Virus record (IMG/VR): IMGVR_UViG_3300005965_000002 | Span: 124,001-188,000 of that record | DNA: 64,000 nt | Strand: one strand, 5' to 3' | Shown here: in pieces, positions 1-64,000 of the stretch | Layout of the letters: every line of letters starts with the position of its first letter | How positions within the stretch are numbered: the first letter of the stretch is position 1 | The notes under the pieces: generated by a model | The model's input: the letters and a program-made list of their open reading frames with translations, nothing else | Database searches by the model: none | What the model was told of the DNA's origin: nothing | Translations under genes and position numbers: made by a program

Positions 1-1
1 G

Positions 2-43
2 AGCACAAGCGATCCTTTCATGGTTGTCCAGCTTCGTATCTGA
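2..43 (+). CDS. 3' end of upstream gene (partial), possibly capsid decoration/minor head protein
   Basis: Frame 2 reads STSDPFMVVQLRI-stop just before the capsid gene; only 13 codons visible. Confidence 0.3.
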   Translation, partial: STSDPFMVVQLRI

Positions 44-93
44 TGAGGGCCATCGGAGTCGCGTTTTAACTAACACATAAATGGAGGTTTTTA

Positions 94-975
94 ATGGAAC
101 AACCTATTACCAATGAACTTAAACAAGAGATCATTGGGCAGTATCTGAAGACTGCTGCCGGTCGTCAGAAGCTGGCTGCCAGCATGATTCAGCCCCTGCG
201 TCTGCGTCGTGACTACACCTCCGTGGCTCGTAAGGCCTTCTTGGTCGAACAGCTTCCGGATGGTGCTCTCCCGATCTATGACAAAGATCCCAATGTGACT
301 GCTTTTGTGGTCGGAGAAGAAGGCGAGAACATTCTCGCTATTACACGTCCTCGCCGTGTAATTTTCCCTCTCTTCGAGATTGCATCTAACCCTGAGATCC
401 CGTTGACACAGGTTAAAGAACGCCGTTTCGATCTTATCGAACGTAGCCAGGATCTTGCTAAAGCACAGATTCAGGCCGCTGAAGATGGTCGTGCATTTGA
501 CGTTCTCGATGCCGTTGCTAGCAATGGTTTTGATAACCTCGGTAGCGCTTATACAAACGCTCCGGTCAACGCTACAGCTCCTCTGACACCTAGTGACATG
601 ATTGATGCCTTCGCACGTATCGAAACTCATGACCTTCGTGTTGCTAGAGTTTTCTGTAACGCTCTGGACTTCGCTGACATCCGTAAGTGGGGTCGTGATG
701 TTCTGGATATCGAAAGCCAGGCTACTCTTCTGCGTACCGGTCTGATGGCCTCTGTTTGGGGTGCTCAGATCATCGTTACCAGAAAGGTCGCCCCGGGTTA
801 CATCTACGTTTGTGCAGAACCTGAGTTCCTAGGCCGTATACCGGTCAGAACAGAACTAACGGTTCTCTCAGCCGATGATCCGAAGGCTCGCCGTATAGGA
901 TTCTCTGTCTTCGAGAACCTTGGGATAGGAGCACATAATCCGCTTGCAGTCACGCGGATTCGTATAGCTCGCTAA
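94..975 (+). CDS. Major capsid protein (HK97-like fold, inferred)
   Basis: 293 aa, strong RBS (ggagg), biased high-expression codons (cgt, gct), followed by a strong terminator. Segments (FEIASNPEIPLTQVKERRFDLIER; GLMASVWGAQIIVT; RIGFSVFENLGIG) resemble large-phage MCPs. Confidence 0.82.
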   Translation: MEQPITNELKQEIIGQYLKTAAGRQKLAASMIQPLRLRRDYTSVARKAFLVEQLPDGALPIYDKDPNVTAFVVGEEGENILAITRPRRVIFPLFEIASNPEIPLTQVKERRFDLIERSQDLAKAQIQAAEDGRAFDVLDAVASNGFDNLGSAYTNAPVNATAPLTPSDMIDAFARIETHDLRVARVFCNALDFADIRKWGRDVLDIESQATLLRTGLMASVWGAQIIVTRKVAPGYIYVCAEPEFLGRIPVRTELTVLSADDPKARRIGFSVFENLGIGAHNPLAVTRIRIAR

Positions 976-993
976 GTAAATTCTTAGTAAAGT

Positions 994-1030
994 AAAAAAT
1001 CCCGGTATTTTTATATACCGGGATTTTTTT
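994..1030 (+). terminator. Rho-independent terminator (possibly bidirectional)
   Basis: aaaaaatcccggtat...ataccgggattttttt inverted repeat with A and T tracts after the MCP stop. Confidence 0.85.
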
Positions 1031-1061
1031 ATGCCCACATACGACCCAAAAAAAGGTATTA

Positions 1062-3032
1062 TTGGATATTGATAAATTTTTTGGCGATATATATATTGTT
1101 AATATGAATAAACTAGATGAAATCAGAGAGAAAATTAAGAATGGCTCTTCCTATGAGGAACTATCCAAGGAGTATCCTTTAACGATAAATGGATACAAGA
1201 AACTGGGAGGAGTAATAAAAAAGAAGAGAAAAGTAAATAGCCATTCGGTAGCTGCTGTATACGGGAAAAAGTTAAAGGACGGATTAAATACTATAGATAT
1301 AATAGTTCAAGATGAACAAAAAGGTAGAGAAAAGAAATTAAACAGATCTCATATTATAGGAACATTACTAGGAGACGCATCTATAATAGTCACCACAAAT
1401 AAATGCTACCGTAGAACTTTTTACTACACAGTGGCACATACATGGAGACAGATAGAATACACTAAACTTAACTATGAAAAATTAAAGCCATACGTATCCA
1501 GGGTTAATATATCGGAGCCTAGAGATTGTGACGGTTTTAAAGATCACTGTATTTATATAAATACGGAAAGTACATCTGATTTTTTAGAATATTACGATAT
1601 GTTTTATACCCATGGAAAAAGAGATTGTAATCCTAAGAAACATGTTTTTCGCAGCAATATAGCTACAGAAATAGATGTAGAAGTACTATCGTTTTGGTTA
1701 ATGGATGACGGTAATCAGAGGGGAAAAGCAAAAGGTGTATTTGAGTTGACCATAGGAATGCAGGATTTTTATACAGAGAGAGAAGTAAAATGCTTTGTTG
1801 ATATTCTAACAGATAAAATAGGTATACCTTTCTATTACAACTTTGGTTCTACTTCTATCGAGATATATAATAAAATAGAATCATCAGAAAAGGCTATTCA
1901 GTTATTATCTCCGTATATTATCCCTGACTTAAGTTACAAATTGGGTTTAGAACCTGACATGTGCGGTTCTGTTTATAGAGGTGAGATTTGGTATAAAAAC
2001 TGGCAAAAAAGTAGGATAAATATACAGCACCCCTTTTTAGAAGATAATGACATAGAAGACTACAGAAGATCTAAAGATCCAAAGTTTAAGGAAATGTTTA
2101 GAAGAGCTCTTTTATACCGTACGAAAGTAAGAGGGTTTCCACACGCATCTTATTCTAATTCAGAATTACTTGATCTATGGAATAATTTAAAAGAGAGTTC
2201 TTACGAGTGTGTTGAGGCGTATTTAAAACCTAATTACAATTTAAATAGATTTCCCAGTTATTTTTTCCCTAATAGATTCCGGTGTATTAAGAAAGGTCAT
2301 AAATCTGCTGTAGAGGTATTTAACAATAATAAGGATTTATCAAAGGTAATAGATAGACAGCTAAAATCAAAGGACAATATAAACAACAGTAATATAAGGA
2401 ACGCTATAGGTGGATACGGTGCTCCAGTACCCGCTCAGTTTAACCCGGCTTATGCTAGGTACTTCATTGCTAAATATAGTAATGAAGGGGACTTGATATT
2501 AGACCCTTCTGCAGGATGGGGTAGTAGACTAGCTTCATCTATTTCTTTAAATAGAAGTTATTACGGTATAGAGCCCAATAGTGAAACCGTAACAAACTTA
2601 AATAAAGAGATTTCTTGGTTTAAGAATAACAACATAGATGTTAATGCTACTATAGTAAAGGGTTGTTCAGAGGATATAGAATCTTATAGGGGTATTAAAT
2701 TCGATATGGCAATTACTAGTCCTCCGTTTTTTGACAAGGAGGTTTATAGTTATGAGGATACACAATCGATAAGAAGATACTCAGATTTTGAAGAGTGGTG
2801 TGAGAAATTCTTAAAGGTAATGATTTTAAATACATTTAATTCTTTGAAAAAAGGAAAATTTTTTGTACTAAATGTAGCTAATTATTCTGACTGTCATTTA
2901 GCATATATTTCTAAGTACTTGTTAAAAGATGTGGGGTATTCTATAAAGGATATAGTCTATACAAAACCTGTTTCTAGACCAGTTTCCGGTAAATCGTTAA
3001 AAGAGGAATTTATAGTAGCGGAGAAAATATGA
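1062..3032 (+). CDS. LAGLIDADG endonuclease - amino-DNA methyltransferase fusion
   Basis: IIGTLLGDAS and LSFWLMDDGN (LAGLIDADG_2-type motifs); C-terminal LDPSAGWGSRL (SAM motif I) and ITSPPFF (motif IV); TTG start, alternative ATG slightly downstream. Confidence 0.85.
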   Translation: MDIDKFFGDIYIVNMNKLDEIREKIKNGSSYEELSKEYPLTINGYKKLGGVIKKKRKVNSHSVAAVYGKKLKDGLNTIDIIVQDEQKGREKKLNRSHIIGTLLGDASIIVTTNKCYRRTFYYTVAHTWRQIEYTKLNYEKLKPYVSRVNISEPRDCDGFKDHCIYINTESTSDFLEYYDMFYTHGKRDCNPKKHVFRSNIATEIDVEVLSFWLMDDGNQRGKAKGVFELTIGMQDFYTEREVKCFVDILTDKIGIPFYYNFGSTSIEIYNKIESSEKAIQLLSPYIIPDLSYKLGLEPDMCGSVYRGEIWYKNWQKSRINIQHPFLEDNDIEDYRRSKDPKFKEMFRRALLYRTKVRGFPHASYSNSELLDLWNNLKESSYECVEAYLKPNYNLNRFPSYFFPNRFRCIKKGHKSAVEVFNNNKDLSKVIDRQLKSKDNINNSNIRNAIGGYGAPVPAQFNPAYARYFIAKYSNEGDLILDPSAGWGSRLASSISLNRSYYGIEPNSETVTNLNKEISWFKNNNIDVNATIVKGCSEDIESYRGIKFDMAITSPPFFDKEVYSYEDTQSIRRYSDFEEWCEKFLKVMILNTFNSLKKGKFFVLNVANYSDCHLAYISKYLLKDVGYSIKDIVYTKPVSRPVSGKSLKEEFIVAEKI

Positions 3033-3868
3033 AAATAGTATGTAAAATATGCGGGCACTCAGGATTAGACATATCATCGCATATAAGGCTAAAGCACAAT
3101 ATCTCTATTGTAGAGTATCGTGAAAAGTATAAATGCAGAGTAGTTAGTCCAGAGATAGATAAGAAAAGAAAAGAAACTACAAAGAAATTGTATGGGGATC
3201 CTAATTGGCGTAATAAAGACGCTCAAAAATTAATGTTCTCTGATTATAAAGGCGGGCATCCGTTTAAAGATCCTGAATGTAGAAAAAAAGCGTGTAAGAC
3301 AAAAGAAAAATTATATGGGGATCCTAATTACACTAATAGAGAAAAAGCAAAGAAAACTAATTTGGAGAGGTATGGGACTGAATATACATGTGCTTCAGAG
3401 CAAGTGATAGAAAAAAGGATAAAGACTCTAAAAAGCAGGTATGGGAAAGTATTTAATGTTGAGGAACCACATAACAAGACAAAACCTCCAGAAGATTTTA
3501 AGGAAGTATTTATTAAGGAGGGTTTGACATATGATGCCCTGTCTTATAAGTACGAAGTCTCTGTCCCTACTATAAAAAGGTGGGTAGACGAGCTATCTTT
3601 AAAAAGAGAACCTGTAAAATCTTCTGAAAAGAGCTACGAATCACCTGAAGAATTAGTATCAAAGTACTTGGATACATGTTACGAACTATCGAAACCTTTA
3701 TCATTTTATGATTACGGCAAAATAAAAGGTGGGAAGTATTGTAATAGACTTAAGAGGTTATTTAATAAAGGAAAAAAGTTTGAGCATATCAAACCCTTAT
3801 TGAATAGAGCAGTTACAGATCAGTCATTAAAGCATAAGGTTCTGTATGAAATGGAATCTCCGCTATAG
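3029..3868 (+). CDS. C2H2-type zinc finger / basic repeat / HTH protein (homing-endonuclease-associated architecture)
   Basis: CKICG...SHIRLKH; repeats KKLYGDPNW, KLYGDPNY, KKTNLERYG; HTH-like YEVSVPTIKRWV; ATGA overlap with upstream gene. Confidence 0.7.
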   Translation: MKIVCKICGHSGLDISSHIRLKHNISIVEYREKYKCRVVSPEIDKKRKETTKKLYGDPNWRNKDAQKLMFSDYKGGHPFKDPECRKKACKTKEKLYGDPNYTNREKAKKTNLERYGTEYTCASEQVIEKRIKTLKSRYGKVFNVEEPHNKTKPPEDFKEVFIKEGLTYDALSYKYEVSVPTIKRWVDELSLKREPVKSSEKSYESPEELVSKYLDTCYELSKPLSFYDYGKIKGGKYCNRLKRLFNKGKKFEHIKPLLNRAVTDQSLKHKVLYEMESPL

Positions 3869-3960
3869 ATATCTTTATGTTTTTTTAATTATAAATACTT
3901 TTTTGTATATTAGAATGAGCGTTAGATAATTCTTGGTTTCTAATAAAGGCCGGTAATAAT

Positions 3961-6000
3961 ATGCATAAGATATCAGATGATACTATAAAAGAGCTAATAA
4001 TCGATAGGAAAATGACAGATCACCAGGCAGCTAAGTATTTAGGTGTAAGCCGCATGACCGTATCTAGGAGAAGAAATAAAATAGGTATAGATCAGAAGCC
4101 TAAGCGTCCTGATGGTTACTATGAATTAACAGCGGAGCAGGAAAAAGAGTTAGAAAGGCACTACAACGAAGGTAGGAACGATTACGAAGTTTCAGAGTTA
4201 ACGTGTTTAGGCAGGAACAGATTACGTGAGTGGAGAAAAAAAAGAGGAATACTCTCTAAGTCTAATAAAAAAGGCTTAGGCAAAGAGGATGCTGAGAAAG
4301 CGATACTAATGAGAAATAGTGGTAGCACATATGAACAGATAGCTGCTGAGTTTGGTGTTAAAAGAACATCAATATCAAAACTACTTAAAAGAAGCGGGTA
4401 TAAAGAAGATAATATGTATAGGCCCACCAGCCCTAAATGGGCTGAATCCTATACTCTTACCAATGACCAGAGGTCTGTCATAATTGGAGATCTTTTAGGA
4501 GATGGTACTTTAGTATCTACTTCAGAAGAAAACGCATACTATCAGTCAGGCCACTCGAATTATCAAGAATTTTTTATAAGATGGAAATATAGTGTGTTAT
4601 CTCCGCTGACTTCGAGTGTGGGTAGTAAAAAAGATTATAGCGCTTACTCTGTAAAGACTTGGACATGCCGAGAACTAGGAGCATTAAAAAAAGTTTTTTA
4701 TCCCGAAGGTAATAAAGTTATTAATAAAGAGATCGCAGACACCATTAATGAGATCACGCTAGCAGTTTGGTATATGGGAGATGGGTCGTTAATTAGGAAA
4801 TCCCCTTATATACATATAGGCAAACAAGTGGATGCAAGTGTTTTTAAGGAATCCATTTTAAGGAATTTAAGCATATCTTCCTATGTGAGGGACTACAGTA
4901 AAGAGAGTCACTTAGTATTTGAGTCCGATTCTTTCTTTAAAAAAACGGCTCCATACATATTACCAGAATTTTATAAAAAGGTTCCTGAAAATTACCACAC
5001 TAACTTAGGGAAGTACTGGTCTGATAAGAGTTTGTTTCCTTATGTAACTTCTGATATTTATTTAAGATTACCGGATAAAGATAAGATACAAGTAGTTAAT
5101 GCTTTGTGCGCTTATTATAGAAAAAAAGGTTTTCCTTACCCGAGATGCAATAGAAGGGAGTTGCTCAAGTCTTATAAGTCTTTTTTAGATAAGGATAATG
5201 AGGTAGCAGCATTTAAGATATGTAACCATTTTATGCCTCATAGATATGATTGTCGTAGGTATGATAGCAACCCGATGGAAAATTGGAATAATGATAAACT
5301 TTTTAGAAAGTTTATTATTAACAGACTAACTTATGGAAAAGGTTATATATCAGATTCTGTCATTAGGACAGGTATGCAACTAAAAGGTGTAGTAGCTAAT
5401 TTCAGCCCTATGACTGCCCGTTACATCTATAATAACTATTTACCGGAAGGAGGATCTTCTCTAGATTTTAGTTCTGGTTTTGGTGGCAGGCTGCTTGGGT
5501 TTCTGGCTTCAAAACCCTCCGGTACGTATTTAGGTGTGGAGCCTTTTACAAAGTCTTATATTGGCTTAGAAAAAATGAAGGAATATTTTTTAGACCACAA
5601 CAAATCTAAGTCCGTAGATATAGTAAAATCTCCTTTTGAAGACTTATGTGGTAAACTTAGTGGTGGCTCGTTTGACATGGTATTTTCTTCTCCTCCTTAT
5701 TATGGCTTAGAGATTTATAGTGAAGACTCTACACAGAGTTTTATCCGTTACCCTAAATATGAAGATTGGCTAAATAACTTTTGGTATTTGGTTTTAGATG
5801 AAAGTATAAGGGTGCTGAAGAGGTCAGGTCATCTTATTTTTTCGATAGGAAACTATAAAAATTATGATCTAATACACGACACTAAATATTATTTAAGGCA
5901 GAAGAGCGTAGAAGAGAAAGGTTCCATTAATATTCATTATAAAAACGTATACCTTAATTCTAAGAAGAAAGAAGATGTATTCGTGTATAAAAAACTTTAA
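3961..6000 (+). CDS. HTH - LAGLIDADG endonuclease - amino-DNA methyltransferase fusion (second paralog)
   Basis: N-terminal HTH repeats (AAKYLGVSRMTVSRRR; IAAEFGVKRTSISKLL); IIGDLLGDGT and LAVWYMGDGS; LDFSSGFGGRLLG and VFSSPPYY. Confidence 0.85.
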   Translation: MHKISDDTIKELIIDRKMTDHQAAKYLGVSRMTVSRRRNKIGIDQKPKRPDGYYELTAEQEKELERHYNEGRNDYEVSELTCLGRNRLREWRKKRGILSKSNKKGLGKEDAEKAILMRNSGSTYEQIAAEFGVKRTSISKLLKRSGYKEDNMYRPTSPKWAESYTLTNDQRSVIIGDLLGDGTLVSTSEENAYYQSGHSNYQEFFIRWKYSVLSPLTSSVGSKKDYSAYSVKTWTCRELGALKKVFYPEGNKVINKEIADTINEITLAVWYMGDGSLIRKSPYIHIGKQVDASVFKESILRNLSISSYVRDYSKESHLVFESDSFFKKTAPYILPEFYKKVPENYHTNLGKYWSDKSLFPYVTSDIYLRLPDKDKIQVVNALCAYYRKKGFPYPRCNRRELLKSYKSFLDKDNEVAAFKICNHFMPHRYDCRRYDSNPMENWNNDKLFRKFIINRLTYGKGYISDSVIRTGMQLKGVVANFSPMTARYIYNNYLPEGGSSLDFSSGFGGRLLGFLASKPSGTYLGVEPFTKSYIGLEKMKEYFLDHNKSKSVDIVKSPFEDLCGKLSGGSFDMVFSSPPYYGLEIYSEDSTQSFIRYPKYEDWLNNFWYLVLDESIRVLKRSGHLIFSIGNYKNYDLIHDTKYYLRQKSVEEKGSINIHYKNVYLNSKKKEDVFVYKKL

Positions 6001-6080
6001 AAAGTGCGTACAAAACAGTATATTAGATTAACTTGATATTATTATCTCATATCAAAAACAAACAACATGAGGAGGCCCTA

Positions 6081-6278
6081 ATGGCTATTGCGGTAAAGAA
6101 GCCGCTGTCGAAGACAGCTCGAATCAAGCTTGTGCGTGCTGCTAAAAAGCAGGCAGGTAGAATGAAGCGTCCGGACATGATTAAGATGGTTCGGGACATG
6201 GACACCCGTGTTACCACAGCTGAAGCCGGTAAGATTGTAACCGAAGCTAACCAGGCAACAAAGGCTAAGAAGAAGTAA
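6081..6278 (+). CDS. Small basic K/R/A-rich protein, possible DNA-binding core protein
   Basis: ATG at 6081 after gaggagg RBS; 65 aa, ends KAKKK; followed by terminator. Confidence 0.6.
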   Translation: MAIAVKKPLSKTARIKLVRAAKKQAGRMKRPDMIKMVRDMDTRVTTAEAGKIVTEANQATKAKKK

Positions 6279-6306
6279 GTATATACTTACATACATTTGA
6301 GATATT

Positions 6307-6337
6307 AAAGGCGAGGGCTTAGGCTCTCGCCTTTTTT
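6307..6337 (+). terminator. Rho-independent terminator
   Basis: aaaggcgagggc-ttag-gctctcgccttt followed by T tract. Confidence 0.85.
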
Positions 6338-6344
6338 ATTTCAC

Positions 6345-6358
6345 ATAATCTTTTAATA
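6345..6358 (+). promoter_or_regulatory. Putative late promoter motif copy 1
   Basis: ATAATCTTTTAATA, 44 nt before the next start. Confidence 0.6.
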
Positions 6359-6402
6359 CAAAAGCTCTTATGTAGGACTAAAGATATTTTAGAGAGATTT
6401 GT

Positions 6403-7080
6403 ATGAAAAAGACCATAACTTCTAATATTCTAGTATTTGCCTTTACGATATTAGAGAAGAATGCTCCTATAGAGATTGAAAACAAGTACGGGATAAAGGT
6501 AGATGAATCCGTAGAAGGTAAGTTTGCTGTTTTAATTCTCAAGGCTCTCGATAGGCTTCCTTTAGAGTTAACTAAAGCTTGTGGTATAGTTTCATTAGGA
6601 ATAAAGGATTTAGGTCCTTCTAAGGAATATTATCCCAACCATGGAGTCTACGTATCTAATACTCTTTACCTAAATAAATGGAATACCGAAGATCCCTGGG
6701 TAGTTGAGGATTCATCGGGTAATAGGTTAGATAGGTTCGACCACACCTTATACCATGAGATGGGTCATGGCTTAGACGAAGTACTGGGAGGTGAAAAAGA
6801 CCTTTCACTTCAGCCAGAATGGTTAGATTTGTCTGGGTGGAGCCCAGAGCCTAAAGATGGTTTAAAAAGAGTGATTATTCGTGAAGCAGGATCCCCTGAG
6901 TTAGTAGGGGAGTGGTGGTACAATCCGGAGGCTGGGTACACTAGATTTTATGCTAAAAGAAATCCTTGGGATGATTGGGCAGATAGTTTTGCTTATTATG
7001 TAGCAGGACTTAAAAGTTATCTTCCTGAATCCAAAATCAGTTATTTCAATAAGTTAATAGGCAAATTTTTCAAGGAATAG
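6403..7080 (+). CDS. Zincin-type (HExxH) metallopeptidase-like protein
   Basis: TLYHEMGHGLDE plus downstream YAKRNPWDDWADSFAYY, matching the Y-x3-N-x2-E-x-F-A-E pattern of lethal-factor/Zmp1-like zincins but with Asp substitutions. Confidence 0.7.
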   Translation: MKKTITSNILVFAFTILEKNAPIEIENKYGIKVDESVEGKFAVLILKALDRLPLELTKACGIVSLGIKDLGPSKEYYPNHGVYVSNTLYLNKWNTEDPWVVEDSSGNRLDRFDHTLYHEMGHGLDEVLGGEKDLSLQPEWLDLSGWSPEPKDGLKRVIIREAGSPELVGEWWYNPEAGYTRFYAKRNPWDDWADSFAYYVAGLKSYLPESKISYFNKLIGKFFKE

Positions 7081-7082
7081 AT

Positions 7083-7880
7083 ATGAAGGAAGTAAGAAAT
7101 TATTTAGATAAATTAGCCGTGAAGCTAGCCAGCCATGGGTTTGAGGATTTTGCTTTTGATGTGTGGGATGCGGGTACCTCGATAATGAGGTACGCTTCTT
7201 CTAACCAGGTAGAGGAAGCTGAAAAAAGATATTACGAAACAAAAAAAGTAGATGATTTAGTAGAGTATCATAACTCGGGGCAAATGGATAGAGACATCGC
7301 AACTATGATAAAGGGCGGGAAGTCTTATAAAGAGATAGCAGAGAGAAAATTCAAGCAGATCCAACAGGATAACCCGCCGTATGCGCACGATCAAGGAGCT
7401 AAACAGTTAGCAGAAAGTTTAATGCGCGGTGTTCAGAGGGGTGCCATAAGAGCAGCTTCTTTGATTATGTCTAGAATGGCATGTTATCTAAAGGACCTGG
7501 GTTATGATAATGAGGCTCAGATACTGCATAGCTCCTTTTCTAAGGTAGCATCTAAGGGCCGTAACGTAGGTGATAAAGTAGAAAATTTTCAAGTAATTTC
7601 TCTTGAAGAAATGTATGAAAATTCTACTCACAAAGCTGAGCAGAAACCAATATTAGAAAATATCCAAATAATGGTTAAAACATATGAATCTGTACTAAAG
7701 CTTATTAAGAAATTTAAGAAAGATTACGAGAAGCTTATAAAGGTTTACTTGAAACAAACAGGTGAAGAAGTAGACAAAAAAGAATTAGAAGAATATTCAA
7801 CTAAAATGGTAGAGTTAATCACATACTATGACACTGCAATCAGTAATGAATTCAGGTCTCTCGCAAAGGCTATGGTATAG
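7083..7880 (+). CDS. Hypothetical head-associated protein
   Basis: 265-aa ORF with two copies of an amphipathic helix motif and RYAS/RAAS/KVAS sites. Confidence 0.6.
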   Translation: MKEVRNYLDKLAVKLASHGFEDFAFDVWDAGTSIMRYASSNQVEEAEKRYYETKKVDDLVEYHNSGQMDRDIATMIKGGKSYKEIAERKFKQIQQDNPPYAHDQGAKQLAESLMRGVQRGAIRAASLIMSRMACYLKDLGYDNEAQILHSSFSKVASKGRNVGDKVENFQVISLEEMYENSTHKAEQKPILENIQIMVKTYESVLKLIKKFKKDYEKLIKVYLKQTGEEVDKKELEEYSTKMVELITYYDTAISNEFRSLAKAMV

Positions 7881-7911
7881 CCTGATCAAGAGCATTTTAA
7901 GGAGCCCCGTT

Positions 7912-8175
7912 ATGAAAGCTCAATTTTTGAGTGAGGCTAGCGGTAAAACTAGTTTTATGAGAGTGATTACCACTTTTATCGTGATTACTATTATGGGAGT
8001 GTTTTTGGCTCAGAATATTATGTCTATGATAAACGGTGGTGGGTTAGTTTCTTTGGGGGTGTCTGAAGCTTCATTGTTAGCCGGTCTCTTAGGTATGAAA
8101 GCTGCCCAAAGGTTTGGTGAACATAAATCAAGTTCTGTGCAGTCATTGCCCGATAATGAGATGCCTAAGTCGTGA
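7912..8175 (+). CDS. Small two-TM membrane protein (holin-like)
   Basis: ATG at 7912 after aaggag; GKTSFMRV followed by two hydrophobic helices and a charged tail. Confidence 0.55.
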   Translation: MKAQFLSEASGKTSFMRVITTFIVITIMGVFLAQNIMSMINGGGLVSLGVSEASLLAGLLGMKAAQRFGEHKSSSVQSLPDNEMPKS

Positions 8176-8444
8176 AAAAATCAGATATTCTACCATCTTT
8201 GGAGTACTATATGCCAAACCCAAAGGATTATGATAATAAGCAAGATTGGATGGATGCCTGTATGTCCCAACAAAAGGACGAAGGCAAAAATATGAAGAAA
8301 GAAGATGAGAGGGATCAGGCAGTAGCCATTTGTCTAAATATGTGGAGAGATAAGAATAAGAAGACTGCCAGTAAGGGCAAGGTAGCGAGCGCCGCCAAAG
8401 CTTTATATAAATTATCAAAGAAATTAGAAGATCTTGGAAAGTAA
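8172..8444 (+). CDS. Small phage head-associated protein
   Basis: PNPKDY...WMDACM...DQAVAICLNMW pattern typical of small phage head-region proteins; KTAS/KVAS sites. Confidence 0.55.
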   Translation: MKKSDILPSLEYYMPNPKDYDNKQDWMDACMSQQKDEGKNMKKEDERDQAVAICLNMWRDKNKKTASKGKVASAAKALYKLSKKLEDLGK

Positions 8445-8445
8445 A

Positions 8446-9669
8446 ATGAAATATCTCATATCCGATTCCCTGAGACGTATTGCATCCGCTTTAGAAGTTG
8501 ATCTAGATAATGTTAAGAATAGCAAAAAGCCGGTTGTTTTCTTAGGTGGAAATGCTTCTGATAATTCCTGGAGAGAAGATATAAAAAAGGAATTTTCCGA
8601 TAAGATTATGTTTTTGGATCCCTTTGATAAAGATTGGGAAGCAGAAGAAAACATATATAAGGAATTAGAAGCATTGATGAAATCGGACAACGTCGTTTTC
8701 TATAAGGGCGGAGAAGGATCTGAAAAAGAAAAAGAATTTCTTGATCAGGTCAAAAAAAGTAATTACGAAGATTTTGACGACTTGAGCGAGCTAAAGAATT
8801 ATCTAAAAAAGATAAGCGGTAAAATGGAAAAAACTGCTTATCCTATAGTAGGTCAACCCGCTTCTGACCTTAAGTTGGAGAAGCTCGATAAAGAATCCAT
8901 CGAGGCTTTAATAGAGGATTTAAAACAGGGTGTGGATATTAAGGTAGACCCAGAAGTAAAAAAGATTCCCAATATGTCCGATTTGCATGAGTTGAAAGCT
9001 GAAGACATAAAAAAAGAGATAGCTAAAGGTAATCCTTTTTTAAAAGTGTTGCTTGATAAGTATAAGAGTTTACCCGGGAGTAAAAACCCAGCGCTCAAAT
9101 ATGATAAAGAAAAACATATGTATATACCAACTGAATTGGGGCAAATGAGTAAATCAGCAAAGCAAGGAATGGTATATGACCGGAGTTCTACTCAATATGA
9201 TTTTCCTGAATTAATAGCTGATAAAGTTCTGCGCTGGTCTAAAAAGAATGTCCCGGATATTGCACTAGGAGAAGATGGCAGAGAAGATGAGATTCATGTT
9301 ACTATTCTTTATGGGTTGTTTACTACAAATCCTTCCGAAGTAGAAGATATTATAAAAAAGTATAACATAGAACCTTTTGAGATAAGACTATCCTTAATTA
9401 CTGCTTTTTTAAATGGTGACCAGGATGTTTTGAAGATAGATGTAGAATCCTCTGGACTCCACAACCTCCATAAGCTACTCCAAGAAAATATCAAGAATGA
9501 TAACAAATATCCGGAGTACCGACCCCACGTAACTATAGCCTACCTTAAAAAAGGCGAATCAGAAAATTACATAGGTAGAGATGATTTTCAGGGAATATCG
9601 TGCAAGGTGAATAATATTGTTTTTAGCTCCAGAACGGGCGATAAAATAGACATTCCTCTTATTGGTTGA
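8446..9669 (+). CDS. Nucleoside 2-deoxyribosyltransferase-like domain + Acb1/T4 gp57B-like 2H phosphodiesterase
   Basis: N-terminal VVFLGG...SWRE...FLDPF...DW...E; C-terminal two HxT motifs EIHVTILYG and YPEYRPHVTIAY; ATG at 8446 preferred over TTG at 8434. Confidence 0.75.
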   Translation: MKYLISDSLRRIASALEVDLDNVKNSKKPVVFLGGNASDNSWREDIKKEFSDKIMFLDPFDKDWEAEENIYKELEALMKSDNVVFYKGGEGSEKEKEFLDQVKKSNYEDFDDLSELKNYLKKISGKMEKTAYPIVGQPASDLKLEKLDKESIEALIEDLKQGVDIKVDPEVKKIPNMSDLHELKAEDIKKEIAKGNPFLKVLLDKYKSLPGSKNPALKYDKEKHMYIPTELGQMSKSAKQGMVYDRSSTQYDFPELIADKVLRWSKKNVPDIALGEDGREDEIHVTILYGLFTTNPSEVEDIIKKYNIEPFEIRLSLITAFLNGDQDVLKIDVESSGLHNLHKLLQENIKNDNKYPEYRPHVTIAYLKKGESENYIGRDDFQGISCKVNNIVFSSRTGDKIDIPLIG

Positions 9670-9671
9670 TA

Positions 9672-9685
9672 ATATTCTATTAATA
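9672..9685 (+). promoter_or_regulatory. Putative late promoter motif copy 2
   Basis: ATATTCTATTAATA upstream of 9747. Confidence 0.6.
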
Positions 9686-9746
9686 ATACACATAAGTAGA
9701 TTCTATAAGATCTCAGACTATATTCATATCCAGAAAGGAGTATGAG

Positions 9747-10853
9747 ATGGCAGAACGTAACTATGTCGCTCTCGTTGATTTCAATGTCAACATCGACAAC
9801 GGTAAGGAGACAGTAAAAATAACGGCTGGCTCTGAGTTTTCATACGACGGGTTGTATGTTACTTTTGGTGATTCCAGAGGAATGTGCAAACCTCTAGGTA
9901 AGATGGCTGGAGAATGGTTTTCAGTATCCAATAATCAGCCAGCACAGACTAAGCCTGCAGCGCCTAACCCCAATACCACTAAATCTAGAGTAGAGAATAG
10001 TGATGAAGTACCGAACGCTCCTGTAGTGAATGCGGGGAAAGATCGAGAACTAGAAGGCATGGTGGATAACTATGAAAAGGGTACTTACAAAAATCCTTCA
10101 GCAAAAGTTATCCACGATGATGAGGCTGTAGTCGGCCAGGTAAAGAATACCGACCAGAACGCAGTAAAAAATACGACAGGTGTTCAGATGAATGAGCAAC
10201 CGGATAGCGAAAAAAGGGTTGTTTATGAGGAAGAAAGGGTTGCTAAGGAAACCGTCCCCCAGAAGCCTGATGAGGGTGAAAAGCACCTGAAGGTAGAAGG
10301 CGAAGGAGATGGCGTTTTAGTTAAGGAAACCAGTCCTCTGTCTGAAGTAGAAAAGCTTAGGAAGCAGTTAGCAGAAGCTGAGGCTCGTCTTGCCGAATCA
10401 CAGAAACCCCAGGTTTCTGTCGAAGAGGATGCAGTTAAAAAGACTTCTGCTCTGAATAACCAATCTACTGATATTGGTTCTTCCACTCAGGCTCAAACTA
10501 TAGAAAAGCCAGCAACTCCAAAGGGGAAACTTTCCGGAAAAAAGACTGGAACTTTGAAGAGAGCGACAAACTCAGGTAGACCTGTAGTGATAGAAGAGCA
10601 AGAGGGTACTGTAGTTGGTAAGGTAAAAAATACCAACGTTAATCAGACAAAGGATGGTATTACCATCCGTACCCGTGTGAAGAATATGGATGATGTGGAG
10701 GAGGCGGCGGTTACCTATGGTAACTCTGTACCGGATGAACCCTCTGTAGAAATAACCGGGTCTGAACCATCAGCAGTTGACGCCTCTGATGTCGGTGTGC
10801 CTGTTCAAAAGGATGCTGATATCGACGTAGAGGATTTACTTAGCGAAATATAA
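9747..10853 (+). CDS. Hypothetical acidic, largely low-complexity protein
   Basis: 368-aa ORF with good RBS (aaggag); recurring acidic-V-V/K motifs (DDEAVVGQV, EEQEGTVVGKV). Confidence 0.65.
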   Translation: MAERNYVALVDFNVNIDNGKETVKITAGSEFSYDGLYVTFGDSRGMCKPLGKMAGEWFSVSNNQPAQTKPAAPNPNTTKSRVENSDEVPNAPVVNAGKDRELEGMVDNYEKGTYKNPSAKVIHDDEAVVGQVKNTDQNAVKNTTGVQMNEQPDSEKRVVYEEERVAKETVPQKPDEGEKHLKVEGEGDGVLVKETSPLSEVEKLRKQLAEAEARLAESQKPQVSVEEDAVKKTSALNNQSTDIGSSTQAQTIEKPATPKGKLSGKKTGTLKRATNSGRPVVIEEQEGTVVGKVKNTNVNQTKDGITIRTRVKNMDDVEEAAVTYGNSVPDEPSVEITGSEPSAVDASDVGVPVQKDADIDVEDLLSEI

Positions 10854-10864
10854 GGTAGGTTCAA

Positions 10865-12625
10865 GTGGCGGCAAGGGTTTGGAAAGTAGTGGCTGATTAT
10901 TTAGACGGCCCAAACTATAGCGTTTTCTTTCAAGAACCTGCCTGGATGGACTATATGAAGCAGAAGGCTGAGAAGCCTAAAGGAAAAGCTCCTGAGTCCA
11001 TTAAGAAGATGATCAAAGAAAAAGGTCTTTCCGAACCCTTCCCCGCCTATAATCCTTATGATTATCAGTCTCCTACTGATAAGCCAAAGGATTTAAAAGA
11101 CGGGCCTCCTTTTCAAAACGAATTTCCCAATTATCCTATTAATCCTCCCCACGCTGAATTTAACAGAGGTAAAGTATTCAGCCCAGGTGGAGTAATGGAT
11201 TATAAGTATAAGACACGTAACCAAGATTGGACACAGGATCCGAGCGAGCAGTATCCTGCCATCAGTATAGACCGTAAGTATGCTTCTGATGAGCAGGTAA
11301 AGAGGGTGGTAGCTGGGTACTTACTCCAGCATATGCCTCTGGTGCTCAATCCAGAAGATTTCGATGATTTTGGAGCGTATATAAAGACAGCCGCAAGCTT
11401 AAATGAGATCATATCAAAGGATTTTCACTATAAAAATGATGAAAAGATTAATAGAGCAGAACAGTGCTCTGTAAAACGCTTGAATCGACCAAGTGAGATA
11501 GAGCAAGGAATGATACGCTACCATGTAAATTGTACTGGGTCCCCGGATACACATACAGTTGTTTTTCAGTTTATGAGGGATAAAACAGGGAGACGTCCTG
11601 ACACATATGCAGATTACCCTGTACAGATAGCGTGTAGCTGTGAATCTTTTCTTTTTTATGGGGCTCAGTATTATGCCGTGCAGGGTGAGTACATGTATAT
11701 GCCGAGATTTAGAAGATCCTTGGTTCCTCCCACTCCACACGAACAGATTTCTAGCACGGAAGGCAACAGACTGAATCCTGGTAGAGGTTTGAATTTTAGG
11801 GTGTGTAAACATATTCTTGCTTGCTATAACCAAATAAAAGGAATGAGGATTACAAAATACTATAGAAATTACCCGGAAATTGGGGCTCCTTCGAAGATAA
11901 TGAATAAGGAGCAGTGGAAAAAATTACTTAAGTTTGAATTTACTAAAGAAAACATTGTAAAAAGATTGACCTCATCAAAGCCAAAAATACCAGCATACTA
12001 TTCTAGTAAAAACATTAAACCTGAGTTAAATAAGTGGTTTAGAGAAGTATATGTTCCTAGAACAGAAGATGAAAAGATAAAGATTCTTGAAACGTTAGTG
12101 GAGCATCCTGAAGAAATTTTCTTTCTTGCAATAAAGGATGCGTACTTCCGACAGGGTAATCTTTCGAAGAGATATGTTGATAAGGTATATGATCTACTGT
12201 CAAAAGTTATAATGCCAGAAAGTGACCAAGAGCCCAGACAAGAGAAAATGGAAGGGGTGCCTGAGGAACAACAAGAGGTAGGCAAAGGCACTGGTATGGT
12301 CATTCCAGATGTAGAGAATATCCTGTCCGAGCGTGTAGAAGGTGAATTCGATGAAAGCATGATAAAAGATATTGAGACAGAGATAGAAAATATTAACCCG
12401 GAACTAAAGGGTGATAAGAAGGAACAAGCTATAGAAACCATAAAGTCTCAATTGATTGATGGCTTAGCCAAAGAAATAGAAGATGAGCTTAAGAAGCCTT
12501 ATGCTACCACGCCACAGGAAAAAATAGATAACAAATTAAAAAAGATAACACCTACATCTATAAGGAGAAAAATATGGAAGTCTATACAGCAGAATGGTCT
12601 GCAGCAGATATTAGGGGAGCTATAA
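10865..12625 (+). CDS. SWIM-type zinc-finger domain protein
   Basis: IACSCESF...VCKHILAC (CxC...CxH); KYAS and KTAA sites before the domain. Confidence 0.7.
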   Translation: MAARVWKVVADYLDGPNYSVFFQEPAWMDYMKQKAEKPKGKAPESIKKMIKEKGLSEPFPAYNPYDYQSPTDKPKDLKDGPPFQNEFPNYPINPPHAEFNRGKVFSPGGVMDYKYKTRNQDWTQDPSEQYPAISIDRKYASDEQVKRVVAGYLLQHMPLVLNPEDFDDFGAYIKTAASLNEIISKDFHYKNDEKINRAEQCSVKRLNRPSEIEQGMIRYHVNCTGSPDTHTVVFQFMRDKTGRRPDTYADYPVQIACSCESFLFYGAQYYAVQGEYMYMPRFRRSLVPPTPHEQISSTEGNRLNPGRGLNFRVCKHILACYNQIKGMRITKYYRNYPEIGAPSKIMNKEQWKKLLKFEFTKENIVKRLTSSKPKIPAYYSSKNIKPELNKWFREVYVPRTEDEKIKILETLVEHPEEIFFLAIKDAYFRQGNLSKRYVDKVYDLLSKVIMPESDQEPRQEKMEGVPEEQQEVGKGTGMVIPDVENILSERVEGEFDESMIKDIETEIENINPELKGDKKEQAIETIKSQLIDGLAKEIEDELKKPYATTPQEKIDNKLKKITPTSIRRKIWKSIQQNGLQQILGEL

Positions 12626-12861
12626 ATTTAGGATTCCATTATTTAGAAAACATGGACTGTATTGTGGGTCATGTGTTTACGCCTCCCATATTAATGAAAA
12701 ATATCATTATAGAGTGCTCCGAGGATGTAGTGTTTGACTTCATACCCGAAGGCATCGGCTTAATTAGAACAGCCTATTTAAAGTATAAGTTTGGGAAGAA
12801 TAATAAAATTGTTTTTGTCGATCAGCATAAGACAAAAGAGGTGGTCATTACTTTAAAATAA
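12574..12861 (+). CDS. Hypothetical protein
   Basis: 95-aa ORF filling the gap; start uncertain because of a 52-nt overlap. Confidence 0.45.
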   Translation: MEVYTAEWSAADIRGAINLGFHYLENMDCIVGHVFTPPILMKNIIIECSEDVVFDFIPEGIGLIRTAYLKYKFGKNNKIVFVDQHKTKEVVITLK

Positions 12862-12905
12862 AGATCAATATAGATATATTATACCAGACAATATAAGGAG
12901 ATAAC

Positions 12906-13367
12906 ATGCCTACCTATGAATACCGCTGCAGTGAATGTGGGACAATAAAGGAAATTGTCCACTCAATCAAGGAATCCCCAAAGTTTTTTTGTGAGTCATG
13001 CGATCCTGAAAATAAAAAAGACCCCTTAGAGCGTCTGATTTCCCAAAACATAGCCGGGGGCTTTTGCTTTAAAGGGATGGGTACGGAGAGCATGATTTGG
13101 AAAGAGAAGCGTATAAGGAATAAGAAAAACGCTGATCTTGAGATGCGCCAGTTGGAGCGTTGGGGAGGTTCCACCCCTAAGCTTACCCCAAATGTTGGTG
13201 GTGAGGTCTATGATAGCTGGGACGATGCCGGTAAAGCTGCGAAATCCAAGGGTTTAGATGACTCAAAGTATAAGCAGCAAGCTGAGGCCAGTAAGAGTAT
13301 CAGCAAAGTATCAGGTATTGATGACAGTAAGTGGAAGGCTGTGAAAGAGAAAAAGAATTCCGTATGA
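12906..13367 (+). CDS. FmdB-family zinc-ribbon protein
   Basis: MPTYEYRCSECG...FFCESC...LERLIS signature; RBS aaggag. Confidence 0.8.
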   Translation: MPTYEYRCSECGTIKEIVHSIKESPKFFCESCDPENKKDPLERLISQNIAGGFCFKGMGTESMIWKEKRIRNKKNADLEMRQLERWGGSTPKLTPNVGGEVYDSWDDAGKAAKSKGLDDSKYKQQAEASKSISKVSGIDDSKWKAVKEKKNSV

Positions 13368-13630
13368 CCCCAAATTATATAACCATGGTAGGATGGTTAG
13401 GATCTTTTTTCTTAATAGCTTGCGGAGTCCCTCAGCTTTTTAAAACCGTTAAAACAAAAAAAGTAGATGATATATCTATTCTTTTTTTGTTATCTTGGTT
13501 TTTTGGAGAAGTTTTTTCTCTTTTATTTGTGCTGATCCGAGCACCTGAAGTTCCCCTAATAGCAAACTATTCATGGAATCTTTTGATAACCGGGACGCTT
13601 TTGGTTTTTTATATCGTATATAGGAGATAA
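13364..13630 (+). CDS. PQ-loop / SemiSWEET-family three-TM protein
   Basis: GWLGS...GVPQLFKTVKTKKVDDIS motif with three hydrophobic helices; ATG at 13364 overlaps upstream TGA. Confidence 0.8.
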   Translation: MTPNYITMVGWLGSFFLIACGVPQLFKTVKTKKVDDISILFLLSWFFGEVFSLLFVLIRAPEVPLIANYSWNLLITGTLLVFYIVYRR

Positions 13631-13632
13631 AG

Positions 13633-16600
13633 ATGGAAAATGCCCTTAAAAAAGGATTAAGCTTAAGTCTTATTGTGGGCCCCGGTGAATCCTCTGAGCT
13701 GGAGAGATGTTTAAAGTCCTGTATTGGATCATTAAACGGGAAAAAGGATCTTTTTGATGAGATAAACATCACATTTGCTACAAAAAAAGAAGACGATAAA
13801 GTCTGGGAGGTAGCAAAAAAGTATGGTACTAAAGTTACGAGATTCGATTGGATAAATGATTTTTCTGCTGCAAGAAATTTCAACTTCAACCAATCAGAGA
13901 TGTCTCATATCTTCTGGGTAGATGCCGATGACGTTATAAAGCCCGAGCAGTACGATAAGTTACTGGAAAGAAAAGAACGTATCTATCAGTTAGATATGAT
14001 TTTAATTTCCTACGTATACGCGCACGACAACGAAGATAAACCTGTCATAGTTCTACCCCGCGAACGAATAGTCAGAAATTGCCCTCAGATAAGGTGGGAG
14101 GATCCGATACACGAGTACCTTCCCATGCTAGCAAACTTTAAAATGCAGGAATGGAAAGATTTAGCGCTTGACCACTATCGGATGAAACCATTTAATCCGG
14201 AGCGAAATGTTTCCATACTAGCGGAACAGTACAAGAAGCCTACCTGTACACCTCGGAATAAGTTTTACTATGGAAAAGAATTATTTGATATACAGCAGTA
14301 CGATAAAGCTCTTCCTATTCTTGAAGAATATGTAAACGAAGGAAAAGATTTCCGAGATAATCTAACGGTTGCTTGCATAAAACTAGCAACGTACTATTAC
14401 GTAAATAATGATAAGCCCTCTGCAAAGGATTTTGCTCTAAGGGGTATGCGGTTTAATAGTGAGTATGCAGAGAACTACGTAATAGTAGGAGATGTGTTAG
14501 CTGAATCAGGATTGTTTGATGAGGCTATCCAATATTATTCAGAAGCATCCGGCAAGAAGCTAACCGGGGGTATGTCTCAGCTAGTAGATTATTACGGGTT
14601 TATTCCGAATTATCGTTTAGCCGTGATGTACGCCAATAAGCGGGATTATAAGAAGTCCAAGGAATATGCCTTACAGGCATTGGAAATAAAACCTAATAAT
14701 CCTGAATTAAAAAATTTGGTAAACCAATTGGACACCAACATCTCTGAGAGCGAAAAAGAGAAGGTAATGGATGAGAACTTTGTAAATGAGTTGCAAAAGT
14801 TCTTGTCTGACCATAATTTTTCCTTAGCTGTTGAAGAAAACAATTCTTTCTTTGGAAGAATAAAACTTTCTGTAAAAAAGAATGTTTCTATAGCCTGGAT
14901 GTTGCCTGGTATAAATCCAGAAGATCCTGCCACCCGTATACGTCGGTTGAATATAAATAAATATTTTAACGATAACTCTGTCGGTGTCAAAACATGTATA
15001 GTAACCAATTATCTCACACTGTCTCCTTATGAGATAAGAAACAAGATAGGCGAGAGCACCGTAGCTGTTTTTACGACCTATACCTCGAAGGATAAGGAAG
15101 CAATAGATTATCTGAAAAATATAGGAGTACGAGTAATCTATGATATCGCTGAAGCCATCTTTGATATGCCGGGTGTTGCAGAATGCCTGAAATTAGCGGA
15201 TGGTATAGTATGCTGTTCCGAGAAGCTTGCAGAAATGTGTATGGAAAGAGGCCTGCGGAATGTAATGGTTATTAAGGATGCCATAGAAAAGTGGGCTCCA
15301 GTAAAAGAACACAAAGAAATAGAAAAACCAAAAGCTCTCTATATGGGTATGGGCGGTAACAGCTTTCTTGTTACAGAATTCTTAAAAGACACAATTACTG
15401 AAGCTGGTTATGATTTAGAAGTAATTACTGAATGGGATGACGCTACTAAGAAATGGTCATTGGAAACCTGGGCGGAAGATATGGTAGCGTGCGATGTTGT
15501 GTTATGCCCCCAAAGAGTTGACGTGCAGCCTGCGAAGTCGGACGTTAAGGCCTCAGTAGCAATGGCATTGGGAATGCCCGTTATAGCCAGCAGCCTGCCT
15601 TCTTATAGAACTATAATCAAAAATGGTGAAAACGGATACATATGCGAGACTAAGGACGATTGGAAAGAAGCTCTGATTAAATGCAAGGATTATAAACATA
15701 GAGCAGAAATCGGAAAGAAAGCTAGAGAATCTATAAAGGATCATAGCATAGAAAAAGTAACTGAGCAATGGAAGCAGGCTAGCCTGGAAACTCTTGAGAG
15801 TGAACAGACAAGCGTTCAGATCCAGCAGTCAACTCCAGATAAAAGAAGAGACATTGTAGACATAATCATTCCTAATTATCAGAATGTAGACTATTTGAAG
15901 ATGTGTCTCACATCGATAAGGATGAATACACTTTATCCTTATCATATCATCATTTCGGATGCAGGTAGCAATAAAGATACATGGGAGTACCTTAAGTCAT
16001 TAAAGGGAATTACGATCCTCGGCGAGGAGGGTGTTAGAAAAACATATTCCGAAACATGCAACACCGGGATAGAAGCGTCTTCTTCTAAGTTCTTTGTGAT
16101 TATTAATTCTGATATTATCGTGTCCAAGGGTTGGATTACAAATATGATGGACAAGATGACGTCAGTTGATCGATTAGCTGCCTGCGGAGTCCTATCTAAT
16201 TGTGATAGAGGGTGGCTGCACAATGTCCCTGGCAGAGATGACATACCGCAGTACCCTATGCGTTTAGAAAAAGCAGGAATAGATCTGGTTCCCGGCATGA
16301 AGAAAGATCAAATAGCTCCTCATATAGAAGAGCTGTACGCTTTTATGGATGCCTCTAACAAGAGATACAAAGGAAAATTTACCCCTCAGAAATGGGTAGC
16401 TGGTTACGCTACGGTATATGCACGCAGTGCTATTAATGAGGTCGGTCTCTTTGATCCTAGATATAAAAATGGGTGCGAAGATTCAGACCTTTGCTATCGT
16501 TTAGAGAAGTGTGGCTATGCCATGGGTCAGGCTATTGATGCTTTTGTTTTCCATTTCGGGGGCGTAAGCAGGGGTGCTTATCAAGATGAGGGGCGGGAGC

Positions 16601-17787
16601 ATTACGATAAGGAAGACAAGGAAAATCATGCAAAGATTAGAACTAAGTGGGCTAAACCCAGAGTGGCTATTTACACAGGACCAGCATGGGAGCCTTGGGA
16701 TAAGGAAAAAGTTGATGAGGGCATGGCCGGATCAGAAACTTGGGCAGTGTATTTAGCCGAAGCCTTTGTACGAAAAGGGTATGAGGTAAGAGTGTACAAT
16801 GATCTTACGGGAGATAAGAAAATACCCAAGGTAGAGCCTGTTTATTTAGATGGAGGTAGAGGAGTCGCCGGTGGAGTAATCTATAGGGATTACTCTGAGA
16901 TGATGGAAGATCTAAAGTACGACCATATAGATCATTTCATATGTTCACGCTCGGTTGCTCCTTTTTACGAAAATCTGCATTCAGGACGAAACTATGTAAT
17001 GATACATGATATCTGGTTGTCACAGGATCCTAATTATGATTTAATTTCCTGGAAAATACAGAGGTATGCCTATTTAAGTGAATGGCATAAAGCATTTCTC
17101 TTACAGCATCATAAAAACATGCCTGCAGAGAAAATGTTTTTAACAGCGAATGGAGTAGTGCAGGATTGGTACTCCGATGTAGATAGTTATGAAAAGAAAA
17201 ATATGGCTGTTTACAGCTCTTCCCCTGATAGGGGTTTATATCAGCTACTACAGATGGTACCTATGATTAGAGAAGAAGTAAAAGATTTTGAGCTGAATGT
17301 TTGCTATGGTTTTTATAACTGGGAAACCGCCGCAAAGTCTCGAAATGATATAGCATCTCTCCATTTGATAGAAAAAATTAAAGATCTGATGAATCAGCCT
17401 GGTGTAAATTACTTAGGAAGAGTCTCTAAAAAGGAGTTGGCTGAGTTACAGAAGCAAGCTAAAGTTTGGCTTTATCCGACCTGGTTTGCTGAAACCTTCT
17501 GTATAGGAAGCGTAGAGTGTGGCCTTAGCAAGTGTGCCCTGCTTACAACGGATCTAGCAGGATTACAGACGACAGCCAAAGATGCTGCGATAATGCTTAA
17601 CCCGAACGGATTGAGCAGAGACGGAGAGTACCCAGACACGTATATAAATGAATTCGTTAGCAAAGCTATTGATCTACTAAATAACGAGGAAGTTAGAAGA
17701 GAATGGGCTGATAAAGCTTATAATAAGATGCTAAATTATACATGGGATAAAATCGCAGACGGATGGGAACAACAATTTAAAGACTAA
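13633..17787 (+). CDS. Multidomain glycosyltransferase: GT2 + TPR + GT-B + GT2 + GT-B (GT4-like)
   Basis: DFSAARN and WVDADD (GT-A); TPR helices; KSDVKASVAMALGMPVIAS (GT-B); DIIIPNY, INSDI, GCEDSDLC (GT-A); GSETWAVYLA, SSSPDRGL, ETFCIGSVE (GT-B). Confidence 0.88.
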   Translation: MENALKKGLSLSLIVGPGESSELERCLKSCIGSLNGKKDLFDEINITFATKKEDDKVWEVAKKYGTKVTRFDWINDFSAARNFNFNQSEMSHIFWVDADDVIKPEQYDKLLERKERIYQLDMILISYVYAHDNEDKPVIVLPRERIVRNCPQIRWEDPIHEYLPMLANFKMQEWKDLALDHYRMKPFNPERNVSILAEQYKKPTCTPRNKFYYGKELFDIQQYDKALPILEEYVNEGKDFRDNLTVACIKLATYYYVNNDKPSAKDFALRGMRFNSEYAENYVIVGDVLAESGLFDEAIQYYSEASGKKLTGGMSQLVDYYGFIPNYRLAVMYANKRDYKKSKEYALQALEIKPNNPELKNLVNQLDTNISESEKEKVMDENFVNELQKFLSDHNFSLAVEENNSFFGRIKLSVKKNVSIAWMLPGINPEDPATRIRRLNINKYFNDNSVGVKTCIVTNYLTLSPYEIRNKIGESTVAVFTTYTSKDKEAIDYLKNIGVRVIYDIAEAIFDMPGVAECLKLADGIVCCSEKLAEMCMERGLRNVMVIKDAIEKWAPVKEHKEIEKPKALYMGMGGNSFLVTEFLKDTITEAGYDLEVITEWDDATKKWSLETWAEDMVACDVVLCPQRVDVQPAKSDVKASVAMALGMPVIASSLPSYRTIIKNGENGYICETKDDWKEALIKCKDYKHRAEIGKKARESIKDHSIEKVTEQWKQASLETLESEQTSVQIQQSTPDKRRDIVDIIIPNYQNVDYLKMCLTSIRMNTLYPYHIIISDAGSNKDTWEYLKSLKGITILGEEGVRKTYSETCNTGIEASSSKFFVIINSDIIVSKGWITNMMDKMTSVDRLAACGVLSNCDRGWLHNVPGRDDIPQYPMRLEKAGIDLVPGMKKDQIAPHIEELYAFMDASNKRYKGKFTPQKWVAGYATVYARSAINEVGLFDPRYKNGCEDSDLCYRLEKCGYAMGQAIDAFVFHFGGVSRGAYQDEGREHYDKEDKENHAKIRTKWAKPRVAIYTGPAWEPWDKEKVDEGMAGSETWAVYLAEAFVRKGYEVRVYNDLTGDKKIPKVEPVYLDGGRGVAGGVIYRDYSEMMEDLKYDHIDHFICSRSVAPFYENLHSGRNYVMIHDIWLSQDPNYDLISWKIQRYAYLSEWHKAFLLQHHKNMPAEKMFLTANGVVQDWYSDVDSYEKKNMAVYSSSPDRGLYQLLQMVPMIREEVKDFELNVCYGFYNWETAAKSRNDIASLHLIEKIKDLMNQPGVNYLGRVSKKELAELQKQAKVWLYPTWFAETFCIGSVECGLSKCALLTTDLAGLQTTAKDAAIMLNPNGLSRDGEYPDTYINEFVSKAIDLLNNEEVRREWADKAYNKMLNYTWDKIADGWEQQFKD

Positions 17788-17798
17788 GGGGAATAAAA

Positions 17799-18047
17799 AT
17801 GGTGAAAGCAATTCATGTAGCTAACGGTAAGCATTATTATAATGCTAATTTTGATGGTTTTAATTTTGATGGCACTAACAACTTTGTTTATCTACAGAAC
17901 GTAAAAAAGCAAGAAGTGGTATTTGGTGATAATAGGAAGATCATTGCTAATTGCGTAGATGTCTTGGCTGTATACCTGCCTATATCTCAGACATATACCA
18001 CAATTGTAGATAAAGAACCTGATTGGGTTAAGCCTGTAGAGGGGTAG
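17799..18047 (+). CDS. Hypothetical protein
   Basis: 82-aa ORF 11 nt after the glycosyltransferase, with RBS. Confidence 0.55.
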   Translation: MVKAIHVANGKHYYNANFDGFNFDGTNNFVYLQNVKKQEVVFGDNRKIIANCVDVLAVYLPISQTYTTIVDKEPDWVKPVEG

Positions 18048-18104
18048 ACCTGAATATGTTTTTTATTTACGGTACTAAGTTAGCAGATTTACGAGAGTGA
18101 GCGG

Positions 18105-18139
18105 GAAAGCCCACGACTTCAGTCGTGGGAGTACGTCAG
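18105..18139 (+). mobile_element. Orphan IS200/IS605-type terminal hairpin (right-end-like)
   Basis: gaaagcccacgac-ttca-gtcgtggg-agtacgtcag matches the subterminal hairpin + gtca ending of IS200/IS605 right ends; no tnpA/tnpB in the window. Confidence 0.7.
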
Positions 18140-18419
18140 GGATGCACAGCTTAAGATGTTAGGTACAAACATGTGGGTACAGCTAGCGGAAAAGCTAGCT
18201 CCTTCGAATTTGGTAGTGAGAAACATAATTCTCAATGAGATACTTATAAACAACCGTAAGAGAAAAATGGAGAATCGCCTCCAGAAAGTATGCAATATCC
18301 TTTTCGGAAGAGATTGTATCTGGCAAGAGGGGAAACCAGCAGTACCATAGCAAATATCCTTCCTTCTTCCACGAGCTCTTAAGTATGCTCTCTCCCTCCA
18401 GATTTCGCCTCTATTATTA

Positions 18420-18433
18420 ATATTCTTTTAATA
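18420..18433 (+). promoter_or_regulatory. Putative late promoter motif copy 3
   Basis: ATATTCTTTTAATA upstream of 18473. Confidence 0.6.
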
Positions 18434-18472
18434 AGGCCTCTCTTCATATAACTCATAATAAGAGAGGTTAAT

Positions 18473-18928
18473 ATGGCAGCGCCTAAAATTCAAATATACT
18501 TTAATGATGAAAAGATTAGATTGTACTGGTCAAAGGCTGACTCTAGTACATATAGAGGTTTCTTTTTGTACTATTCGACGTCTTCGGCTATGGCTGGTGA
18601 GTCTAAGGTAACTGATAAGGAACTACCTAATGTAGTAGATTCCACCTACAGCCGTGAACATATAATTTATACTTTTAACCGCAGCGATATCAGCATGCCT
18701 TTAGATTCCGGTTTTTTTGCTCGATTGAAAGGTGTAACGCCAGCCGGATCTGAAGACTCAGCCAGCCCTGGGCCCACTGTTTATATACCAAGCACTTATG
18801 AAAAAGTACCACAGTACCAGGCAGTGATTATTCACGGGTATGATCCAGAGTTTGGTGTGTGGAGGAGGAGCAAGATGCGTAAGGATACTACTGGAGGTAG
18901 TGACGCAGGTGAGATAGATACCTTCTAA
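18473..18928 (+). CDS. Fibronectin-III/Ig-like virion protein
   Basis: IRLYWS...YRGFFLYYS...FFARLKGV...EDSASPG pattern resembles FN3 strands. Confidence 0.5.
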   Translation: MAAPKIQIYFNDEKIRLYWSKADSSTYRGFFLYYSTSSAMAGESKVTDKELPNVVDSTYSREHIIYTFNRSDISMPLDSGFFARLKGVTPAGSEDSASPGPTVYIPSTYEKVPQYQAVIIHGYDPEFGVWRRSKMRKDTTGGSDAGEIDTF

Positions 18929-18939
18929 AGGAACTACTA

Positions 18940-19908
18940 ATGATTGAAAGTAACCGCACAGCTGGGATAACAAAATATCTGGATTCTCCATCTCAGGTAT
19001 TTAATAGGCTAAAGGACGAGACTCTATTATTCTTTGACACAGAAACTACTGGTCTTAACCCCCACCAGTGCCAGTTGACTGAAATTGCTGCTCAGGTAGT
19101 AAGAGGCCCTAGCTTTGAAGTCATTGATAGCTTTGATAGGAAAATAGATCTTAACGAAAAGACTTTGAATAAAATCAAAGAGGAGTCTGAGGGTCACAAA
19201 GACCCTAAAAAAATGACTGTCGAACAGATTCTAAAGATGAATCGATATCACGATAATACTAAAAAGTCAGAATCTGAAGACAAAGTGTTGAATGACTTTT
19301 ATGATTTCTGCAAAAAGTATAATCCTATTATAGTAGCTCAGAACGCAAAATTTGATCTTGATTTCGTTAACACTCGTGGAGATAAAAAGATACCGAATAA
19401 GGGTGTTTATGACACAATGCTTATGGCACGGTATTGGTTCATCCCGGCTGTTAAAACTCTTTCAGAAAAAGATGTATTAAAGGAAAAAATTAGAAGTCGA
19501 ATTATTACGGATGATAAAGGAAAAATTCGATCCACTTTAGGAAATCTTATTAAAGCTTTTGCTGAAAAAATCTCAGGATGGCACCGTGCTATAGATGATG
19601 TAAAATCTACGGTTAAGGCGTTCCAAAAGATTATGAACTACTTCGAGGAATATAAGGATGTTCATGAAGAAGATAAATATAAGAGTGAGATGGGAAAAGC
19701 ACTAAGACGGCAAAAAGAAGTCACTATGACGCCTGGTAAAAAGAAGTGGCTGGAAAAGCAAAGAGGCAAGAAATTGGAATATAAGTATGCCTCAAGTATT
19801 GTGAGTGCTTTGGATCTATTAGCAGATAAGTTAGAATTTAAAGGATATACGAAAAAAGCATGTCAATTAGATATACTTAGTAATTCTATAGAATCATTTA
19901 TTAGATAG
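18940..19908 (+). CDS. DEDDh 3'-5' exonuclease (DnaQ/epsilon-like) with C-terminal helical extension
   Basis: Exo I FFDTETTG, Exo II AQNAKFDLDF, Exo III WHRAIDDV. Confidence 0.88.
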   Translation: MIESNRTAGITKYLDSPSQVFNRLKDETLLFFDTETTGLNPHQCQLTEIAAQVVRGPSFEVIDSFDRKIDLNEKTLNKIKEESEGHKDPKKMTVEQILKMNRYHDNTKKSESEDKVLNDFYDFCKKYNPIIVAQNAKFDLDFVNTRGDKKIPNKGVYDTMLMARYWFIPAVKTLSEKDVLKEKIRSRIITDDKGKIRSTLGNLIKAFAEKISGWHRAIDDVKSTVKAFQKIMNYFEEYKDVHEEDKYKSEMGKALRRQKEVTMTPGKKKWLEKQRGKKLEYKYASSIVSALDLLADKLEFKGYTKKACQLDILSNSIESFIR

Positions 19909-19927
19909 TCTATTAAGGTGCTAACTA

Positions 19928-19941
19928 ATAATCTTTTAATA
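19928..19941 (+). promoter_or_regulatory. Putative late promoter motif copy 4
   Basis: ATAATCTTTTAATA upstream of 20027. Confidence 0.6.
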
Positions 19942-20026
19942 CGGCAAGATTTATGAGAGGAGTCTTTTTATAGGGCTCTATTTACATAAAACACTGTAGA
20001 AATAACTCCTAAAGGAGGAAGTAAAA

Positions 20027-20458
20027 ATGGCTGACAATCAATTAAGAATTCAGTACACCGGTACAAATGTTGGTAAGATTTACCTCAATGATATCGGAAA
20101 ACGTTACCAGCTCGGTGGAGGCCAGGAAGGTGATTATTACAATCATTCTGGTCAAGATAGATACATCATCTGGGGAGAAACTCTCGTCCTGCAGAAGAGC
20201 GGTGAAGTTCTCAGCTCCTGGGCTGATGGTATTCTGAAGTATTTCTCAACTGAAAGCAGCTCAACTGCTTTTACCAATGGCGCTCCTCTGACTATTACTG
20301 AGGGTACCTACACATCTGCTGACGAGGTTCCTCGTTCAGATATTGGTGTGACTTCTGGTTCCCGTTTTGAGGACTCCTACCTCACTCGTCTTGCTAATGA
20401 CCGTTGGGAACCGACCGGTGCTGCTGGTGCGACTGGTAAGTTCGTTGGTACTATCTAA
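20027..20458 (+). CDS. Probable abundant virion structural protein
   Basis: Very strong RBS (aaaggaggaag), MCP-like codon bias, followed by a hairpin. Confidence 0.6.
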   Translation: MADNQLRIQYTGTNVGKIYLNDIGKRYQLGGGQEGDYYNHSGQDRYIIWGETLVLQKSGEVLSSWADGILKYFSTESSSTAFTNGAPLTITEGTYTSADEVPRSDIGVTSGSRFEDSYLTRLANDRWEPTGAAGATGKFVGTI

Positions 20459-20475
20459 GTTGGATAGGTAATGGT

Positions 20476-20501
20476 GCTACTGCTCCTTCGGGGGCAGTAG
20501 C
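20476..20501 (+). terminator. UUCG-loop hairpin (terminator or mRNA stabiliser)
   Basis: gctactgctcc-ttcg-ggggcagtagc; T tract weak. Confidence 0.6.
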
Positions 20502-20544
20502 TTCCTATAAATTTTTATTATAGATGAAATAAAAGGAATATAGA

Positions 20545-20829
20545 ATGAATAACAGCACAATACATGGAGACTTAATTCACACGGATGAAGGTGTAAAAAC
20601 CTGTGACTTATATCTCGCTGCTTTTTTTGTTTCCGCAGCGTGCCCTATTAAGAAGACACTTAAGGATCCAAGAAGAGTTTATTTTCTTTTTGATAATCCT
20701 GAAATCATAGAAAAGTTAAGAGAAGATTATTACACTCGACAGGCTAATATTGATGCACTAACTTATGCCGATAATATTAAATCTTTAAAAAGTCTTTGCG
20801 CAAGCATAACTGATAACTTAAGGAGATGA
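20545..20829 (+). CDS. Small DUF5659-like protein
   Basis: KTCDLYLAAFF...RVYFLF...YY pattern. Confidence 0.6.
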   Translation: MNNSTIHGDLIHTDEGVKTCDLYLAAFFVSAACPIKKTLKDPRRVYFLFDNPEIIEKLREDYYTRQANIDALTYADNIKSLKSLCASITDNLRR

Positions 20830-20837
20830 GGTAAAAA

Positions 20838-21047
20838 GTGGCAACCTCTGATACTTTTCAAGGACGAATAGGAACCGTATCTCCAGCCTTCGCCCAATAC
20901 TACGAAACTATCGGTATTAATTTAGATATAGGCGCTTCTGGGGTAGCAGGCGTAACTGGTGCAAATACCCTTCAACCCTGGAAGCATGTTGTAGGTCTAA
21001 CAGGTATACAGGGCAGCAATAGAGTACACTCCAACCACGAGTATTAA
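20838..21047 (+). CDS. Small hypothetical protein with collagen-like stubs
   Basis: GTG start after gaggt; GASGVAGVTGA and GLTGIQG. Confidence 0.55.
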   Translation: MATSDTFQGRIGTVSPAFAQYYETIGINLDIGASGVAGVTGANTLQPWKHVVGLTGIQGSNRVHSNHEY

Positions 21048-21048
21048 A

Positions 21049-21546
21049 ATGCTTAGAACTACTGCTGTACAATCTATGAAACTGCTTGCTTCCAAGAATT
21101 TTGAATTGGGTGAGGTAGTTTTTAAAGGTTTTGATTCGGTCGAAGAGTACGAGTCTGAAGGTACTATTAATATCACTAGAGATAACTTTGATCAACAAAT
21201 AGAGCACGAATACAACCAGCTGGATATTTGGGCAGAGCTTTCAATTTCATATTCTGGTGATTGCCCGGATAGCTATAGAGTAATTAATTCCATGATTATG
21301 GATTGGGTTGATGATAACGAGGATAAAATTAAAGAGATCGTTAATCCAGAATTGAAAAAATTTCTAAATGATAAATATCCTGACATAGATGATTCCGATT
21401 TGGATACTGACTTTGATGATTATATATGGGAAGATCAGGTTGATTATACCCCTGAAGTTGATATAGAAAATAAGAAAATAGATTTTTCTGTTGAGCTAGT
21501 CCTTGAGATAGCTGATGAAAACGAGGACGAAGAGGATGAAGAATAA
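21049..21546 (+). CDS. Highly acidic hypothetical protein
   Basis: 165 aa, D/E-rich, ends EDENEDEEDEE. Confidence 0.65.
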   Translation: MLRTTAVQSMKLLASKNFELGEVVFKGFDSVEEYESEGTINITRDNFDQQIEHEYNQLDIWAELSISYSGDCPDSYRVINSMIMDWVDDNEDKIKEIVNPELKKFLNDKYPDIDDSDLDTDFDDYIWEDQVDYTPEVDIENKKIDFSVELVLEIADENEDEEDEE

Positions 21547-21572
21547 AAACAAAGAGGGAATTTAGCGATACA

Positions 21573-21719
21573 ATGGTTAACAACAATGTCGCTGATGGGC
21601 CTGACAGATCCAGACCAGATTATAGAGAAGTTAAGCCTGTTAACCAATCTACTAATGTTACTTCCACTAATAGAAGTGGTGGCCCATTAGTGGGTGAGCT
21701 GCAGACAAAACAAAAATAA
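21573..21719 (+). CDS. Small 48-aa protein (not in ORF track)
   Basis: MVNNNVADGPDRSRPDY...LQTKQK; stop abuts the RBS of the next gene. Confidence 0.4.
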   Translation: MVNNNVADGPDRSRPDYREVKPVNQSTNVTSTNRSGGPLVGELQTKQK

Positions 21720-21729
21720 GGAGTGAAAA

Positions 21730-21876
21730 ATGCCTAGAGATACAAGACCTGGAGGAAACAGGATTCAGCCGGATGCTTTTCCTCATGAGCAAACAAATCA
21801 GACTAAAGCTGAGAAAGTAACACAAGTACCGAGCGGTACAATTGTCGGAGAAAAAAAGGATTACATAAACGGTTAA
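21730..21876 (+). CDS. Small 48-aa protein (not in ORF track)
   Basis: aaggag RBS; MPRDTRPGGNRIQPDAF...KKDYING; followed by terminator. Confidence 0.55.
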   Translation: MPRDTRPGGNRIQPDAFPHEQTNQTKAEKVTQVPSGTIVGEKKDYING

Positions 21877-21899
21877 CCTTCAGCTTAATCAGATCCACT

Positions 21900-21929
21900 A
21901 AGGCTGGGCAGAAATGTCCAGCCTTTTTT
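21900..21929 (+). terminator. Rho-independent terminator
   Basis: aaggctgggca-gaaa-tgtccagcctt + T tract. Confidence 0.85.
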
Positions 21930-21947
21930 GTTTTAAAGGCATAGGTA

Positions 21948-21961
21948 ATAATGTTTTAATA
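21948..21961 (+). promoter_or_regulatory. Putative late promoter motif copy 5
   Basis: ATAATGTTTTAATA upstream of the collagen gene. Confidence 0.6.
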
Positions 21962-22002
21962 AATCTTGTTATTGATATCTATGTTTCCCGGAGGTATTAA
22001 TC

Positions 22003-26643
<4,641 letters not shown>

Positions 26644-26646
26644 GAT

Positions 26647-27717
26647 ATGGCTGATACAGCAGTAAGCTCGGTACAAATAGGACAAAAGATAGTATCGTCC
26701 GCTGATTCTTCAGATACTGTAACAATTAGTTCCGTAGACACTACAAAGTCTGTCCTTTTTTATAGCGTACGAATGTCTGAAGGATCTGGGCCTGACGAAG
26801 AGAGAATAGTAGGAGAATTAACAGACAGCACTACTTTAACATTTACTAAAAGAAGCTCTGGTTTAGATATTATAGTAGAGTGGAAAGTTGTAGAGTTTAG
26901 CTCCGGTGTGTCTGTGCAAAGAGGGAGCATCACGGGGGCATCCTCAACGGAAGATGTGACTATTACCAATGTATCAGATACTACAAAATGTTTTGTTCTG
27001 GTAAATTCTTTTTATGATGATTCTTCCTATAATAGGACTCCTGAAGTAATTACTGGATATCTGTCTTCGACTACAAATTTGAGGTTAGAGTGTGGTAGTG
27101 GTAACACAAACGGCATATGGGTATGGCAGGTAGTAAAAATAGACAATGCCAGTGTTCAGACTGGTGAGTTTACTATGACAACCATAAGCGCTACTGCTAC
27201 TATCTCGTCGGTGACTACTTCGAAATCTTTTGTTGTATCAGGGGCTCGGGATTCCGCCGCGAAGGTTAACGGTCCAGATGACTGGTCTATTACTTGTGAT
27301 TTAACAAATTCTACAACAGTAACTGCTTACAGAAAAAATAACGCTAGAGATCTTGTAGTTAGGTATCACGTTGTATCTCTGTCTGATACCGATTTTTCTG
27401 TCCAAAGGAATTTAGAAAGTATTACTTCCACATCTGCTCAAAATATTACAATTTCATCAGTAGATACCGATAGATCCGTGCCTATCGTAGGGGGTAAAGG
27501 TAATTTTAGTGCTATTACCAGTGAGGGCAGCACCAGTAACGGACTCCACCATATAGGAACTACTTTAATTCTTACCTCTTCAACTAATTTGCAGGTAGAA
27601 AATGAAGGGTATACCTCTGGTGATGACGTGGATCTATATTGGCAAGTTCTTGAGTTTCCCGGAGAAGCATTGGCTGTTATCCCAATGCAGATCATCTGGA
27701 TCCCAAGCATAAACTAA
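26647..27717 (+). CDS. Ser/Thr-rich structural protein with three ~110-aa repeats (fibre-associated)
   Basis: Three units of S/VQxG...TISSVDTxKS...L...TxL...W/YxVVxF. Confidence 0.7.
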   Translation: MADTAVSSVQIGQKIVSSADSSDTVTISSVDTTKSVLFYSVRMSEGSGPDEERIVGELTDSTTLTFTKRSSGLDIIVEWKVVEFSSGVSVQRGSITGASSTEDVTITNVSDTTKCFVLVNSFYDDSSYNRTPEVITGYLSSTTNLRLECGSGNTNGIWVWQVVKIDNASVQTGEFTMTTISATATISSVTTSKSFVVSGARDSAAKVNGPDDWSITCDLTNSTTVTAYRKNNARDLVVRYHVVSLSDTDFSVQRNLESITSTSAQNITISSVDTDRSVPIVGGKGNFSAITSEGSTSNGLHHIGTTLILTSSTNLQVENEGYTSGDDVDLYWQVLEFPGEALAVIPMQIIWIPSIN

Positions 27718-27731
27718 ATAATGTATTAATA
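27718..27731 (+). promoter_or_regulatory. Putative late promoter motif copy 6
   Basis: ATAATGTATTAATA upstream of 27773. Confidence 0.6.
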
Positions 27732-27772
27732 AAAAATTACCTACGGGTTTAAAGATAAATAAGGAGAGATAA

Positions 27773-29305
27773 ATGTCAGTAGCTTTTTATCCGGGTCAAA
27801 CGCTAGAAAGCACAGACCTTAATATTATCATAAGAAACGACACAGGAACCCCTGTAGATCCGTTTTATATTCGTTACTCGCTTTTTGATAATACTACTGG
27901 TATTCCCGTCCTTATAGGAGCTCCAAATAGAGTGCCCGCGACCACCGGGGTTGGTAAGTACTATGCAAATGCTACTTTACCACTAGATTCCAATATAGGC
28001 GATTGGATGATCCATTGGGATTTTAGAGAAACCTCAGGCAGTCCGATGGTACAGGTAGTCCAAGAATTTAATGTAGTGGACCAGGAAGTACGAATAACTG
28101 TATCCGATAATAATAACATGAATGATATGATCCGTAGAGTCAGAGTGCTCTTGCGAGACAATAATCCCGACAGAAATTATCGCTTCAGACCACCAGCTTC
28201 AGAAAAGTTCCTACAATCTCAAGCACAGGTTTTTGGTTATATCTGGGAAGATGAAGAAATACTTGAATACATTTTAATGGCTATTGATGACTTTAATGCT
28301 GCCCCTCCTGTAACCGGGGTAACTATAGATAGTATCCCGCTGAGATGGCGTACAGCCGTTATTCTTAGGGCTTGTTCGTTTGCCTGTTTTGCTATTGCAA
28401 TGAACTGGATAGCTGATGAGTTTTCCGTAAAAGGGGACGAAAAGGTTAAGGTTAAGGACGAGGAAGGTAACGTTTATGAATTATCATTAGAAGAACTATT
28501 TGATGTAATATATGGTGATAAAATTTTGGAGATGGAGAAAGAAGTACGGGACGAATATAAGAAAGTTATGAAGGAACTAGATAGTGATCAATTAGTTATG
28601 AATAGAGAAAAAAACACATTTGTAAAAACCATAAAAAAAGTTTTCAGGAAGATAAAGGATATCCTTGTAAAGAAAAAAGCATACAATGTTGATAAGATAA
28701 AAGAATCTTTTTATAAAGGTAGGCTAGAAGTAAAAAGCTTATCGGAAGATAAGGGGAATGTTGATTGGGTACCTATAAAGGATATATATAGGCACAATTC
28801 CCTATATAAAAAGATGATAAAGGTAGTTACGGATAAAGGAGATGTAGTAGTAACCGACGACCACAGTTTGTTTTCTTGGGAGACAAAAAAGCCTATAGCA
28901 GCTAATAAGTTGAAGATAGGGTATCCAATAATAGCTAATGAAAATAATATTTTAGTAAAAGCTGTCATAAGAAGTATAGAAGATAATCCCGCCGAAAATT
29001 ATACATATGATTTATGCGTACCTGGAACCGAGAGCGCTTTTTTGTCCTCTGGTATTTTGGTTCATAATTCTTATACCATATCAGGCGTATCTCTGGATGT
29101 TGATAAAAGTGCAAAATATGAAGGTATGAAGAACAACTTTATCACTGAGTATGATAAGTTAAAAGAACAAGCCAAGAGATCTATTAAGATCATCCGTGGC
29201 CTTCGTCAACCGAGATACGGTGTGGGCATTTCCTCAGCACTCGGACCCTATAGTAGCCCGGGTGTCCAAGCCCGCCGCAACTTTATATCTGGCTTTAGAA
29301 ATTAA
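27773..29305 (+). CDS. Neck / head-tail connector protein interrupted by an intein
   Basis: IRRVRVLLRD...WEDEEI...AIDDFN connector-like core; exteins join as WIADEF|SYTISGVSLD. Confidence 0.7.
   Translation: MSVAFYPGQTLESTDLNIIIRNDTGTPVDPFYIRYSLFDNTTGIPVLIGAPNRVPATTGVGKYYANATLPLDSNIGDWMIHWDFRETSGSPMVQVVQEFNVVDQEVRITVSDNNNMNDMIRRVRVLLRDNNPDRNYRFRPPASEKFLQSQAQVFGYIWEDEEILEYILMAIDDFNAAPPVTGVTIDSIPLRWRTAVILRACSFACFAIAMNWIADEFSVKGDEKVKVKDEEGNVYELSLEELFDVIYGDKILEMEKEVRDEYKKVMKELDSDQLVMNREKNTFVKTIKKVFRKIKDILVKKKAYNVDKIKESFYKGRLEVKSLSEDKGNVDWVPIKDIYRHNSLYKKMIKVVTDKGDVVVTDDHSLFSWETKKPIAANKLKIGYPIIANENNILVKAVIRSIEDNPAENYTYDLCVPGTESAFLSSGILVHNSYTISGVSLDVDKSAKYEGMKNNFITEYDKLKEQAKRSIKIIRGLRQPRYGVGISSALGPYSSPGVQARRNFISGFRN
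28424..29068 (+). mobile_element. Mini-intein (215 aa, Ser1, no endonuclease)
   Basis: Starts SVKGDEKVKV; block B VVVTDDHSLF; block F YTYDLCVPGTE; ends ILVHN followed by Ser. Confidence 0.85.
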
Positions 29306-31731
29306 TTTTCTTTATTGATTATATTTATTTGTCTTTTTATCCATCTTTTATTTTCATTTAAATGCTCAGCCATTTCTTGATATGTCATAGTGCCCCTATT
29401 ATTCTTTATAAAGTATATTTTATATTTATTTTTTCGGCTTTTAGTACTACCTATAGGATTCTTCGGAGACAGAATTCCATCTTTTATCATAGATCTTACT
29501 CTGCCACTGACCCATCTTTTAGTTTCGTTTAAGTTTATAGCTATTTTTTCCTGGGTCAAGCTTTGGTAGTTATCTAAGATATATTGATCTTTTTCTTTTG
29601 TGATTCTAGAGTTGTTACTTATCCTTTTGCTTGTTCTTTTGTTTTTAGATATTTTTATCAAGTTACTATAAAAGTCGCTAAAATCATCAACGGGTACACT
29701 ATTTCTTTTAGGGTAAACTTTATCTTTATATGTTTTAAGCTTTTCCAAAATTTGTTTTTCTCTTTTGTTACAGCTTGTGAGAAGTGCGTATTTATGTTTT
29801 TTTGAGATAGGTATCTTTACTGATTTATTAATAATGGATTTTATATCTTTGTACCACTGATGTAATATTTCCTTAGGTATCTTTTTTATATTTTTATATC
29901 CGTTGTCTTTAAACCATTCACTTTTAGTTTCTATTCCTTTACTTTTGCACCAAGCTTTAAAAGCTGAAGTTCTTTTTAAGCTTTGTTCAGAGAAGGGTAA
30001 ACCATTTTTAATTTCTTTATTTTGGTATACATAACCGGTTCCGAAATCATCCCCAAGATACGAAAAGTTACAACTTTGATATATAGTACCTATTTCATTT
30101 GCCTTTGGATCTGCGTAGCAGACAAATAGCCTCTTAGGTGTGTTTTTAGTCATCCACTTACAGGAAAACATTATTAACCTACTCCCTAGGTTTTTCGGTG
30201 TCCATGAAGCAGTAGCTCCCCGTTGTATAAGGGCTTCAAAGTGTTTCGTATTCTCTCCTAATAACTTAGAATAAGAGTTTGGCTCATTAATTAGAACTAC
30301 GCCGCCCAAAAATCCTTTATATCGTGCGGTAAAAACCCATTTAGGATTGTTTCCTATTGTACCTAACCATTCATACTTTTCTATAAAGTGTTTAATTTCT
30401 TTTGTATATTTTTCTTGCTTTAGCACAAAGTCTTTTGCCTTTATCTTTGAATAGTCAAAGCTTATATTTTCTAAATCATTTTTTAATGTAGATACTTTTA
30501 TTTTGTATTGATGGCAAACAGATTTAGACGCTTTTTTGTTTAACTCATCGGTGATAAATTCTATAATATCTCCTTTTTTTTCATGGTCTACGACCAACCT
30601 GGAGTCAAATCTTACTAAATTATCTATAACGGAGTTTTGCCTTTCATCTCTAATAGATGTTTTTAAGATATTTTCCTTTCTAGGCCCTTTCTTAAAATCT
30701 TTAATCTTACCATGCCAGAAATATCCATCATATTGTACCCACACGTTAATAGATGGTAGATAGAAATCAATATTAGATTTTGAAATAGGGTGGTATACCT
30801 GGAACTCGGTATAGGGGTCTATCTTTTTAAGATACATAAGAAATTTTATTTCTTCATCGGAAGAGCTAAAGGTATTTTTTTCTTTTGATGTGTTTAATAC
30901 TTTTTTATAGATTTCCTCATTCTGCAGGGGGCTAGGTACTCCATATTTTTTAATGTTGGTTTCTTTTATTTTTTCTTTTGTAGGTTCATCCTGAAATATG
31001 TTGTCTACTCCATACTTTTTGTTTAATGTAGATTTTACCTTATTCCTTACTGCAGGGTCTTGGGAAGGATACTCTACTCCTCTTCTTTTAAGATTAGTTT
31101 CTCGGCTTTTTCTTTTCATAGATTCTAATTGAGTGGTGTACTGCACTCCGTATTTAGCTTGTACGGCTTTGGAGGTACCTAGGACATTGTCTTTTTTTAT
31201 AATATCCGGGTTTCTACTTAGACCCAATTGGTTAGCTTTATACCTAATAGATTTCCATGATCTACTAAATTTATTGATTAAAAATTCTTTAGTATTGTTG
31301 ACATATATTTCTTTCAAAAGATTTATTTCTTCCTCTTTCCAGAAATCTTCTCTTTCTGGTACTTTTTTACCACCTTCAATAGATTCTTTTTTTACTATTT
31401 CCGGATCTCTCCTTAAACCCATTGCATAAGCTTTCCCCCAAATTCCAGACCAGGGTCTATTTAATTTGTCTTGGATTTCTTTTTTAGTACCAATTGGGTA
31501 TATTGACTTAAGAGTCGATAACTCTTCCTCGGACCAGGAATCTTTTCTTTTCCCCCTAGTGGCTCGGTCTTTTCCAATCACAGTGGCGTCTCTTTTTAAT
31601 CCTAGCTTTTTTGAGCGTCGATAGATAGTAGCCCATTCTTTATCGAGTAGTTTAGTCAATTCCGATTTTCTTTTATTTTCAAAATTTTCTCTTAGGATCT
31701 TATCTTCTTCAGGAGTCCATCGTTTAGCCAT
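29302..31731 (-). CDS. Myb-like repeats + basic repeats + DUF559/Vsr-like nuclease + Mom-like GNAT domain + HTH fusion
   Basis: 3x W(T/S/K)xEE..L..LGL.R repeats; KKYGV repeats; IDFYLP...VQYDGYFWHG; FIEKYEWLG...KNLGSRLI...YADPKANEIGTIYQSCNFSYLG; two terminal HTHs; only credible minus-strand gene. Confidence 0.8.
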   Translation of the reverse strand: MAKRWTPEEDKILRENFENKRKSELTKLLDKEWATIYRRSKKLGLKRDATVIGKDRATRGKRKDSWSEEELSTLKSIYPIGTKKEIQDKLNRPWSGIWGKAYAMGLRRDPEIVKKESIEGGKKVPEREDFWKEEEINLLKEIYVNNTKEFLINKFSRSWKSIRYKANQLGLSRNPDIIKKDNVLGTSKAVQAKYGVQYTTQLESMKRKSRETNLKRRGVEYPSQDPAVRNKVKSTLNKKYGVDNIFQDEPTKEKIKETNIKKYGVPSPLQNEEIYKKVLNTSKEKNTFSSSDEEIKFLMYLKKIDPYTEFQVYHPISKSNIDFYLPSINVWVQYDGYFWHGKIKDFKKGPRKENILKTSIRDERQNSVIDNLVRFDSRLVVDHEKKGDIIEFITDELNKKASKSVCHQYKIKVSTLKNDLENISFDYSKIKAKDFVLKQEKYTKEIKHFIEKYEWLGTIGNNPKWVFTARYKGFLGGVVLINEPNSYSKLLGENTKHFEALIQRGATASWTPKNLGSRLIMFSCKWMTKNTPKRLFVCYADPKANEIGTIYQSCNFSYLGDDFGTGYVYQNKEIKNGLPFSEQSLKRTSAFKAWCKSKGIETKSEWFKDNGYKNIKKIPKEILHQWYKDIKSIINKSVKIPISKKHKYALLTSCNKREKQILEKLKTYKDKVYPKRNSVPVDDFSDFYSNLIKISKNKRTSKRISNNSRITKEKDQYILDNYQSLTQEKIAINLNETKRWVSGRVRSMIKDGILSPKNPIGSTKSRKNKYKIYFIKNNRGTMTYQEMAEHLNENKRWIKRQINIINKEN

Positions 31732-31772
31732 TTTTTATCCTTCCTAGGATGTAATAGACCTGTTATTACTTT

Positions 31773-31801
31773 AATATACTCTTTTGCTAAAAGAAATTCA
31801 A
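31773..31801 (-). promoter_or_regulatory. Sigma70-like promoter for the minus-strand fusion gene
   Basis: Minus strand TTGAAT-N17-TATATT, 41 nt upstream of the start codon. Confidence 0.6.
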
Positions 31802-31805
31802 GTTA

Positions 31806-31819
31806 ATAATCTTATAATA
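31806..31819 (+). promoter_or_regulatory. Putative late promoter motif copy 7
   Basis: ATAATCTTATAATA upstream of 31857. Confidence 0.55.
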
Positions 31820-31856
31820 ATCATCCCTATATATTCTTAGTATCATTGGAGAGATT

Positions 31857-32165
31857 ATGCCCATAGAAGTAGAATTTTTTACGTTAACCGGAATGCAGGG
31901 ATCTGGCGGAGAAACCGGAATACTTGAGCTTTCGCGTTACCCATCCACAGGTGTAGATGGTAATTACGATATTGCGATTGATCCGGTGGATGGTCCAGCT
32001 CAAATTTTAGGTGCCGACTTTGGGATCACCCACTATGGAGGTACAGCAAAGGTATTCTTTAACCTTCCTAATTCTGATATAAGAGATGTCCTATTAAACA
32101 GGGATCACGGCATTACGGCACCATTAAGAATTAGAGCTTTATATAACGGTGAAACTGGAATCTAA
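31857..32165 (+). CDS. Small structural protein
   Basis: 102-aa ORF; pattern ...LRIRALY resembles Ig-like strands; GETG stubs. Confidence 0.55.
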   Translation: MPIEVEFFTLTGMQGSGGETGILELSRYPSTGVDGNYDIAIDPVDGPAQILGADFGITHYGGTAKVFFNLPNSDIRDVLLNRDHGITAPLRIRALYNGETGI

Positions 32166-32185
32166 ATATAGGAAATGAGGTGACT

Positions 32186-32401
32186 ATGAGTTTGACTAAA
32201 GACCAAATTATGGGTCAATTCGCGGAAATAAGATATTTAGTTTTAGAATGTAGCAGAGAATTTGAAAAGCCAGATCCTTCCCTTGATGTAATTCAGGATT
32301 TAACTGATAGGTACAAGGAAAAGGTTGATACAAATTACATAAATATTAGAGAATGGTTTTACGATAATACTGACCAGATTTCGGAAGATATGGTAGTATA
32401 A
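32186..32401 (+). CDS. Small hypothetical protein
   Basis: ATG after gaggt RBS; TAATG-coupled to the next gene. Confidence 0.55.
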   Translation: MSLTKDQIMGQFAEIRYLVLECSREFEKPDPSLDVIQDLTDRYKEKVDTNYINIREWFYDNTDQISEDMVV

Positions 32402-33747
32402 TGGCTTTAGAATTTTTACCTTCTGATAAGCTCACTTTTGAGACAGATGATAGAAGATTCCACGACAATCCTTCTATAGTAAAGGATAAGCATGGAAGGC
32501 TGGTAGTATTCTATCAAAAGTACCTCTATTCGGGCAGACTTACGGGAGGTGACTTATCATTTGGTGAAGAAACTTTGAACTGCTCCATATCTGCTGGGAC
32601 GGGAGAACTTAACGGTACTGATATTTCTTGGCCAGATACTAATCTTACTCTCCAGGCAAACTCAGACACTTTGGTTTATGCAGATATTGACGGCGCAGTT
32701 AAAAGCACTACTGAACCAACGATGACTCTGACAAAAGATGTTGTTATGCTATCTTACGTAAACGTTGGTAGCATTATTGTTAGAGCTAAAACTGTACAAT
32801 CGGGTTATTACATCTATAATAGAAGACAAGAGTTCATCAACGGAAGCTATGCTTGGGATGATAAGGAATATAAGATTTGTACAGGAGTGTCACCATACGC
32901 TGCCTATGATGGAGAAAATGACAGAATTTATTTGTCTTACCAAATGAATGGGAGCAGTTGTTTAAGAATATTTGATCTAAATAACTCTTCAACATTTAGA
33001 GATCAGTGGCACTATCATGTAGGTAATGAAGGCGAAATTAGTCCTAAACCACAACCTAAGGAAGAATTATTTCCTGGTTTTGGAGTCAGCTCCGGAAGGG
33101 GAATAGTAACGCAGCCAGAGTTATTTTCGTTTGGTAGGTCTATTGGTATTGGTTATAAATATGAAAATGGAGAGTATGTTCCATATGTCCATCTTCCGTA
33201 CACAGTGAGTGAGCATCTAGATTACATAATTGGTAATCCTATTCTTCAAGTTTTAAGTAAAAACGGAGATTCCTATTCGGTTATTGCTGAGTACAGCATT
33301 AATAAGGGAACAGATCTATATAACGGCCTAAACACAAAGTGGACCTACGGCCACGACAATATGTACTTACGTTTAAAAGTTAATCATCTTTTATTTAATA
33401 ATGTGTTTTATACTGATACGTCCAATTACATGAAGGTGCTAGTACCGGAAACTAGAGATTATCTGAAAGAAAAATCAGAATCAAAAATAGATTTTCAGGT
33501 TAGGGACGCTGTTGTATATCCTAGTTATGGTGTGTCAGAGGGCAAACTTAATAAGACATTCGAATCCAATTTTTTATATAAGTTCCCTAGTGATAATTTG
33601 AGTAATATCTCTTATGGTATATCCGATGGTAAGTTAACTAAAACAGAAGAATTATTTCAAGATTTTAAGTTTTCGGAAGACTCCCTAGAAAATATTTCTT
33701 ATGGAGTATCTGAAGGAAAATATACAATAACAAACAAAGAAGTATGA
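32401..33747 (+). CDS. Probable tail/baseplate-associated structural protein
   Basis: 448 aa, beta-rich; C-terminal repeated SYGxSEGK motif; translationally coupled. Confidence 0.55.
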   Translation: MALEFLPSDKLTFETDDRRFHDNPSIVKDKHGRLVVFYQKYLYSGRLTGGDLSFGEETLNCSISAGTGELNGTDISWPDTNLTLQANSDTLVYADIDGAVKSTTEPTMTLTKDVVMLSYVNVGSIIVRAKTVQSGYYIYNRRQEFINGSYAWDDKEYKICTGVSPYAAYDGENDRIYLSYQMNGSSCLRIFDLNNSSTFRDQWHYHVGNEGEISPKPQPKEELFPGFGVSSGRGIVTQPELFSFGRSIGIGYKYENGEYVPYVHLPYTVSEHLDYIIGNPILQVLSKNGDSYSVIAEYSINKGTDLYNGLNTKWTYGHDNMYLRLKVNHLLFNNVFYTDTSNYMKVLVPETRDYLKEKSESKIDFQVRDAVVYPSYGVSEGKLNKTFESNFLYKFPSDNLSNISYGISDGKLTKTEELFQDFKFSEDSLENISYGVSEGKYTITNKEV

Positions 33748-36700
33748 GGATTGCTATGATTAAACCTAAAGGTGTTTATAAGTGGAAATTGGTAGATAAG
33801 GTTACAAAAGAAATTCGAGAAGTAGGAGAGCAACAAAATTTAGTAACCGATTCTTTTTACCAATCATTTATAGGGACTAAGCCTGAAAATGATGTGACAG
33901 TTGGCGTTTTCAATCCAGATAGATGGAAATTGGCAATATTTTTATCTGAAACTCCTTTGCCCCTACCTGAGGGTGAATATAGAGACCCTACTGTAGCTGA
34001 CGCTAACATATCAGAAGCCGCCAGCACAGAGGATATGGAAGTTGTTTGGGATATGCCGTCTAGAACTGGAACTGTTAAGCATAATTTTGACCCACCGGAG
34101 GGGGATGATAGAACCATTACCATACTTGGTGTTTACGTTTATAATCCTGGTAAAATAGGTTTGATGTCTTTTGTAGAATTAACAATTCCTATAGTACAAA
34201 GTACTAGCTATTTTTTATATGTTGAATATTCTGTATCATTTGAATACACCGGGGGTGGGTTAAATTCTCCGGATAATGCTTTTATTACAGATTGGTTTAA
34301 TGAGGACCTTAAAAGAGTTAGTGCTTTAGTATGGGGTAAATATCACATATCATTTGTTACAGGACATACTATGTTTCTACCCCCCGTAGACAAAGATAAG
34401 GTAATGAGGTGCCCGTCATTTAGAATCTCGTATAAGGATGCTATTGACTCCGGATGTAATTTTGGGCACACAGTTACTAAGAGTTTTTCATATGAAGACA
34501 TATCAGGTCCGTTAGGAGCCGTTGTCCGTGGTAGGATACATATTGGTGATAGTGATACTTTAGCTTTAGGCTATAATGGTCCAGTTGATCGATGTATTGG
34601 AAGTTATAATTCTAATGAGCAGCCGTCTATATCTCGAATATTTGTTCATCCCGGAGATCATATCGATAAGATTTTTAGCGATCCTTCAAATCCGCCTTTA
34701 ACTCGTGGAAAAATTGTAGCCTCAGGGACTCCTACTAATAAGTGGCCTCTAATAGTTCGTCTTCATGTAACAAAAAGTGGAAAAGCTGTTGATACTATCA
34801 GTGAGACGTTTACAGCAAATCCATCGACCAACGAGCTTACGATTTCATCTGATGATTGGGCCGTTGATGACACGGTAAGGTTTACTTCTACAGGCACTCT
34901 GCCCACACCTCTTCAGGTTGGTACCGACTACACTATTAGTAGCAGGGATGGCGATAATATAACACTTACCCTCGGTGAGAGTTCTGTAGATATTGAGGAT
35001 TCCGGTTCAGGTACTCATACAATTATTACACAAAGCGAAGGTAGATACAAGTTAGAGTTAGAACCGTTTATGGATAGCGGTATAAATGAAGAAGAAGTAA
35101 CTTATAGTAGTACTAGTCTCACTAATCCAGCTTCTTATACAGAAAGTTATTTTACACCTGTTTACCAGTTAACTCCAGGTATAGATATCAACGGTAACTT
35201 GATGGATACGGTGGATCCCGATATCCACATACCCGAAATTCATTATGGGTCTTTTAGAGAGGGTGATTACATATATGGACTAAGTCCGGATTCCAGCGGT
35301 AGCGGGTTGTATATCCATAAGTGGAGATTTGGGACAGTTGAGACATCAGAAGTTATCCACACGGTAAGCACAACAGTAACACATCATGGGGATTCTAGCC
35401 ATGACATGATGCAAGCTATAAGGGCAAAAGGTTCGTACTCAAACAATGTATACATTGCAACAAGAGAAGGCCTGTATGTTTTTGATATCGTTAACGAAAC
35501 GGAACCTACAAAGCTTTCTATTTCTGGAGTTATTGATGAGGATTTTAGGGACGTCACTTTTGATCCAGTTACTGAAATGTTATGGACCGGGCACTCCATG
35601 GGTCTGTGTAAAATTAACTTAGCAACTAATACAGCTACTCAGTATATTTCAGATAATGGGGGTGCTCTGGATGGGATTGGGGAAAATGCATACTCAAACC
35701 CAGGCGGTTTAACTGCGTATGATGGTGTCGTACTGTGCGCCCCGTGTGGTGATGACGATAACTATAATTTCTTTTTTATCTATGATGATAACGTAAATGG
35801 TTATTATTATGAAAATAATATCGATGATTATTTTCATGGTGGTTACATAGATGAAACTGACGGAGCTATAATTATACGTATAGGAAATGATTGGGTTACA
35901 TATGAGGTTTCAGATATAACAGGCAATAACACAGGCACATTGACTAAAATAGAAGAGTATACTATGCCTACAGGATCCGGGAGTCCTAGCAGCCAGGGTA
36001 CCACAATAACAAAAATAGCTAAAGATACATTTATGGCAACCGTTGCTGTGAAGATAGGCTATAACGAGTCTCAAAAATTAGAAATGTATAAAAGAGGAGA
36101 AGGTGTACAAGAAATGATAGGTGCTGGGTGGGGGTTGTACCGTCCTTGGCTAACTCCTTCTCCTTATCAACATACTGGTATACCTAGAAGTCTTATAGAT
36201 TTATCAGAAGATGGTTCAGGTCTATATGCAGTTTCTACGGGTAAAGCATTTTTTAAAACTATACCAGGTATACCTATACCGTACGGTTGGAATGGATCTG
36301 AGTGGAGCAATGAAAGTTCCTCTGATAGAGTAATAGCGAAGACAGGGACACACGATCTCGGTCACGGTGTTGAGGTTTCCTTCTCGAATGCTGTAGGAGA
36401 AACCTGGGATACTCAGTTTGTACTGGACGAGCATATAACTTTTATGATAGCCGCAACTCCTATTAAGGATAACCTGCAGACATATTCTTTTCGAGGCAGA
36501 TATTATTGGGTGGAATCTAGAAGAGTAGAAGATTGGAACACAACAGTATCCGGAACATCGTTGTCAATACCTGAGTCTTCAGATGAAGATTTTAGACAGT
36601 TAGATACTGAAGAAGTAGTTATTTCTGTTAAGGATTCTACTGCTGACACTTATCTAACATATGTAGTGGGTGAGTCCCCTGAAGTTGGTGCCTCCCCTAG

Positions 36701-36803
36701 TGCAGGAGAATTCTCTGCGCAGACGGATGGTACATTATTATTCAATGAGGCTGAAGACGGCCATTCTATTTCAGTTAGCTATAATTACACACTCTACTCA
36801 TAA
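33744..36803 (+). CDS. Large tail fibre/receptor-binding-type protein with beta-propeller-like region
   Basis: KGVYKWKLVD...QQNLVTD start; VRFTSTGTLPTPLQVGTDYTI module; YIATREGLYVFD and LWTGHSMGLCKI propeller-like blades. Confidence 0.6.
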   Translation: MRIAMIKPKGVYKWKLVDKVTKEIREVGEQQNLVTDSFYQSFIGTKPENDVTVGVFNPDRWKLAIFLSETPLPLPEGEYRDPTVADANISEAASTEDMEVVWDMPSRTGTVKHNFDPPEGDDRTITILGVYVYNPGKIGLMSFVELTIPIVQSTSYFLYVEYSVSFEYTGGGLNSPDNAFITDWFNEDLKRVSALVWGKYHISFVTGHTMFLPPVDKDKVMRCPSFRISYKDAIDSGCNFGHTVTKSFSYEDISGPLGAVVRGRIHIGDSDTLALGYNGPVDRCIGSYNSNEQPSISRIFVHPGDHIDKIFSDPSNPPLTRGKIVASGTPTNKWPLIVRLHVTKSGKAVDTISETFTANPSTNELTISSDDWAVDDTVRFTSTGTLPTPLQVGTDYTISSRDGDNITLTLGESSVDIEDSGSGTHTIITQSEGRYKLELEPFMDSGINEEEVTYSSTSLTNPASYTESYFTPVYQLTPGIDINGNLMDTVDPDIHIPEIHYGSFREGDYIYGLSPDSSGSGLYIHKWRFGTVETSEVIHTVSTTVTHHGDSSHDMMQAIRAKGSYSNNVYIATREGLYVFDIVNETEPTKLSISGVIDEDFRDVTFDPVTEMLWTGHSMGLCKINLATNTATQYISDNGGALDGIGENAYSNPGGLTAYDGVVLCAPCGDDDNYNFFFIYDDNVNGYYYENNIDDYFHGGYIDETDGAIIIRIGNDWVTYEVSDITGNNTGTLTKIEEYTMPTGSGSPSSQGTTITKIAKDTFMATVAVKIGYNESQKLEMYKRGEGVQEMIGAGWGLYRPWLTPSPYQHTGIPRSLIDLSEDGSGLYAVSTGKAFFKTIPGIPIPYGWNGSEWSNESSSDRVIAKTGTHDLGHGVEVSFSNAVGETWDTQFVLDEHITFMIAATPIKDNLQTYSFRGRYYWVESRRVEDWNTTVSGTSLSIPESSDEDFRQLDTEEVVISVKDSTADTYLTYVVGESPEVGASPSAGEFSAQTDGTLLFNEAEDGHSISVSYNYTLYS

Positions 36804-36812
36804 GAAAAAAAG

Positions 36813-39800
36813 ATGAATATTCCAATTGATGATAAAACACAATACGTAGTTAGTTCTACCGGCAGAGAGCACTCGCCAGATATAGTCGTAGCTAAGAGTG
36901 CTCTCTGGTGCGTTTTTTCTCGTTTTGGATCTCTTTATCTAAAGGAGTACAATGGTAGGGTTTTTAAGCGTATAAGATCAAAAAATAAGAACTTCTATCT
37001 TTCTCCAGCGTTAGATTCGCAGGCTAACTTAAATCCGGATAGGTTTTGGTTGTGGGAAGTAACAGGCGAGGGGTCGATAAATCTTATCGAGATAGAACCT
37101 TTTAGTGACAAGGATCCCATAGTACATAGAGAGATTAACATAGAAAATGAAAATATATTAAACATACGAGCTGAGGTACATCCTGGGGAATACACAAGAG
37201 TTTTTATGCTTACGGATACTCCCAGGAAGCTTCATTTGAAAATTTATGCGAATGTCCTCAATGCTGTATCTACATACGAACAGGTGTTTCCTTGGAATAC
37301 ATCAAGATTAGATTCTTTTTCAACAGGAAATAGCTTAGCCTACATAGAGGTTTCTTCACCACCAAATGTGTATGAGCAGGGATTTGCGCAGCCCTCCCCC
37401 TATATCGATTCTGTTTTTCAAGTAGTTCCGTACGCCGAAGTAACTGTAAAATGGAATACTGTTGATGACACTGATCAATATCAGCTTCAGAGATCAACTA
37501 GTCCTACATTTACGACAGGGGTGGAGACCGTCTATGAAGGAGTGGGTATAGAATATACGGATCTGACGCCTAGTTATAGTACATTTTATTATAGAGTAAG
37601 ATCAAGGTTATTAGGTGCAGACGTAGATAGCGATTGGTCTAATATTGAAGGAGTAACTTTACATAGCTCATCAGATTTTCCAAATGATCGACGTCCTGTT
37701 ATATACGTAGACCTGCAAAATGGTTCGGACGCAAATCTGGGCGATATACTACATCCTGTAAGAACCCTTTTTAGAGCCTATGAAATTACGTTTCCAGGAT
37801 CAATTATTATTCTCCAAAATGGCGGAACAAGTACAAGCGTCTCCTATGGAAACCTAACTATTGATAAAAACCTTACAATCCGGGGTGCCTATGGTTCTGA
37901 AGCTTATGTAGGAACTCTTACGGTTACTTCTGGTAATGTACTGTTTGAAAACTTAATTTTCAATAATACTGAGACCGGTATTGCTATAGACCATTCCGGT
38001 ATAGGTTCTGTTGCAGTAAAAGATTGTACATTTAATGAAGTCGATTATGGTATTCAAATAACAAATTCAAATTATGTAAGTGTACACAGAAATACTTTTA
38101 CAGGCCACAAGGTAGGCATAAAAGTTGAGGGCGGTACAGAGGTTAATATTAGTTCTAATGTTTTTGATTCAGGCTTTAGGTCAATTGATATAGAGAGCGT
38201 AGAAAGACTCGATCTGTGGAGAAATACGATCTACGGAGCTGGGAACATTTCTTTAGGAATATCACCTGACGAAAATTTGCGTATTGTGTATGTTACCCTG
38301 AGCAGTTTTAATATTAGTACAAAAAGAATACAACTTCCAGGTTTTGCCTCAGAATCTTCATCTACGCCAGGTAATTATGATGTTGTTGTGAATACCGTCA
38401 ACGGTCCTGCTTTCGATTACGGTACAGACTATACAGTTACAGGAAGCGGTTCTATAGTATCATGGGACGGGTTATCCATAGAGAATACGCTACAGGTAGG
38501 AGATATTCTCCGGGTCATGTATTCAGAGGGTACTGATCCTGGGGGAGGGGATGCTATTCGCCTTTTTAACATAGGTGATGACAGAAGCCGAGTAGACTCT
38601 AATAGCATTACTGGAGTAGGATCGGACATTCTATTTGGGGTGTTTTTTAACACACCAATAAGAATCAGGCATAACAACTTCTTCGGCGTAACTGGTTCTC
38701 AGCCTTACTCATCTATTGTGGCTCCCACGGAACCAGCAACGTATCCTGGAACAAATTTTTCAGATGATCCATTATACGTTGATCCGGGTAACCTAACGGA
38801 TCCGGATTTTAGATTACAGTCTACCTCACCAAACATAGATTCTGGAGACTATATTAGGTGGGGTCAAATACTGGAAGAAATGGGCATAGAAAAAATAAAC
38901 GGTAGCTACACTGGAATCAGTCCTATATTAAGACATAATGTAGCTGCTTTTAACAGAGATATAGACAGAGACGGAGCGCATCGTTTATATGGGGATGCCA
39001 CCGGGGATGTCGGAGCTTACGAATATCTAAGAGGTACATTTACTGGTGATGACTATTATGTAGATGAAAGAGGTTACGATTTAGTTAATACAGGAACTGA
39101 GAGTAGCCCCCTGGCTACGTTAGACCGGGGAGCTGTTTTAGCCGGTACAGGTGGAGCTGTTATCGTACACTCAAATAAGGTAATACCGTATTCTTCAGAA
39201 GGATACAACTATGGTAGGTATAGAAGTAAAAATATAAGGTTTAGTAGTACGGGTAGTGCATTTACGGTAGGTAGCGGAAGAACCCGTGATATGGCTTACG
39301 TGTACCCGTCTTTCCCGACGTACGCCACCGGTGAGGTGTATGTATCCAATGATGGTAACGATTCCAATCCTGGCACACATGACCAACCATTTAGAACTAT
39401 TAATAGGGCTCTTCAAGAAAGTCAAAATTATGTTATTGTGAAACCTGGAATATATAATAGCTTTGAGTCCGTGGCGGGTAAGCATTTAATCGGGGTTTCT
39501 CAGACTGACTCTGTTCTTCTATACGGAAAGAATTATAATACACTAAAATCCGGTTATTGGAGTCAAGATACTGTTTTGCCAGGTAGCGCCTCTTTTAGTA
39601 GTGGTGATGTGCTGACATTAACACCAGAGGTATGCCTGCTTTCCGATTTCTCTATGGAATCTAAAATAGATTTTAAAGCTACAGCGAATATAAACACAGA
39701 TGAATTTATCATAAGACTTGTTAATGATCCCGATTCTGAAGCAAAATTGGATGTACTGACTACAACTAAAAAATTTATAGAGGTAAAAAAATCTGGGACC

Positions 39801-40208
39801 ACTAATCCAAGGATATACCTGAGATATGGTAATGGGACAAACAGTTACTCCTCATCCTATTCCTTCACTGATACAGGTGAAGATGTAAAAATTAGAATCA
39901 TACTTGATGTTTTTTCTGGAATAAAATTTAGAGTAAAGGGAATTAAGAAGTTAGATGACAACCCAGAGAATGGCAGCGCTAATATAGAGAATGTAGATAT
40001 CAGTAAAGACATAAACATAAATAAGACTTTTGAAGACACAGAAGATTGGTGGGAATCCGCAGAAGGGTGGAGGGTCGCTTTTTATTCATCAGGAGGCGGC
40101 ACAACGGAGATAAAAAATATGAAAATAACCGCTAGTGATATCACCGATGTAGAAGCATACTCCTATTCAAAAATTAAAAGAAAAGTATTTGCTATCTTAG
40201 GGGCATAA
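36813..40208 (+). CDS. FN3 + right-handed beta-helix (pectate-lyase-like) tailspike/depolymerase-like protein
   Basis: FN3 (VTVKW...YQLQRS...YYRVRS); three YV(D/S)..G.D.N.G...P..T motifs; parallel beta-helix coils; DPDFRLQSTSPNIDSG...DVGAYEY. Confidence 0.75.
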   Translation: MNIPIDDKTQYVVSSTGREHSPDIVVAKSALWCVFSRFGSLYLKEYNGRVFKRIRSKNKNFYLSPALDSQANLNPDRFWLWEVTGEGSINLIEIEPFSDKDPIVHREINIENENILNIRAEVHPGEYTRVFMLTDTPRKLHLKIYANVLNAVSTYEQVFPWNTSRLDSFSTGNSLAYIEVSSPPNVYEQGFAQPSPYIDSVFQVVPYAEVTVKWNTVDDTDQYQLQRSTSPTFTTGVETVYEGVGIEYTDLTPSYSTFYYRVRSRLLGADVDSDWSNIEGVTLHSSSDFPNDRRPVIYVDLQNGSDANLGDILHPVRTLFRAYEITFPGSIIILQNGGTSTSVSYGNLTIDKNLTIRGAYGSEAYVGTLTVTSGNVLFENLIFNNTETGIAIDHSGIGSVAVKDCTFNEVDYGIQITNSNYVSVHRNTFTGHKVGIKVEGGTEVNISSNVFDSGFRSIDIESVERLDLWRNTIYGAGNISLGISPDENLRIVYVTLSSFNISTKRIQLPGFASESSSTPGNYDVVVNTVNGPAFDYGTDYTVTGSGSIVSWDGLSIENTLQVGDILRVMYSEGTDPGGGDAIRLFNIGDDRSRVDSNSITGVGSDILFGVFFNTPIRIRHNNFFGVTGSQPYSSIVAPTEPATYPGTNFSDDPLYVDPGNLTDPDFRLQSTSPNIDSGDYIRWGQILEEMGIEKINGSYTGISPILRHNVAAFNRDIDRDGAHRLYGDATGDVGAYEYLRGTFTGDDYYVDERGYDLVNTGTESSPLATLDRGAVLAGTGGAVIVHSNKVIPYSSEGYNYGRYRSKNIRFSSTGSAFTVGSGRTRDMAYVYPSFPTYATGEVYVSNDGNDSNPGTHDQPFRTINRALQESQNYVIVKPGIYNSFESVAGKHLIGVSQTDSVLLYGKNYNTLKSGYWSQDTVLPGSASFSSGDVLTLTPEVCLLSDFSMESKIDFKATANINTDEFIIRLVNDPDSEAKLDVLTTTKKFIEVKKSGTTNPRIYLRYGNGTNSYSSSYSFTDTGEDVKIRIILDVFSGIKFRVKGIKKLDDNPENGSANIENVDISKDININKTFEDTEDWWESAEGWRVAFYSSGGGTTEIKNMKITASDITDVEAYSYSKIKRKVFAILGA

Positions 40209-40211
40209 TCT

Positions 40212-41606
40212 ATGGATAGAGATGAAGTAAGAAGACCACATCAATTTAGGGATAACTTTGGTAGGCCGGAATTCAGGTTACCATACCGTGACGGTAATGA
40301 TACTCCGTATTCTTTGCCTTTAAGCCCTAAAAATGTAAATGTAACCAGCCCCTACTTAATAGGAGTAATAGACATTAGATGGGATTCTCCTGCTAGCTAT
40401 GCAGCCCATAATAGCTGGGAAGTGCAGGGCGTGAACATTTATAAGTCTTATGACACCCCCGAAGGTCCTTATAAAAAAATTAATGATACGCCTGTAGGTG
40501 CTCTATACTACCGCGATCAGACCAAAGAAGTTTATGTGGTAGATGAAGACCCTCTTGCTGGTGGTAGGTTTATCGCTGGGACTAATGCAACAAATGATTG
40601 GATAATAAAAACATTTCACAAGCCTTTAGTTATTCCTGGTACTAATGGTGAGATAGCTACTACCAGGGACCACGTAACCGTGAAAGTCAAAGAAACAGCA
40701 ATAGACGATTTCATAGAAGTCCCCCCATTTAAGGTATTCGGGGAAACTGGTGAGATATATTTAATAAACAGAAAGATCTATAATCACACGACTAACACTT
40801 TAGATGACCCGATACTTCCTAATATCACTGCCGGTGGTGAGGTGAGAGTAAGCTACACTCATATCGATAACCACATACAAACTAATATCAATAGGAAAAT
40901 TTACTATAAGGTGACTACAGTAGCTATTGATCCGGATGATGGGAATACTAAGGAGACACCTTTAAATGAATGTGAAGCTTATAATCTTTATGATATGGAA
41001 AAGATTGATTGGATATGGGCTGAGGCTATTCGAAGAAATAGATGGATGTTAGAGCAGGCGGGAGAAAGAGTAAACTTATTTATCCGTAAATGGGCGGGGC
41101 AAAGGTGCCATTGTTGGGATGAGCAATATAGAACATCAAAGTCTGATTGCTCAATATGCTACGGCACCGGGTATGTTGGGGGCTATGAAGGGCCGTACCC
41201 GATTATAGTAGCTCCTCCGGAAACCGAAAAAATGGTACAGCTCATGGATATGGGTTTACGGGTATCTTACGATTGGAATACATGGACCGGGCCTTACCCT
41301 CTTTTAAATGATAGGGATATAGTTGTACGTCAGAATAACGATAGATTTATGGTGAGTAGAGTGAATCCTCAGGGTTCAAGGGGAGCTATATATCAGCAGC
41401 ATTTTAGTCTAGAGCATCTTAATCAAAGTGATCCTGTATACCAAGTGGGTATACCAGGAGGAAGTGCTAATGTGCCTGCCGAATGGAATGCTTATAGAGA
41501 GGATCGTCCTACTGATGCTAGTCCAACTATACCTAATAAACCTGAGATACCTGATCAGTATGAATATAGAGGCCGGACTGTTTGTTTCGAGAATATAGTT
41601 TATTAA
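40212..41606 (+). CDS. FN3-containing head-closure/neck protein with Cys cluster
   Basis: PKNVNV...IRWDSP FN3; EAIRRNRWMLEQAGERV...RCHCWD...DCSICYGTGYVGGY; LLNDRDIVV...RFMVSRV. Confidence 0.65.
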   Translation: MDRDEVRRPHQFRDNFGRPEFRLPYRDGNDTPYSLPLSPKNVNVTSPYLIGVIDIRWDSPASYAAHNSWEVQGVNIYKSYDTPEGPYKKINDTPVGALYYRDQTKEVYVVDEDPLAGGRFIAGTNATNDWIIKTFHKPLVIPGTNGEIATTRDHVTVKVKETAIDDFIEVPPFKVFGETGEIYLINRKIYNHTTNTLDDPILPNITAGGEVRVSYTHIDNHIQTNINRKIYYKVTTVAIDPDDGNTKETPLNECEAYNLYDMEKIDWIWAEAIRRNRWMLEQAGERVNLFIRKWAGQRCHCWDEQYRTSKSDCSICYGTGYVGGYEGPYPIIVAPPETEKMVQLMDMGLRVSYDWNTWTGPYPLLNDRDIVVRQNNDRFMVSRVNPQGSRGAIYQQHFSLEHLNQSDPVYQVGIPGGSANVPAEWNAYREDRPTDASPTIPNKPEIPDQYEYRGRTVCFENIVY

Positions 41607-41619
41607 TTATCTCTTAATA
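41606..41619 (+). promoter_or_regulatory. Putative late promoter motif copy 8
   Basis: ATTATCTCTTAATA upstream of 41667. Confidence 0.6.
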
Positions 41620-41666
41620 AACAATTTTACAACAAGCATTAGTTTTTAATACTTTTGGAGGATAAC

Positions 41667-42425
41667 ATGGATCTTAAAGTTGCCGCTGAGAATCTGTTAA
41701 AAGTTGCAGATCAAATAGAAAGAGAAGCAGAGCAAAAGACTGTTTTTGCTTGCGAATCCTGTAATCATACTGCCACTCTGGCAGAAATAAATGCGGCTCG
41801 TAAGTCTTTCGCTGAGAAGGAAGCTTCAGAAACTGGTAAATCTGTGCGTGTAGCAAAAATCACTGTAAATGATAAGGTAGCCTGCGGTAACTGTGGTGAA
41901 GGCGCTATGTGCTATGAGTCTGATGAAGTGAGCTCTAAGTATTGGGTCGAAGCTGCAGATGAAGATGATTTAGAAACTCTTGATATAGCTGAAGAAGACG
42001 ATAAAGAAGTTTCGGAAAAAGAAGAGGATAAAGAGGAAGATAAAGAAGATTCTGATACTGAAGAAGATAAAGATACCGATGAAGATACGGACGAAGAGGA
42101 AAGTGAAGAGGAAGAAGAACTTCCCGATGACCTTTTTGAGCCTGTAGATGAACAGGATGATAAAAACGAGAAGGAAGAGGGAGAAGAAGAAGATAAAGAA
42201 GAAGAGTCTACTGAAGAAGATGATGAAGAGACAGACACAGAAGATATTGACGATGAAGAAGATGAAGAAGAGCCTAAGCCTAAGCCTAAGCCTAAGAAGA
42301 AAAAGAAAGACAGCCCTACAGATGGAAAAGCTAATGTGAATAAAGAGCCGCCGCCAAAGTTTGAAAAGATGCCTAAGGAAGCATCTGATCGTTTTTGGTC
42401 TTCGGTTTCAAGATATTCAATCTAA
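41667..42425 (+). CDS. Zinc-ribbon protein with long acidic tract
   Basis: CESCNH...CGNCG; about 100-aa D/E tract; KPKPKPK; ATG after ggagga. Confidence 0.7.
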   Translation: MDLKVAAENLLKVADQIEREAEQKTVFACESCNHTATLAEINAARKSFAEKEASETGKSVRVAKITVNDKVACGNCGEGAMCYESDEVSSKYWVEAADEDDLETLDIAEEDDKEVSEKEEDKEEDKEDSDTEEDKDTDEDTDEEESEEEEELPDDLFEPVDEQDDKNEKEEGEEEDKEEESTEEDDEETDTEDIDDEEDEEEPKPKPKPKKKKKDSPTDGKANVNKEPPPKFEKMPKEASDRFWSSVSRYSI

Positions 42426-42448
42426 GGAAAGGGATTTAATCCCTTTCC
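42426..42448 (+). terminator. Hairpin (possible terminator)
   Basis: ggaaagggat-tta-atccctttcc; no clear T tract. Confidence 0.5.
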
Positions 42449-42471
42449 TCACCAGTATATAAGATATAGAT

Positions 42472-43179
42472 ATGATTAAAGTAATCGGTAATTCTCCTCA
42501 GAAGATCACGATTCCTGACCTCCAGGAAGTCGTTTACTATAAACAAGTTAAAATATTTAGTGATGATGAGTACAAGGGATCTAAAGACCTGCAAAGGAAG
42601 ATCCAACAAGGCTTGTTAACTATAGTAGACGAATCTAAAGACCAGAGATCATCTTATATACCTCCAACATCTGTTAGAGTAGTTACTTCTGGTCAGGAAA
42701 GAACAGAGGTTGGAAAGCTAGTTGATTACATAAAGTCGTTAGAAGATAAGCTTGATCGTCTCCAGCAGGGATCCCCGGCTGTAGAAACTAAATCTGTTGA
42801 TAATGATAAGATAGATTTATTATTAGCGAAGATACATCAGCTAGAAGAGAAACTGAATAGTAAACCGCAAAATGATGCTGGTACTAATAATAGTGACAAT
42901 GAAGGGGTGATGCAGGCCATTTCTAAATTAGAGGAAAAGATTAACTCAAATGTAGAAGTTAATGCTCTAATACAGAAACTAGAAAAGTTAGTTACTTCCG
43001 GAGGTAGATCAGGAGCTGTAGAAAAATCTTCTGAGCCCACAAGACCTGAAGATATTTATATCCCCAATGTTACTGTGGAAGACGGAAGTTCTCATATAAA
43101 GCTTAAGGTAAGGTCTGTAGAAAAGAGCGATAATATCAATGATGCTCTTAAAGCCTTAAAAAAGATGAAATCTAAATAG
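42472..43179 (+). CDS. Coiled-coil hypothetical protein
   Basis: Repeated I/L-x-x-LE-x-K-L heptads. Confidence 0.65.
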   Translation: MIKVIGNSPQKITIPDLQEVVYYKQVKIFSDDEYKGSKDLQRKIQQGLLTIVDESKDQRSSYIPPTSVRVVTSGQERTEVGKLVDYIKSLEDKLDRLQQGSPAVETKSVDNDKIDLLLAKIHQLEEKLNSKPQNDAGTNNSDNEGVMQAISKLEEKINSNVEVNALIQKLEKLVTSGGRSGAVEKSSEPTRPEDIYIPNVTVEDGSSHIKLKVRSVEKSDNINDALKALKKMKSK

Positions 43180-43217
43180 GGTTAGAACAAGATAAAATTT
43201 TTTCTTAGGAGGAAATT

Positions 43218-45329
43218 ATGGCTAAAGGATTGGACGTCGGAACCTGCTTTTTGGTTTGTGCTGCTAATAACCCAAGGGACGAAAACGCAGATACAGAGAT
43301 TAACTCTATAAGAGATGCCTTTCTAGATATTGAGGCGGAAACCTCAACTATGAACATGCTGAAGATGTCTAATGTGTCCTTTGTGCAAGAAAATGATTTA
43401 GTGTATATAGTAGGTGACGCTGCTATGAATATGGCTAATCTCTTTAAAAGAGAAGCCAGGCGTCCGCTGAGTAAGGGTATAATTTCAGCAGGCGAGTTGG
43501 ATGCAGAGAAGATTCTCCTTATTCTTCTGAAGAATATTATAAAGGATCCTCAGGTAGACGAAGAAACAGTATACTACTCAGTCCCGGCAAAGCCTATTGA
43601 TAGAGATACGGACATAGTTTATCACGAGGCTATGTTTAAGAAATTGATTGAATCCCTGGGGTATAAAGCTATCGCTATGAATGAAGCAGCGGCCATTGTT
43701 TACGCTAACTGTGCTGCTGAGGGATTTACAGCTCTTGCTACAAGCTGCCTTACACCAGGTCAAAAAGTCATTACTAATAAAGGGTTTTGTAATATAGAAG
43801 ATATCAAAGATGGTTATGAGATTTTAACTAAAGAAGGTGCTTGGTGCAGGTGCACCCCGACGCAAAGGGCATATGAGGGAGACGTATATAAAATATCATC
43901 ATATGGTGGCAGCCCTTTTGAAGTTACATCAGACCATTTAGTTTGGGTTGGTCGTAATGGGGTATGGTCTTGGGTACCCGCAAAAGAAGTTGTTGTAGGT
44001 GATTTTATAAAGCAACCGTGGGATAACTTTAATTTAGAATTCTTGCCTAGTAGTAAACGTCCTTATATATGTTGTGAGGAAAGAATAACTAATTCTATCA
44101 GTAGCTCTCATAAAACGTACAATCTTACGGATGAAATGGCAGAGTTGATTGGATTTTGGTTAGGGGATGGTCACTTAGAGAGAGAACGTGGGGGTATATG
44201 CTTTACACAGAATGTTGCTGAACAAGAAAATATAGACAGAATTGCATACCTCGTTGATTCCGTTTTTGGTAAAGATATAGCTACATATGATCATGGTGAA
44301 AACTCCTGCAGAATCAAATTTTATACTAACTCTTTCCTAAATTGGTTAGATAAAAATTGCTATGATGAAGATGGTGTAAAGATTGTTCCCTGGAAGGTTT
44401 CCGAGCTAAACGATAGCATTTGTATGTCGATGCTTAGAGGTCTTATTGCTACGGACGGGGACATATCAAAGGACAAGAAACATATAGGATTTACTAATAC
44501 AAGTGCTAACTTAGCCCAATTTGTATATTTATCACTACAAAGATTAGGGTGTAATCCAACAGTTCATATAAGTTCTCCTAGAAAGGGCAAAGATGCAGTA
44601 CCCGATGGCCATAGCATTAACGGGACTAAGGATATTTATACAGTAAGGTCCTCTGGCTACCAATCCTTGTCATATATTTCATGGTTTAAAGCTCCTTATA
44701 AGACTATTAAAAAAAGTTACATAAGAGGAGAAACCGTCACAAAGATCAATAGTATCGATAAAAAGACCTACTCGGGAAAGGTTTATGATGTTTCTATAGA
44801 TGATGATAGTCACTCTTTTTGCCTCCCTGGAGCAGCTATTCATAATTGCGGTGCTGGTATGGTAAATACTTCTTTGGTTTATCAGACTATGGTAGGTATG
44901 TCTTTCTCGATTTCTCAATCCGGGGACTTTATAGACGAAAGCGCAGCTAAGGCAGTAGGAACAACAGCTACCCGCATTATGTCGGTAAAAGAACGCGGTG
45001 TAGACCTGCTCGATCCTTCTAAGGGAGATCCAAAGTACCTCAGGGAACGTGAGGCTATTGTAGTGTACTATCGTAACCTGATCCATAGAGTTATCGATGC
45101 TATTAAGAAAGAGTTCAAGAAGGATCAGAGCACGATAGAGCTTCCAGAAAGTGTACCGTGGATTATCAGTGGCGGCACCTCTAAAGCCATTAATTTCTTG
45201 GACTTCTTCCGCCAGGAATTTGATAAGGTAAAAGACACATTTCCCATTAACATTTCTGAAATTAGAATGGCTCAGGATCCTCTAAACGATGTAGCTAAAG
45301 GTCTTTTAATCGCCGCTATGAATGATTAA
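43218..45329 (+). CDS. Actin-like ATPase (MreB/ParM superfamily) interrupted by an intein
   Basis: Phosphate-1 GLDVGT; connect-1 MNEAAAI; phosphate-2 rebuilt as ATS|CGAGMVN; adenosine IISGGTS; connect-2 DPLNDVAKG. Confidence 0.85.
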   Translation: MAKGLDVGTCFLVCAANNPRDENADTEINSIRDAFLDIEAETSTMNMLKMSNVSFVQENDLVYIVGDAAMNMANLFKREARRPLSKGIISAGELDAEKILLILLKNIIKDPQVDEETVYYSVPAKPIDRDTDIVYHEAMFKKLIESLGYKAIAMNEAAAIVYANCAAEGFTALATSCLTPGQKVITNKGFCNIEDIKDGYEILTKEGAWCRCTPTQRAYEGDVYKISSYGGSPFEVTSDHLVWVGRNGVWSWVPAKEVVVGDFIKQPWDNFNLEFLPSSKRPYICCEERITNSISSSHKTYNLTDEMAELIGFWLGDGHLERERGGICFTQNVAEQENIDRIAYLVDSVFGKDIATYDHGENSCRIKFYTNSFLNWLDKNCYDEDGVKIVPWKVSELNDSICMSMLRGLIATDGDISKDKKHIGFTNTSANLAQFVYLSLQRLGCNPTVHISSPRKGKDAVPDGHSINGTKDIYTVRSSGYQSLSYISWFKAPYKTIKKSYIRGETVTKINSIDKKTYSGKVYDVSIDDDSHSFCLPGAAIHNCGAGMVNTSLVYQTMVGMSFSISQSGDFIDESAAKAVGTTATRIMSVKERGVDLLDPSKGDPKYLREREAIVVYYRNLIHRVIDAIKKEFKKDQSTIELPESVPWIISGGTSKAINFLDFFRQEFDKVKDTFPINISEIRMAQDPLNDVAKGLLIAAMND
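43746..44846 (+). mobile_element. Intein with LAGLIDADG homing endonuclease (367 aa)
   Basis: Starts CLTPGQKVIT; block B VTSDHLVWV; ELIGFWLGDGH and LRGLIATDG; VYDVSI...AAIHN followed by Cys. Confidence 0.92.
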
Positions 45330-45355
45330 AGTAATATCCCACCAGGTAGCACACT

Positions 45356-45388
45356 AAAGGGGGAGGAACTAGTTCCTCCCCCTTTTTT
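45356..45388 (+). terminator. Rho-independent terminator
   Basis: aaagggggaggaac-ta-gttcctcccccttt + T tract. Confidence 0.85.
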
Positions 45389-45396
45389 ATTGGCCA

Positions 45397-45410
45397 ATTA
45401 TCTATTAATA
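45397..45410 (+). promoter_or_regulatory. Putative late promoter motif copy 9
   Basis: ATTATCTATTAATA upstream of 45450. Confidence 0.6.
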
Positions 45411-45449
45411 AGAAATTGTTATTAGTACTTGTTTTTTAAAGAGATTTTT

Positions 45450-46862
45450 ATGGAAAGTAACCTTTTAAGAGCTATAAAATTTAGGGTTTTTGACGAGCTC
45501 CAGAACTCTGTCAATGCTCATGTGCAGTACCGTAATAAGGTCAAGGTATGGCATAAGTATCCTTATAAAGCGCGTGAGCACATGGGCGTATACATGAGGA
45601 ATGTATCCGCTACTAGGATTAAACTCTCTGCGGATGATTATGCTGGTGCTCTAAAAAGTCATTTGGCTATGGCTCGTGCTGAAAACCACGAGGGTAAATT
45701 TTTAGAGTGGGTATGGGAGGATTCTAATAATATTACCAAGTGGGAAGAAGAAGATGTAAGCAGCCAGGTAGACGGTAGTACTCGATTATTCACATTAAGT
45801 AAGGAAATGATAGCCGGGCAAGGTAATACTAGTATAGCAAATAACATAGGACAAGTTACAGTAACTATTAATGGAACAAAAATTTTTCCAGAGTTTGTCG
45901 ATGGAAAAAGAAAAATAGTTATGGTTCCTGAATGCCCCGCAGCTACAGATGTTGTAAAAATAGGCTATTACTACAACAATCTGACTCCCGCCGGAAGATA
46001 TTACATTCGCATAGCTACTCCTACGCTTTTTGATATTAGCCCACTTTATCAGGTGACCGGTGAGGTAGTTATTCAGCAGACTACAGGTACCGAGACCTCA
46101 GTTACTTTAGATAAGTCTAACCTTTTGCCCGGTAACGAGATTCTTTACACAAAAAAGGGTAAAAATTCTCATAAAATATACCTGGACAGAAGTACAGACT
46201 ATACCATAGATAATACTACAGGAGAGATTACATTTTTAGAACCTTTAAAGGCGAATACTACCCTTTACGCAAACTATAGGTGGATTGGTGATCTATTAGG
46301 TCCTTTTGATATACCTGATGAACGATACCATTATGTGAATGATGCTCTCCCTGGTGTTACTTTGGCTTTTGGTAATGAGATTATAGTAGGGGATCAATTA
46401 GTAGTTATTGTTTATAAAAGTAGAGAAGTTGCCGCAAAGGTATACAGTGGACACTGGGGCATGAACTTTGATATAGAAGTATTTGGTAGAGATCCGATAC
46501 AGTTACCAGAGCTGACAGACCAGATAGTAGATCATATGTGGAGTAAAAGAGAGAAATTAGTTGGTGAGGGTTTGACTTTAGAAGAGCTAGAGCCCACAGG
46601 CGAGGTAGAGGAAGTATACATAGAAGGTACTAACGATCAATATTATAAAAACACTATCACAATGACAATGATGACAGAGTGGAAGAGAATTAATGCTTAT
46701 AAGTATCAGCTTCTTGACTACAATACTCAAGTTTCTACTTCCCTGCAGACTTTTGACTATGTAGTTAATAATCAAGGTGTAATGATGCAGCTTCATTTGG
46801 AGCCTGTATACAAATCTGTGGAGGTTATCTACCCGAAAGTAGGATATCCCAGATATTTATAA
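45450..46862 (+). CDS. Tail completion/terminator-like protein with inserted Ig-like modules
   Basis: Position before sheath; GMNFDIEVFGRDPIQLPELTDQIVDHM pattern; EDVSSQVDG module shared with sheath; ATG 45450 preferred. Confidence 0.6.
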   Translation: MESNLLRAIKFRVFDELQNSVNAHVQYRNKVKVWHKYPYKAREHMGVYMRNVSATRIKLSADDYAGALKSHLAMARAENHEGKFLEWVWEDSNNITKWEEEDVSSQVDGSTRLFTLSKEMIAGQGNTSIANNIGQVTVTINGTKIFPEFVDGKRKIVMVPECPAATDVVKIGYYYNNLTPAGRYYIRIATPTLFDISPLYQVTGEVVIQQTTGTETSVTLDKSNLLPGNEILYTKKGKNSHKIYLDRSTDYTIDNTTGEITFLEPLKANTTLYANYRWIGDLLGPFDIPDERYHYVNDALPGVTLAFGNEIIVGDQLVVIVYKSREVAAKVYSGHWGMNFDIEVFGRDPIQLPELTDQIVDHMWSKREKLVGEGLTLEELEPTGEVEEVYIEGTNDQYYKNTITMTMMTEWKRINAYKYQLLDYNTQVSTSLQTFDYVVNNQGVMMQLHLEPVYKSVEVIYPKVGYPRYL

Positions 46863-46874
46863 GGATAATGTAGA

Positions 46875-46888
46875 ATTATCTATTAATA
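46875..46888 (+). promoter_or_regulatory. Putative late promoter motif copy 10
   Basis: ATTATCTATTAATA upstream of 46939. Confidence 0.6.
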
Positions 46889-46938
46889 TGTATAAGTTTA
46901 ATGGACCTAATATAAAGATTTAGATATGGAGATGAGAT

Positions 46939-47397
46939 ATGCCGATGTACGAGTACAAGTGCGGTCATTGTGGTTTTGAGTTCGAGGATATCACTTCCTT
47001 CGAGAAGAAGGATGATACCCGTAAATGTCCAGACTGTGAATCTATTGATGTCGTCCGGAAGCAGATATCCAGTTTTTCCTTTAAAACATCAATAGACCCG
47101 AGAAAGGGAGACACGGTAGCGACAAACAAGGAAATCGATAAAGTTGTAGGAGAGGCTTCCGCTATAAGGTGGGAAAATCTCGAAAAGAGAAGAAAAGAGA
47201 GATGGAAAAAAGGAAAACCGTTAGAGATAGCGGTTCCCAAGGATAATAAAGGACAACCCCGACCGATGGAAGTGGTGGGTACTGAGAAGCAGAGGCAGTT
47301 TAGAAAAGAATTCTCAGAAGCTTTAAGAGAGCATAGAAAAGAGAGATCCAAAAAGGGTCTGAAGCAGTTTGATGGTCCTGGAGCTATTACCGACTAA
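46939..47397 (+). CDS. FmdB-family zinc-ribbon protein (second paralog)
   Basis: MPMYEYKCGHCG...KCPDCES...VRKQISS. Confidence 0.8.
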   Translation: MPMYEYKCGHCGFEFEDITSFEKKDDTRKCPDCESIDVVRKQISSFSFKTSIDPRKGDTVATNKEIDKVVGEASAIRWENLEKRRKERWKKGKPLEIAVPKDNKGQPRPMEVVGTEKQRQFRKEFSEALREHRKERSKKGLKQFDGPGAITD

Positions 47398-47403
47398 TTG
47401 GTA

Positions 47404-47417
47404 ATAATCAATTAATA
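47404..47417 (+). promoter_or_regulatory. Putative late promoter motif copy 11
   Basis: ATAATCAATTAATA upstream of the sheath gene. Confidence 0.55.
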
Positions 47418-47521
47418 TTAACATCAAATATAATAGAATATCCCATATGAGATTCAGTTGTCCTAAATATTAAGGATATTAGATTGAAATCAATTAGTTC
47501 TGAATAAAAAGGAGAAATAGC

Positions 47522-50485
47522 ATGGCTATAGGACCGTTAGAATCTTTTGCCTTTCCTGGGGTATTTACTAGAACGATAAATGAGTCCACTGCTACCACCG
47601 CTGCAGGAGATATAAGGTTCCCTGCTATTATCGGTGTCGGGGCAGAAGAGCTAAGAGTCAGCGATTTTGAGATGATCAGAGGAAGCTCTTCTGTTGCTGA
47701 TAATCTTATTATCGATGAAGATGTAAGCTCCCAGCTTGATGGTACCAACAAAACTTTCACTGTTGAAAATTTTCCTATTGTTACCGGAGATGGAAATGGC
47801 ACAGTAGCAACATTACCTAATAATGTTATTGTTCTTGTTGATGACGAGCCTGTTCCCGTAGCAAAAGTTGAAGGATTGATTGGTCAGGTTACCCTGGTTA
47901 ATATTCCCGGGACGAACAGCACAGTAAGAGTAAATTATTACTACAAGCGTAGAGATACCTACATTGAAAATGAAGATATCTCCGACCAGGCTGACGGAAC
48001 AAACAAACAGTTTAAAGTAAAAAGTCGCAGAATTGTTACTGGGGACAACGGCGGCACCTCAGCCACAGACACTGAAATTAATCAGACAGTTGAAATTCTT
48101 TATGATCCTACCACTTCGGTAGGTGACGAATTCTTGAGAACTGTTCCGATTATCCAGGTTACTGTCGATGGTAACATTGCTACGATTACCGACCTGGACG
48201 GTGCTGATGGAATGTTCACTCTTCAAACGGCTCCCGCCTCTGATTCAGTTGTTCTTGTTAATTACTTCACGAACGATTGGCAGAATACTTTTGATATCCT
48301 TCCAGCAGCGCAGGTAAACAGGCTGGTTAAAGTCGGTCTTAGTCAGGATACCTCTGATTATTCAATTGGGAATGACTGCGTCTTGGCCGGAAGCAACAGA
48401 ATCCATTGGGGTCATTCTGTACAGACTCAAACTGGTATTTTTACATCTGGAGCTACACCTCTTGTTGATAGTGTTGTTGCTTCTCTTAGAGATGATAAAG
48501 TTTACGGTAGACTGGCTGAGCCTGATAAAGTGGCTACGGATTCGAGCGGAAACACAATTACTGACTCTTTAGGTAGAGCCTTGAATGATACTAACAATAA
48601 AGTGTTTGTTCTTCCTACTAATCCGGTTGATGGTACTGGCGTAGGAAAGTCTACTGAGAATATGAATGATGGTCCCGATTCGGGATCCTCAGATGATATT
48701 ATAGCTTATGTCGGATCAGACTGGGACGATGCTTTAAGTAACGGCCCTGTTACCATCACTAAAGTTGATGGTAATAAAATCTGGTTATCAACCGCTCCTT
48801 CACAGGCTCTTGAAGAAAAGGTTTTCGTTACTTATTACGAAAATAATTTGATAGACGAAACTTGGACAATTACTAATAAAGTTTCTGGTGGAATCGGTGT
48901 TGGAAAATATACGATTACTTCTAGAGTCAGTGGAAACGGAATCGCAGTTACACGCACGGGAGACGGGTCGATTGCTCCTGTTTATGCAGGGTCGGGCGCT
49001 GTAGACGTACAGGTTAATCCTCTTAAGGGCAGTGTAGAAAGAGTAACTATTACTTTTGACGGCACTGGCGGTTTCACAGTTACTTCTAAGCTGGGACCAA
49101 CTTTTACGACTGACGGTCGCACGGGTTCAGTAACAGCTAATGATGCTAATAAAGGATACCTGGGACAGACTTATATTGATCCTACCACAGGGTTCAGAGT
49201 TACTTTCTCTTCAGATACAGGATCCTTTGACCCGGGTGATGGTGATACCGTGGTCTATGATCTTGGTAATCCTGAAACTACTGATGCGGAAGAGAGATTC
49301 TATATCGATGTCGACACCGATTTTATAAGAGCCATTCCGGGCATCAACCTTACGGTAAGCAATACTTCCGGAGGTGGTGTTGATAACGTTGATAACACCG
49401 CCTTGGTAAGAACATATAACAGAAGCGGAAACGAGCCCTCAGTGGGAGATACCTACTACGTTTCTTTTGACAGGCAGAAGACCAGCTATCTTAAGAGATT
49501 TTTCACATCAATGAGTGACGTTATAAGAGAATACGGACCCATTGATCCTAATAATCCTATTGTTGTAGCTGCTAACCTTATGTTCTTGAATGGAGCCAGG
49601 GCGATTGTTATTAAACAGATCCAAAAGGCTGCTGGTCAGACAGACGCAACTGTTCAATCTTATATTGAAGGAATCGATGAATTTGACGAACCTCTGTCTA
49701 ACGGTTTGCGGCCTTCTTTGATCCAACCTCTGACCACTAACAGTGAAGTTCAGAATTATCTGAAACTTTCTAACGCTACTCAGAGTAGTCTCCGTTACAG
49801 AAATGAGCGTACTAGTATTATCGGTTTTGCTACCGGAACTACTCCTGACCAGGTAATACAGAGAGTGAAGGCTATCAAGAGCGAAAAGATAACAGCCGTT
49901 TATCCTGACTCAGGAATCATCGCAATTGAAGATGCCTTTGGAAATGAAGTCGAGTATATTTTCGACGGTTCTTTTATAGCGGCAGCTTTAGCTGGACGAG
50001 ATGTTTCTCCGGTTAATGATATAGCTACTACACTTACTAATAAAAACATTGTAGGATTCAGAAGACTTAACAGGAACCTTGATAATGTGACAGCTTCCTT
50101 GGTTGCTAACGCAGGTTGTACAATGTTAGAGGATAGAAATAACTCAATCCGAGTTATGTTTTATCTAACAACTGATCTAAGTACTCCTCTTACACGTAAC
50201 CCCAGAATAGTAGAAGTAAAACACTTTATTCAGAAGGGACTGCGTGACGTCCTTGATAGATATATAGGGGTAAAGAATCTTCCTAGAGTTATACCTCAGG
50301 TATCTGCTACAGTAGACTCCTATTTCAGGAGTCTAAAGCAAGCAAACATAATAGCAGATTTTCGCCCCAGCAAAGTAACTCAAAATAATACGGATCCGAG
50401 TACTTTAGATGTAGAGGGATTCTATAGCCCAGTATTTCCTGTCAACTGGATTATTGTCACACTTAACCTGAGAAGTTCAATATAA
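47522..50485 (+). CDS. Contractile tail sheath protein
   Basis: N-terminal FPGVFTR; C-terminal AAALAG...TNK.I.GF...AGCTMLE...FYSPVFPVNWIIVTL sheath signature. Confidence 0.9.
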   Translation: MAIGPLESFAFPGVFTRTINESTATTAAGDIRFPAIIGVGAEELRVSDFEMIRGSSSVADNLIIDEDVSSQLDGTNKTFTVENFPIVTGDGNGTVATLPNNVIVLVDDEPVPVAKVEGLIGQVTLVNIPGTNSTVRVNYYYKRRDTYIENEDISDQADGTNKQFKVKSRRIVTGDNGGTSATDTEINQTVEILYDPTTSVGDEFLRTVPIIQVTVDGNIATITDLDGADGMFTLQTAPASDSVVLVNYFTNDWQNTFDILPAAQVNRLVKVGLSQDTSDYSIGNDCVLAGSNRIHWGHSVQTQTGIFTSGATPLVDSVVASLRDDKVYGRLAEPDKVATDSSGNTITDSLGRALNDTNNKVFVLPTNPVDGTGVGKSTENMNDGPDSGSSDDIIAYVGSDWDDALSNGPVTITKVDGNKIWLSTAPSQALEEKVFVTYYENNLIDETWTITNKVSGGIGVGKYTITSRVSGNGIAVTRTGDGSIAPVYAGSGAVDVQVNPLKGSVERVTITFDGTGGFTVTSKLGPTFTTDGRTGSVTANDANKGYLGQTYIDPTTGFRVTFSSDTGSFDPGDGDTVVYDLGNPETTDAEERFYIDVDTDFIRAIPGINLTVSNTSGGGVDNVDNTALVRTYNRSGNEPSVGDTYYVSFDRQKTSYLKRFFTSMSDVIREYGPIDPNNPIVVAANLMFLNGARAIVIKQIQKAAGQTDATVQSYIEGIDEFDEPLSNGLRPSLIQPLTTNSEVQNYLKLSNATQSSLRYRNERTSIIGFATGTTPDQVIQRVKAIKSEKITAVYPDSGIIAIEDAFGNEVEYIFDGSFIAAALAGRDVSPVNDIATTLTNKNIVGFRRLNRNLDNVTASLVANAGCTMLEDRNNSIRVMFYLTTDLSTPLTRNPRIVEVKHFIQKGLRDVLDRYIGVKNLPRVIPQVSATVDSYFRSLKQANIIADFRPSKVTQNNTDPSTLDVEGFYSPVFPVNWIIVTLNLRSSI

Positions 50486-50487
50486 GG

Positions 50488-50518
50488 GTAGAGGAGCTTA
50501 GCTCCTCTACTTCTTTTT
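50488..50518 (+). terminator. Rho-independent terminator
   Basis: gtagaggagc-tta-gctcctctac-ttcttttt. Confidence 0.8.
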
Positions 50519-50554
50519 AATTAGAATCTTAATCGATTATATAAGGAGAAAACA

Positions 50555-51829
50555 ATGGATCGTATAGCACTGTCGGAAAGATTTGAAGGATTAGCAGACG
50601 TCTTCAGCAGCGAGAGTAAGATTGCTATTGATTTGAAGGCCATGGCTCACGTACTGCGTGAGGCTGATGACGACTCTTTTACAAAAATTATAAATCCTAA
50701 GTTTGCCAGTATGGGGGCTGAAGCTGAGGATAAGGAAGCTGTTTTTAAGGGCGTAGCTCCGGCTGATTACAAATTACCGGAGAGTAAGAGGAGTCTTACA
50801 CCCAGAAAGCTTACGGATGACGAAAAAGCTAAGATGTTCGACGAAATGATTAAAGGCGGGTTTGGTCAGCAGGCTAAAAAATTTGTAACTGATATCGTTG
50901 AAAAGGTGCAAGGTGGTGGGATGTCTAAGGGAGCTACCGAAGAGGAAACAATTGAAGCTTCAGAAGAAGTATCAGAAAACTCCTTTTGGTCTAAGGAAGC
51001 TAATGACACAGTAGCTCAGAATCTACTGCGCAATGTCCTTGGGATGGATAAACAAATTTGTTGTGATACTAAGAGTAAGCTTACTCCTGAACAGACTCCT
51101 GATGGAAAGCATAAAGGAGTTCCGGAGAGGCCTGCTACTTTGAAACCTGAACAGACGCCCGACCAGGTTGATGATCTTGATTCCAATATGGTTGAAAAGT
51201 CTAAGGGTAAAGTTCGCAAGGAAGCTGGAAAGATTAAAGGACCGGGCAACCCTGATGGCACCGGGCCTCACTCAGGTACAGAAGAGTGCCCTAAGTCTGA
51301 AGAAAATAAGAAGGAAGCAAAAGGAAAAGGCAAAGCTAAAATGGTTAAATGCCCCAAGTGCAAAGGTGATGTTCTTGAAACAACCGGATATTGCTTAACG
51401 TGCAAAGGTGATATCAAAGATATGGGCAAGGGCAAAAAGGCTGCTGAAGAGTCCAAAGATATGGAAAAGAAAGAAATGAAAGCCATTAAGGACATCGCTA
51501 AAGCCATCGATAGTCTTAAGGATTTAGAGAAAAAAGAAGAAGAGATGGGTATGGGCGATCCTGAGCATGAAGAAGCAGAAAAAGAAATCCTCGATAATAT
51601 GACTGAGGATGTAGAGAAGTTAAAAGACCTTGAGAAAGAAGAAGGCGGAGAAGATACAGAGGAAGATATAGAAGAAATGAAAGAAATGGAAGCTTCTAAG
51701 AAGGAAGCATCCACTCAGATTCAGTCAACTGTTGTAGCTGAGGGAATTGAACTAAGCGGCGGAGACGCCATGGATGAGATATCACTCGACTCTCCTGAGA
51801 TTCAGAAGCTTAGCTCTCTTTTTAACTAA
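50555..51829 (+). CDS. Charged head-type protein with CxxC...CxxC ribbon and many KxA sites
   Basis: KCPKCK...YCLTCK; KFAS, KEAN, KEAG, KKAA, KEAS; acidic C-terminus. Confidence 0.65.
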   Translation: MDRIALSERFEGLADVFSSESKIAIDLKAMAHVLREADDDSFTKIINPKFASMGAEAEDKEAVFKGVAPADYKLPESKRSLTPRKLTDDEKAKMFDEMIKGGFGQQAKKFVTDIVEKVQGGGMSKGATEEETIEASEEVSENSFWSKEANDTVAQNLLRNVLGMDKQICCDTKSKLTPEQTPDGKHKGVPERPATLKPEQTPDQVDDLDSNMVEKSKGKVRKEAGKIKGPGNPDGTGPHSGTEECPKSEENKKEAKGKGKAKMVKCPKCKGDVLETTGYCLTCKGDIKDMGKGKKAAEESKDMEKKEMKAIKDIAKAIDSLKDLEKKEEEMGMGDPEHEEAEKEILDNMTEDVEKLKDLEKEEGGEDTEEDIEEMKEMEASKKEASTQIQSTVVAEGIELSGGDAMDEISLDSPEIQKLSSLFN

Positions 51830-51866
51830 GCACAAATCGAATCTCAAATCATAAAGGAGTATATGT

Positions 51867-52601
51867 ATGGCAAGGGATAGAGACACATATGTACATCGTC
51901 ACGGCGTTACACCCGAAACGATGTCTGTTATTAGTACCAAGAATAAGCTTTATGCTGTTCCTGCAGATAGCGGGGCTACCGAAGCTTTTCAAATTGGTGT
52001 AATTGCTACTTTTGATCCGAGCGAGACACGCGGTATCGAAACTGTGCGCGGTATAGGTTTTGGCGATCATGTAGCCGAATTAGTTCCCGGTTTAACGGAG
52101 CCAATGACTATTACTGTTACTCGTACAGCACAGTATCTTTCCATGATCTTTCAGGTTTTTGGTTATAAGGGTGGTATTGATGGTCTGGTCAGGTCTTTAC
52201 GCCACCACAAGTGGCCCTTTGATGTGCGCCAGGAGCAAGTGATTAGTAGCATAGAGCAAGTTACTAGTTCAACTTCAAATCGATCTGGTAGCAGATACGG
52301 AGGTATTGTTCCATCTTCCGACGAATTTGATGAGGATTCTCTCAATGGTGAGCCTCTAGATGCTATAGTCACCTTATATGAGGGCTGTTGGATGTCTGAT
52401 TATAGTGTAAGCTATTCTTCAGATACAGCTTTGGTTCAAGAGAACGTAACTCTTAATGTGACGGATGTTGTTTCTAGTAATGTTGATTACACTGAGAGTT
52501 CCGATTTCTTTAATACGGAAGCTATTTCCAGTATCATGAGAAATCCCGGACCGGGGGTAGACCCGCTTGGTGAGGGTGGAGTTGCCGTAGGTAGGCAATA
52601 G
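51867..52601 (+). CDS. Tail tube protein
   Basis: IGVIATFDPSETR...VRGIG...ELVPG...LYEGCWMSDYSVSY...VQENVTLNVTD myophage tube pattern. Confidence 0.85.
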   Translation: MARDRDTYVHRHGVTPETMSVISTKNKLYAVPADSGATEAFQIGVIATFDPSETRGIETVRGIGFGDHVAELVPGLTEPMTITVTRTAQYLSMIFQVFGYKGGIDGLVRSLRHHKWPFDVRQEQVISSIEQVTSSTSNRSGSRYGGIVPSSDEFDEDSLNGEPLDAIVTLYEGCWMSDYSVSYSSDTALVQENVTLNVTDVVSSNVDYTESSDFFNTEAISSIMRNPGPGVDPLGEGGVAVGRQ

Positions 52602-52777
52602 TATACGGAATCTTAGGGATTCTTTCATATTTAGATAACATTATATACATATTTTACATTCCATAGATTTAGATAACATTTTGATGGCATATCCTTCCCA
52701 AGTTCCCGCATATATTGCCTATTCAGGTATATACATTCCTGTTTTCCCACAGATTAATATCCATATAAGGAGATGTT

Positions 52778-53338
52778 ATGTCACAAATTAATTTGGACAG
52801 TGTGCTGAGCAACCTCCAAAAGTCTTTAGCATTTACTAAAGAAGTAGAGGTTATGGGCCTCAAATTAAAGCTAAGGCTGCTAAGCCTCACTGAGGAGCAA
52901 AAAGCTAATTCTGATCCAGAGTTAGAGGAGCTAGATGGTGCCTCATTCATGAATAGAATGAGAAAAAATGTTCTTTGCTACTCGATAATTAAAATCGATG
53001 AACAAGAATTTGACCCCATCGTTGAATACCAGGATAAGGAAGGAAATGTTATAAAAAAAGAGAGATCAATAGTATTAAGAGAGATACTTGATGGTCTGCC
53101 TGCAGATATTGTAGAGGCTTTATTTGATATTTATGTAGACCTTAAGGAAGAATCCGAGCAAAAAATTAAGGATAATTTGAATTATAAATGGTTTAAGGAT
53201 CCGGTTACCCGGGAAAAAGAAATGAGAGAAAGAATAAAAAAGCTTAGTGAAGCAGAACATGAGAAAAATGAGTCCATAAAATTTAAAGAAGTGCCCAAGC
53301 AGGAAGAAGACGATAATATAGAAAAAAATCCAGAATGA
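52778..53338 (+). CDS. Tail assembly chaperone
   Basis: Between tube and tape measure; LKLRLLSLTEE...LCYSIIKID...IVEALFD pattern. Confidence 0.7.
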   Translation: MSQINLDSVLSNLQKSLAFTKEVEVMGLKLKLRLLSLTEEQKANSDPELEELDGASFMNRMRKNVLCYSIIKIDEQEFDPIVEYQDKEGNVIKKERSIVLREILDGLPADIVEALFDIYVDLKEESEQKIKDNLNYKWFKDPVTREKEMRERIKKLSEAEHEKNESIKFKEVPKQEEDDNIEKNPE

Positions 53339-53342
53339 AAAA

Positions 53343-54395
53343 ATGGAAACAATAGAAGCATATAATAATATAGAAGATATCATTGCTAAGGGTTTTTTAT
53401 CAGAGTTATTGGAATACGAAGGAATAAAAATAGTACTAAAGAATATCACTGATAAAGAATTCAACATGTTGCCCTATTTTTCGGGCTCAGAAAGCGAGCA
53501 TAATGTTTTTTATAAGCTCGCTTTTGCTACATATATGATTAATGGTGTGAATTACATCAAGAATCGAAGTAGCAATGTGGAAGAATTAGCAAATTTTTAT
53601 AGAGATGTGCCATCTCCCTTTTTATCTGTTTTGTTAGAGGTCCTGGAAGATTTACATTTAAATTATTTGGAGTCTTCCAGGTTTTTGGAGGGGTTTAGTT
53701 ATACTAACAAGTCTAGAAATTTATGGAAGTCAATTAGTAATAATCTATTTGTAATAAACCCATATGGTATAGAAGGTATTGAATCGCTGGGTATTAATAG
53801 TGTACAAGAAAATTGGGTTATTATAAATAAGCAGTTAGATGCTGAAGAATCCTATAAGGTACAGTTCAATTTATCAATATTAGTAGCTTCTTCCTTTAAC
53901 GGTAAGGGCGCAAAGTCGATATCCAACAATTTTGAAGCTCGGCAAAAGGATATAGAGGAATATAGAGAGACAATAAGTAAATATGGTTATGATAAGAAAA
54001 GAGTAGAGGAAGAAAGAAAAAGTGAATGGTCCCCTCAATTACTAACCCGAGAAGATTTAGTACATGAATTAGAAAAACAAATGAGAGGCGAGAAAGATAA
54101 GCACGATTTGTTTATGGAAGAATGGTATGAAAGGCAGAGGCAAAGGTCAGAAGAAGCTAAGCGTAACGCTCTGGAAAGGCACAAATTATTAGCTGCTAAG
54201 TTTGAGGAAATCGACTTGGACTCTGAGCCCTCTAGATCGGCTACAGAAGAAGAATTAAATAGAATATCAAGACCTATAAGAAATCCCGGAGCATCTGTTT
54301 CTCATGATGCATATAGGAAAAAAGAAGATGAAGAGAGATTTCTCTCTAAAATGAGTTCCAAAGTAATTAGAGCAAAAGACCTTGAGGATAAATAA
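53343..54395 (+). CDS. Second tail-assembly chaperone-like protein
   Basis: Related architecture (IVLKNITDKE...LAFATYMING...FLSVL); immediately before tape measure. Confidence 0.6.
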   Translation: METIEAYNNIEDIIAKGFLSELLEYEGIKIVLKNITDKEFNMLPYFSGSESEHNVFYKLAFATYMINGVNYIKNRSSNVEELANFYRDVPSPFLSVLLEVLEDLHLNYLESSRFLEGFSYTNKSRNLWKSISNNLFVINPYGIEGIESLGINSVQENWVIINKQLDAEESYKVQFNLSILVASSFNGKGAKSISNNFEARQKDIEEYRETISKYGYDKKRVEEERKSEWSPQLLTREDLVHELEKQMRGEKDKHDLFMEEWYERQRQRSEEAKRNALERHKLLAAKFEEIDLDSEPSRSATEEELNRISRPIRNPGASVSHDAYRKKEDEERFLSKMSSKVIRAKDLEDK

Positions 54396-54397
54396 TT

Positions 54398-57300
54398 ATG
54401 TTACCAGAAGATGAAGTTAAGAAATTGACCGAAGCTATAACTAAAAGCTTTAGGTATGCTGATGGTATTCATAGAGCCGCTCAGGAGCAAGAAAAGCTTG
54501 CTAGAGTTATGAAAGATGTCGATGAGATGCGGAAGAAGAACATAGCTACCATGAGAGAAGAGAAGAAAGAGTCTAGGCGATTAGAAGTTGCTGCTGCAGA
54601 CTTAGCAAGAAAGAGAGCAAAAACTGCTGAAGAGAGAAAAAAAGCTGATGAAGATTATAAAAGAAAAGTAAAAAAATTTTATGGCACAGAAGAAGTGAGT
54701 CGTTATGAAAAAACTGTGCTAAGCAGTTTACAAAAGCAGCACGGATCGGTAGAAAAATTAACGAAAGCGCAAAAAGCACATAGAAAAGAATATGAAAAGC
54801 TTTCTGGGGTAAATTTATCCGGTTTAAAAAAAGCACAAGCTGAATTGTTTGATGCTTTCACTTCTAAAAAAACTGGTAAAAGTATAGATGAAATAGCGGA
54901 TAAATACCAGAATGTGGTGAAGTCGATGCAAGATGCCGCAAAGAGAACTGGACAAGAAGGTCCTGAGATGCCCTCTGCTCAGGAAGCTTTGAGAACAGGC
55001 TTTTTGGCTGCTGCAAAGAGCAGAGAAAAAACTATGGAGAAATCTAGTGGGCAGATTGTAGATAGTCTCATAGATGAACTTAGAAGAGCTTCTTCTGAAG
55101 CGGAAGAAATGGAGATAATGGAGAAAGCTCTTGATATAGAGGGAGCCACAAAAGCTTTAGAACAGATGAAGCTTAAGTATGGAAAAGCTTCTTTTTTTAC
55201 AGAGTCTGGAAAGGCCGTGGGAGGTGCCGCAAAGTCCTTATTTAAAGGAGATCAGGGAGGTTTTCAGCATCAGGCTAAGAATATGCAGGAGTGGGCTACG
55301 GCTGCTAAAGCTTCAGGAAAAAAATTGGGATTTTTAGGAAAAAATATAGGATCGTTAGCCGATTTTCTAGGTAAACTGGGGAAGCTTAATTGGATCTTTA
55401 CTCTTATATCTGCTTTAGGTAAAATGATATCTATTTTCAATGACCTGGATAAGTATGTAAAAGGATTAAATCAACAGTTCTTAACTATGGCCGGTCCTGC
55501 AGGTGCTCTCGAAAATGCTGAAGCATCAATGGTGGAATTTAATAGGGCTATACACGACCTACAAAGAAACATGGAATTAGGGTTACTACCTAAAGAGGTC
55601 CAAGCATTTTTTGGTGCGGTGTCTGGAGCGGGTTTAAGCCTTCAAGGTATAATGCAATCTGTAGGAAACTATGGTGACGTTATAGAAGAAGGTAGAAAGA
55701 TGAGTTTAGAATTTGGTGTATCCATGGAAGACATGGGTAAGATGATATCCACTCAGATGCTAGAACTAAGGGCTTCGCTTACTGATGTGTCAGACGGTTT
55801 TGAGAAAATTTCTTATGATGCTGCTATGGCTGGTGTAAGCTCTAATAAGTTTTATAACGCTATTGAGTCTACCGCTCTTTCGCTAGAATTCTACGGAAAT
55901 AGTTTAAAGTACGTTTCGGGTTTACTAGCCGATATTAAGAAGACGGGAAGAATCGGATTTAAAGGAGCAGAAGATTTAGCAAAGTCGTATACTGAAATGT
56001 TTGAAGGAATGGACTTAACTAAAAAGATTTCTTTAATTGAGATGGTCGGTGTGGATCAAATGAGGTCCATTTTCGAGGAGATTGGAAAAAGAGCTGACAA
56101 GCAGTTACAAAACTTAAATAATCAGATCAAGGTAATGACAGCAGAAGGAAAGGATTTAACGGAAGAGGATAAAAAAAGATTAGAAGCTTTAAGAGAGCAA
56201 CAAAAGAATTTGAGGCATCAGGTTGATTACTATGACGAAATAGCTAAATCAGGAGATAGGGGCAGGATGGCCGAAGGTCTGTCGGGAGCTGCTGCTGCCG
56301 GTTTTGCTCCTTATTTGATACAGACGATAATGCAAAGGCTAGGACCTGGATTAATAGGAGGGGGAGAGGGAGAGACTGTAGCCAGGAAAACTATAATGGG
56401 TTCCTTATTAAGTATAGATCCAAAACATATAGATCAGACGGAAGAAATTTTGAGGGTTTTCTACAGGACTTTTGATGAATTAAATAAAAAAGCCTTAAGG
56501 TTATCTCAACAATTTCTTATAGGCGATGAAACTATGAGGAATTTGCTGTTGGAAGCAAGAGAGTCTGGGAAAGGTTTTGATCAATTAAAACCGGAATTGT
56601 TTAAGAAGTTAGTGGAAGCAAATAAAGATTTATTTGAGAACGAAGAGGAACTTAATGCTTTTGTTAAAAATTTAATAGACGCAGTTTCTGATAATATAAA
56701 CTTGTTATTAAAACCAGGAATTACAGGGGAAGAGTACGCTGAAGGAGCATTTGCTCAAATTGGTACAATGACTAGGGGCACGGCTGGGTTATCTGGTAGA
56801 GGGATGGATGAACTTGTTAGGAGCGTAACTCCGTTAGAAAAAATGTTGAATATTACTCAGGATTCTTTGAAGTATGAACTCGCGGATAACCTGATCTTCC
56901 GTAGCATGAATAATTGGTTGCATGATATATTTGAATTGCTCAAGTTTATAGGGAAAATAATGCCCAAAGGAAAATCCTACGAAGAAATGCAAGCGGATAA
57001 AGAAAAAAAGTTTCTAAAAGAAGAATTTGAAATGTACGCTGTAGCTCAAGATAAAGCTGCACAAGCCATTATGGCTATATCCGAAAAGCAGGGCCGACTA
57101 GAGGGAGAAGAAGATCCCAAAAAGATAAAACTATTAAAAGAAGAGATATCAGCAGAAGAAGAAAAATTAAAGTTGGCTAAAGAACAGATGTCAGAAATTG
57201 AATCTACCAGCGGAAGGGGAAGAGATTTAGCCGCAACCAGCAGTGTAAGCATTTCAGAATTAATACGTCGTTTACAGGAGGGTACAATACAGAGGGGTGA

Positions 57301-57802
57301 AAGGAGTCGCTTATCATTTTTACAGGATAGGATATTAGAAGGATTGGGTAGAGATCCCAAAGATAGATCTTTCCAAGATCTTTTACCTATAGAGAAAGGT
57401 TATTACGATCTCTTAGGCTCCAGGGAAGATAAGCAGAATTTTTTGTACAGAAAGCATTATAATCCTGAGGCGAAAACATCCCCCGAAAATAGAAATAAAG
57501 TATTAGATTACCGCGCAGATACAAGTGGTTGGGTAAATATCAGTCGTGGAGATATAGTAGTAAATAGTGGAAGCTTAGCCAAAGGAATTAAAGGTGGGGT
57601 TGGTCAATTTGCTCATCAAGTTATGGCTAAATCAAACATAGGTGGAATTGGGGGGTCACAGCATAATTGGGGTGGTATTAATATTGTTTTCCAGGCACCG
57701 GCTGACAGCACTAACCCGAACGCCTATAAAAGAATGTTTGTTGATGCCGTGGAGCAGATTGTGGATAGAAAGCTATACGCAGAAAAACAGAGGATTAGTT
57801 AA
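54398..57802 (+). CDS. Tape measure protein
   Basis: 1134 aa, helical A/E/K-rich, central hydrophobic stretch (LNWIFTLISALG), canonical position. Confidence 0.82.
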   Translation: MLPEDEVKKLTEAITKSFRYADGIHRAAQEQEKLARVMKDVDEMRKKNIATMREEKKESRRLEVAAADLARKRAKTAEERKKADEDYKRKVKKFYGTEEVSRYEKTVLSSLQKQHGSVEKLTKAQKAHRKEYEKLSGVNLSGLKKAQAELFDAFTSKKTGKSIDEIADKYQNVVKSMQDAAKRTGQEGPEMPSAQEALRTGFLAAAKSREKTMEKSSGQIVDSLIDELRRASSEAEEMEIMEKALDIEGATKALEQMKLKYGKASFFTESGKAVGGAAKSLFKGDQGGFQHQAKNMQEWATAAKASGKKLGFLGKNIGSLADFLGKLGKLNWIFTLISALGKMISIFNDLDKYVKGLNQQFLTMAGPAGALENAEASMVEFNRAIHDLQRNMELGLLPKEVQAFFGAVSGAGLSLQGIMQSVGNYGDVIEEGRKMSLEFGVSMEDMGKMISTQMLELRASLTDVSDGFEKISYDAAMAGVSSNKFYNAIESTALSLEFYGNSLKYVSGLLADIKKTGRIGFKGAEDLAKSYTEMFEGMDLTKKISLIEMVGVDQMRSIFEEIGKRADKQLQNLNNQIKVMTAEGKDLTEEDKKRLEALREQQKNLRHQVDYYDEIAKSGDRGRMAEGLSGAAAAGFAPYLIQTIMQRLGPGLIGGGEGETVARKTIMGSLLSIDPKHIDQTEEILRVFYRTFDELNKKALRLSQQFLIGDETMRNLLLEARESGKGFDQLKPELFKKLVEANKDLFENEEELNAFVKNLIDAVSDNINLLLKPGITGEEYAEGAFAQIGTMTRGTAGLSGRGMDELVRSVTPLEKMLNITQDSLKYELADNLIFRSMNNWLHDIFELLKFIGKIMPKGKSYEEMQADKEKKFLKEEFEMYAVAQDKAAQAIMAISEKQGRLEGEEDPKKIKLLKEEISAEEEKLKLAKEQMSEIESTSGRGRDLAATSSVSISELIRRLQEGTIQRGERSRLSFLQDRILEGLGRDPKDRSFQDLLPIEKGYYDLLGSREDKQNFLYRKHYNPEAKTSPENRNKVLDYRADTSGWVNISRGDIVVNSGSLAKGIKGGVGQFAHQVMAKSNIGGIGGSQHNWGGINIVFQAPADSTNPNAYKRMFVDAVEQIVDRKLYAEKQRIS

Positions 57803-58932
57803 TGACTATTTCTGAAGGAATATTAAGATCATCTTCTACTTTTTTAGAAGAAACTGGTCAGTTATCTACAGTTCCTGAAGCGCTTTCAACCGCAAATATA
57901 CTTGAGAGCAGTCCAGAATTTCTCGCTGAGACAGGCCAAGATCTTCCTACGTCAAATTTAGATAGCCAGTCAATTTCTACACCTACAAATAACGGTTTTT
58001 TAACTTCTGGATATATAGTCGTAAATCCATTAAATGCAGATATGCAGAAAGTTCCTTTAAGCCAAATTGGTTTAGAGGAGGCTCGTGAAATCAGGCCTTC
58101 TATACGAAAGCATCCTGATTGGAGATCTTTTTACATACAAATGGTTGATAGGAACTTTGATAGCGTAGGAATTGTTCTTTCTTCGGGCGTGTTGATATCC
58201 TCTCTTAAGCTTACCCCTACGCCAAACTCTTTGACTATTAACTCCGCTAAAATAATTAATAGATATAATACTATGACACGTTGGGTAGAAGAGCATTGGG
58301 GAGACGAAATCGACACGATAACACTAGCAGGATCAACCTACTCTTTCCTAGCCCATAATCTGGCTAATGTGCCAGAGGTAGGAGTGACAAATAAATACCG
58401 GAGAGGTACTAAAGCTTATGAGATTATGAGGGAAATGCAAAAGATATTTCATTATAATGGTATTATTTTTCAAGATAGTAAAACCTACGAGGGTACTGGC
58501 AATCTCTTTGAAGGTAACTTGGGCGTTTTTGGGTCTAATCTTACAGCTACTGATAGGTTTTTATCTGACCCAACCAATCAATTTTTTATAAACAGACACC
58601 CTCGAAGAGGCCTAGCCAAAGAAAGACTTTATATCAATCTTTACTTCGATTACCTGTCAGCTACTGGATACTTTGAGTCTTTTGATTTAATGCAGGATGA
58701 AAACGATCCTTTTAAGCTTACCTATAGTATATCGTTTAAAGCTGAAAGAATTAAGTGGATACAAGGAAACAAGGCAACCTCTTCTACCTCTTTACTGATA
58801 CCCCCTGGTACCGATACAGGAGCTACGCAGACACCTAATAAGAAAGATCCCGAAGTTCCTAGAGATGTTATGGGGTTTACTGAGCTAGCTTCAGCGGAAG
58901 AAGTAGGGTTTAATGCGGACGTGGGAGTGTAA
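57802..58932 (+). CDS. Baseplate/tail-tube initiator-like protein
   Basis: RWVEEHWGDEIDTITLAGST...GYFESF...DPFKLTYSISF. Confidence 0.65.
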   Translation: MTISEGILRSSSTFLEETGQLSTVPEALSTANILESSPEFLAETGQDLPTSNLDSQSISTPTNNGFLTSGYIVVNPLNADMQKVPLSQIGLEEAREIRPSIRKHPDWRSFYIQMVDRNFDSVGIVLSSGVLISSLKLTPTPNSLTINSAKIINRYNTMTRWVEEHWGDEIDTITLAGSTYSFLAHNLANVPEVGVTNKYRRGTKAYEIMREMQKIFHYNGIIFQDSKTYEGTGNLFEGNLGVFGSNLTATDRFLSDPTNQFFINRHPRRGLAKERLYINLYFDYLSATGYFESFDLMQDENDPFKLTYSISFKAERIKWIQGNKATSSTSLLIPPGTDTGATQTPNKKDPEVPRDVMGFTELASAEEVGFNADVGV

Positions 58933-58934
58933 TT

Positions 58935-60410
58935 ATGGCCATCGAACCTACACAGACATTAAATGCTTTTGCTGATATGGTAGCCCGCCAAGGAGGGGGC
59001 TTAATCTTTTATCAAAATAGAGTATTTCCTGTAAATTCTAGTGAATTTATAACTGCGGCAAGAAAGGTTGATGGCTACCATCCTTTTACGGTTAGCATTT
59101 ATAACTCCAGTACGAGCACTGACGCTGTTTCGCTGACGCTGTTAGTAAACCCTTCTGATATTACTATCGGTAATGTGGCTATTACAAGCAACTCTTATAC
59201 GAGGGAGGGGTGGGTATCAACAATTTGGGGTAACCAACAAACTACCATAGCGGGCAGCGGGGACACGGCAGGTTTTTACATTCCAGAAGCGGGTTTAACA
59301 AATAAAGATAGAAGAAGTTCATTAGCATTTATAGATTTTCAAACGTTAATCGCCATGTTTAAAAACAATGGATACTATTTCCTTACAGCACCTTCTGATC
59401 AGAGCCTTTGGAAAGACGGTTTTAGCAGGGTGATTAATGTCATGGATTCTATTAAAATTGATTATGATGGGACTACGTATATAGGATCTTTTAGCACGTT
59501 TTCCGTAGATGACTCCGCAGAAAATCCTTATAAAATGACCTATAATTTTGAGTTTGTTGTTTCGGCTTTTAATGATGATACCATAGAGGGTCATGTTAGA
59601 AAAAATGGAAACGAATATAGCTCCCGGGTAGTTCTAGATATTCAAGGTCAGGACACAAGCTTTAGCAGAACTGCTCGAATGGATACATCCGAGCTTAATG
59701 AAAATTTTAGGTATGATAGGGTACCCAGAGAGAGGGTACATGAAAGCTATATGAATTTGACAGGCCCTGCAATAAGAGATAGAAGTAGAGTTGATGTGTA
59801 TAAACCCTATATAGCTAGAAATTTGCCCAAAATTGCATATGAAGATTTACCGGAGTCAACAAGGTCTGCTGTAAGAAGTAAAGCCAATAGTTTGAATTTA
59901 ACAGAAGAACAACTAGCAGGATTCCTTACGCATGAGTCTGCAGCTACATGGGATACTAGAGTACAAGCAGAAACCTCTACAGCTCAGGGGATCGGACAGT
60001 GGACAGAAGGTACGGTGATTGATATGGTAGCCTATATGAAAAAAAATAAGTTATTGCCACAGTCGTCAAACATTAGAACTCCATCTCAGCTAGTACAGGA
60101 ATTCAACACAATAGAAAAACAATTAGGTCTGATAGATGTATACATAGACATGAGACAAGTAAAGGGTAGATCCTTAAGGGATAGGATAAATGAGGCCCCC
60201 CCAGAAGAAAGATTAGAGGTAATGCTTGTCGGTTGGTTTTATCCTGATTATGTACTGGAGCCTAGAGATAAAGTTTTCCCCCCAGAAGTGTTAAGAGATA
60301 ATCCAGGGATATATACACCTAACGATTATATAAATTTTGTTAATAAAAGAATACGAAGTTTGGAGAGAAGAGCAAAAGCAAGAACAACAACCCAAGATGG
60401 TGAAGAGTAA
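58935..60410 (+). CDS. Baseplate protein paralog with C-terminal lysozyme/lytic-transglycosylase-like domain
   Basis: GWVSTIWG...GSFSTF...NPYKMTYNFEF; C-terminal AGFLTHES...TAQGIGQW. Confidence 0.7.
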   Translation: MAIEPTQTLNAFADMVARQGGGLIFYQNRVFPVNSSEFITAARKVDGYHPFTVSIYNSSTSTDAVSLTLLVNPSDITIGNVAITSNSYTREGWVSTIWGNQQTTIAGSGDTAGFYIPEAGLTNKDRRSSLAFIDFQTLIAMFKNNGYYFLTAPSDQSLWKDGFSRVINVMDSIKIDYDGTTYIGSFSTFSVDDSAENPYKMTYNFEFVVSAFNDDTIEGHVRKNGNEYSSRVVLDIQGQDTSFSRTARMDTSELNENFRYDRVPRERVHESYMNLTGPAIRDRSRVDVYKPYIARNLPKIAYEDLPESTRSAVRSKANSLNLTEEQLAGFLTHESAATWDTRVQAETSTAQGIGQWTEGTVIDMVAYMKKNKLLPQSSNIRTPSQLVQEFNTIEKQLGLIDVYIDMRQVKGRSLRDRINEAPPEERLEVMLVGWFYPDYVLEPRDKVFPPEVLRDNPGIYTPNDYINFVNKRIRSLERRAKARTTTQDGEE

Positions 60411-62890
60411 TGGCTGATCTTAGATCCGGAATTTTTACTTTTAGAGAGTTCGTTAACAGAAACGTACTCAAGTTAGCTCCCGATGGTTTTATTACTGTAA
60501 ACGGGTCGCTTGGGTCTAGAGTTATTGTTCCTGTAGAAACAGACGAAAATAACAGCGTCAAGCAGAGAAACCTTGAAGTCCGGGGCGGGGTGACCAGTAT
60601 AAGTGTAACAGGAGCAGTATCCCCCCCGGGATCTAATAAGGCTACTATTGAAGTCATAGCACCTCAGCATAGGGGATTACACGAGGATTATTATGTCACG
60701 TTGCCTACCGGTGTGAAGGTTCCTTTCTTTGCTCCTATGATGGAAGTAAAAGTTTACATGAAAGGTAGGTTTTTAGATTCAGCCGATGGATACATACCTA
60801 AGTATTATCCAGTTTTTTGGGGATTCATAACAGAAATAAGCGAGAACTATTCGGGCGGAGTACACACTTTCTCCATTACATGTTCAGACATGCTTACGTG
60901 GTGGAAATATCAGAAAATTGTATTAAGACCCTCTGCAGCAAATACCTTTTTTGGTGCGCCCTTGGCTAAAAATATTCCGACAATTTTTAAAAATAAAAAT
61001 CCCTGGCAAATAATTATTGCGCTTTTTACTGAAACCTTTTTTCTCACGAAGGAGAGCTCCTATAATTTTGTTTATCCCAAATTCTCTAAATCGGGTTTTA
61101 TTCCTAATCTGGGAAGGAACTCAGGAGAAATAGGTGACTTGTTTGGGGGTCTGGCGCAAGATGCCATGCGGTACTGGAATAAGAGATTTGGATTTCTGAT
61201 TTCCGATGCTAGTGATCAAGGAGAGAGGATCCCTTTAGAAATTTTTAGCTTACGAGGCAGGTCTATTAGTTATAGGGATGTACAACTAGGAAGATATAAA
61301 AATGTACCGTCGCTAGAGAAAGAGGTTCCTTATAACGAGATTTTATATGCTGACTTGGATCTTGACTTTAATATGCTCGCCAGAGTAATGCCTTTTGGGG
61401 AACTGAGCTTATACGGAGATAGCTCTGAGCCTTTAGAGATGACAAAGCTAGAGATCGCAAACGCTATTTGTGATCAGACTCATTTGGAATTTTTTACCGA
61501 TATGAATGGTAGCTTTGTATTTAAGCCACCTTTTTACAATATGGACACACTTACAGGAGATGTTCCATACTACAACATACAATCAAGTGACATAATTAAC
61601 TTTAATTCTTCAGTCAGCTCAGATAACATTGTTACTTTTTTAGAGGTGACATCTCCTCAAAGATATGACATGCCCAATATAGAGTTGATAGGGTTTCATT
61701 TTGATCTTGATTTGTTAAAAATATTTGGTATGAGACATGAAACAGTAGCTTTTAGGTATGGAAATGACTCTAGATCATTACAAATGTTGGCTGCTGCAGA
61801 GATGACACGTATAAATGGTAGGGCTTATACTGGAAGTGTATCTATACCTCTTAGGCCAGAGTTAAGGCTTGGTTACCCAGTGTATGTAGATCATTTGGAT
61901 GCGTACTTTTATGTCTCCGGTATTAGCCATAATATTACTTTTGGTACTTCAGCTACCACTGATCTATCTCTCGAATTCCGTAGAGATAGGGTTTTTGATC
62001 CAGATGGGACTGTAGGTAAAGGTAAAGAACCAAGTTATCCTGGTAAAGTTTTAAAGGGTTACGTATATAGATTTCAGGAAGGCAGGCTTAATATAAATGA
62101 TACAGAACGAGTGCAGTTAGATAGCGTTGTATCAGCTCAGGTAGAGTTAGAAAGAAGGCAGAGAGAGCTGTCGAACGCAAGAGATGAAAGCGCGGTAGAA
62201 AAGTTGAACAGGGAGATAAGACAGCTCCAGAACGACATATTAAAAGATACTCTTCAAAGAGCTAATAATATAGTAAGCGGACCAAAGACCACAGGGCTAT
62301 ATGATGTTGACTTAGCTCAAAAGAAAGCCATAACTATAGATAATGCAGGGACACAAGATGCAATAGTTTCTAATGAGCTATTAATGATAACAGACGAAAC
62401 CGTTCCTTATACCGATTTAAATGGATACAGGCATATAGGGGCTTTTCCTTATGGGGCCAATTTAAAACTGGTAAGAGGCGGAATTACAGATGCTTTTAAC
62501 AGAGCGGATGAGACAGATGCACAGGTATCTAGATTAGTCACTGCTGGTCCCTATCAGGAAGTTAAAACTAATGTATACAGGAATAATAACGATGAAACTA
62601 TATATCAGTTTGGTAGAGATTCTTTGGAAGAAATAGACGAAAAAACATTTAATCAGCTAATAGAGAACCAGCAAAAAGCAGTGGAAGATGCTGAGCAAGA
62701 TAGAAGAAACGGAGTGAAGGTAAGGCCAGATTTTAAAAATGATCCTAACTACAATCCTAAAACTCCCTTAAAAGCGGAGAAAACTACGGATGTTATTGTG
62801 AACGCAAGTCCTAGAAATACCGGTGACTCTTCAATAGGTATCAGACCGGGACGCCAAGAGCGGCCTTCATCAGGAAATACCTTAGTGTAA
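60410..62890 (+). CDS. Baseplate hub protein (gp27/gpD-like)
   Basis: VFWGFITEI...FSITCSD; EFFTDMNGSFVFKPP; GSVSIPLRPELRLGYPV...YVSGISH. Confidence 0.8.
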   Translation: MADLRSGIFTFREFVNRNVLKLAPDGFITVNGSLGSRVIVPVETDENNSVKQRNLEVRGGVTSISVTGAVSPPGSNKATIEVIAPQHRGLHEDYYVTLPTGVKVPFFAPMMEVKVYMKGRFLDSADGYIPKYYPVFWGFITEISENYSGGVHTFSITCSDMLTWWKYQKIVLRPSAANTFFGAPLAKNIPTIFKNKNPWQIIIALFTETFFLTKESSYNFVYPKFSKSGFIPNLGRNSGEIGDLFGGLAQDAMRYWNKRFGFLISDASDQGERIPLEIFSLRGRSISYRDVQLGRYKNVPSLEKEVPYNEILYADLDLDFNMLARVMPFGELSLYGDSSEPLEMTKLEIANAICDQTHLEFFTDMNGSFVFKPPFYNMDTLTGDVPYYNIQSSDIINFNSSVSSDNIVTFLEVTSPQRYDMPNIELIGFHFDLDLLKIFGMRHETVAFRYGNDSRSLQMLAAAEMTRINGRAYTGSVSIPLRPELRLGYPVYVDHLDAYFYVSGISHNITFGTSATTDLSLEFRRDRVFDPDGTVGKGKEPSYPGKVLKGYVYRFQEGRLNINDTERVQLDSVVSAQVELERRQRELSNARDESAVEKLNREIRQLQNDILKDTLQRANNIVSGPKTTGLYDVDLAQKKAITIDNAGTQDAIVSNELLMITDETVPYTDLNGYRHIGAFPYGANLKLVRGGITDAFNRADETDAQVSRLVTAGPYQEVKTNVYRNNNDETIYQFGRDSLEEIDEKTFNQLIENQQKAVEDAEQDRRNGVKVRPDFKNDPNYNPKTPLKAEKTTDVIVNASPRNTGDSSIGIRPGRQERPSSGNTLV

Positions 62891-62902
62891 TAAGGAAAAA
62901 AT

Positions 62903-64000
62903 ATGTTACAAGCAAAAGACTTATCATTAAGTGGTAGAAGAGTTCCTTCGGGTGACAGGCCACCACCAGGCTTCAGAAAACGCAATGATATGACCTTCCA
63001 GATGGGTCTGGTCAGATTAGTCAATGTCGAAAAAATGAGAATGAATATTGAGCTGTTTGATCGTAGGGGTACTCATATTAATATACCGATCAGTCAGCCC
63101 TACTCGGGTCCGGGTAGTTATATAGCTTCTACTCCTGAAATAGGATCAATTGTTTTATTAGCAGTCCAGGAAAATCTAACTATTCCTATAATGTACTTAC
63201 CTAATTATGCTTCAGCTCTTGATCCTACTCATACTCAAATGTGGCCCGATAGCGTTGATATTTTTGCGGATAATGATTACTTCTATAGAATGCCTCAGCT
63301 CCGAAAGGGAGAAATTGGATTAGGATCTTCTGAGGGTATCGATATACTCCTAAATGATAGTTTCTCTGTCCAAAACAGTTTAGGTGATAAGCTTGAGCTT
63401 AGGAGAGCAGATAAATCTTTCATCCTTACCGCAAGAAATAGCTATTTCTTTAATGGCGGAATTTGGCTAAATTCAGGTATAATTTATCGGAATAGTCTAG
63501 GGAAGGAAAACACTCAGGACGGCCAATTTGCCCAAAGGATCCCGCTTGAGGATGGTAGGTCTGCTTTTGCCTTGAAATATTCCGGAAAGGGTGCCGAAGG
63601 TGATTACTTTTCTGAATATTTAATAGAAGCGGAAGAAAAGACTAGTGGGGATGTACCCAGTAACGACGTTAGCCATTATAAGAACATTGGGGCCCGGGTA
63701 CCTATAGCTGTCTTCAGTCTTGGAAACTTTTCAGGAAACAATCCCTATAAGAGAAAATCTTATGGTAAGCTGCTGGGGGTATCTCTATTTAACGACGGGT
63801 TTGCTGAGGATGGCGCTTTTGATTTAAGGGCTTTAAGTAATGAGGATCCAAAGCGCTACGGTATGGCAGTTACTCTGTATAAGCCTGAAAGAAGGAATTA
63901 TGAGACCGGGGCTTTTTTCGGTATAGATAAAGAGGGTCACTTTTATCAGCATATACCTGCAGCTTCTGGCGGAGGTTTAGGGCGAGGACGCTCTATGTCT
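62903..64000 (+). CDS. Baseplate spike/gp5-like OB-fold protein (partial, runs off the window)
   Basis: ATG 62903 after aagga; MGLVRLVNVE...PEIGSIVLLA OB-fold pattern; no stop found in the part I translated, and absent from the ORF track as expected if open to the edge. Confidence 0.65.
   Translation, partial: MLQAKDLSLSGRRVPSGDRPPPGFRKRNDMTFQMGLVRLVNVEKMRMNIELFDRRGTHINIPISQPYSGPGSYIASTPEIGSIVLLAVQENLTIPIMYLPNYASALDPTHTQMWPDSVDIFADNDYFYRMPQLRKGEIGLGSSEGIDILLNDSFSVQNSLGDKLELRRADKSFILTARNSYFFNGGIWLNSGIIYRNSLGKENTQDGQFAQRIPLEDGRSAFALKYSGKGAEGDYFSEYLIEAEEKTSGDVPSNDVSHYKNIGARVPIAVFSLGNFSGNNPYKRKSYGKLLGVSLFNDGFAEDGAFDLRALSNEDPKRYGMAVTLYKPERRNYETGAFFGIDKEGHFYQHIPAASGGGLGRGRSMS

What the first reader, a model, noticed from the sequence alone, without database searches (positions are those of the whole stretch)
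1062..6000. Two tandem LAGLIDADG endonuclease-DNA methyltransferase fusion genes right after the capsid gene
Seen: both ORFs carry a two-motif LAGLIDADG domain with acidic residues retained (GDAS/MDDG; GDGT/MGDG), a shared linker (RGFPH/KGFPY), and an amino-MTase (DPSAGWG/DFSSGFG...SPPF/SPPY). Their codon use (ata, aga, tta) differs from the MCP. Known: free-standing LAGLIDADG genes and orphan MTases are each common in phages, but a single-chain fusion is unusual. Inference: either a self-protecting homing or restriction-modification-like element that cuts unmethylated competitor DNA and methylates its own, or an MTase that uses LAGLIDADG as a long-site targeting domain.
Basis: partly seen in the sequence, partly recalled or inferred. 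Interest (0 to 1): 0.78.

Follow-up and report, generated by a model that had tools for sequence, protein, structure and literature searches.

The report
Phage homing endonuclease–DNA methyltransferase fusion genes
Downstream of the capsid gene, this jumbo phage carries two real genes that each fuse a DNA-cutting homing endonuclease to a DNA methyltransferase, a widespread but apparently unstudied design sitting in a gene-swapping hot spot.

Summary
Window 1062/1104-3032 (F1) and 3961-6000 (F2) each encode an I-SceI-like single-chain LAGLIDADG endonuclease joined to an amino-methyltransferase with a (T/S)SPP(Y/F) motif IV. A third gene lies between them (3029-3868: zinc finger, DUF7487, HTH).

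The fusions are not artefacts. Full-length homologues at 22-96% identity occur in many independent assemblies. Both catalytic Asp and methyltransferase motifs I and IV are nearly invariant.

They are not rare either. The methyltransferase module has 12,626 50%-identity clusters, and about half of the best 150 carry a LAGLIDADG domain.

The 5-kb island sits between the capsid-gene terminator and the next gene's promoter. Among relatives this spot is hypervariable: empty, LAGLIDADG alone, LAGLIDADG-ParB_N, LAGLIDADG-Mom, methyltransferase alone, or the fusion. A phage with a 99.3% identical capsid protein has an F1 only 32% identical, and its F2 homologue lacks exactly the LAGLIDADG domain, in frame.

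Best reading: two stacked free-standing homing-endonuclease elements fused to a phage orphan methyltransferase that acts as linked cargo or host gene. Methylation-based self-protection is neither shown nor excluded. This is a new variant of known kinds, of moderate interest.

The parts
94..975 (+). Major capsid protein gene (293 aa). It is the left flank of the island and not part of it.
   Evidence: phrog_2522 major head protein, E 1.1e-53. 553 relatives in IMG/VR.
994..1029 (+). Capsid-gene terminator hairpin (perfect 15-nt arms followed by a T-run). The island begins just 3' of it.
   Evidence: Inverted repeat I4. Sequence. An equivalent hairpin precedes the empty site in L008.
1044..1097 (+). 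Promoter-like region for F1. It holds the motif CGACCC-N13-TATTAT, shared by six F1-type loci, and a sigma-70-like TTGATA-17-TATATT at 1069-1097.
   Evidence: Alignment of post-capsid intergenic regions. Consensus scan, 10 of 12 matches, although site counts in the region do not exceed the shuffles.
1104..3032 (+). F1: LAGLIDADG-methyltransferase fusion, 642 aa from the ATG at 1104 (656 aa from the TTG at 1062). Numbering from 1062. Small N-terminal helical domain: residues 15-90. LAGLIDADG domain: residues 94-300 (nt 1341-1961), with catalytic D105 (nt 1374-1376) and D216 (nt 1707-1709). Helical methyltransferase N-domain: residues 301-455 (nt 1962-2426). Rossmann methyltransferase: residues 456-656 (nt 2427-3029), with motif I D481-G487 (nt 2502-2522) and motif IV S553-PPF (nt 2718-2729).
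   Evidence: Pfam. Alignments A1 and A3. AF2 model, pLDDT 89, pTM 0.81. I-SceI match, TM 0.73. AFDB stand-alone methyltransferases cover residues 303-656, TM 0.73.
3029..3868 (+). 279-aa partner gene, translationally coupled to F1 (ATGA overlap). It has a Ros/MucR-type C2H2 zinc finger, four 'K..T...YG....N' repeats (DUF7487), an HTH and a conserved C-terminal helical domain. No nuclease fold is recognisable. Probably a modular DNA-binding protein of homing-endonuclease ancestry.
   Evidence: Pfam DUF7487 E 7.5e-9 and ROS_MUCR E 4e-4. About 30 full-length homologues (alignment A7), each following a LAGLIDADG gene in the contexts read. All-helical AF2 model, pLDDT 86, pTM 0.37. The only local fold matches are the Ros zinc finger and HTH proteins.
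3961..6000 (+). F2: HTH-HTH-LAGLIDADG-methyltransferase fusion, 679 aa. Two HTH domains: residues 1-165. LAGLIDADG domain: residues 170-346 (nt 4468-4998), with catalytic D181 and D274. Helical methyltransferase N-domain: residues 350-476. Rossmann methyltransferase: residues 477-679, with motif I D501-G507 and motif IV S577-PPY.
   Evidence: Pfam. Local HMMs. Paralogy to F1. The L093 allele lacks residues 175-355 in frame.
6081..6278 (+). First conserved backbone gene after the island (small basic protein; likely true start at the ATG near 6081). It is the right flank. In L008 it follows the capsid terminator directly.
   Evidence: Alignment of the window's two junctions with the empty site of L008. 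tblastn.
29302..31731 (-). Related feature elsewhere in the window: an 809-aa protein with HTH, DUF7487 and a Mom-family DNA-modification domain, low GC, and the only large gene on the minus strand.
   Evidence: Pfam DUF7487 E 2.7e-16 and Mom E 6.2e-10. GC 0.29-0.34.

Best explanation
The 5-kb island (about 1040-6030) is two stacked free-standing homing-endonuclease elements. They are inserted in the intergenic hot spot between the capsid-gene terminator and the next gene's promoter of a jumbo phage of about 259 kb. One element is F1 plus its DUF7487 partner gene. The other is F2.

Each endonuclease is an I-SceI-like single-chain LAGLIDADG enzyme translated as one polypeptide with a phage orphan DNA amino-methyltransferase. 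That methyltransferase has a helical N-domain and a Rossmann domain with motif order I then IV. Its TSPP(Y/F) motif makes N4-cytosine the probable target.

Inferred mechanism. In mixed infections with related phages, the LAGLIDADG domain cuts a long site in genomes that lack the element or carry the endonuclease-free allele. Recombinational repair then copies the element in. This explains the presence/absence pattern and the allele replacement.

The methyltransferase half is the linked cargo or host gene. It methylates progeny phage DNA and so protects it from host restriction. This gives selection a reason to keep the element, and the fusion ties expression of the selfish nuclease to a useful gene.

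Shown: the domain identities, conserved catalytic residues, insertion site, polymorphism, modularity and wide distribution. Inferred: cleavage activity, methylation activity and specificity, homing, and the benefit of the cargo.
For: Domain identity.

Not an artefact: full-length homologues at 22-96% identity come from JGI, ENA, NCBI and Logan assemblies.

Selection on both activities: both catalytic Asp are kept in 106 of 109 complete LAGLIDADG domains. Motif IV (T/S)SPP(Y/F) is kept in 185 of 196 methyltransferase domains.

Mobility:
- Of 59 capsid-gene relatives with at least 2.5 kb downstream, 18 have the fusion, 13 have LAGLIDADG without this methyltransferase, 4 have the methyltransferase without LAGLIDADG, and 24 have neither.
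- Empty sites occur in L008, L018 and L020.
- In 28 pairs among eight F1-type loci, F1 identity does not track capsid identity (Spearman 0.18, p 0.36). The window and L093 have capsid proteins 99.3% identical but F1 only 32% identical, with no nucleotide similarity across 976-3172.

Modularity:
- The L093 F2 allele (70% identical) lacks exactly the LAGLIDADG domain.
- LAGLIDADG is fused to ParB_N or Mom in other relatives.
- LAGLIDADG alone, plus DUF7487, precedes a DNA-modification gene cluster in L094 and L095.
- LAGLIDADG and methyltransferase identities are only moderately correlated (Spearman 0.40).

Cargo is an ordinary phage orphan methyltransferase: stand-alone members of 320-400 aa dominate in other phage contigs.

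These phages are rich in homing elements, with inteins in nearby genes.
Against: No cleavage or methylation has been measured, and no target site is known.

Persistence of a LAGLIDADG gene at the same locus across capsid proteins only about 74% identical could also reflect a retained function rather than repeated homing.

The same methyltransferase family is also fused to nuclease-free DNA-binding modules: HTH, the I-TevI DNA-binding domain and DUF7487. A Mom enzyme in this window is fused to DUF7487. This suggests the partner may serve DNA targeting rather than mobility.

The repeated, independent joining of LAGLIDADG to three different DNA-modifying enzymes hints at a functional link between cutting and modification that the cargo model does not require.
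Confidence: 0.55

Rival explanations
1. Methylation-gated homing endonuclease, a single-chain restriction-modification logic. The fused methyltransferase methylates a base inside the LAGLIDADG target, so the phage's own copies are immune. Unmethylated DNA of co-infecting competitors, or of progeny that lose the element, is cut.
For: Both active sites are conserved together in one polypeptide. LAGLIDADG has been joined independently to three kinds of DNA-modifying enzymes: methyltransferase, Mom and ParB_N, the last next to PAPS_reduct/DUF3440. The same methyltransferase module is also fused to other nuclease types: Endonuclease_7, HNH_5 and TnsA-like.
Against: LAGLIDADG-only genes occupy the same site with no recognisable modification gene beside them in L053, L063 and L083. 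A LAGLIDADG-free F2 allele exists. The methyltransferase family is mostly stand-alone. Domain shuffling would repeatedly break a matched pair of cutting site and methylation site. A free-standing homing gene can already be immune through target-site changes (established knowledge of free-standing homing endonucleases, not tested here).
Confidence: 0.2
2. Domesticated targeting domain. The LAGLIDADG domain mainly supplies tight long-site DNA binding, or nicking, that positions or regulates the methyltransferase. HTH, I-TevI DNA-binding and DUF7487 modules would do the same in sister architectures. No homing is involved.
For: Sister architectures exist with nuclease-free DNA-binding modules on the same methyltransferase. 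The L093 protein is HTH plus methyltransferase without LAGLIDADG. There is a DUF7487-Mom fusion in this window. The AF2 model has a high pTM of 0.81, suggesting a fixed arrangement between the domains.
Against: Both catalytic Asp are nearly invariant across 22-60% identical proteins, which a pure binding role does not need. One extra N-terminal LAGLIDADG copy in the 1229-aa relative has lost them (GNG/DRG), showing that decay does happen when the residues are unconstrained. The locus shows the turnover typical of selfish elements.
Confidence: 0.15
3. Functionally inert remnants. The fusions are decaying homing elements or accidental read-through products without a present function.
For: Truncated or degenerate versions exist: the 157-aa and 498-aa F2-position genes in L092 and L093, a degenerate LAGLIDADG copy in L005, and fragments in L035 and L040.
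Against: The window's two genes are intact, with all motifs. There is a 96%/92% identical pair in an independent assembly (L006). Conservation of catalytic residues across the family is strong.
Confidence: 0.05

Closest known systems
Free-standing homing endonuclease genes of large phages (T4 seg and mob genes, F-CphI) and the single-chain LAGLIDADG enzyme I-SceI
   Same: Intergenic insertion next to a highly conserved gene, its own promoter, and presence/absence polymorphism among relatives. The fold is I-SceI-like with two LAGLIDADG motifs and both catalytic Asp. Details of the T4 and F-CphI systems are from general knowledge.
   Different: Here the endonuclease is translated in one chain with an apparently complete DNA methyltransferase. 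It has a conserved co-transcribed DUF7487 partner. The best-known free-standing phage homing genes are GIY-YIG or HNH rather than LAGLIDADG (general knowledge).
Phage orphan N4/N6 amino-methyltransferases (Pfam N6_N4_Mtase; phrog_12517; AFDB entries auto-annotated as cytosine-N4-specific)
   Same: Residues 301-656 of F1 superpose on stand-alone enzymes of 395-405 aa (TM 0.73). They share motifs I and IV. The stand-alone forms sit among small phage genes.
   Different: The motif order is I then IV, circularly permuted relative to the beta-class Pfam model. An endonuclease is attached at the N-terminus.
Single-chain Type IIG/IIC restriction-modification enzymes (MmeI, BpuSI and similar)
   Same: An N-terminal nuclease followed by an amino-methyltransferase in one polypeptide.
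   Different: Those enzymes use PD-(D/E)XK nucleases, recognise short sites, and are bacterial defence genes (general knowledge). Here the nuclease is LAGLIDADG, the gene is in a phage, and it lies in a mobile hot spot. Whether cleavage is blocked by the enzyme's own methylation is untested.
ShiLan element: an HNH homing endonuclease hidden inside an actinophage DNA methylase gene (PMC11855218)
   Same: A homing endonuclease physically embedded in a phage methylase gene, with a disjoint distribution among relatives and no intein or intron features. The clean in-frame LAGLIDADG indel in the F2 lineage is a comparable pattern.
   Different: In ShiLan the HNH is read in another frame. Here the LAGLIDADG domain is in frame and forms part of the methyltransferase protein.
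Inteins carrying LAGLIDADG domains
   Same: An in-frame LAGLIDADG domain inside a host protein, with precise presence/absence between alleles.
   Different: No Hint or intein splicing blocks were detected in F1 or F2. The domain therefore stays in the mature protein.

Membership tests
LAGLIDADG homing endonucleases (single-chain, I-SceI-like) | Two LAGLIDADG motifs in one chain, each ending in a catalytic acidic residue | tested here: met
   F1 has G104-D105 and D216-G217. F2 has D181 and D274. These positions are invariant in 21 fusion proteins and kept in 106 of 109 complete domains.
LAGLIDADG homing endonucleases (single-chain, I-SceI-like) | Pseudo-dimeric alpha-beta-beta-alpha-beta-beta-alpha fold | tested here: met
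   AF2 model with pLDDT 89. The best PDB matches are I-SceI (1r7m, TM by target 0.73, E 2.9e-9) and I-WcaI. Pfam LAGLIDADG_2 scores above its cutoff.
LAGLIDADG homing endonucleases (single-chain, I-SceI-like) | Site-specific cleavage of a long (14-40 bp) target and biased inheritance (homing) | not testable with these tools
   Only indirect evidence is available: presence/absence polymorphism and allele replacement at one site.
DNA amino-methyltransferases (N6A/N4C; Pfam N6_N4_Mtase) | AdoMet-binding motif I (D-x-x-x-G-x-G) and catalytic motif IV ((S/D/N)PP(Y/F)) | tested here: met
   F1 has DPSAGWG and TSPPF. F2 has DFSSGFG and SSPPY. (T/S)SPP(Y/F) is found in 185 of 196 family domains. Pfam E 4.2e-16 for F1. 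PADLOC Type II methyltransferase models match.
DNA amino-methyltransferases (N6A/N4C; Pfam N6_N4_Mtase) | Beta-class motif order (IV ... I), as in the Pfam model and in M.PvuII or M.RsrI | tested here: not met
   Motif I (residue 481) precedes motif IV (residue 553) by about 70 residues. The Pfam and PDB profile matches come as two stretches in swapped order. The Rossmann core aligns co-linearly with non-permuted enzymes such as Trm11. It is therefore a permuted, non-beta relative.
DNA amino-methyltransferases (N6A/N4C; Pfam N6_N4_Mtase) | Methyl transfer to N4-cytosine rather than N6-adenine, and sequence specificity | not testable with these tools
   The TSPPY-type motif IV and the automatic 'cytosine-N4' names of structural neighbours are only a lead.
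Single-chain Type IIG/IIC restriction-modification enzymes | PD-(D/E)XK (or HNH/GIY-YIG) restriction nuclease domain fused to a gamma-type methyltransferase and a target-recognition domain, in a cellular defence context | tested here: not met
   The nuclease is LAGLIDADG. The gene is in a phage hot spot. No C-terminal target-recognition domain follows motif IV to VIII, since only about 100 residues remain.
Single-chain Type IIG/IIC restriction-modification enzymes | The enzyme's own methylation blocks its own cleavage | not testable with these tools
   This needs biochemistry.
Inteins | Hint-fold N- and C-terminal splicing blocks flanking the endonuclease domain | tested here: not met
   No Intein_splicing or Hint match in F1 or F2 at E up to 0.1. 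Such matches are found in other genes of related phages.
Group I/II intron-encoded endonucleases | The ORF lies within a self-splicing intron RNA | tested here: not met
   No Rfam family reaches its gathering score anywhere in the window. The genes lie in an intergenic site with their own promoter-like motif.

The most novel reading that the evidence does not exclude
The LAGLIDADG-methyltransferase proteins are methylation-gated meganucleases. This would be a phage-borne, single-chain 'homing restriction-modification' system. Its fused methyltransferase (or Mom or ParB_N-linked modification in sister forms) marks the phage's own long target as self. The nuclease then destroys or converts co-infecting relatives and any progeny that lose the element. 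That would add LAGLIDADG to the nuclease folds used in restriction-modification logic, and would give a new mechanism of competition between phages.
Probability: 0.2. Interest if true: 0.85.

Novelty: new variant of a known kind. Interest (0 to 1): 0.55.

Why it matters
Homing endonucleases and orphan methyltransferases are each routine in phages. Here they are shown to form a large natural family of one-chain fusions. It spans hundreds of viral sequences and dozens of 50%-identity clusters, with both active sites conserved. I found no experimental or descriptive paper on it in five full-text searches.

If the methyltransferase is cargo, these are mobile anti-restriction cassettes that spread between jumbo phages by homing. 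If methylation gates cleavage, they are a new kind of restriction-modification system and a weapon in competition between phages. Either way they offer natural meganuclease-methyltransferase scaffolds with long recognition sites.

The clean natural variants give ready-made controls for experiments. These include an empty site, LAGLIDADG alone, methyltransferase alone, an F2 allele lacking exactly the LAGLIDADG domain, and Mom or ParB_N swaps.

Tried and rejected
- Assembly or frameshift artefact: rejected. Full-length homologues come from many independent assemblies, including a 96%/92% identical copy of the whole three-gene island.
- Intein: rejected. No splicing blocks.
- Intron-encoded ORF: rejected. 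No Rfam hit in the window, and the placement is intergenic.
- Foreign origin inferred from composition: weak. The island is only slightly more AT-rich than the phage average, and the capsid gene is the outlier.
- RNA methyltransferase reading: the best PDB fold matches of the Rossmann core are Trm11-type tRNA enzymes. I rejected this as an effect of co-linear motif order. Sequence profiles match DNA methyltransferases, and the partner modules bind DNA.
- Nuclease role for the DUF7487 protein: not supported. The model is all-helical, and the only local matches are a Ros-type zinc finger and HTH proteins.
- Direct repeats or terminal inverted repeats bounding the island: none convincing. A short imperfect repeat (GGTCTGTCATAA / GGTCTGATAA) flanks the F2 LAGLIDADG segment, but it may be chance.
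- Annotated phage genomes: only one distant match, the unannotated 485-kb LR745208.1.
- NCBIfam: no family for F1, F2 or the stand-alone methyltransferases.
- Inferring the endonuclease target site from occupied and empty junctions: not possible with three empty sites on divergent backbones.

Full report
**What is there.** The window starts with a 293-aa major head protein gene (94-975; phrog_2522, E 1e-53). Its terminator is a perfect 15-nt hairpin with a T-run (994-1029). Three plus-strand genes follow:
- F1 (1062/1104-3032).
- A 279-aa gene (3029-3868) whose start overlaps F1's stop.
- F2 (3961-6000).

The conserved backbone resumes with a small basic protein (about 6081-6278) and the genes at 6403-7080 and 7083-7880.

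Pfam finds LAGLIDADG_2 plus N6_N4_Mtase in both F1 and F2. F2 has two extra N-terminal HTH domains. PADLOC finds 'homing endonuclease' plus 'Type II methyltransferase' in both. F1 and F2 are paralogues, 27% identical over 534 residues. The middle gene has a Ros/MucR-type zinc finger, DUF7487 repeats and an HTH. No nuclease fold was recognised in it.

**Is it real?** Yes. F1 has full-length homologues at 27-96% identity from JGI, ENA, NCBI and Logan assemblies. One of these is an independent contig carrying the whole three-gene island at 96%, 90% and 92% protein identity (L006).

In 21 aligned fusion proteins the invariant columns include the catalytic Asp of both LAGLIDADG motifs (G104-D105, D216-G217). 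They also include methyltransferase motif I (D481, G485) and motif IV (S553, P555).

Across all sequences collected, both Asp are kept in 106 of 109 complete LAGLIDADG domains. Motif IV reads (T/S)SPP(Y/F) in 185 of 196 methyltransferase domains. The one clear exception is informative. An extra N-terminal LAGLIDADG copy in a 1229-aa relative has decayed to GNG/DRG.

The AF2 model of F1 is confident (pLDDT 89, pTM 0.81). Its N-terminal domain matches I-SceI (TM 0.73). Residues about 303-656 superpose on stand-alone proteins of 395-405 aa that are automatically named cytosine-N4 methyltransferases (TM 0.73).

Motif I precedes motif IV, so the enzyme is circularly permuted relative to the beta-class Pfam model.

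**How common is the architecture?** A profile of the methyltransferase module finds 12,626 50%-identity clusters at E up to 1e-3, and 2,425 at 1e-30. Of the best 150:
- 56 carry a LAGLIDADG domain by a local HMM (66 of the 159 proteins then held).
- Up to nine more carry LAGLIDADG_1, _2 or _3 by Pfam.
- Single cases carry Endonuclease_7, HNH_5, DUF7487, ParB_N or GmrSD_N.

AFDB holds a 799-aa protein with the same architecture, and a fusion of a TnsA-like nuclease to this methyltransferase. The ESM Atlas has two all-viral clusters named 'LAGLIDADG ... / DNA methylase' (255 and 57 members). It also has clusters joining this methyltransferase to DUF7487, to the I-TevI DNA-binding domain and to ParB_N.

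In a broader IMG/VR sample the stand-alone form of 320-400 aa dominates. It sits among small phage genes. The fusion is therefore common, catalogued only by automatic names, and enriched in this jumbo-phage clade. Five full-text searches found no paper describing it. The nearest report is an HNH gene hidden inside an actinophage methylase gene (PMC11855218).

**The locus is a hot spot.** The capsid protein has 553 relatives in IMG/VR. The window itself is IMGVR_UViG_3300005965_000002, 258,580 bp. Among 59 relatives with at least 2.5 kb after the capsid gene:

| Content within 4.5 kb after the capsid gene | Loci |
|---|---|
| LAGLIDADG-methyltransferase fusion | 18 |
| LAGLIDADG without this methyltransferase | 13 |
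| This methyltransferase without LAGLIDADG | 4 |
| Neither | 24 |

The fusion group includes one locus with two methyltransferase modules, and the window with two fusion genes.

The LAGLIDADG-only group includes fusions to ParB_N (L013, L024) and to Mom (L011/L012). It also includes plain genes of about 310 aa. In L094 and L095 a LAGLIDADG-only gene plus the DUF7487 gene precede a DNA-modification cluster with PAPS_reduct/DUF3440, ParB_N and others. In L058 an HNH endonuclease gene precedes a stand-alone methyltransferase.

L008 has a capsid protein 92% identical and goes straight from the capsid terminator to the next backbone gene. This defines the empty site and the island's insertion point. 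L018 and L020 are similar.

Even the distant 485-kb LR745208.1 has a 1229-aa LAGLIDADG-methyltransferase gene right after its capsid gene.

**Evidence for mobility and modularity.** Among eight F1-type loci, F1 identity does not follow capsid identity (Spearman 0.18, p 0.36). The DUF7487 partner does follow it (Spearman 0.67).

The sharpest case is L093:
- Its capsid protein is 99.3% identical (89% at the nucleotide level).
- Nucleotide similarity stops at the capsid stop codon and resumes only inside the DUF7487 gene at 3245.
- The F1 proteins are 32% identical.
- Its F2 homologue (498 aa, about 70% identical on both sides) lacks exactly residues 175-355 of F2, the LAGLIDADG domain, in frame.

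The methyltransferase nearest to F2's, apart from the near-identical L006 copy, is P0029. This is a 498-aa protein without a LAGLIDADG domain, the same length and architecture as the L093 allele. Over 83 fusion proteins, LAGLIDADG and methyltransferase identities correlate only moderately (Spearman 0.40). Some pairs are discordant, for example 25% against 57%.

The modules are therefore gained, lost and swapped.

**Composition and expression.** The island's GC (0.32-0.35) is a little below the window mean (0.39). Six F1-type loci share a motif after the capsid terminator, (A/C)TGACCC followed about 13 nt later by TATATT-like bases. This is consistent with a phage promoter in front of F1. The likely F1 start is the ATG at 1104.

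**Interpretation.** The data fit two stacked free-standing homing-endonuclease elements, F1 with its DUF7487 partner and F2. In each, the nuclease is fused to a phage orphan methyltransferase.

I rate this reading at 0.55: homing or competition by the LAGLIDADG half, and anti-restriction methylation by the cargo half. The fusion would link a selfish gene to a useful one.

A methylation-gated, restriction-modification-like self-protection model remains open (0.2):
- For it: LAGLIDADG is repeatedly joined to different DNA-modifying enzymes.
- Against it: the modules are separable.

A domesticated targeting-domain model (0.15):
- For it: sister fusions to nuclease-free DNA-binding modules, including an HTH-DUF7487-Mom protein elsewhere in this window (29302-31731, minus strand).
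- Against it: the near-invariant catalytic Asp.

Inert remnants are unlikely for these intact copies (0.05).

None of the enzymatic activities, the target sites or the methylated base could be tested here.

Noticed in passing
window 29302-31731 (- strand): The only large minus-strand gene in the window. It is 809 aa with low GC (0.29-0.34) and encodes HTH, DUF7487 and a Mom-family DNA-modification domain. This is a third fusion in this phage of a DNA-modifying enzyme to a homing-endonuclease-type DNA-binding module.
   Followed up: partly
window 8434-9669 (+): A 411-aa protein. Its C-terminal half matches the 2'-5' RNA ligase / Acb1 (anti-CBASS phosphodiesterase) families. Its N-terminus weakly matches a nucleoside 2-deoxyribosyltransferase-like domain. 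Homologues lie at the same relative position in related phages (L001, L092, L093).
   Followed up: partly
window 22003-26643 (+): A 1546-aa protein with a very strong collagen triple-helix repeat match (E 2.6e-188, 10 stretches). Its GC is 0.52 but its GC3 is 0.31. The repeats create many spurious long ORFs on both strands (23590-26335).
   Followed up: no
window 13633-17787 (+): A 1384-aa multi-domain glycosyltransferase (GT2, GT1 and GT4 domains plus TPR) encoded in the structural-gene region of the phage.
   Followed up: no
L001 1-928; L003 438-4634; L092 1-1303; L042 9448-11817: Related phages carry inteins with LAGLIDADG_3 domains. Some sit in a large gene a few kb upstream of the capsid gene, and one sits in a PAPS_reduct/DUF3440 DNA-modification gene. 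This clade is heavily colonised by homing elements.
   Followed up: no
L039 3594-6881; P0015, P0016, P0018: Some relatives carry two methyltransferase modules in one chain, for example LAGLIDADG followed by two copies of the helical N-domain plus methyltransferase module (1095-1560 aa).
   Followed up: no
window 4470-4482 and 5016-5027: An imperfect short direct repeat (GGTCTGTCATAA / GGTCTGATAA) flanks the F2 LAGLIDADG segment that is absent from the L093 allele. It could be microhomology used for a precise deletion, or it could be chance.
   Followed up: partly
L011/L012 10104-11219: In these relatives a transposase gene (phrog_506, E 6e-102) lies between the capsid gene and the HTH-LAGLIDADG-Mom gene. 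The hot spot therefore also collects transposable elements.
   Followed up: no

Follow-up and report, generated by a model that had tools for sequence, protein, structure and literature searches.

Nuclease and DNA-modifier fusion genes as mobile cassettes in a salt-lake jumbo phage and its relatives

Three large genes of a jumbo phage found in salt-lake metagenomes, here termed A, C and D, each combine a nuclease-type domain with a DNA-marking enzyme, and at least one cassette of this family, that of gene A, has moved between phages recently. Comparison with related sequences shows the cassettes to be mobile and places the genes in a large, unnamed family of nuclease and DNA-modifier cassettes. 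The explanation that we put forward, tentatively and short of calling it probable, treats A, C and D as free-standing homing-endonuclease genes in which nuclease and base modifier are joined in one polypeptide, the fused modifier being protective.

Genomic setting

The window is a stretch of 64,000 nucleotides (positions 124,001 to 188,000 of IMG/VR record IMGVR_UViG_3300005965_000002), taken from a 258 kb viral record with relatives of up to 466-470 kb. The features under discussion are as follows.

94..975, plus strand: major capsid protein gene (phrog_2522, 1.1e-53)
994..1031, plus strand: hairpin and T-run 3' of the capsid stop codon, read directly from the sequence
1062..3032, plus strand: gene A, 656 aa (Pfam LAGLIDADG_2 and N6_N4_Mtase)
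3029..3868, plus strand: gene B, 279 aa (Pfam DUF7487 and ROS_MUCR)
3961..6000, plus strand: gene C, 679 aa (Pfam HTH_23, LAGLIDADG_2 and N6_N4_Mtase, the last below cut-off)
27773..29305, plus strand: gene E, conserved neighbour of D, with a mini-intein inside
29302..31731, minus strand: gene D, 809 aa (Pfam DUF7487 and Mom)

Genes A, B and C are found downstream of the major capsid gene, and D downstream of a collagen-like tail fibre gene, and to this extent the initial annotation was right to assign the fusion genes to a structural region, but the interval between C and D contains, in addition, genes for a 1384-aa multi-glycosyltransferase and for polymerase-exonuclease-like and RNA-ligase-like proteins. 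The A-B-C cassette starts at about position 1040, just 3' of the capsid terminator hairpin. This hairpin is missing from the list produced by the pattern scanner, and an equivalent one was found by direct reading in the relative L003. The capsid gene is the conserved left flank of the cassette and likely the region where a homing target would lie; in relatives it also bears a group I intron, as a homing hot spot. Its relatives in IMG/VR numbered 552, of which 80, with 73-92% identity, were kept. Within the 258-kb record, N6_N4_Mtase matches are confined to A and C, and DUF7487 matches to D and B. The possibility that A, C and D are intron- or intein-encoded endonucleases was considered and rejected: the genes are intergenic, no Rfam family was found in the window, and the Pfam search found none of the three to contain an intein splicing domain.

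Architecture of genes A, B and C

The product of gene A consists of a short helical N-terminus (residues 1-93), a double-motif LAGLIDADG domain (94-300, nt 1341-1961; Pfam LAGLIDADG_2, 1.2e-13), a helical linker (301-455) and an amino-methyltransferase (456-656; N6_N4_Mtase, 4.2e-16) in which motif I is D481..G485 and motif IV is S553-P-P-F. The AF2 model (pLDDT 90, pTM 0.82) is compact, which suggests that A may be one integrated enzyme. Its LAGLIDADG fold, a monomeric pair of alpha-beta-beta-alpha-beta-beta-alpha type, matches I-SceI (Foldseek 1.7e-9) and I-WcaI (Z 17.9 over 207/226 residues), and among solved folds its methyltransferase comes closest to Trm11 and TrmN (Z 19), which are tRNA m2G enzymes. 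Gene C encodes HTH copies (1-165; HTH_23), a double-motif LAGLIDADG domain (~166-344; LAGLIDADG_2, 3.3e-22) and an amino-methyltransferase (~372-664) with motif IV SPPY, for which the N6_N4_Mtase match is below cut-off (3e-4). The LAGLIDADG model PF03161 scores 51.8 and 79.6 bits for A and C, respectively, against a cut-off of 25, and PF01555 scores 60 bits for A and 21 bits, under its cut-off, for C.

A and C align by BLASTP at 27% identity over 534 columns across both domains (E 1e-37) and are, by sequence, paralogs. The three fusions were initially taken to be independent; because A and C are paralogs, they represent two architectures and not three independent events. The extra DNA-binding repeats that had been ascribed to all three proteins are clear in C and D and weak in A, whose N-terminus has no Pfam match. 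Phage homologs of the A/C methyltransferase are annotated as N4-cytosine methylases, and the SPPY motif presumably indicates m4C; the modifier, an SPPY-type amino-methyltransferase, probably makes N4-methylcytosine. Pfam and context, and these only, point to DNA as its putative substrate.

Gene B, whose start overlaps the stop of A and which accompanies A-type genes in four relatives (L083, L096, L039 and L047), encodes a C2H2-type zinc finger, DUF7487 repeats and an HTH (Pfam DUF7487 7.5e-9; ROS_MUCR 4e-4), and Pfam detected no nuclease domain in it. Relative to L083, dN/dS is 0.16 for A and 0.11 for both B and C, and the individual domains of A and C range from 0.06 to 0.16, indicating purifying selection on each.

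Architecture of gene D

Gene D is the sole minus-strand gene of its neighbourhood, and its stop codon overlaps that of E. The protein (AF2 model, pLDDT 85.6) comprises three Myb/SANT-like repeats (1-180, nt 31192-31731), DUF7487 helical repeats (186-290; Pfam 2.7e-16), a small alpha/beta nuclease-like domain (290-400, nt 30532-30864), a Mom-like GNAT domain (428-675, nt 29707-30450; Pfam 6.2e-10) and two HTH (700-809). The Mom model PF25680 scores 39.5 bits against a cut-off of 27.1, and Mu Mom (8bv8) is the best match in both fold searches (Z 16.4; Foldseek 2e-7). Mu Mom activity requires Y49, R101, S114, D139 and Y149 (PMC7261163). The last two align with D541 and Y551 of D, both invariant in its family, and the first three are fitted, by spacing alone, by Y453, R504 and S517.

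The nuclease-like domain is modelled, within the whole protein, as a helix, three strands, a helix and a strand. It carries a conserved S-x-x-E...D...Q-x-D-G-x-x-W-H pattern, and S291, E294, D322, Q333, D335 and H340 are invariant or almost so in the D family. Its neighbours in the ESM Atlas are viral DUF559 clusters (feature score 0.91, TM 0.73). The DUF559 model PF04480 did not match D, nor did the Vsr model PF03852, whose sole hit lay elsewhere (12.7 bits); hmmscan of residues 283-410 returned nothing relevant, and no link between the domain and a known nuclease emerged from hhalign or from a profile search of solved structures (PDB). The initial description of the fusions is thus confirmed by Pfam for the LAGLIDADG-methyltransferases A and C and for the Mom-like part of D, with predicted folds in agreement for A and D, whereas the DUF559/Vsr label given to D, without a match to these Pfam models, is one that the predicted fold and the motif alone would suggest.

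Occupancy of the slots and recent transfer

At both loci, the capsid slot and the D slot, the genes are present in some relatives and absent from others, with clean empty sites, and they are not conserved, syntenic core genes present in all relatives, which would have spoken against the initial proposal. In L003, with a capsid gene 92% identical, the capsid terminator runs directly into the upstream region of the next gene. The capsid slot is also empty in L013 and L015, and L090 and L093 are without D; contigs from four other samples contained no empty-site variant. The capsid slot varies in content among LAGLIDADG-methyltransferase, LAGLIDADG-Mom, LAGLIDADG-ParB with PAPS reductase, LAGLIDADG only, and nothing. 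A ParB_N domain is part of the LAGLIDADG protein at this slot in both L008 and L019, and two genes 3' of that protein L008 has a PAPS_reduct/DUF3440 gene. One LAGLIDADG-Mom protein, P0083, has a Mom domain 52% identical to that of D, and L089 has a LAGLIDADG-methyltransferase in the D slot. Methyltransferase-fused, Mom-fused and unfused members fall together in one supported LAGLIDADG clade. Genes with LAGLIDADG only occupy the capsid slot of about 10 relatives, so the nuclease lineage is able to survive on its own, with no modifier fused to it.

Recent movement is recorded in the comparison with L083. At distances of more than 3 kb dS is saturated; it then falls through 0.75 and 0.30 to 0.20 in the capsid gene, is 0.11 within A and 0.06 in the 3' half of A, and beyond A climbs again (0.42, 0.35, 0.61, 1.98), while nucleotide identity rises from 68-80% to 99%. 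This is a recent recombination tract centred on A. The A-type genes of L096 have diverged like their neighbours (41% vs 44-52%), as would be expected if they were inherited vertically for long periods between transfers. In 5 of 8 distinct relatives gene D keeps its synteny at background divergence (40-54%), and no sign of its recent transfer was found among them, so that mobility, which had initially been suggested for all three genes, does not extend to any demonstrated recent move of D.

The proteins might instead be single-chain restriction-modification weapons against the host, in which unmodified host DNA is degraded and phage DNA is protected by the modifier. The combination of nuclease and modifier follows the logic of restriction-modification systems, and a place after the capsid gene would presumably suit late expression. 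The fold of A, however, matches LAGLIDADG enzymes of the I-SceI type, and such enzymes, whose sites are long and rare, make poor bulk nucleases; since the enzymes are of this long-target type, degradation of host DNA, a role that the initial annotation had raised, is unlikely. The multiple sequence-specific DNA-binding repeats likewise favour one or few targets, and the empty sites, the swapping of modules in fixed slots and the conversion tract would be left unexplained. We regard a weapon of this kind as highly improbable.

Conservation of the fused state and of the active sites

When proteins were clustered at 50% identity, 129 of the best 154 clusters had both domains, and 123 of these 129 had kept both active sites; methyltransferase-only relatives occur, and some family members match the Eco57I methylase model. 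Across 26 sequences there is no variation at G104, D105, K193, D216, G217, D481, G485, S553 or P555 (A numbering). Among 155 sequences the LAGLIDADG catalytic acids D105 and D216 are aspartate in 132/133 and 138/139 filled positions, and motif IV is SPPY in 139/151. Inactivity of the nuclease domains, which would have undercut the initial proposal of a recurrent class of mobile nuclease and base-modifier cassettes, is thus argued against by the conservation of their catalytic residues, and that proposal is borne out by the empty sites, the module swapping, the mixed clade, the dS minimum in A and the prevalence of the two-domain form.

A different account would have the nuclease parts domesticated, making no double-strand breaks and serving to bind or nick DNA so as to direct or regulate the modifier; the genes would then be ordinary late-expressed DNA-modification enzymes, and their patchiness the usual turnover of accessory genes. 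WhiA and maturases are precedents for the recruitment of a LAGLIDADG scaffold to DNA binding. The many additional DNA-binding repeats, the synteny of D in most relatives and the existence of B, a nuclease-less protein with the same type of repeat, are compatible with such a role. Unlike known domesticated scaffolds, however, the present proteins nearly always keep the LAGLIDADG catalytic acids and the active-site lysine, the acidic residues of the nuclease-like domain of D are invariant, and a sharp dS minimum such as that centred on A is expected from break-induced conversion. Domestication therefore seems unlikely to us.

Proposed mechanism

In the homing explanation that we put forward, the nuclease would be the double-motif LAGLIDADG domain in A and C, and in D the DUF7487 repeats together with a small PD-(D/E)xK-like domain, joined to a Mom-like modifier. 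The cassettes occupy intergenic slots adjoining conserved genes: A-B-C stands next to the capsid gene, D next to gene E. During mixed infection the nuclease would cut a long site in or near the conserved gene of a cassette-less relative, and recombinational repair would transfer the cassette along with flanking DNA. The fused modifier would mark the DNA of the carrier, which would then be spared by its own nuclease, much as in a restriction-modification pair, and the mark might also shield the carrier from host restriction enzymes. Cleavage by the nucleases, the chemical nature of the mark and its blocking of the fused nuclease are inferred, and so are self-immunity and phage-phage competition, both raised in the initial annotation.

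The fused modifier could more specifically be the immunity half of a homing drive, placing its mark on the carrier's copy of the site that the nuclease attacks, a reading that is possible yet doubtful. If it is true, the endonuclease could strike a perfectly conserved, unmutable site, such as one in the capsid gene, in co-infecting relatives, and the swapping of methyltransferase, Mom and ParB-PAPS-reductase would stem from an arms race, since a rival with an identical mark would be immune.

It is also conceivable, although we would lean against it, that homing is driven by the nuclease while the modifier only guards phage DNA from host restriction, its mark having no effect on the fused nuclease. 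Fusion would then tie a useful gene to a selfish one and slow the decay of the endonuclease gene. Orphan methyltransferases of phages are established anti-restriction functions. The same is true of Mom (PMC7261163). The fusions are the sole genes of N6_N4_Mtase type in the 258-kb record, LAGLIDADG-only genes persist in the same slot without a modifier, the short methyltransferase motif and the long LAGLIDADG target need not coincide, and all of the mobility evidence is accounted for equally well. A separate gene would nevertheless serve this purpose, yet three unrelated chemistries are fused in frame and the fusion prevails across the best clusters; the model of A is compact, and purifying selection on the nuclease in lineages where the cassette seems long resident is left unexplained.

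Comparison with known systems

What carries A, C and D beyond known homing genes is the fusion of a homing-type nuclease to a DNA modifier, for which a protective role is presumed. Like the free-standing homing genes of T-even phages (seg and mob, active in marker exclusion), they are intergenic, adjoin conserved genes and are patchy among relatives, and the co-conversion of flanking DNA seen there has its counterpart here in the dS gradient around A. The T-even enzymes, however, are GIY-YIG or HNH nucleases that have no other enzyme fused to them, whereas A, C and D pair LAGLIDADG or small PD-(D/E)xK-like domains with a modifier, and T-even self-protection relies on differences in target sequence. 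I-SceI and I-WcaI share with A and C the fold and the same two catalytic acids, but are intron-encoded, organellar and of ~230 aa, whereas A and C stand free in a phage genome, lie in no intron or intein and have an added 350-aa methyltransferase and HTH repeats.

Type IIC/IIG enzymes (Eco57I, MmeI) likewise hold nuclease and amino-methyltransferase in one polypeptide, with a logic of cutting and protecting. They differ in being cellular defence genes with PD-(D/E)xK nucleases and a shared short recognition domain, whereas A and C are phage genes, situated at a homing-type locus, and their LAGLIDADG domain is of homing type, with a long-site binding surface of its own. Assignment to the class of single-chain Type II restriction-modification enzymes was rejected in view of the homing-type nuclease and the phage homing slot. 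D shares with Mu Mom, a methylcarbamoylase (8bv8), the fold, the Pfam match and the counterparts of D139 and Y149, at a sequence identity of only 16-18%; Mu Mom is a stand-alone protein of ~230 aa, whereas D adds the nuclease-like domain and ~10 DNA-binding repeats. ParB-methyltransferase fusions and IbrA/IbrB-like pairs of ParB and PAPS reductase also link a DNA-binding, nuclease-related module to DNA modification, a likeness seen in the ParB_N domains of the capsid-slot proteins in L008 and L019. The ParB module, however, does not belong to the homing endonucleases, and we know of no homing mobility in those fusions. PhiPA3 gp210 is reported to be an intron-encoded endonuclease that serves in competition between jumbo phages (PMC11620839) and acts, as proposed here, against a conserved gene in a relative that infects the same cell. 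It is an HNH enzyme in a group I intron, with no modifier domain, and the intron itself disrupts the target.

A possible partner of D is gene E: D may act with the endonuclease-less mini-intein that lies ~240 nt away in E, as in collaborative homing. This mini-intein spans residues ~224-439 (nt 28442-29089), has no endonuclease domain and matches Pfam Intein_splicing below cut-off (1.7e-6), and alignment with intein-less homologs sets its boundaries (marked by slashes) at ADEF/S...VHN/S.

Architecture of the fused genes

Nuclease or nuclease-like domains are joined in frame to base-modifying domains in three genes, A and C downstream of the capsid gene and D on the opposite strand some 23 kb further on, and these, together with gene B between A and C, have the following features:

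1062-3032, gene A, 656 aa: Pfam LAGLIDADG_2 at residues 96-269 (1.2e-13), N6_N4_Mtase (4.2e-16)
3029-3868, gene B, 279 aa: C2H2-type zinc finger, DUF7487 repeats, helix-turn-helix
3961-6000, gene C, 679 aa: N-terminal helix-turn-helix copies, LAGLIDADG_2 (3.3e-22), a weaker methyltransferase match
29302-31731, minus strand, gene D, 809 aa: DUF7487 (2.7e-16), Mom (6.2e-10; 39.5 bits, cut-off 27.1)

An alignment of 26 sequences gave an AlphaFold2 model of A with high confidence and a compact fold (pLDDT 90.1, pTM 0.82). Residues 53-297 resemble the double-motif monomers I-SceI (Foldseek 1.7e-9) and I-WcaI (Z 17.9, 207 of 226 residues), and residues ~383-656 form a Rossmann-fold methyltransferase whose nearest solved folds are those of Trm11 and TrmN (Z 19), amino-methyltransferases. 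The methyltransferase motifs run in the order I (D481..G485), then IV, the latter reading S553-P-P-F in A and SPPY in C. The SPPY form of motif IV is characteristic of N4-cytosine methyltransferases, the class to which annotations assign homologs in Vibrio phages; DNA is the presumed substrate of this domain in A and C, and N4-cytosine the probable target base. The two proteins align at 27% identity over 534 columns across both domains (E 1e-37) and are paralogs, so that the three independent fusions proposed in the initial annotation reduce to two architectures; in a tree of LAGLIDADG domains A and C are placed in separate well-supported clades. Gene B, whose start overlaps the stop of A and which is translationally coupled to it, is also found alongside A-type genes in the distant relatives L096, L039 and L047. 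Domain searches detected no nuclease domain in B, which may serve as a partner or regulator or be the remnant of a gene that has lost its nuclease. Rfam and tRNA scans found neither introns nor tRNAs within the window, and A, C and D are therefore not intron-borne.

In the model of D (pLDDT 85.6) residues 429-675 have phage Mu Mom (8bv8) as the top match in both fold searches (Foldseek 2e-7, Z 16.4). Residues D139 and Y149 of Mu Mom are required for its activity (PMC7261163); D541 and Y551 of D align with the segment bearing them and are invariant among 36 family members. Three Myb/SANT-like repeats at the N-terminus and two helix-turn-helix units at the C-terminus make up the DNA-binding repeats. 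The nuclease-like domain, residues 290-400 of the model, has the secondary-structure order helix, three strands, helix, strand, and its residues S291, E294, D322, Q333, D335, G336, W339 and H340 are invariant or nearly so. The earlier label of this domain as DUF559/Vsr-like is best treated as a fold-level lead: in the ESM Atlas the segment has DUF559/REase clusters from viruses as neighbours (feature score 0.91, structural TM 0.73). With the complete model of D as query, the GNAT domain dominated the fold searches. At the level of sequence the label found no backing, as neither PF04480 (DUF559) nor PF03852 (Vsr) matches D, and no link to a known nuclease emerged from hmmscan of residues 283-410, from PDB profiles or from hhalign against an intron-gap ORF of the relative L023.

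Distribution and conservation of the family

A profile search covering 1.84 billion cluster representatives returned 3469 proteins at E < 1e-30. The LAGLIDADG and methyltransferase domains are both present in 129 of the 154 best 50%-identity clusters, and 123 of those 129 retain the two LAGLIDADG acids together with the motif IV PP. Among the relatives in the 26-sequence alignment, which are 22-58% identical to A, residues G104, D105, K193, D216 and G217 are invariant, as are D481, G485, S553 and P555 in the methyltransferase half. The near relative L083, a contig of 16 kb that comes from a different run, has A, B and C in the order of the window; compared with it, A has a dN/dS of 0.16, B and C have 0.11 each, and by domain the ratio is 0.06-0.09 for LAGLIDADG and 0.14-0.16 for the methyltransferase, values which indicate that both halves of the fusions are kept functional. 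The DUF7487 plus Mom architecture is common to at least 79 homologs of D. The survey shows that the nuclease-modifier fusion is a widespread, selected architecture, and the earlier description of a recurrent class is upheld. The possibility that the fusions are gene-calling artefacts was considered and set aside, given that single ORFs recur in the 129 clusters and a compact fold is predicted.

Where source names were examined, members carry no functional name, only "hypothetical protein" or "DUF7487 domain-containing protein", and literature searches on fusions of LAGLIDADG with a methyltransferase, on those of a nuclease with Mom, and on DUF7487 turned up no description of such fusions. The nearest published analogue found is an intron-encoded endonuclease in jumbo-phage competition (PMC11620839). 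Variant arrangements include two methyltransferase domains after a LAGLIDADG domain (L034:3594-6881) and tandem methyltransferases without a nuclease (proteins P0147 and P0275).

Exchange at the site downstream of the capsid gene

IMG/VR contains 552 relatives of the capsid protein (94-975); from these, 80 at 73-92% identity were kept. In L003 (capsid 92% identical) the capsid terminator hairpin runs directly into the upstream region of the next gene, and relative to this empty junction the window carries an insertion from ~1040 to 5994; the site is empty in L013 and L015 too. Contents were scored in 53 loci: one or two LAGLIDADG-methyltransferase genes occur in 17, LAGLIDADG-Mom in 2, a LAGLIDADG gene without a methyltransferase in about 10, a methyltransferase with a different N-terminus in 3, and neither in the remainder. 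The order of A, B and a second methyltransferase is reproduced in L039 and L047. The LAGLIDADG protein at this site in L008 and L019 bears a ParB_N domain, and in L008 it is followed, two genes on, by a PAPS_reduct/DUF3440 gene, completing an IbrA/IbrB-like pair; the LAGLIDADG-ParB_N/PAPS reductase combination is a third modification chemistry at the site. The LAGLIDADG clade of C (support 97/93) also contains one Mom-fused, one methyltransferase-fused and one unfused member, and another clade unites methyltransferase-fused and unfused genes, from which it follows that the modifier has been repeatedly swapped or lost on related nuclease scaffolds. The patchy distribution anticipated for these genes is thus seen for the A-B-C cassette, both in the empty sites and in the varying contents.

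Synonymous divergence from L083 follows a V-shaped profile centred on A:

Synonymous divergence (dS) between the window and contig L083
Genes upstream of the cassette by > 3 kb: from 1.4 up to saturation (unmeasurable)
Gene at -1774..-572: 0.75
Gene at -508..40: 0.30
Capsid gene: 0.20
Gene A: 0.11 (3' half 0.06)
Gene B: 0.42
Gene C: 0.35
First gene after the cassette: 0.61
Gene 6403-7080: 1.98
Gene 7083-7880: unmeasurable (saturated)

Nucleotide identity correspondingly rises from 68-80% to 97-99% at 1692-3191. Such a profile is what conversion tracts started by a break close by would be expected to produce. Because the measure is synonymous, constraint on the capsid protein is no explanation for the dip, to which constraint on codon usage could contribute slightly. 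By sequence comparison A-B-C is an accessory, exchangeable unit recently recombined between diverged genomes. In L096, whose capsid is 92% identical, identity falls to 41% for the A-type protein and 44-52% for the genes around it, so that between transfers the cassette drifts like ordinary resident genes. Unusually fast evolution of the cassette proteins was rejected on the same figures, the capsid being merely very conserved.

The site of gene D

Gene D is the sole minus-strand gene of its neighbourhood and lies tail-to-tail with the conserved gene E. Its site was traced through E because gene 32401-33747 yielded no relatives. The D-E arrangement recurs in L084, L085/L086, L087/L088, L091 and L092 at 40-51% identity. 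In L090 and L093, which have no D, the next gene starts about 30 nt after E, and in L089 the site is filled by a plus-strand LAGLIDADG-methyltransferase of 768 aa. The Mom domain of P0083, a LAGLIDADG-Mom protein, is 52% identical to that of D, equal to D's own orthologs. D is patchy by these comparisons and its modules are exchangeable. Among the D-site relatives none was near enough to reveal a recent transfer.

Other mobile elements

Two further genes of the window carry inteins:

27773-29305, gene E: mini-intein at about 28442-29089 (residues about 224-439, about 215 aa, boundaries ADEF/S...VHN/S)
43218-45329, Volactin (actin-like) homolog, 703 aa: PF25216 (2.6e-57), split by an intein that includes a LAGLIDADG_3 endonuclease domain

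The Volactin intein is the third LAGLIDADG element in the window. The mini-intein of E has no endonuclease domain and lies about 240 nt from the end of D; E is without an intein in L088-L091. D is present in four of four intein-bearing genomes and two of four intein-less ones, and may home collaboratively with the mini-intein, eight genomes being far too few to tell. The capsid gene, uninterrupted in the window, is split after codon 31 in L022 by a group I intron (RF00028, 61 bits, 6e-14; L022:2954-3261), and a gap of ~1 kb occurs at that codon in L023, L038 and L027 (about 8970-10000). In L023 the gap contains an ORF of 303 aa whose N-terminus resembles a zinc ribbon and whose 'FDFY...IEADG' motif looks by eye like a PD-(D/E)xK nuclease, an identity to which Pfam and hhalign lent no support. 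Homing-type elements have evidently targeted the capsid gene and gene E often in this clade. Genes of the TnpB/IS605 type adjoin nuclease-modifier cassettes in L006 and L007:11104-12219 and at L087:1161-2261, and a resolvase and TnpB fragment lie beside a cassette at L095:8116-8887, placing a second kind of mobile element in the same sites.

Possible roles of the fused modifier

Homing endonucleases and restriction-modification systems are usually regarded as separate kinds of selfish nuclease, and the genes described here unite a homing-type nuclease and a modifier in one protein across a large family. The reading that we favour, tentatively and at somewhat less than even confidence, is that the modifier protects the carrier DNA against the nuclease to which it is fused. 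Each of three unrelated modification chemistries is joined to the nuclease in frame instead of being encoded by a separate gene, the model of A is compact, and the genes adjoining the sites are too conserved for immunity through target mutation, all of which favour protection. The main rival, to which we give a slightly lower confidence, holds that the modifier is anti-restriction cargo; LAGLIDADG-only genes occupying the same site and the established roles of Mom and phage methyltransferases speak for it. Domestication into non-cutting modules fits the data less well than either and is improbable, and degradation of host DNA, which also fits less well, is very improbable indeed. Should the mark guard against the fused nuclease, homing elements would have a new way to self-immunity and competing phages a new weapon, and the genes would provide a natural set of long-site nucleases with cognate modifiers. 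If the modifier is cargo only, homing cassettes would still spread anti-restriction DNA modification among jumbo phages.

Source genome and further features

The record holding the window, which spans its bases 124001-188000, is a linear viral sequence of 258,580 bases in IMG/VR with a CheckV completeness of 55%; among its relatives by capsid gene are contigs as long as 466 and 470 kb, and the window is therefore a piece of a very large phage genome. Megablast of window positions 1-20000 found no close phage relatives in GenBank. The sequencing runs containing the record come from hypersaline lakes and microbial mats. Contigs from four other samples, collected over 2017-2022, carry A, B and C in identical order, and the empty-site joint is absent from the assembled contigs of those samples, such assemblies being blind to rare variants and to base modification.

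Promoter and terminator scans gave counts not above chance. The motif GTATATTAR occurs 45-60 nt 5' of start codons at 3905-3913, 6018-6026 and 31771-31779 (minus strand), preceding C, the gene that follows the cassette, and D; only one further match exists in the window, a total not above chance, and the motif is at most a hint of a possible shared promoter. A 1384-aa protein built of several glycosyltransferase domains is encoded at 13633-17787, and a collagen-like tail-fibre gene (22003-26643, 1546 aa) has a GC content of 50-54% against about 38% across the remaining window.

Follow-up and report, generated by a model that had tools for sequence, protein, structure and literature searches.

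Does this phage mark unrelated proteins with a common tag and a common cleavage site, so that they are loaded into the head and trimmed there? The question comes from the first-pass annotation of the window, by which we mean the whole analysed stretch of 64,000 nucleotides, taken from a 258.6 kb IMG/VR contig of a phage related to Bacillus phage G. That annotation described a shared amphipathic helix, often flanked by [K/R]-x-A-[S/A/G] sites, and read the two as a packaging and processing code. Huge phages resembling phage G are frequent in metagenomes, and the construction and contents of their heads are almost unstudied. We find that a helical module and a K-x-A-S site are both real, non-random and conserved, and that they are associated with each other. 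The complete proposal developed below, a protease site combined with a module that serves as a detachable handle for assembly of the prohead core, has in our judgement an even chance of being correct. The features under discussion are the following (window positions, except for the last).

94..975, + strand: major capsid protein (MCP), 293 aa, recognised through its tblastn relatives
7083..7880, + strand: 265-aa protein with two module copies and no known domain
7089..7187, + strand: module copy 1 of ORF 7083, residues 3-35, at the native N-terminus (55 bits, seed profile)
7452..7544, + strand: module copy 2 of ORF 7083, residues 124-154, internal (45 bits)
8172..8444, + strand: 90-aa protein with C-terminal K-T-A-S, K-V-A-S and module helix 1
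8434..9669, + strand: nucleoside 2-deoxyribosyltransferase-like and 2H phosphoesterase (LigT/Acb1-like) enzyme (Pfam PF13563, PF23474, PF15891)
10865..12625, + strand: 586-aa protein with no assigned function; K-Y-A-S at 11276-11287
18940..19908, + strand: DEDD 3'-5' exonuclease, 322 aa, with a C-terminal module (PF00929, phrog_192)
41655..42425, + strand: acidic zinc-ribbon protein; K-E-A-S at 41817-41828 and 42375-42386
50555..51829, + strand: acidic, lysine-rich zinc-ribbon protein; K-F-A-S at 50699-50710 and K-E-A-S at 51701-51712
Genome 120,685-122,253, 1.7 kb upstream of the window: head-maturation protease (phrog_18299), protease domain at 120,685-121,554

The head genes follow the order portal (g114696), protease (g120685), scaffold-like protein (g122358) and MCP, with small core proteins encoded between portal and protease; the portal-protease-scaffold/capsid order is common to Tunturi_5 and phage G. 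By tblastn, the MCP is 74% identical to that of LR745208, 50% to the major head protein of Tunturi_5 and 39% to gp27 of phage G, and 552 relatives of the capsid gene are present in IMG/VR. Megablast with window positions 1-12000 returned no match among GenBank phages. The standard genetic code is sufficient, and no alternative code is required.

The strings quoted in the first-pass annotation all occur in the ORFs to which they had been assigned, and the shared helix it described is recovered by a profile seeded with six copies, which finds nine copies in the phage's own genome. The seed copies score 18-61 bits and the three non-seed copies 15-21 bits, against a top score of 8.0 in the 30 shuffled proteomes that served as control. 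The same segment emerges from an all-against-all BLAST made without prior choice. The unit is not a single amphipathic helix, as had been thought; it is an acidic helix-turn-helix of about 35 residues, for which AlphaFold2 predicts a hairpin (pLDDT 91.5). Its core reads L-D-K-I-A-x-S-L-E-x-K-G-L-x-K-E-A-x-x-L-D-V-I-S-N-T-I-E, the consensus carries a net charge of -4, the genome's own copies range from -1 to -5, and nine positions are more than 90% identical among 164 copies. Four of the seven quoted helices belong to this one module (two in ORF 7083, the first helix only in ORF 8172, and one in ORF 18940) and are its true copies in the window; the other three, at 8446, 41667 and 50555, do not match it. 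No Pfam match covers the module in any carrier, and no PHROG matches it. Against the PDB its sequence found only designed coiled coils (E 0.05 or worse), and its predicted fold found only generic hairpins in Foldseek (E above 2). The module is an uncatalogued and strongly conserved unit. Its helix 1 resembles the heptads of designed coiled coils.

Within the window the module copies lie close to candidate sites. R-Y-A-S (7188-7199) immediately follows copy 1 of ORF 7083, and copy 2 is flanked by R-A-A-S (7449-7460) and K-V-A-S (7542-7553); this protein has no Pfam or PHROG match, and its ortholog P0004 retains both copies. ORF 8172 carries K-T-A-S (8361-8372), K-V-A-S (8379-8390) and the half module (residues 73-89, 8388-8438; 18.5-26 bits). 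In the exonuclease, K-Y-A-S (19783-19794) abuts the module (19795-19896, residues 286-319; 56 bits), and the ortholog P0135 retains both. The exonucleases of the P0002 contig and of G001, a relative whose MCP is 82% identical, are shorter than ORF 18940; that of G001 aligns without the C-terminal tail, and the module is found there on a neighbouring gene. Several carriers in the genome are encoded at a distance from the structural genes, one of them on the opposite strand, and the conserved head-block protein g118870 holds a diverged form of the module followed by G-K-K-x-A-A.

In metagenomes the module matches 490 cluster representatives at E≤1e-3, mostly at the protein N-terminus; 100 of the 164 copies lie there and 13 at the C-terminus. 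Its distribution among relatives is patchy. G001 has five neighbouring carrier genes on the opposite strand, and the module is absent from three further relatives (G002-G004) with 74-80% identical MCPs and the same head genes. A tblastn search of GenBank phages with P0024 gave no match to the module at E≤1, and a search of the whole records of phage G, Tunturi_5 and LR745208 gave none beyond one weak match in the LR745208 head block (E 0.06). Carriers include 5'-nucleotidases (7/134), an exonuclease, a 2H phosphoesterase, and SET and C39 domains, and most of them have no nucleic-acid domain.

The site, too, had been drawn too widely. K.AS occurs 41 times in the genome against 23.3 expected (rank 34 among 4594 patterns of the form a.bc), so the expected enrichment over chance holds for K-x-A-S; K.AA, K.AG, R.AA and R.AG show none genome-wide, and [KR].A[AG] has a 2.6-fold excess that is confined to the head block. 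The head block just upstream of the window contains 17 K.AS against 2.6 expected (P 3e-9) and window positions 1-20 kb contain 7 against 2.3, compared with 17 against 18.5 across the remaining genome. Of the 12 ways to order K, A and S, only K.AS shows enrichment. A few of the counts are extra, since helix 1 of the module frequently reads K-I-A-S. The limits of the head block in this genome were set after the site list was known, and phage G therefore provides the independent check: there K.AS again ranks 34th (of 6025 patterns), with 12 observed in the head block against 2.4 expected. In Tunturi_5, K.AA is in strong excess. Of 75 head-block sites drawn from four phages, 58 have K at P3 and 17 have R, and the flanks show no additional residue preference; the presence of A-S is not an independent result because it was built into the search pattern. 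The K-T-A-A noted near the N-terminus of the MCP is indeed present at residues 19-22, with K-L-A-A-S at residues 26-30, and 54 of 61 clade relatives have [K/R]-T-A-[A/S/G] at this site, but it is absent from the phage G MCP.

The sites are also conserved in position. G001 retains 17 of 23 against a background of 7.8% (P 1e-14), and comparison of orthologs shows that they persist in poorly conserved linkers and near protein ends. In LR745208, Tunturi_5 and phage G, the portal, protease and scaffold proteins carry K-x-A-S at equivalent places: at both portal ends, just past the protease domain and in the scaffold C-tail, the last of which keeps its site in 36 of 45 relatives. In phage G, the proteins with such sites include gp4, gp7, the portal gp14 and the protease gp19. 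T4 and phiKZ-like phages reportedly show this positional pattern for their prohead proteases. Among the proteins encoded after the capsid gene, ORF 10865 has a D-R-K-Y-A-S that is identical in its G001 ortholog, and the residues after it resemble those after R-F-A-S in the head-block protein g118547. Both sites of ORF 41655 are retained in G001, as K-V-A-S and K-K-A-G; for ORF 50555 the C-terminal site is retained there and the N-terminal site lost. K-x-A-S also occurs in proteins and in phages that lack the module. Where the module is present, 49-62% of internal or C-terminal copies have [K/R]-x-A no more than 16 residues before them, compared with a 14% background, and E-K-x-A follows 26-45% of N-terminal copies; the strict K-x-A-S flank is missing in three of the genome's own copies.

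The enzyme that would recognise these sites is encoded in the head block. Judged from its model (pLDDT 82.6), the protease shares the fold of T4 gp21 and herpesvirus assemblin: VIA-align gave Z 10.5 to the VZV protease (1vzv), 10.0 to gp21 (5jbl) and 8.3 to the HCMV protease (8j3s), while the next, unrelated folds reached 6.4 or below. The best structural matches are the VZV, HCMV and KSHV proteases. The fold assignment rests on VIA-align, since Foldseek with the same model returned nothing at E≤0.001; a PDB profile search with the protease gave nothing useful. H50, H109, S116 and S170 are invariant among 36 homologues. We found no paper on the cleavage specificity of this protease family, and the phage G literature examined contains nothing on head-protein processing. 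Trimming by a prohead protease, as the first-pass annotation had suggested, is supported indirectly by the phrog_18299 assignment, the gp21/assemblin fold, the clustering of K-x-A-S and its conserved places.

Taken as a prohead protease processing code, K-x-A-S is well supported, if indirectly. The protease would recognise K-x-A-S, more rarely R-x-A-S and sometimes K-x-A-A/G, and its substrates would be the portal, trimmed at each end, the scaffold tail, several small core proteins and the protease itself, as well as ORFs 7083, 8172, 10865, 18940, 41655 and 50555 downstream of the capsid gene. We infer cleavage itself, the scissile bond, which by analogy with assemblin would be that between A and S, and capsid targeting, which is plausible. 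The module appears to have been copied onto unrelated proteins, and because it sits at the native N-terminus or adjoins K-x-A-S, we propose that the carrier loses it at maturation. Its likeliest role would be that of a detachable assembly handle that draws carriers into the prohead core. Counting against this reading are the module's absence from G002-G004, phage G, Tunturi_5 and LR745208, the carriers encoded at a distance from the structural genes, and the own copies with no strict K-x-A-S flank. A complex prediction for the MCP (alignment A3) and the module (A1), run twice, scored 0.00 each time and carries no weight either way.

A narrower and bolder version, which we regard as a tentative possibility, is that module and site form a portable, self-removing capsid address in a subclade of phage-G-like phages, loading enzymes for injection. 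An alternative explanation, unlikely but deserving serious attention, leaves K-x-A-S as the protease site and makes the module a general docking or oligomerisation domain of the infected cell, unrelated to the capsid. Such a domain could gather nucleotide-handling enzymes, in keeping with the 5'-nucleotidases, exonuclease, 2H phosphoesterase, SET and C39 carriers; the scattered copies, the five adjacent carriers in G001, the patchy occurrence in relatives that share the head genes and the heptad-like helix 1 would also fit. This alternative accounts neither for the frequent bounding of modules by a motif otherwise confined to head proteins nor for the diverged copy in g118870.

That K-x-A-S is conserved but never cut, and serves instead in binding, in modification or as a helix cap, seems improbable to us. 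Its serine could N-cap helix 1 of the module, but variable linkers and the neighbourhood of protein ends are where the sites occur, also in proteins and phages without the module; their positions fit the pattern reported for prohead proteases, and A-S is the scissile pair of assemblin, whose fold the protease shares. We attach very little probability to the module being a nucleic-acid-binding motif of the helix-hairpin-helix kind. The hairpin of the DNA polymerase beta lyase domain does appear among its best, non-significant Foldseek rows and some carriers are nucleases or nucleotidases; however, the module is acidic, has one glycine in place of a G-h-G hairpin, finds generic folds and sits mostly on proteins without a nucleic-acid domain. 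Least credible is that both patterns are effects of chance or composition picked out by eye. The three unmatched helices and the loose site definition would be expected of such a selection, but the shuffles, the permutation control, the replication in phage G, the ortholog conservation and the 490 matches contradict it.

The preferred reading, a protease site with a detachable handle, has partial counterparts elsewhere. In T4, too, a short terminal tag, the CTS, occurs on unrelated proteins and is removed by gp21, as we propose here; the gene order of portal, core proteins, protease, scaffold and capsid is alike, and the protease model resembles gp21. The T4 tag has about 10 residues, is exclusively N-terminal and is cut after L/I-x-E, whereas the module has two helices, occurs at either end or internally, goes with K-x-A-S and shows no sequence similarity to the tag. 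The maturational and release sites of herpesvirus assemblin read (V/L/I)-x-A|S and share with K-x-A-S the A-S pair, which our search pattern fixes, and the variable residue before alanine; the site positions suggest that the enzyme cuts both itself, past the protease domain, and the scaffold tail, as in assemblin. The residue three before serine is K/R here and hydrophobic there, and the host here is bacterial. Giant phages of the phiKZ/SPN3US type reportedly trim head and ejection proteins (gp175/gp245, S/A/G-x-E), and there as here many head proteins would be cleaved at one short motif; motif and capsid lineage differ (here a phage G-type MCP), and we know of no common propeptide module in those phages. 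The C-terminal helix-turn-helix of the P22 scaffold, about 40 residues, is enough to draw cargo fused to it into procapsids. The module is predicted to form a comparable hairpin, but it is acidic where the P22 domain is basic and has no sequence relation to it, and binding to capsid protein is known for P22. Encapsulin cargo peptides direct diverse enzymes inside an HK97-fold shell; these terminal peptides are extended, about 10 residues long and not removed by a protease, in contrast to what is predicted for the module.

A defined cleavage motif would make mature virion proteins and packaged cargo predictable from sequence across this group. If the module were a capsid address, for which we found no precedent in the literature on huge phages, it would offer a small tag with which proteins could be packed into large shells of the HK97 type and would reveal enzymes delivered along with the phage DNA. 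The cargo would then include 5'-nucleotidases, the DEDD exonuclease and Acb1-like 2H phosphoesterases, delivered ahead of gene expression as ready-made factors for counter-defence or takeover.

The three quoted helices outside the module belong to different proteins. LLKVADQIE, N-terminal in ORF 41655, and FEGLADVF, N-terminal in ORF 50555, have no profile match; LRRIASALE in ORF 8434 scores 1.5 bits and is intrinsic to its enzyme family. In the metagenomic protein P0121, homologues of ORF 8172 and of this next gene are fused in frame; the enzyme helix is conserved there, and the true module sits after the enzyme domain.

The capsid protein encoded at window 94-975 shares 74% identity with its counterpart in LR745208 (an uncultured phage of 485 kb), 50% with that of Tunturiibacter phage Tunturi_5, 39% with gp27 of Bacillus phage G and 28% with those of Mycobacterium cluster C phages, and IMG/VR contains a further 552 relatives, with contigs of 300-470 kb in several cases. 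These identities and contig sizes identify the source as a phage-G-like huge phage. Its IMG/VR record is linear, 258,580 bp long and an estimated 55% complete; the window covers its bases 124,001-188,000 and uses the standard bacterial code. The head genes, here designated by start position on the whole contig where they carry a g-number, form a block just upstream of the window and follow one another in this order:

Large terminase
Portal with intein, 1147 aa, genome 114,696-118,139 (L004:2696-6139)
Small proteins, then g118870 (405 aa), then a 190-aa protein
Protease, 522 aa (phrog_18299, E 1.6e-12)
Scaffold-like protein, acidic, 357 aa
Decoration-like protein, then the capsid gene

The portal intein carries a LAGLIDADG endonuclease (PF14890, PF14528); intein-end similarities connect the portal gene with g61976, and g67986 with g89102.

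The first-pass annotation proposed [K/R]-x-A-[S/A/G] as a processing site. Over the 273 genes called on the whole contig, K.AS is enriched: it occurs 39 times versus 23.2 expected from per-protein shuffles (z 3.3) and ranks 34 among the 4594 a.bc patterns, with collagen-like repeats accounting for most higher ranks; in the same comparison K.AA, K.AG, R.AA and R.AG are not enriched. All of the excess comes from the head block, with 17 sites where 2.6 are expected (P 3e-9), and from window 1-20 kb, with 7 where 2.3 are expected; the remaining genome has 17 sites versus 18.5 expected. The boundaries of both regions were set after the site list had been seen, so the test was repeated on phage G, where K.AS ranks 34 of 6025 patterns and 12 of 63 sites fall in head block gp4-gp27 (2.4 expected, P 7e-6). 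Permuting K, A and S, with one position left free, gives twelve patterns, of which K.AS alone is enriched, both in the contig phage and in phage G; composition therefore does not explain the excess. Across the Tunturi_5 genome (L046-L060), K.AS is only mildly enriched and K.AA, with 79 occurrences for 38 expected, comes second in enrichment among such patterns; a change in site preference, or no more than linkers rich in Lys and Ala, may account for this.

The sites also keep their places. In the contig phage, LR745208, Tunturi_5 and phage G they are found near both ends of the portal, directly past the protease domain (as [K/R]-A-A-[S/R] in 103 homologues) and about 20 residues from the scaffold C-terminus (retained in 36 of 45 clade relatives). 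In orthologs from G001, an IMG/VR relative, a counterpart lies within 8 columns for 17 of 23 [K/R]-x-A-S sites (background 7.8%, P 1e-14), even at a local identity of just 0.15-0.5; those retained include the two in ORF 41655, the C-terminal one of ORF 50555 and the one in ORF 10865 (ORFs being numbered by window start). A tail sheath gene at window 47522-50485 (phrog_2839, E 1e-28) places ORFs 41655 and 50555, with their conserved sites, among tail rather than head genes. The K-T-A-A of the capsid protein, a possible cleavage site, is present in 54 of 61 relatives, its last position varying between A, S and G, and is absent from the phage G capsid protein. No flanking-residue preference beyond the motif was found. 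A second short similarity, A-S-[D/T]-[D/E]-x-V-K-[R/K]-V-V, follows three K/R-x-A-S sites; its strict pattern is absent from 80 relative loci:

Window 11276-11320, in ORF 10865
Genome 118,781-118,843, in g118547
Genome 105,837-105,890, in g105615

An AlphaFold2 model of protease residues 1-290, built with 36 homologues, reached a pLDDT of 82.6. Foldseek returned weak rows only, several of them herpesvirus proteases, while exhaustive VIA-align ranked the VZV protease (Z 10.5), T4 gp21 (Z 10.0) and the HCMV protease (Z 8.3) first to third, ahead of unrelated folds at Z 6.4 or less. This ranking of the model places the enzyme in the gp21/assemblin fold group. Assemblin cleaves (V/L/I)-x-A|S, and gp21 cleaves after L/I-x-E. 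The A-S pair of K-x-A-S matches the assemblin site; however, lysine stands where assemblin has a hydrophobic residue.

The earlier annotation also described one amphipathic helix shared by many proteins, and every string it quoted is present in the sequence. A profile built from six helix instances gave these seeds 18-61 bits, against a top score of 8.0 bits across 30 shuffled proteomes. The module is real in ORFs 7083, 8172 and 18940, but the other three strings fell away: LLKVADQIE and FEGLADVF gave no score, and LRRIASALE (1.5 bits) is a helix native to the family of enzymes that includes ORF 8434, being kept in the metagenomic relative P0121, whose true module sits elsewhere. ORFs 8172 and 8434 (window 8172-9669), read in different frames, share 11 bases; in P0121 their homologues form a single reading frame that runs on into the true module and another 2H-type domain resembling g59788. 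Outside the seed, the profile located further copies:

g57509, N-terminus, 21 bits
g24393, residues 612-644, 19 bits
g27907, residues 112-144, 15 bits

Apart from collagen-like repeats, the module segment is the main short similarity among otherwise unrelated proteins in an all-against-all BLAST. The nine copies of the contig align over roughly 35 residues, one leucine and one glycine being invariant. The consensus is acidic (net -4) and its helix 1 clearly amphipathic; the AlphaFold2 model from 45 copies (pLDDT 91.5) has helix 1 at 4-18, a turn at K-G-L and a second helix at 22-39. Among 1.84 billion representative proteins, 490 matched at E<=0.001, 15 of them at E<=1e-10; the best 150 proteins hold 164 copies (100 N-terminal, 13 C-terminal, 51 internal), conserved above 90% at nine positions. 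No Pfam or PHROG family covers the module, tblastn found no match in GenBank phages, and only designed coiled coils matched in the PDB. The carriers are mostly small proteins without a known domain; those recognised include NT5C 5'-nucleotidase (7 of 134), DUF3228 (3), DEDD exonuclease, 2H/Acb1-like phosphoesterase, SET and peptidase C39.

Module and site occur side by side in the window:

ORF 7083, module 1: R-Y-A-S directly after
ORF 7083, module 2: flanked by R-A-A-S and K-V-A-S
ORF 8172, half module: K-V-A-S before
ORF 18940, exonuclease module: K-Y-A-S before

In the database set, 25 of 51 internal and 8 of 13 C-terminal modules have [K/R]-x-A in the 16 residues ahead of them, versus 14% of control windows, most often in the form K-x-A-S, four residues, then L-D. 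[K/R]-x-A also occurs within 16 residues after 45 of 100 N-terminal modules, and E-K-x-A follows N-terminal modules at one fixed position in 41 of 158 cases. A predicted A/S cut upstream would leave the module about 5 residues from the new N-terminus, which is also its place when the N-terminus is native. A diverged copy with a longer turn is present in g118870, a head-block protein, and in its orthologs; in most relatives G-K-K-x-A-A follows it.

The best reading of these observations is a processing code combined with a detachable two-helix handle: the prohead protease would read K-x-A-S, and the module would be removable from its carrier. We infer the processing code with fair confidence, and the targeting of proteins to the prohead by the handle with less. 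T4 and phiKZ-like phages are known to remove tags with their prohead proteases, and P22 has helix-turn-helix coat binders; the literature searched seems to contain no description of this motif, this module or their combination in the phage G lineage.

The main rival explanation retains the code and takes the module as a cytoplasmic docking domain; the scattered carrier genes, their metabolic domains and the lack of the module in close relatives that share the head genes speak for it. Its distribution within the clade is patchy, with 9 copies in this contig, 12 in G001 (467 kb, capsid protein 82% identical), one in G005 and none in G002-G004 (74-80% identical), phage G, Tunturi_5 or LR745208; relatives that carry it close to the capsid gene all have capsid proteins at least 82% identical. 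However, a docking domain leaves unexplained both the regular bounding of the module by a motif otherwise limited to head proteins and the copy in a head-block protein. Gene order around the metagenomic P0002 matches that of window 12.9-20 kb, and there a DUF3228 protein carries the module, while the exonuclease does not reach the length of ORF 18940; the module thus moves from one neighbouring gene to another.

The zinc-ribbon gene at window 12906-13367, whose synteny is kept in the P0002 contig, has a paralog at 46939-47397; both encode small PF09723 proteins with nearly identical N-termini. At window 22003-26643, where G+C is raised (0.45-0.48), a 1546-aa protein is built for the most part from collagen-like G-x-y repeats. 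The small ORF 20838-21047 seems to be a decayed fragment of this repeat, and genome 211-228 kb encodes three more collagen-like proteins. A repeated segment some 60 residues long is common to ORF 3029-3868 and the sole long minus-strand gene of the window (29302-31731; BLAST E 3e-6); the latter occupies the lowest-G+C stretch (0.338) and may be a mobile or homing-type gene.

What the first reader, a model, noticed from the sequence alone, without database searches (positions are those of the whole stretch)
8446..9669. NDT-like domain fused to an Acb1-like phosphodiesterase, possibly virion-delivered dual anti-signalling protein
Seen: the C-terminal domain has both HxT motifs in a context resembling T4 Acb1/gp57B (EIHVTILYG; VLKIDVESSGL; YPEYRPHVTIAY). 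The N-terminal domain looks like a nucleoside 2-deoxyribosyltransferase-like Rossmann fold, and KTAY and KSAK sites lie between the domains. Known: Acb1 hydrolyses CBASS cyclic oligonucleotides; NDT folds cleave N-glycosidic bonds. Inference: a late-expressed, packaged polyprotein releasing two enzymes against nucleotide immune signals, the second perhaps acting on ADPR-type or modified-nucleotide signals.
Basis: partly seen in the sequence, partly recalled or inferred. Interest (0 to 1): 0.72.

Follow-up and report, generated by a model that had tools for sequence, protein, structure and literature searches.

The report
NDT-like plus Acb1-related phosphoesterase, huge phage
A huge uncultured phage encodes, among its late structural genes, a protein joining a trimmed nucleoside-deoxyribosyltransferase-like domain to a 2H phosphoesterase related to the anti-CBASS enzyme Acb1; related phages carry the same pair inside giant 'polyvalent' proteins, so it is probably a counter-defence or nucleic-acid-healing enzyme, but its substrate is unknown.

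Summary
Window 8446-9669 (+) is one 407-aa ORF. It has an N-terminal NDT/DNPH1/YtoQ-fold domain (residues ~14-125), a ~100-residue middle part, and a C-terminal 2H phosphoesterase with both H-x-T motifs (H284, H361).

About 35 metagenomic huge-phage proteins share this layout at 36-79% identity and in conserved gene order. The 2H domain groups with Acb1 and with the 2H domains of phage polyvalent proteins, not with LigT/ThpR (hhalign probability 95.8% and 99.9% against 13.6%). It lacks Acb1's C-terminal lid and adenine-contacting Glu, so I call it a relative, not a member.

The N-terminal module is rare: 115 cluster representatives among 1.84 billion. It was single-copy in each of the six viral records searched. 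It usually sits next to this 2H type, including inside 800-2000-aa proteins that carry ART-PolyVal domains and lie in the structural gene block of phages with a homologous capsid protein. In other phages it is fused to an ATP-dependent ligase or to LigD PrimPol plus 3'-phosphoesterase.

Late-region placement is supported. Virion delivery is only inferred by analogy. Cleavage at KTAY or KSAK has no support. Anti-signal phosphodiesterase is the leading reading (~0.4); nucleic-acid end healing is a serious rival (~0.3).

The parts
8446..9669 (+). Whole ORF, 407 aa: NDT-like domain, middle part, 2H phosphoesterase
8485..8820 (+). N-terminal NDT/DNPH1/YtoQ-fold module (residues 14-125). Invariant residues include G34-G35, W42-R43, D58-P59, E73 (8662-8664) and E95 (8728-8730)
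8830..8844 (+). KTAYP linker motif (residues 129-133; family consensus K-x-[AS]-hydrophobic-P), in a low-confidence linker
   Evidence: also follows the module in P0058
8857..9144 (+). Middle part (residues 138-233) with the conserved DL-x-[FL]-E-x-[LI]-D motif. A short stretch of it recurs at the N-terminus of a LigD-PE protein in locus L010
   Evidence: no family match
9151..9177 (+). KSAKQGMVY (residues 236-244): conserved K-x-A-K-x-G-x-x-Y element just before the first strand of the 2H domain
9178..9666 (+). 2H phosphoesterase domain (residues 245-407). H-x-T motif 1 is at 9295-9303 (H284-V-T286) and motif 2 at 9526-9534 (H361-V-T363)
8211..8444 (+). Upstream 77-aa ORF (MPNPKDY... module, two Cys, Lys-rich tail), translationally coupled to the target. 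The same module is fused N-terminally to NDT-2H or cupin-2H proteins in other phages
6403..7080 (+). Conserved syntenic 225-aa protein with an HExxH motif (YHEMGHG); putative zinc peptidase, first gene after the terminator
   Evidence: not matched by PF18818
6307..6334 (+). Strong terminator-like hairpin (12 bp stem, 7 GC pairs, T-run) that precedes the tightly packed gene cluster 6403-12625
7083..8175 (+). Two syntenic genes of unknown function: a 265-aa protein (7083-7880) and a small protein with two hydrophobic, predicted membrane-spanning stretches (within 7828-8175)
9747..12625 (+). Two downstream syntenic genes of unknown function: a 368-aa acidic protein and a 586-aa protein with a weak SWIM-like C-x-C...C-x-H pattern

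Best explanation
The gene encodes a free-standing copy of a conserved two-domain phage cassette: a trimmed NDT/DNPH1/YtoQ-fold module followed by a 2H phosphoesterase of the clade that holds T4 Acb1 and the 2H domains of phage polyvalent proteins. It is probably co-transcribed with six neighbouring genes in the late/structural region of a huge phage.

Shown: the domain anatomy; intact catalytic H-x-T pairs; family relationships; conserved gene order; occurrence of the same cassette inside ART-PolyVal polyvalent proteins of phages with a homologous capsid protein.

Inferred: the 2H domain uses its two His to open a cyclic or 2'/3'-linked phosphodiester in a nucleotide-derived molecule, most likely a host immune cyclic oligonucleotide, as Acb1 does. 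The NDT-like module either binds the nucleotide moiety or, through invariant E95 and E73, cleaves an N-glycosidic bond in the same substrate or its product.

Inferred more weakly: the protein acts early in infection, possibly carried in the virion like polyvalent proteins. Nothing indicates that it must be cut into two enzymes.
For: Anatomy and conservation.

2H affinity. The only PHROG hit is phrog_755 (47 bits), and T4 Acb1 scores 228 bits on the same family. In the PDB profile search Acb1 entries score 3.8e-5, 8.5e-4 and 1.4e-3, archaeal 2'-5' ligase-like proteins 6e-3 and 9e-3, and E. coli LigT is not listed even at E 10. hhalign of the target 2H family gives 95.8% (E 8e-9) against Acb1, 99.9% (E 6e-33) against polyvalent-type 2H, and 13.6% against ThpR. 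Acb1's base-stacking W74 aligns with invariant F321, F107 with Y/F355, and Y110 with invariant Y358.

Cassette. The N-module profile finds only 115 cluster representatives in 1.84 billion. Of 32 multi-domain ones, 17 also carry this 2H type, and four carry ART-PolyVal with the N-module and the 2H domain close together in the chain (P0184, P0190, P0192, P0186).

Context. Those polyvalent genes lie 6-7 genes downstream of a homologue of this window's capsid protein (30% identity, E 1e-40), and before a sheath gene in L014. In the window the target lies between the capsid gene (94-975), the tail fibre gene (22003-26643) and the sheath gene (47522-50485), all on the + strand.

Literature. Iyer et al. 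2017 (PMC5512222) predicted that polyvalent and solo phage 2H domains degrade defence nucleotides. Hobbs et al. 2022 (PMC9117128) showed this for Acb1.
Against: The Acb1 C-terminal lid (residues 145-152, W147) and the adenine contact E141 have no counterpart: the protein ends ...IPLIG, and the residue before P404 is hydrophobic in all 26 homologues. Equivalence to Acb1 Y12 is unresolved. The generic model PF13563, which E. coli's genome (which encodes ThpR/LigT) also matches, outscores the Acb1 model (43.1 against 28.3 bits). Foldseek on the whole model does not separate Acb1 from Usb1, CPDase or LigT. The same N-module is fused in other phages to an ATP-dependent ligase (P0065) and to LigD PrimPol plus 3'-phosphoesterase (P0058). 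This 2H type is also fused to a cupin whose free-standing version sits between a ligase gene and that PrimPol-PE gene in L009. One relative has a CCA-adding enzyme gene immediately downstream. There is no activity, expression or virion data. The ThpR control alignment was of low diversity (at least 73% identity).
Confidence: 0.4

Rival explanations
1. Nucleic-acid end healing. The 2H domain converts 2',3'-cyclic phosphate or 3'-phosphate ends, for example on the phage's many tRNAs after host anticodon-nuclease attack, into ligatable ends. The NDT-like module is a nucleotide- or end-recognition or glycosylase-type module that phages attach to repair enzymes.
For: The N-module is 45-50% identical to copies fused to an ATP-dependent DNA ligase (P0065) and to LigD PrimPol plus LigD 3'-phosphoesterase (P0058). 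In L010 the ligase-module, PrimPol and PE genes sit in a row. A cupin fused to this 2H type (P0053/P0054) appears as a separate gene between a ligase gene and the PrimPol-PE gene in L009. A CCA-adding/HD enzyme gene lies directly downstream in L003. The genome fragment carries 37 tRNAs and its own CCA-adding enzyme. One module-bearing protein has weak Tpt1/PARP-like matches, and one member of the 32-protein census matches RNA_ligase (PF09414).
Against: The 2H domain does not resemble ThpR/LigT at profile level (13.6% probability; PF02834 at 21 bits is under its cut-off). No RNA ligase, RtcB, ATP-dependent ligase or LigD-PE was found in the 258-kb fragment, though it is only 55% complete. Iyer et al. 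2017 noted that polyvalent and solo phage 2H domains are not linked to RNA ligases. The module was single-copy in all six viral records searched, including a 98%-complete 467-kb one, so it is not a tag shared by several repair enzymes in one phage.
Confidence: 0.3
2. NAD+/ADP-ribose chemistry. The cassette works alongside ADP-ribosyltransferases. The 2H domain opens ADP-ribose 1'',2''-cyclic phosphate or a cyclic ADPR-type signal. The NDT-like domain cleaves an N-glycosidic bond in NAD+, an ADPR-derived signal, or an ADP-ribose-base adduct on DNA.
For: The cassette occurs together with ART-PolyVal domains in four polyvalent proteins, and with weak Tpt1/PARP-like matches in P0179. An ART-PolyVal gene lies two genes upstream of P0068. 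NDT/DNPH1-fold enzymes cleave N-glycosidic bonds, and 2H CPDases hydrolyse Appr>p in tRNA splicing (established knowledge, recalled).
Against: Polyvalent proteins combine unrelated activities by design, so co-occurrence need not mean a shared pathway. No ART-PolyVal was found in this genome fragment. No macro, NADAR or Nudix partner was seen. All substrate ideas are inference.
Confidence: 0.15
3. The N-terminal module is not an enzyme. It is a ligand-binding, oligomerisation or capsid-targeting module, and only the 2H domain is catalytic.
For: The fold is trimmed: about 100 residues align out of the 117-159 residues of the NDT-superfamily chains matched. PF15891 scores stay below the cut-off in all members scanned. 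The module is attached to many unrelated partners. NDT enzymes form oligomers with shared active sites (recalled).
Against: Acidic residues E73 and E95 are invariant, at positions that match, by recalled DNPH1 motifs, the general acid and the nucleophile. G-G, W-R and D-P are also invariant, which suggests a pocket. Column identity within the module is very high (58%).
Confidence: 0.35

Closest known systems
Acb1 (T4 gp57B; Erwinia phage FBB1, PDB 7T26/7T27; Pfam PF23474, phrog_755)
   Same: 2H fold; both H-x-T motifs; the shared Y-x-P-H-[VI]-T block; an aromatic residue at the W74 and F107 positions; same PHROG; nearest solved structures by sequence profile.
   Different: About 22% identity over ~100 residues. 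No C-terminal lid or W147 and no E141. A different N-terminal strand element. 407 aa with two extra parts, against a compact ~150-aa enzyme. The Acb1 Pfam score is barely above cut-off.
2H domains of phage polyvalent proteins (Iyer, Burroughs, Anand, de Souza, Aravind 2017, PMC5512222)
   Same: hhalign probability 99.9% to the 2H domains of ART-PolyVal proteins that also hold the NDT-like module; found in structural gene blocks of phages with a homologous capsid protein.
   Different: Here the cassette stands alone, with no ART or peptidase domain in the chain. The subfamily-specific K-x-A-K-x-G-x-x-Y element replaces the G-C-[LI]-x-x-P-V-P element of the polyvalent versions. The 2017 paper does not contain the word 'deoxyribosyltransferase' (0 occurrences).
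NDT / DNPH1 (Rcl) / MilB / YtoQ superfamily (PF05014, PF15891, PF11071)
   Same: Same α/β fold (VIA-align Z 8-10, rmsd 2.4-3.0 Å). Shares the L-[AG]-G...W-R-E-E-I-K and N-I-x-x-E blocks with YtoQ. Acidic residues are conserved where the catalytic pair is expected.
   Different: Shorter by 30-50 residues. Below the Pfam cut-off. Always seen in viral contexts and mostly fused. No known substrate.
ThpR/LigT RNA 2',3'-cyclic phosphodiesterase (PF02834)
   Same: 2H superfamily; two H-x-T motifs; comparable Foldseek scores.
   Different: Profile-profile probability only 13.6%. PF02834 scores below its cut-off. E. coli LigT is absent from the PDB profile hits at E up to 10.
LigD-type end-repair sets (ligase, PrimPol, 3'-phosphoesterase)
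   Same: They share the same NDT-like module, and a short stretch of the middle part, in related huge-phage contigs.
   Different: The target has none of the LigD domains, and none were found in its 258-kb genome fragment.

Membership tests
Acb1 (PF23474) | 2H fold with two catalytic H-x-[TS] motifs | tested here: met
   H284-V-T286 and H361-V-T363; both His invariant in 26 homologues; 2H fold in the model
Acb1 (PF23474) | Sequence-profile membership (Pfam gathering score; same PHROG as T4 Acb1) | tested here: inconclusive
   PF23474 scores 28.3 against a cut-off of 27 but is outscored by PF13563 at 43.1. phrog_755 scores 47 bits and covers only profile positions 36-126 of 156. hhalign probability is 95.8%
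Acb1 (PF23474) | Base-stacking aromatics at the core positions (T4 W74, F107) | tested here: met
   F321 is invariant; position 355 is Y or F in 22 of 26
Acb1 (PF23474) | N-terminal Tyr12 stacking on the nucleobase | tested here: inconclusive
   The N-terminal alignment has zero confidence. A G-x-x-Y element exists, against G-L-Y in Acb1
Acb1 (PF23474) | C-terminal lid (residues 145-152, W147) and adenine-contacting E141 | tested here: not met
   The protein ends two residues after L405, has no Trp there, and carries a hydrophobic residue at the E141-equivalent position in all 26
Acb1 (PF23474) | Cleaves 3'3'-cGAMP, cA3 and other CBASS signals, and rescues phage from CBASS | not testable with these tools
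   Needs biochemistry and plaque assays
ThpR/LigT (PF02834) | Profile similarity to RNA 2',3'-cyclic phosphodiesterases | tested here: not met
   PF02834 scores 21.0 against a cut-off of 23.3. hhalign against 13 ThpR sequences gives probability 13.6%. E. coli LigT is absent from the PDB profile hits
NDT/DNPH1/YtoQ superfamily | NDT-type α/β fold | tested here: met
   Foldseek's top hits are NDT, YtoQ and DNPH1. VIA-align gives Z 10.1 (6qai), 9.1 (YtoQ), 8.9 (MilB, DNPH1)
NDT/DNPH1/YtoQ superfamily | Pfam family score above the cut-off | tested here: not met
   PF15891 scores 27.9 against a cut-off of 30. Sub-threshold hits (21-28 bits) recur in 24 of 32 other module-bearing proteins
NDT/DNPH1/YtoQ superfamily | Catalytic Glu nucleophile and acidic general acid in place | tested here: inconclusive
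   E95 and E73 are invariant. Their equivalence to DNPH1 E104 and D80 rests on motifs recalled from memory; no residue-level structural alignment was available
NDT/DNPH1/YtoQ superfamily | N-glycosidase or transglycosylase activity | not testable with these tools
   Needs an enzyme assay
Phage polyvalent proteins (Iyer et al. 2017) | Several unrelated effector-type domains in one phage polypeptide, homologous to domains of recognised polyvalent proteins | tested here: met
   The same NDT-like and 2H domains occur in ART-PolyVal proteins P0184, P0190, P0192 and P0186
Phage polyvalent proteins (Iyer et al. 2017) | Gene located among late or virion structural genes | tested here: met
   Capsid gene 94-975, tail fibre gene 22003-26643, sheath gene 47522-50485, all + strand. 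The polyvalent homologues sit downstream of a homologous capsid gene
Phage polyvalent proteins (Iyer et al. 2017) | Associated processing peptidase (MPTase) | tested here: inconclusive
   PF18818 is absent from the genome fragment. A conserved HExxH protein of unknown family lies three genes upstream
Phage polyvalent proteins (Iyer et al. 2017) | Packaged in the virion and delivered with the DNA | not testable with these tools
   No isolate, no proteome

The most novel reading that the evidence does not exclude
The NDT-like module is an active N-glycosidase that works together with an Acb1-type phosphodiesterase. The pair would first open and then de-base a nucleotide immune signal, or strip an ADP-ribose-base adduct. 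It would be carried in the capsid and released at injection. That would make it a two-step, virion-delivered counter-defence enzyme of a kind not yet described.
Probability: 0.15. Interest if true: 0.8.

Novelty: new variant of a known kind. Interest (0 to 1): 0.55.

Why it matters
Acb1 is so far a compact single-domain enzyme found mainly in T4-like phages. This finding shows that a sister 2H lineage in huge uncultured phages is almost always paired with a rare, strongly conserved NDT-fold module. The pair is also a building block of ART-bearing polyvalent proteins.

If the module is catalytic, it would add N-glycosidic bond cleavage to the known ways in which phages inactivate nucleotide-based defences. 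If it is a recognition module, its alternative fusions to ligase, PrimPol, 3'-phosphoesterase and 2H domains point to a common nucleotide or nucleic-acid end that these enzymes handle.

Either way the protein is small, soluble-looking and has clear catalytic residues, so the question can be tested directly.

Tried and rejected
1. A DNA-level search of 6000-13000 against known phages found no match.
2. Tested: are the window's 368-aa and 586-aa neighbours homologues of the PrimPol and PE genes that flank the ligase-module gene in L010? They are not.
3. Tested: is the HExxH protein homologous to the N-terminus of P0068, or to any gene in the polyvalent loci? It is not. MPTase-PolyVal and ART-PolyVal are absent from the genome fragment.
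4. Idea: the N-module is a tag shared by several enzymes within one phage. Rejected, because there is one copy in the own fragment and one in each of five other viral records, including a 98%-complete 467-kb genome.
5. A search for a repair set in the own fragment found no ATP-dependent ligase, LigD-PE, Rnl1, Rnl2-type ligase or RtcB, only a CCA-adding enzyme. The fragment is 55% complete, so absence is weak evidence.
6. Complex prediction of the target with the upstream 77-aa protein, which is fused to it in other phages, returned 'no answer'. It is not evidence either way.
7. Atlas and PHROG searches of the middle part and of the small upstream ORF gave only noise-level or unnamed viral clusters.
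8. Literature searches for PF15891, DUF6496, 'Acb1 plus deoxyribosyltransferase' and YtoQ function found nothing relevant. Burroughs & Aravind 2016 is not held.
9. Searching whole records behind the encoding-contig loci was not possible.
10. Foldseek on the full-length model cannot discriminate among 2H families.
Full report
**1. The observation**

Window 8446-9669 (+) is a single open frame of 407 codons. Its ATG lies one base after the TAA of the upstream ORF and is preceded by GGAAAG, so 8446 is the likely start rather than the TTG at 8434.

Pfam gives:
- PF13563 (2_5_RNA_ligase2): 43.1 bits, E 5.6e-11
- PF23474 (Acb1): 28.3 bits, cut-off 27
- PF15891 (Nuc_deoxyri_tr2): 27.9 bits, cut-off 30

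**2. Genome and surroundings**

The window is part of a 258,580-bp viral record that CheckV rates 55% complete. This is a huge phage, and the fragment carries 37 tRNA genes. No known phage matches it at the DNA level. At the protein level the best matches in the phage collection, for the C-terminal half only, are 480-640-kb uncultured phages.

Within the window:
- the major capsid gene is at 94-975 (phrog_2522);
- a collagen-like tail fibre gene is at 22003-26643, and a tail sheath gene at 47522-50485;
- nearly all long ORFs are on the + strand.

A strong terminator-like hairpin at 6307-6334 precedes a tight run of + strand genes from 6403 to 12625. No further + strand terminator was found in that run. 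The run comprises an HExxH protein, a 265-aa protein, a small protein with two hydrophobic stretches, a 77-aa protein starting MPNPKDY, the target, a 368-aa acidic protein and a 586-aa protein. This order is kept in relatives that are only about 40% identical.

**3. A conserved family**

The large protein collection holds 73 relatives. About 35 of them align over 90-100% of the query at 36-79% identity, plus one near-identical copy at 95%. An alignment of 26 gives these invariant positions:
- N-terminal part: F32-L-G-G35, W42-R43, D58-P59, E73, F85, E95, F98
- C-terminal part: A238, E280, H284, T286, Y289-G290, F321, K330, S335, Y358, H361, K369 (T363 is T in 25 of 26)

The AlphaFold model (mean pLDDT 83.9) shows three parts. 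Two low-confidence linkers, at residues 127-131 and 234-242, separate them.

**4. The C-terminal domain**

Foldseek places the domain in the 2H fold but cannot separate Acb1 from Usb1, CPDase or LigT; all score 1e-6 to 1e-5. Sequence profiles do discriminate:
- The only PHROG hit is phrog_755. T4 gp57B (Acb1), fetched from NC_000866, scores 228 bits on that same family.
- A family profile against all PDB sequences lists Acb1 entries first: 9q2g at 3.8e-5, 7t26 at 8.5e-4 and 9q2y at 1.4e-3. Two archaeal 2'-5' ligase-like proteins follow at 6e-3 and 9e-3. E. coli LigT is not listed at all.
- hhalign of the family against 13 Acb1 sequences gives probability 95.8%, E 8e-9, over 99 columns that span both H-x-T motifs.
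- hhalign against 13 ThpR sequences gives 13.6%; against the 2H domains of polyvalent proteins it gives 99.9%.

I also compared the residues that Hobbs et al. 2022 describe for Acb1: Y12, W74, F107, the W147 lid, E141, and H44/H113 (PMC9117128).
- W74 corresponds to invariant F321.
- F107 corresponds to Y or F at 355.
- The Y-x-P-H-x-T block is shared.
- The chain ends two residues after L405. There is no lid and no Trp, and a hydrophobic residue occupies the E141 position in all 26.

I therefore treat it as a relative of Acb1 that probably works in the same chemical way. It is not a member, and its substrate may differ.

**5. The N-terminal domain**

Four lines of evidence agree:
- sub-threshold PF15891 hits recur across the family;
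- a family profile hits YtoQ (8of6) at E 0.004, with shared L-[AG]-G...W-R-E-E-I-K and N-I-x-x-E blocks;
- Foldseek hits for a separate domain model (pLDDT 87) are dominated by NDT, YtoQ, DNPH1 and MilB;
- VIA-align gives Z 8-10 with about 100 aligned residues at 2.4-3.0 Å.

The domain is 30-50 residues shorter than those enzymes. Invariant E95 follows the third strand, and invariant E73 lies in the preceding helix. In an ungapped register with DNPH1 motifs as I recall them, these match the nucleophile (E104) and the general acid (D80). That is a lead from memory, not a test.

**6. Where else the module occurs**

This was the most informative step. A profile of the module, scored against 1.84 billion cluster representatives, finds only 115 proteins. 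They fall into three groups: free-standing proteins of 105-180 aa, proteins of the target type, and larger multi-domain proteins.

A Pfam census of 32 multi-domain ones shows this 2H type in 17 and ART-PolyVal in 4. Per-protein architectures:

| Protein | Length | Layout |
|---|---|---|
| P0184 | 1978 aa | ART-PolyVal ×4, module, 2H |
| P0190 | 1588 aa | ART, module, 2H |
| P0192 | 1069 aa | ART ×3, module, 2H |
| P0186 | 839 aa | 2H, module, ART |
| P0179 | 769 aa | weak Tpt1/PARP-like, module, 2H |
| P0195 | 919 aa | module, SprT-like, 2H |

These polyvalent genes lie 6-7 genes downstream of a 296-300-aa protein that is 30% identical (E 1e-40) to this window's capsid protein. In L014 they lie upstream of a sheath gene.

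So the target looks like a solo version of a cassette that related phages carry inside polyvalent proteins. Iyer et al. 2017 predicted that such proteins are packaged, delivered with the DNA and often processed by an embedded peptidase. They also predicted that the 2H domains degrade defence nucleotides or act as RNases (PMC5512222). That paper does not contain the word 'deoxyribosyltransferase' (0 occurrences). I found no paper on this pairing.

**7. The counter-current**

The same module, at 45-50% identity, also appears with repair enzymes:
- at the C-terminus of an ATP-dependent DNA ligase (P0065);
- at the N-terminus of a LigD PrimPol plus LigD 3'-phosphoesterase protein (P0058).

In L010 the genes run ligase-module, PrimPol, PE. 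The PE protein there begins with a short stretch resembling the target's middle part.

This 2H type is also fused to a cupin (P0053/P0054). A free-standing cupin sits between a ligase gene and the module-PrimPol-PE gene in L009. In L003 a CCA-adding/HD enzyme gene follows the target's orthologue directly.

These links point to nucleic-acid end processing and keep that rival alive. Three things weigh against it:
- the poor match to ThpR;
- the absence of any ligase in the available fragment;
- the module being single-copy in every viral record searched, including a 98%-complete 467-kb genome. This argues against a shared docking tag within one phage.

**8. The proposed cleavage sites**

Both motifs are conserved, and both lie in flexible linkers.

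KTAYP follows the module, and a similar motif (KTADFP) follows it in P0058. K-x-A-K-x-G-x-x-Y directly precedes the first strand of the 2H domain. It also occurs in cupin-2H fusions and in a short homologue (P0055). In the polyvalent versions a different element, G-C-[LI]-x-x-P-V-P, takes its place.

This pattern fits a structural or substrate-binding role for the 2H N-terminus at least as well as a protease site. A conserved HExxH protein is encoded three genes upstream, but it does not match MPTase-PolyVal. Nothing tested here shows processing.

**9. The upstream small ORF**

The upstream 77-aa protein (8211-8444) is fused to the N-terminus of NDT-2H proteins (P0010, P0049, P0012) and of cupin-2H proteins (P0053) in other phages. 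It is therefore probably a functional partner. A complex prediction gave no answer.

**10. Verdict**

- The anatomy is confirmed.
- 'Acb1-like' is right as a statement of kinship and probable chemistry. Membership fails on the lid and the adenine contact.
- 'NDT-like' is right at fold level.
- 'Late' is supported by position.
- 'Virion-delivered' is a reasonable analogy, not a result.
- 'Polyprotein cut at KTAY/KSAK' is unsupported.

My estimates:

| Claim | Probability |
|---|---|
| 2H domain is an active phosphoesterase | 0.9 |
| Physiological substrate is a host immune cyclic oligonucleotide | 0.4 |
| Physiological substrate is RNA or DNA ends | 0.3 |
| Physiological substrate is an ADPR-type molecule | 0.15 |
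| N-module is catalytic | 0.5 |
| Protein is packaged in the virion | 0.35 |
| Protein is proteolytically split | 0.1 |

The pairing appears undescribed, so this is a new variant of a known kind and of moderate interest.

Noticed in passing
window 1062-3032 and 3961-6000: Two N6/N4 DNA methyltransferase ORFs each carry a LAGLIDADG_2 endonuclease domain in the same frame; the second also has several HTH domains. The arrangement is conserved in relatives L001 and L003.
   Followed up: no
G000:C1:2056-59314 (outside the window); suppressor-type tRNA at 30968-31041 (-): 37 tRNA genes cluster on the minus strand. One has a CTA anticodon (amber-suppressor type; aragorn calls it Pyl). A CCA-adding enzyme gene lies at 17228-17698 (-). 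ORFs in the window read through normally with code 11.
   Followed up: partly
window 22003-26643: A 1546-aa collagen-like tail fibre ORF with many overlapping repeat matches. It explains the rise in GC to 50-54% at 22-26 kb.
   Followed up: no
window 13633-17787: A 1384-aa protein with several glycosyltransferase domains (GT2, GT1/GT4) and TPR repeats, syntenic in relatives. In L005 the homologue shows a faint intein hit.
   Followed up: no
window 8211-8444: Small MPNPKDY... protein with two conserved Cys and a Lys-rich tail. It is found as an N-terminal module on NDT-2H and cupin-2H proteins elsewhere. Only unnamed viral clusters match it.
   Followed up: partly
window 6403-7080: Strongly conserved 225-aa HExxH protein (L-Y-H-E-[ML]-G-H-G, R-N-P-W-D-D). 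It fits no curated family, with only weak Peptidase_Mx similarity.
   Followed up: partly
window 7828-8175: Small protein with two hydrophobic stretches (predicted membrane-spanning segments), conserved in gene order just upstream of the MPNP ORF. The true start is probably downstream of 7828.
   Followed up: no
P0012 (relative, 631 aa), residues ~460-631: After the NDT-2H unit there is a second short region with two H-x-T motifs (HVTFAF, HITLST), apparently a tandem second 2H-like domain.
   Followed up: no
L010:2368-4303: A resolvase plus Cas12f1-like TnpB gene pair (transposon-type) sits inside a huge-phage contig, a few kb upstream of the ligase-module gene.
   Followed up: no
L030:1438-2709 (G002): Here the NDT-like module is a free-standing 146-aa protein. 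A downstream neighbour has a D-F-D-G-T motif typical of HAD phosphatases.
   Followed up: no
L007:5592-6411 (T4): In T4, the gene for Acb1 (57B) lies directly beside ipI, which encodes a head-packaged injected internal protein. This is only an adjacency.
   Followed up: no
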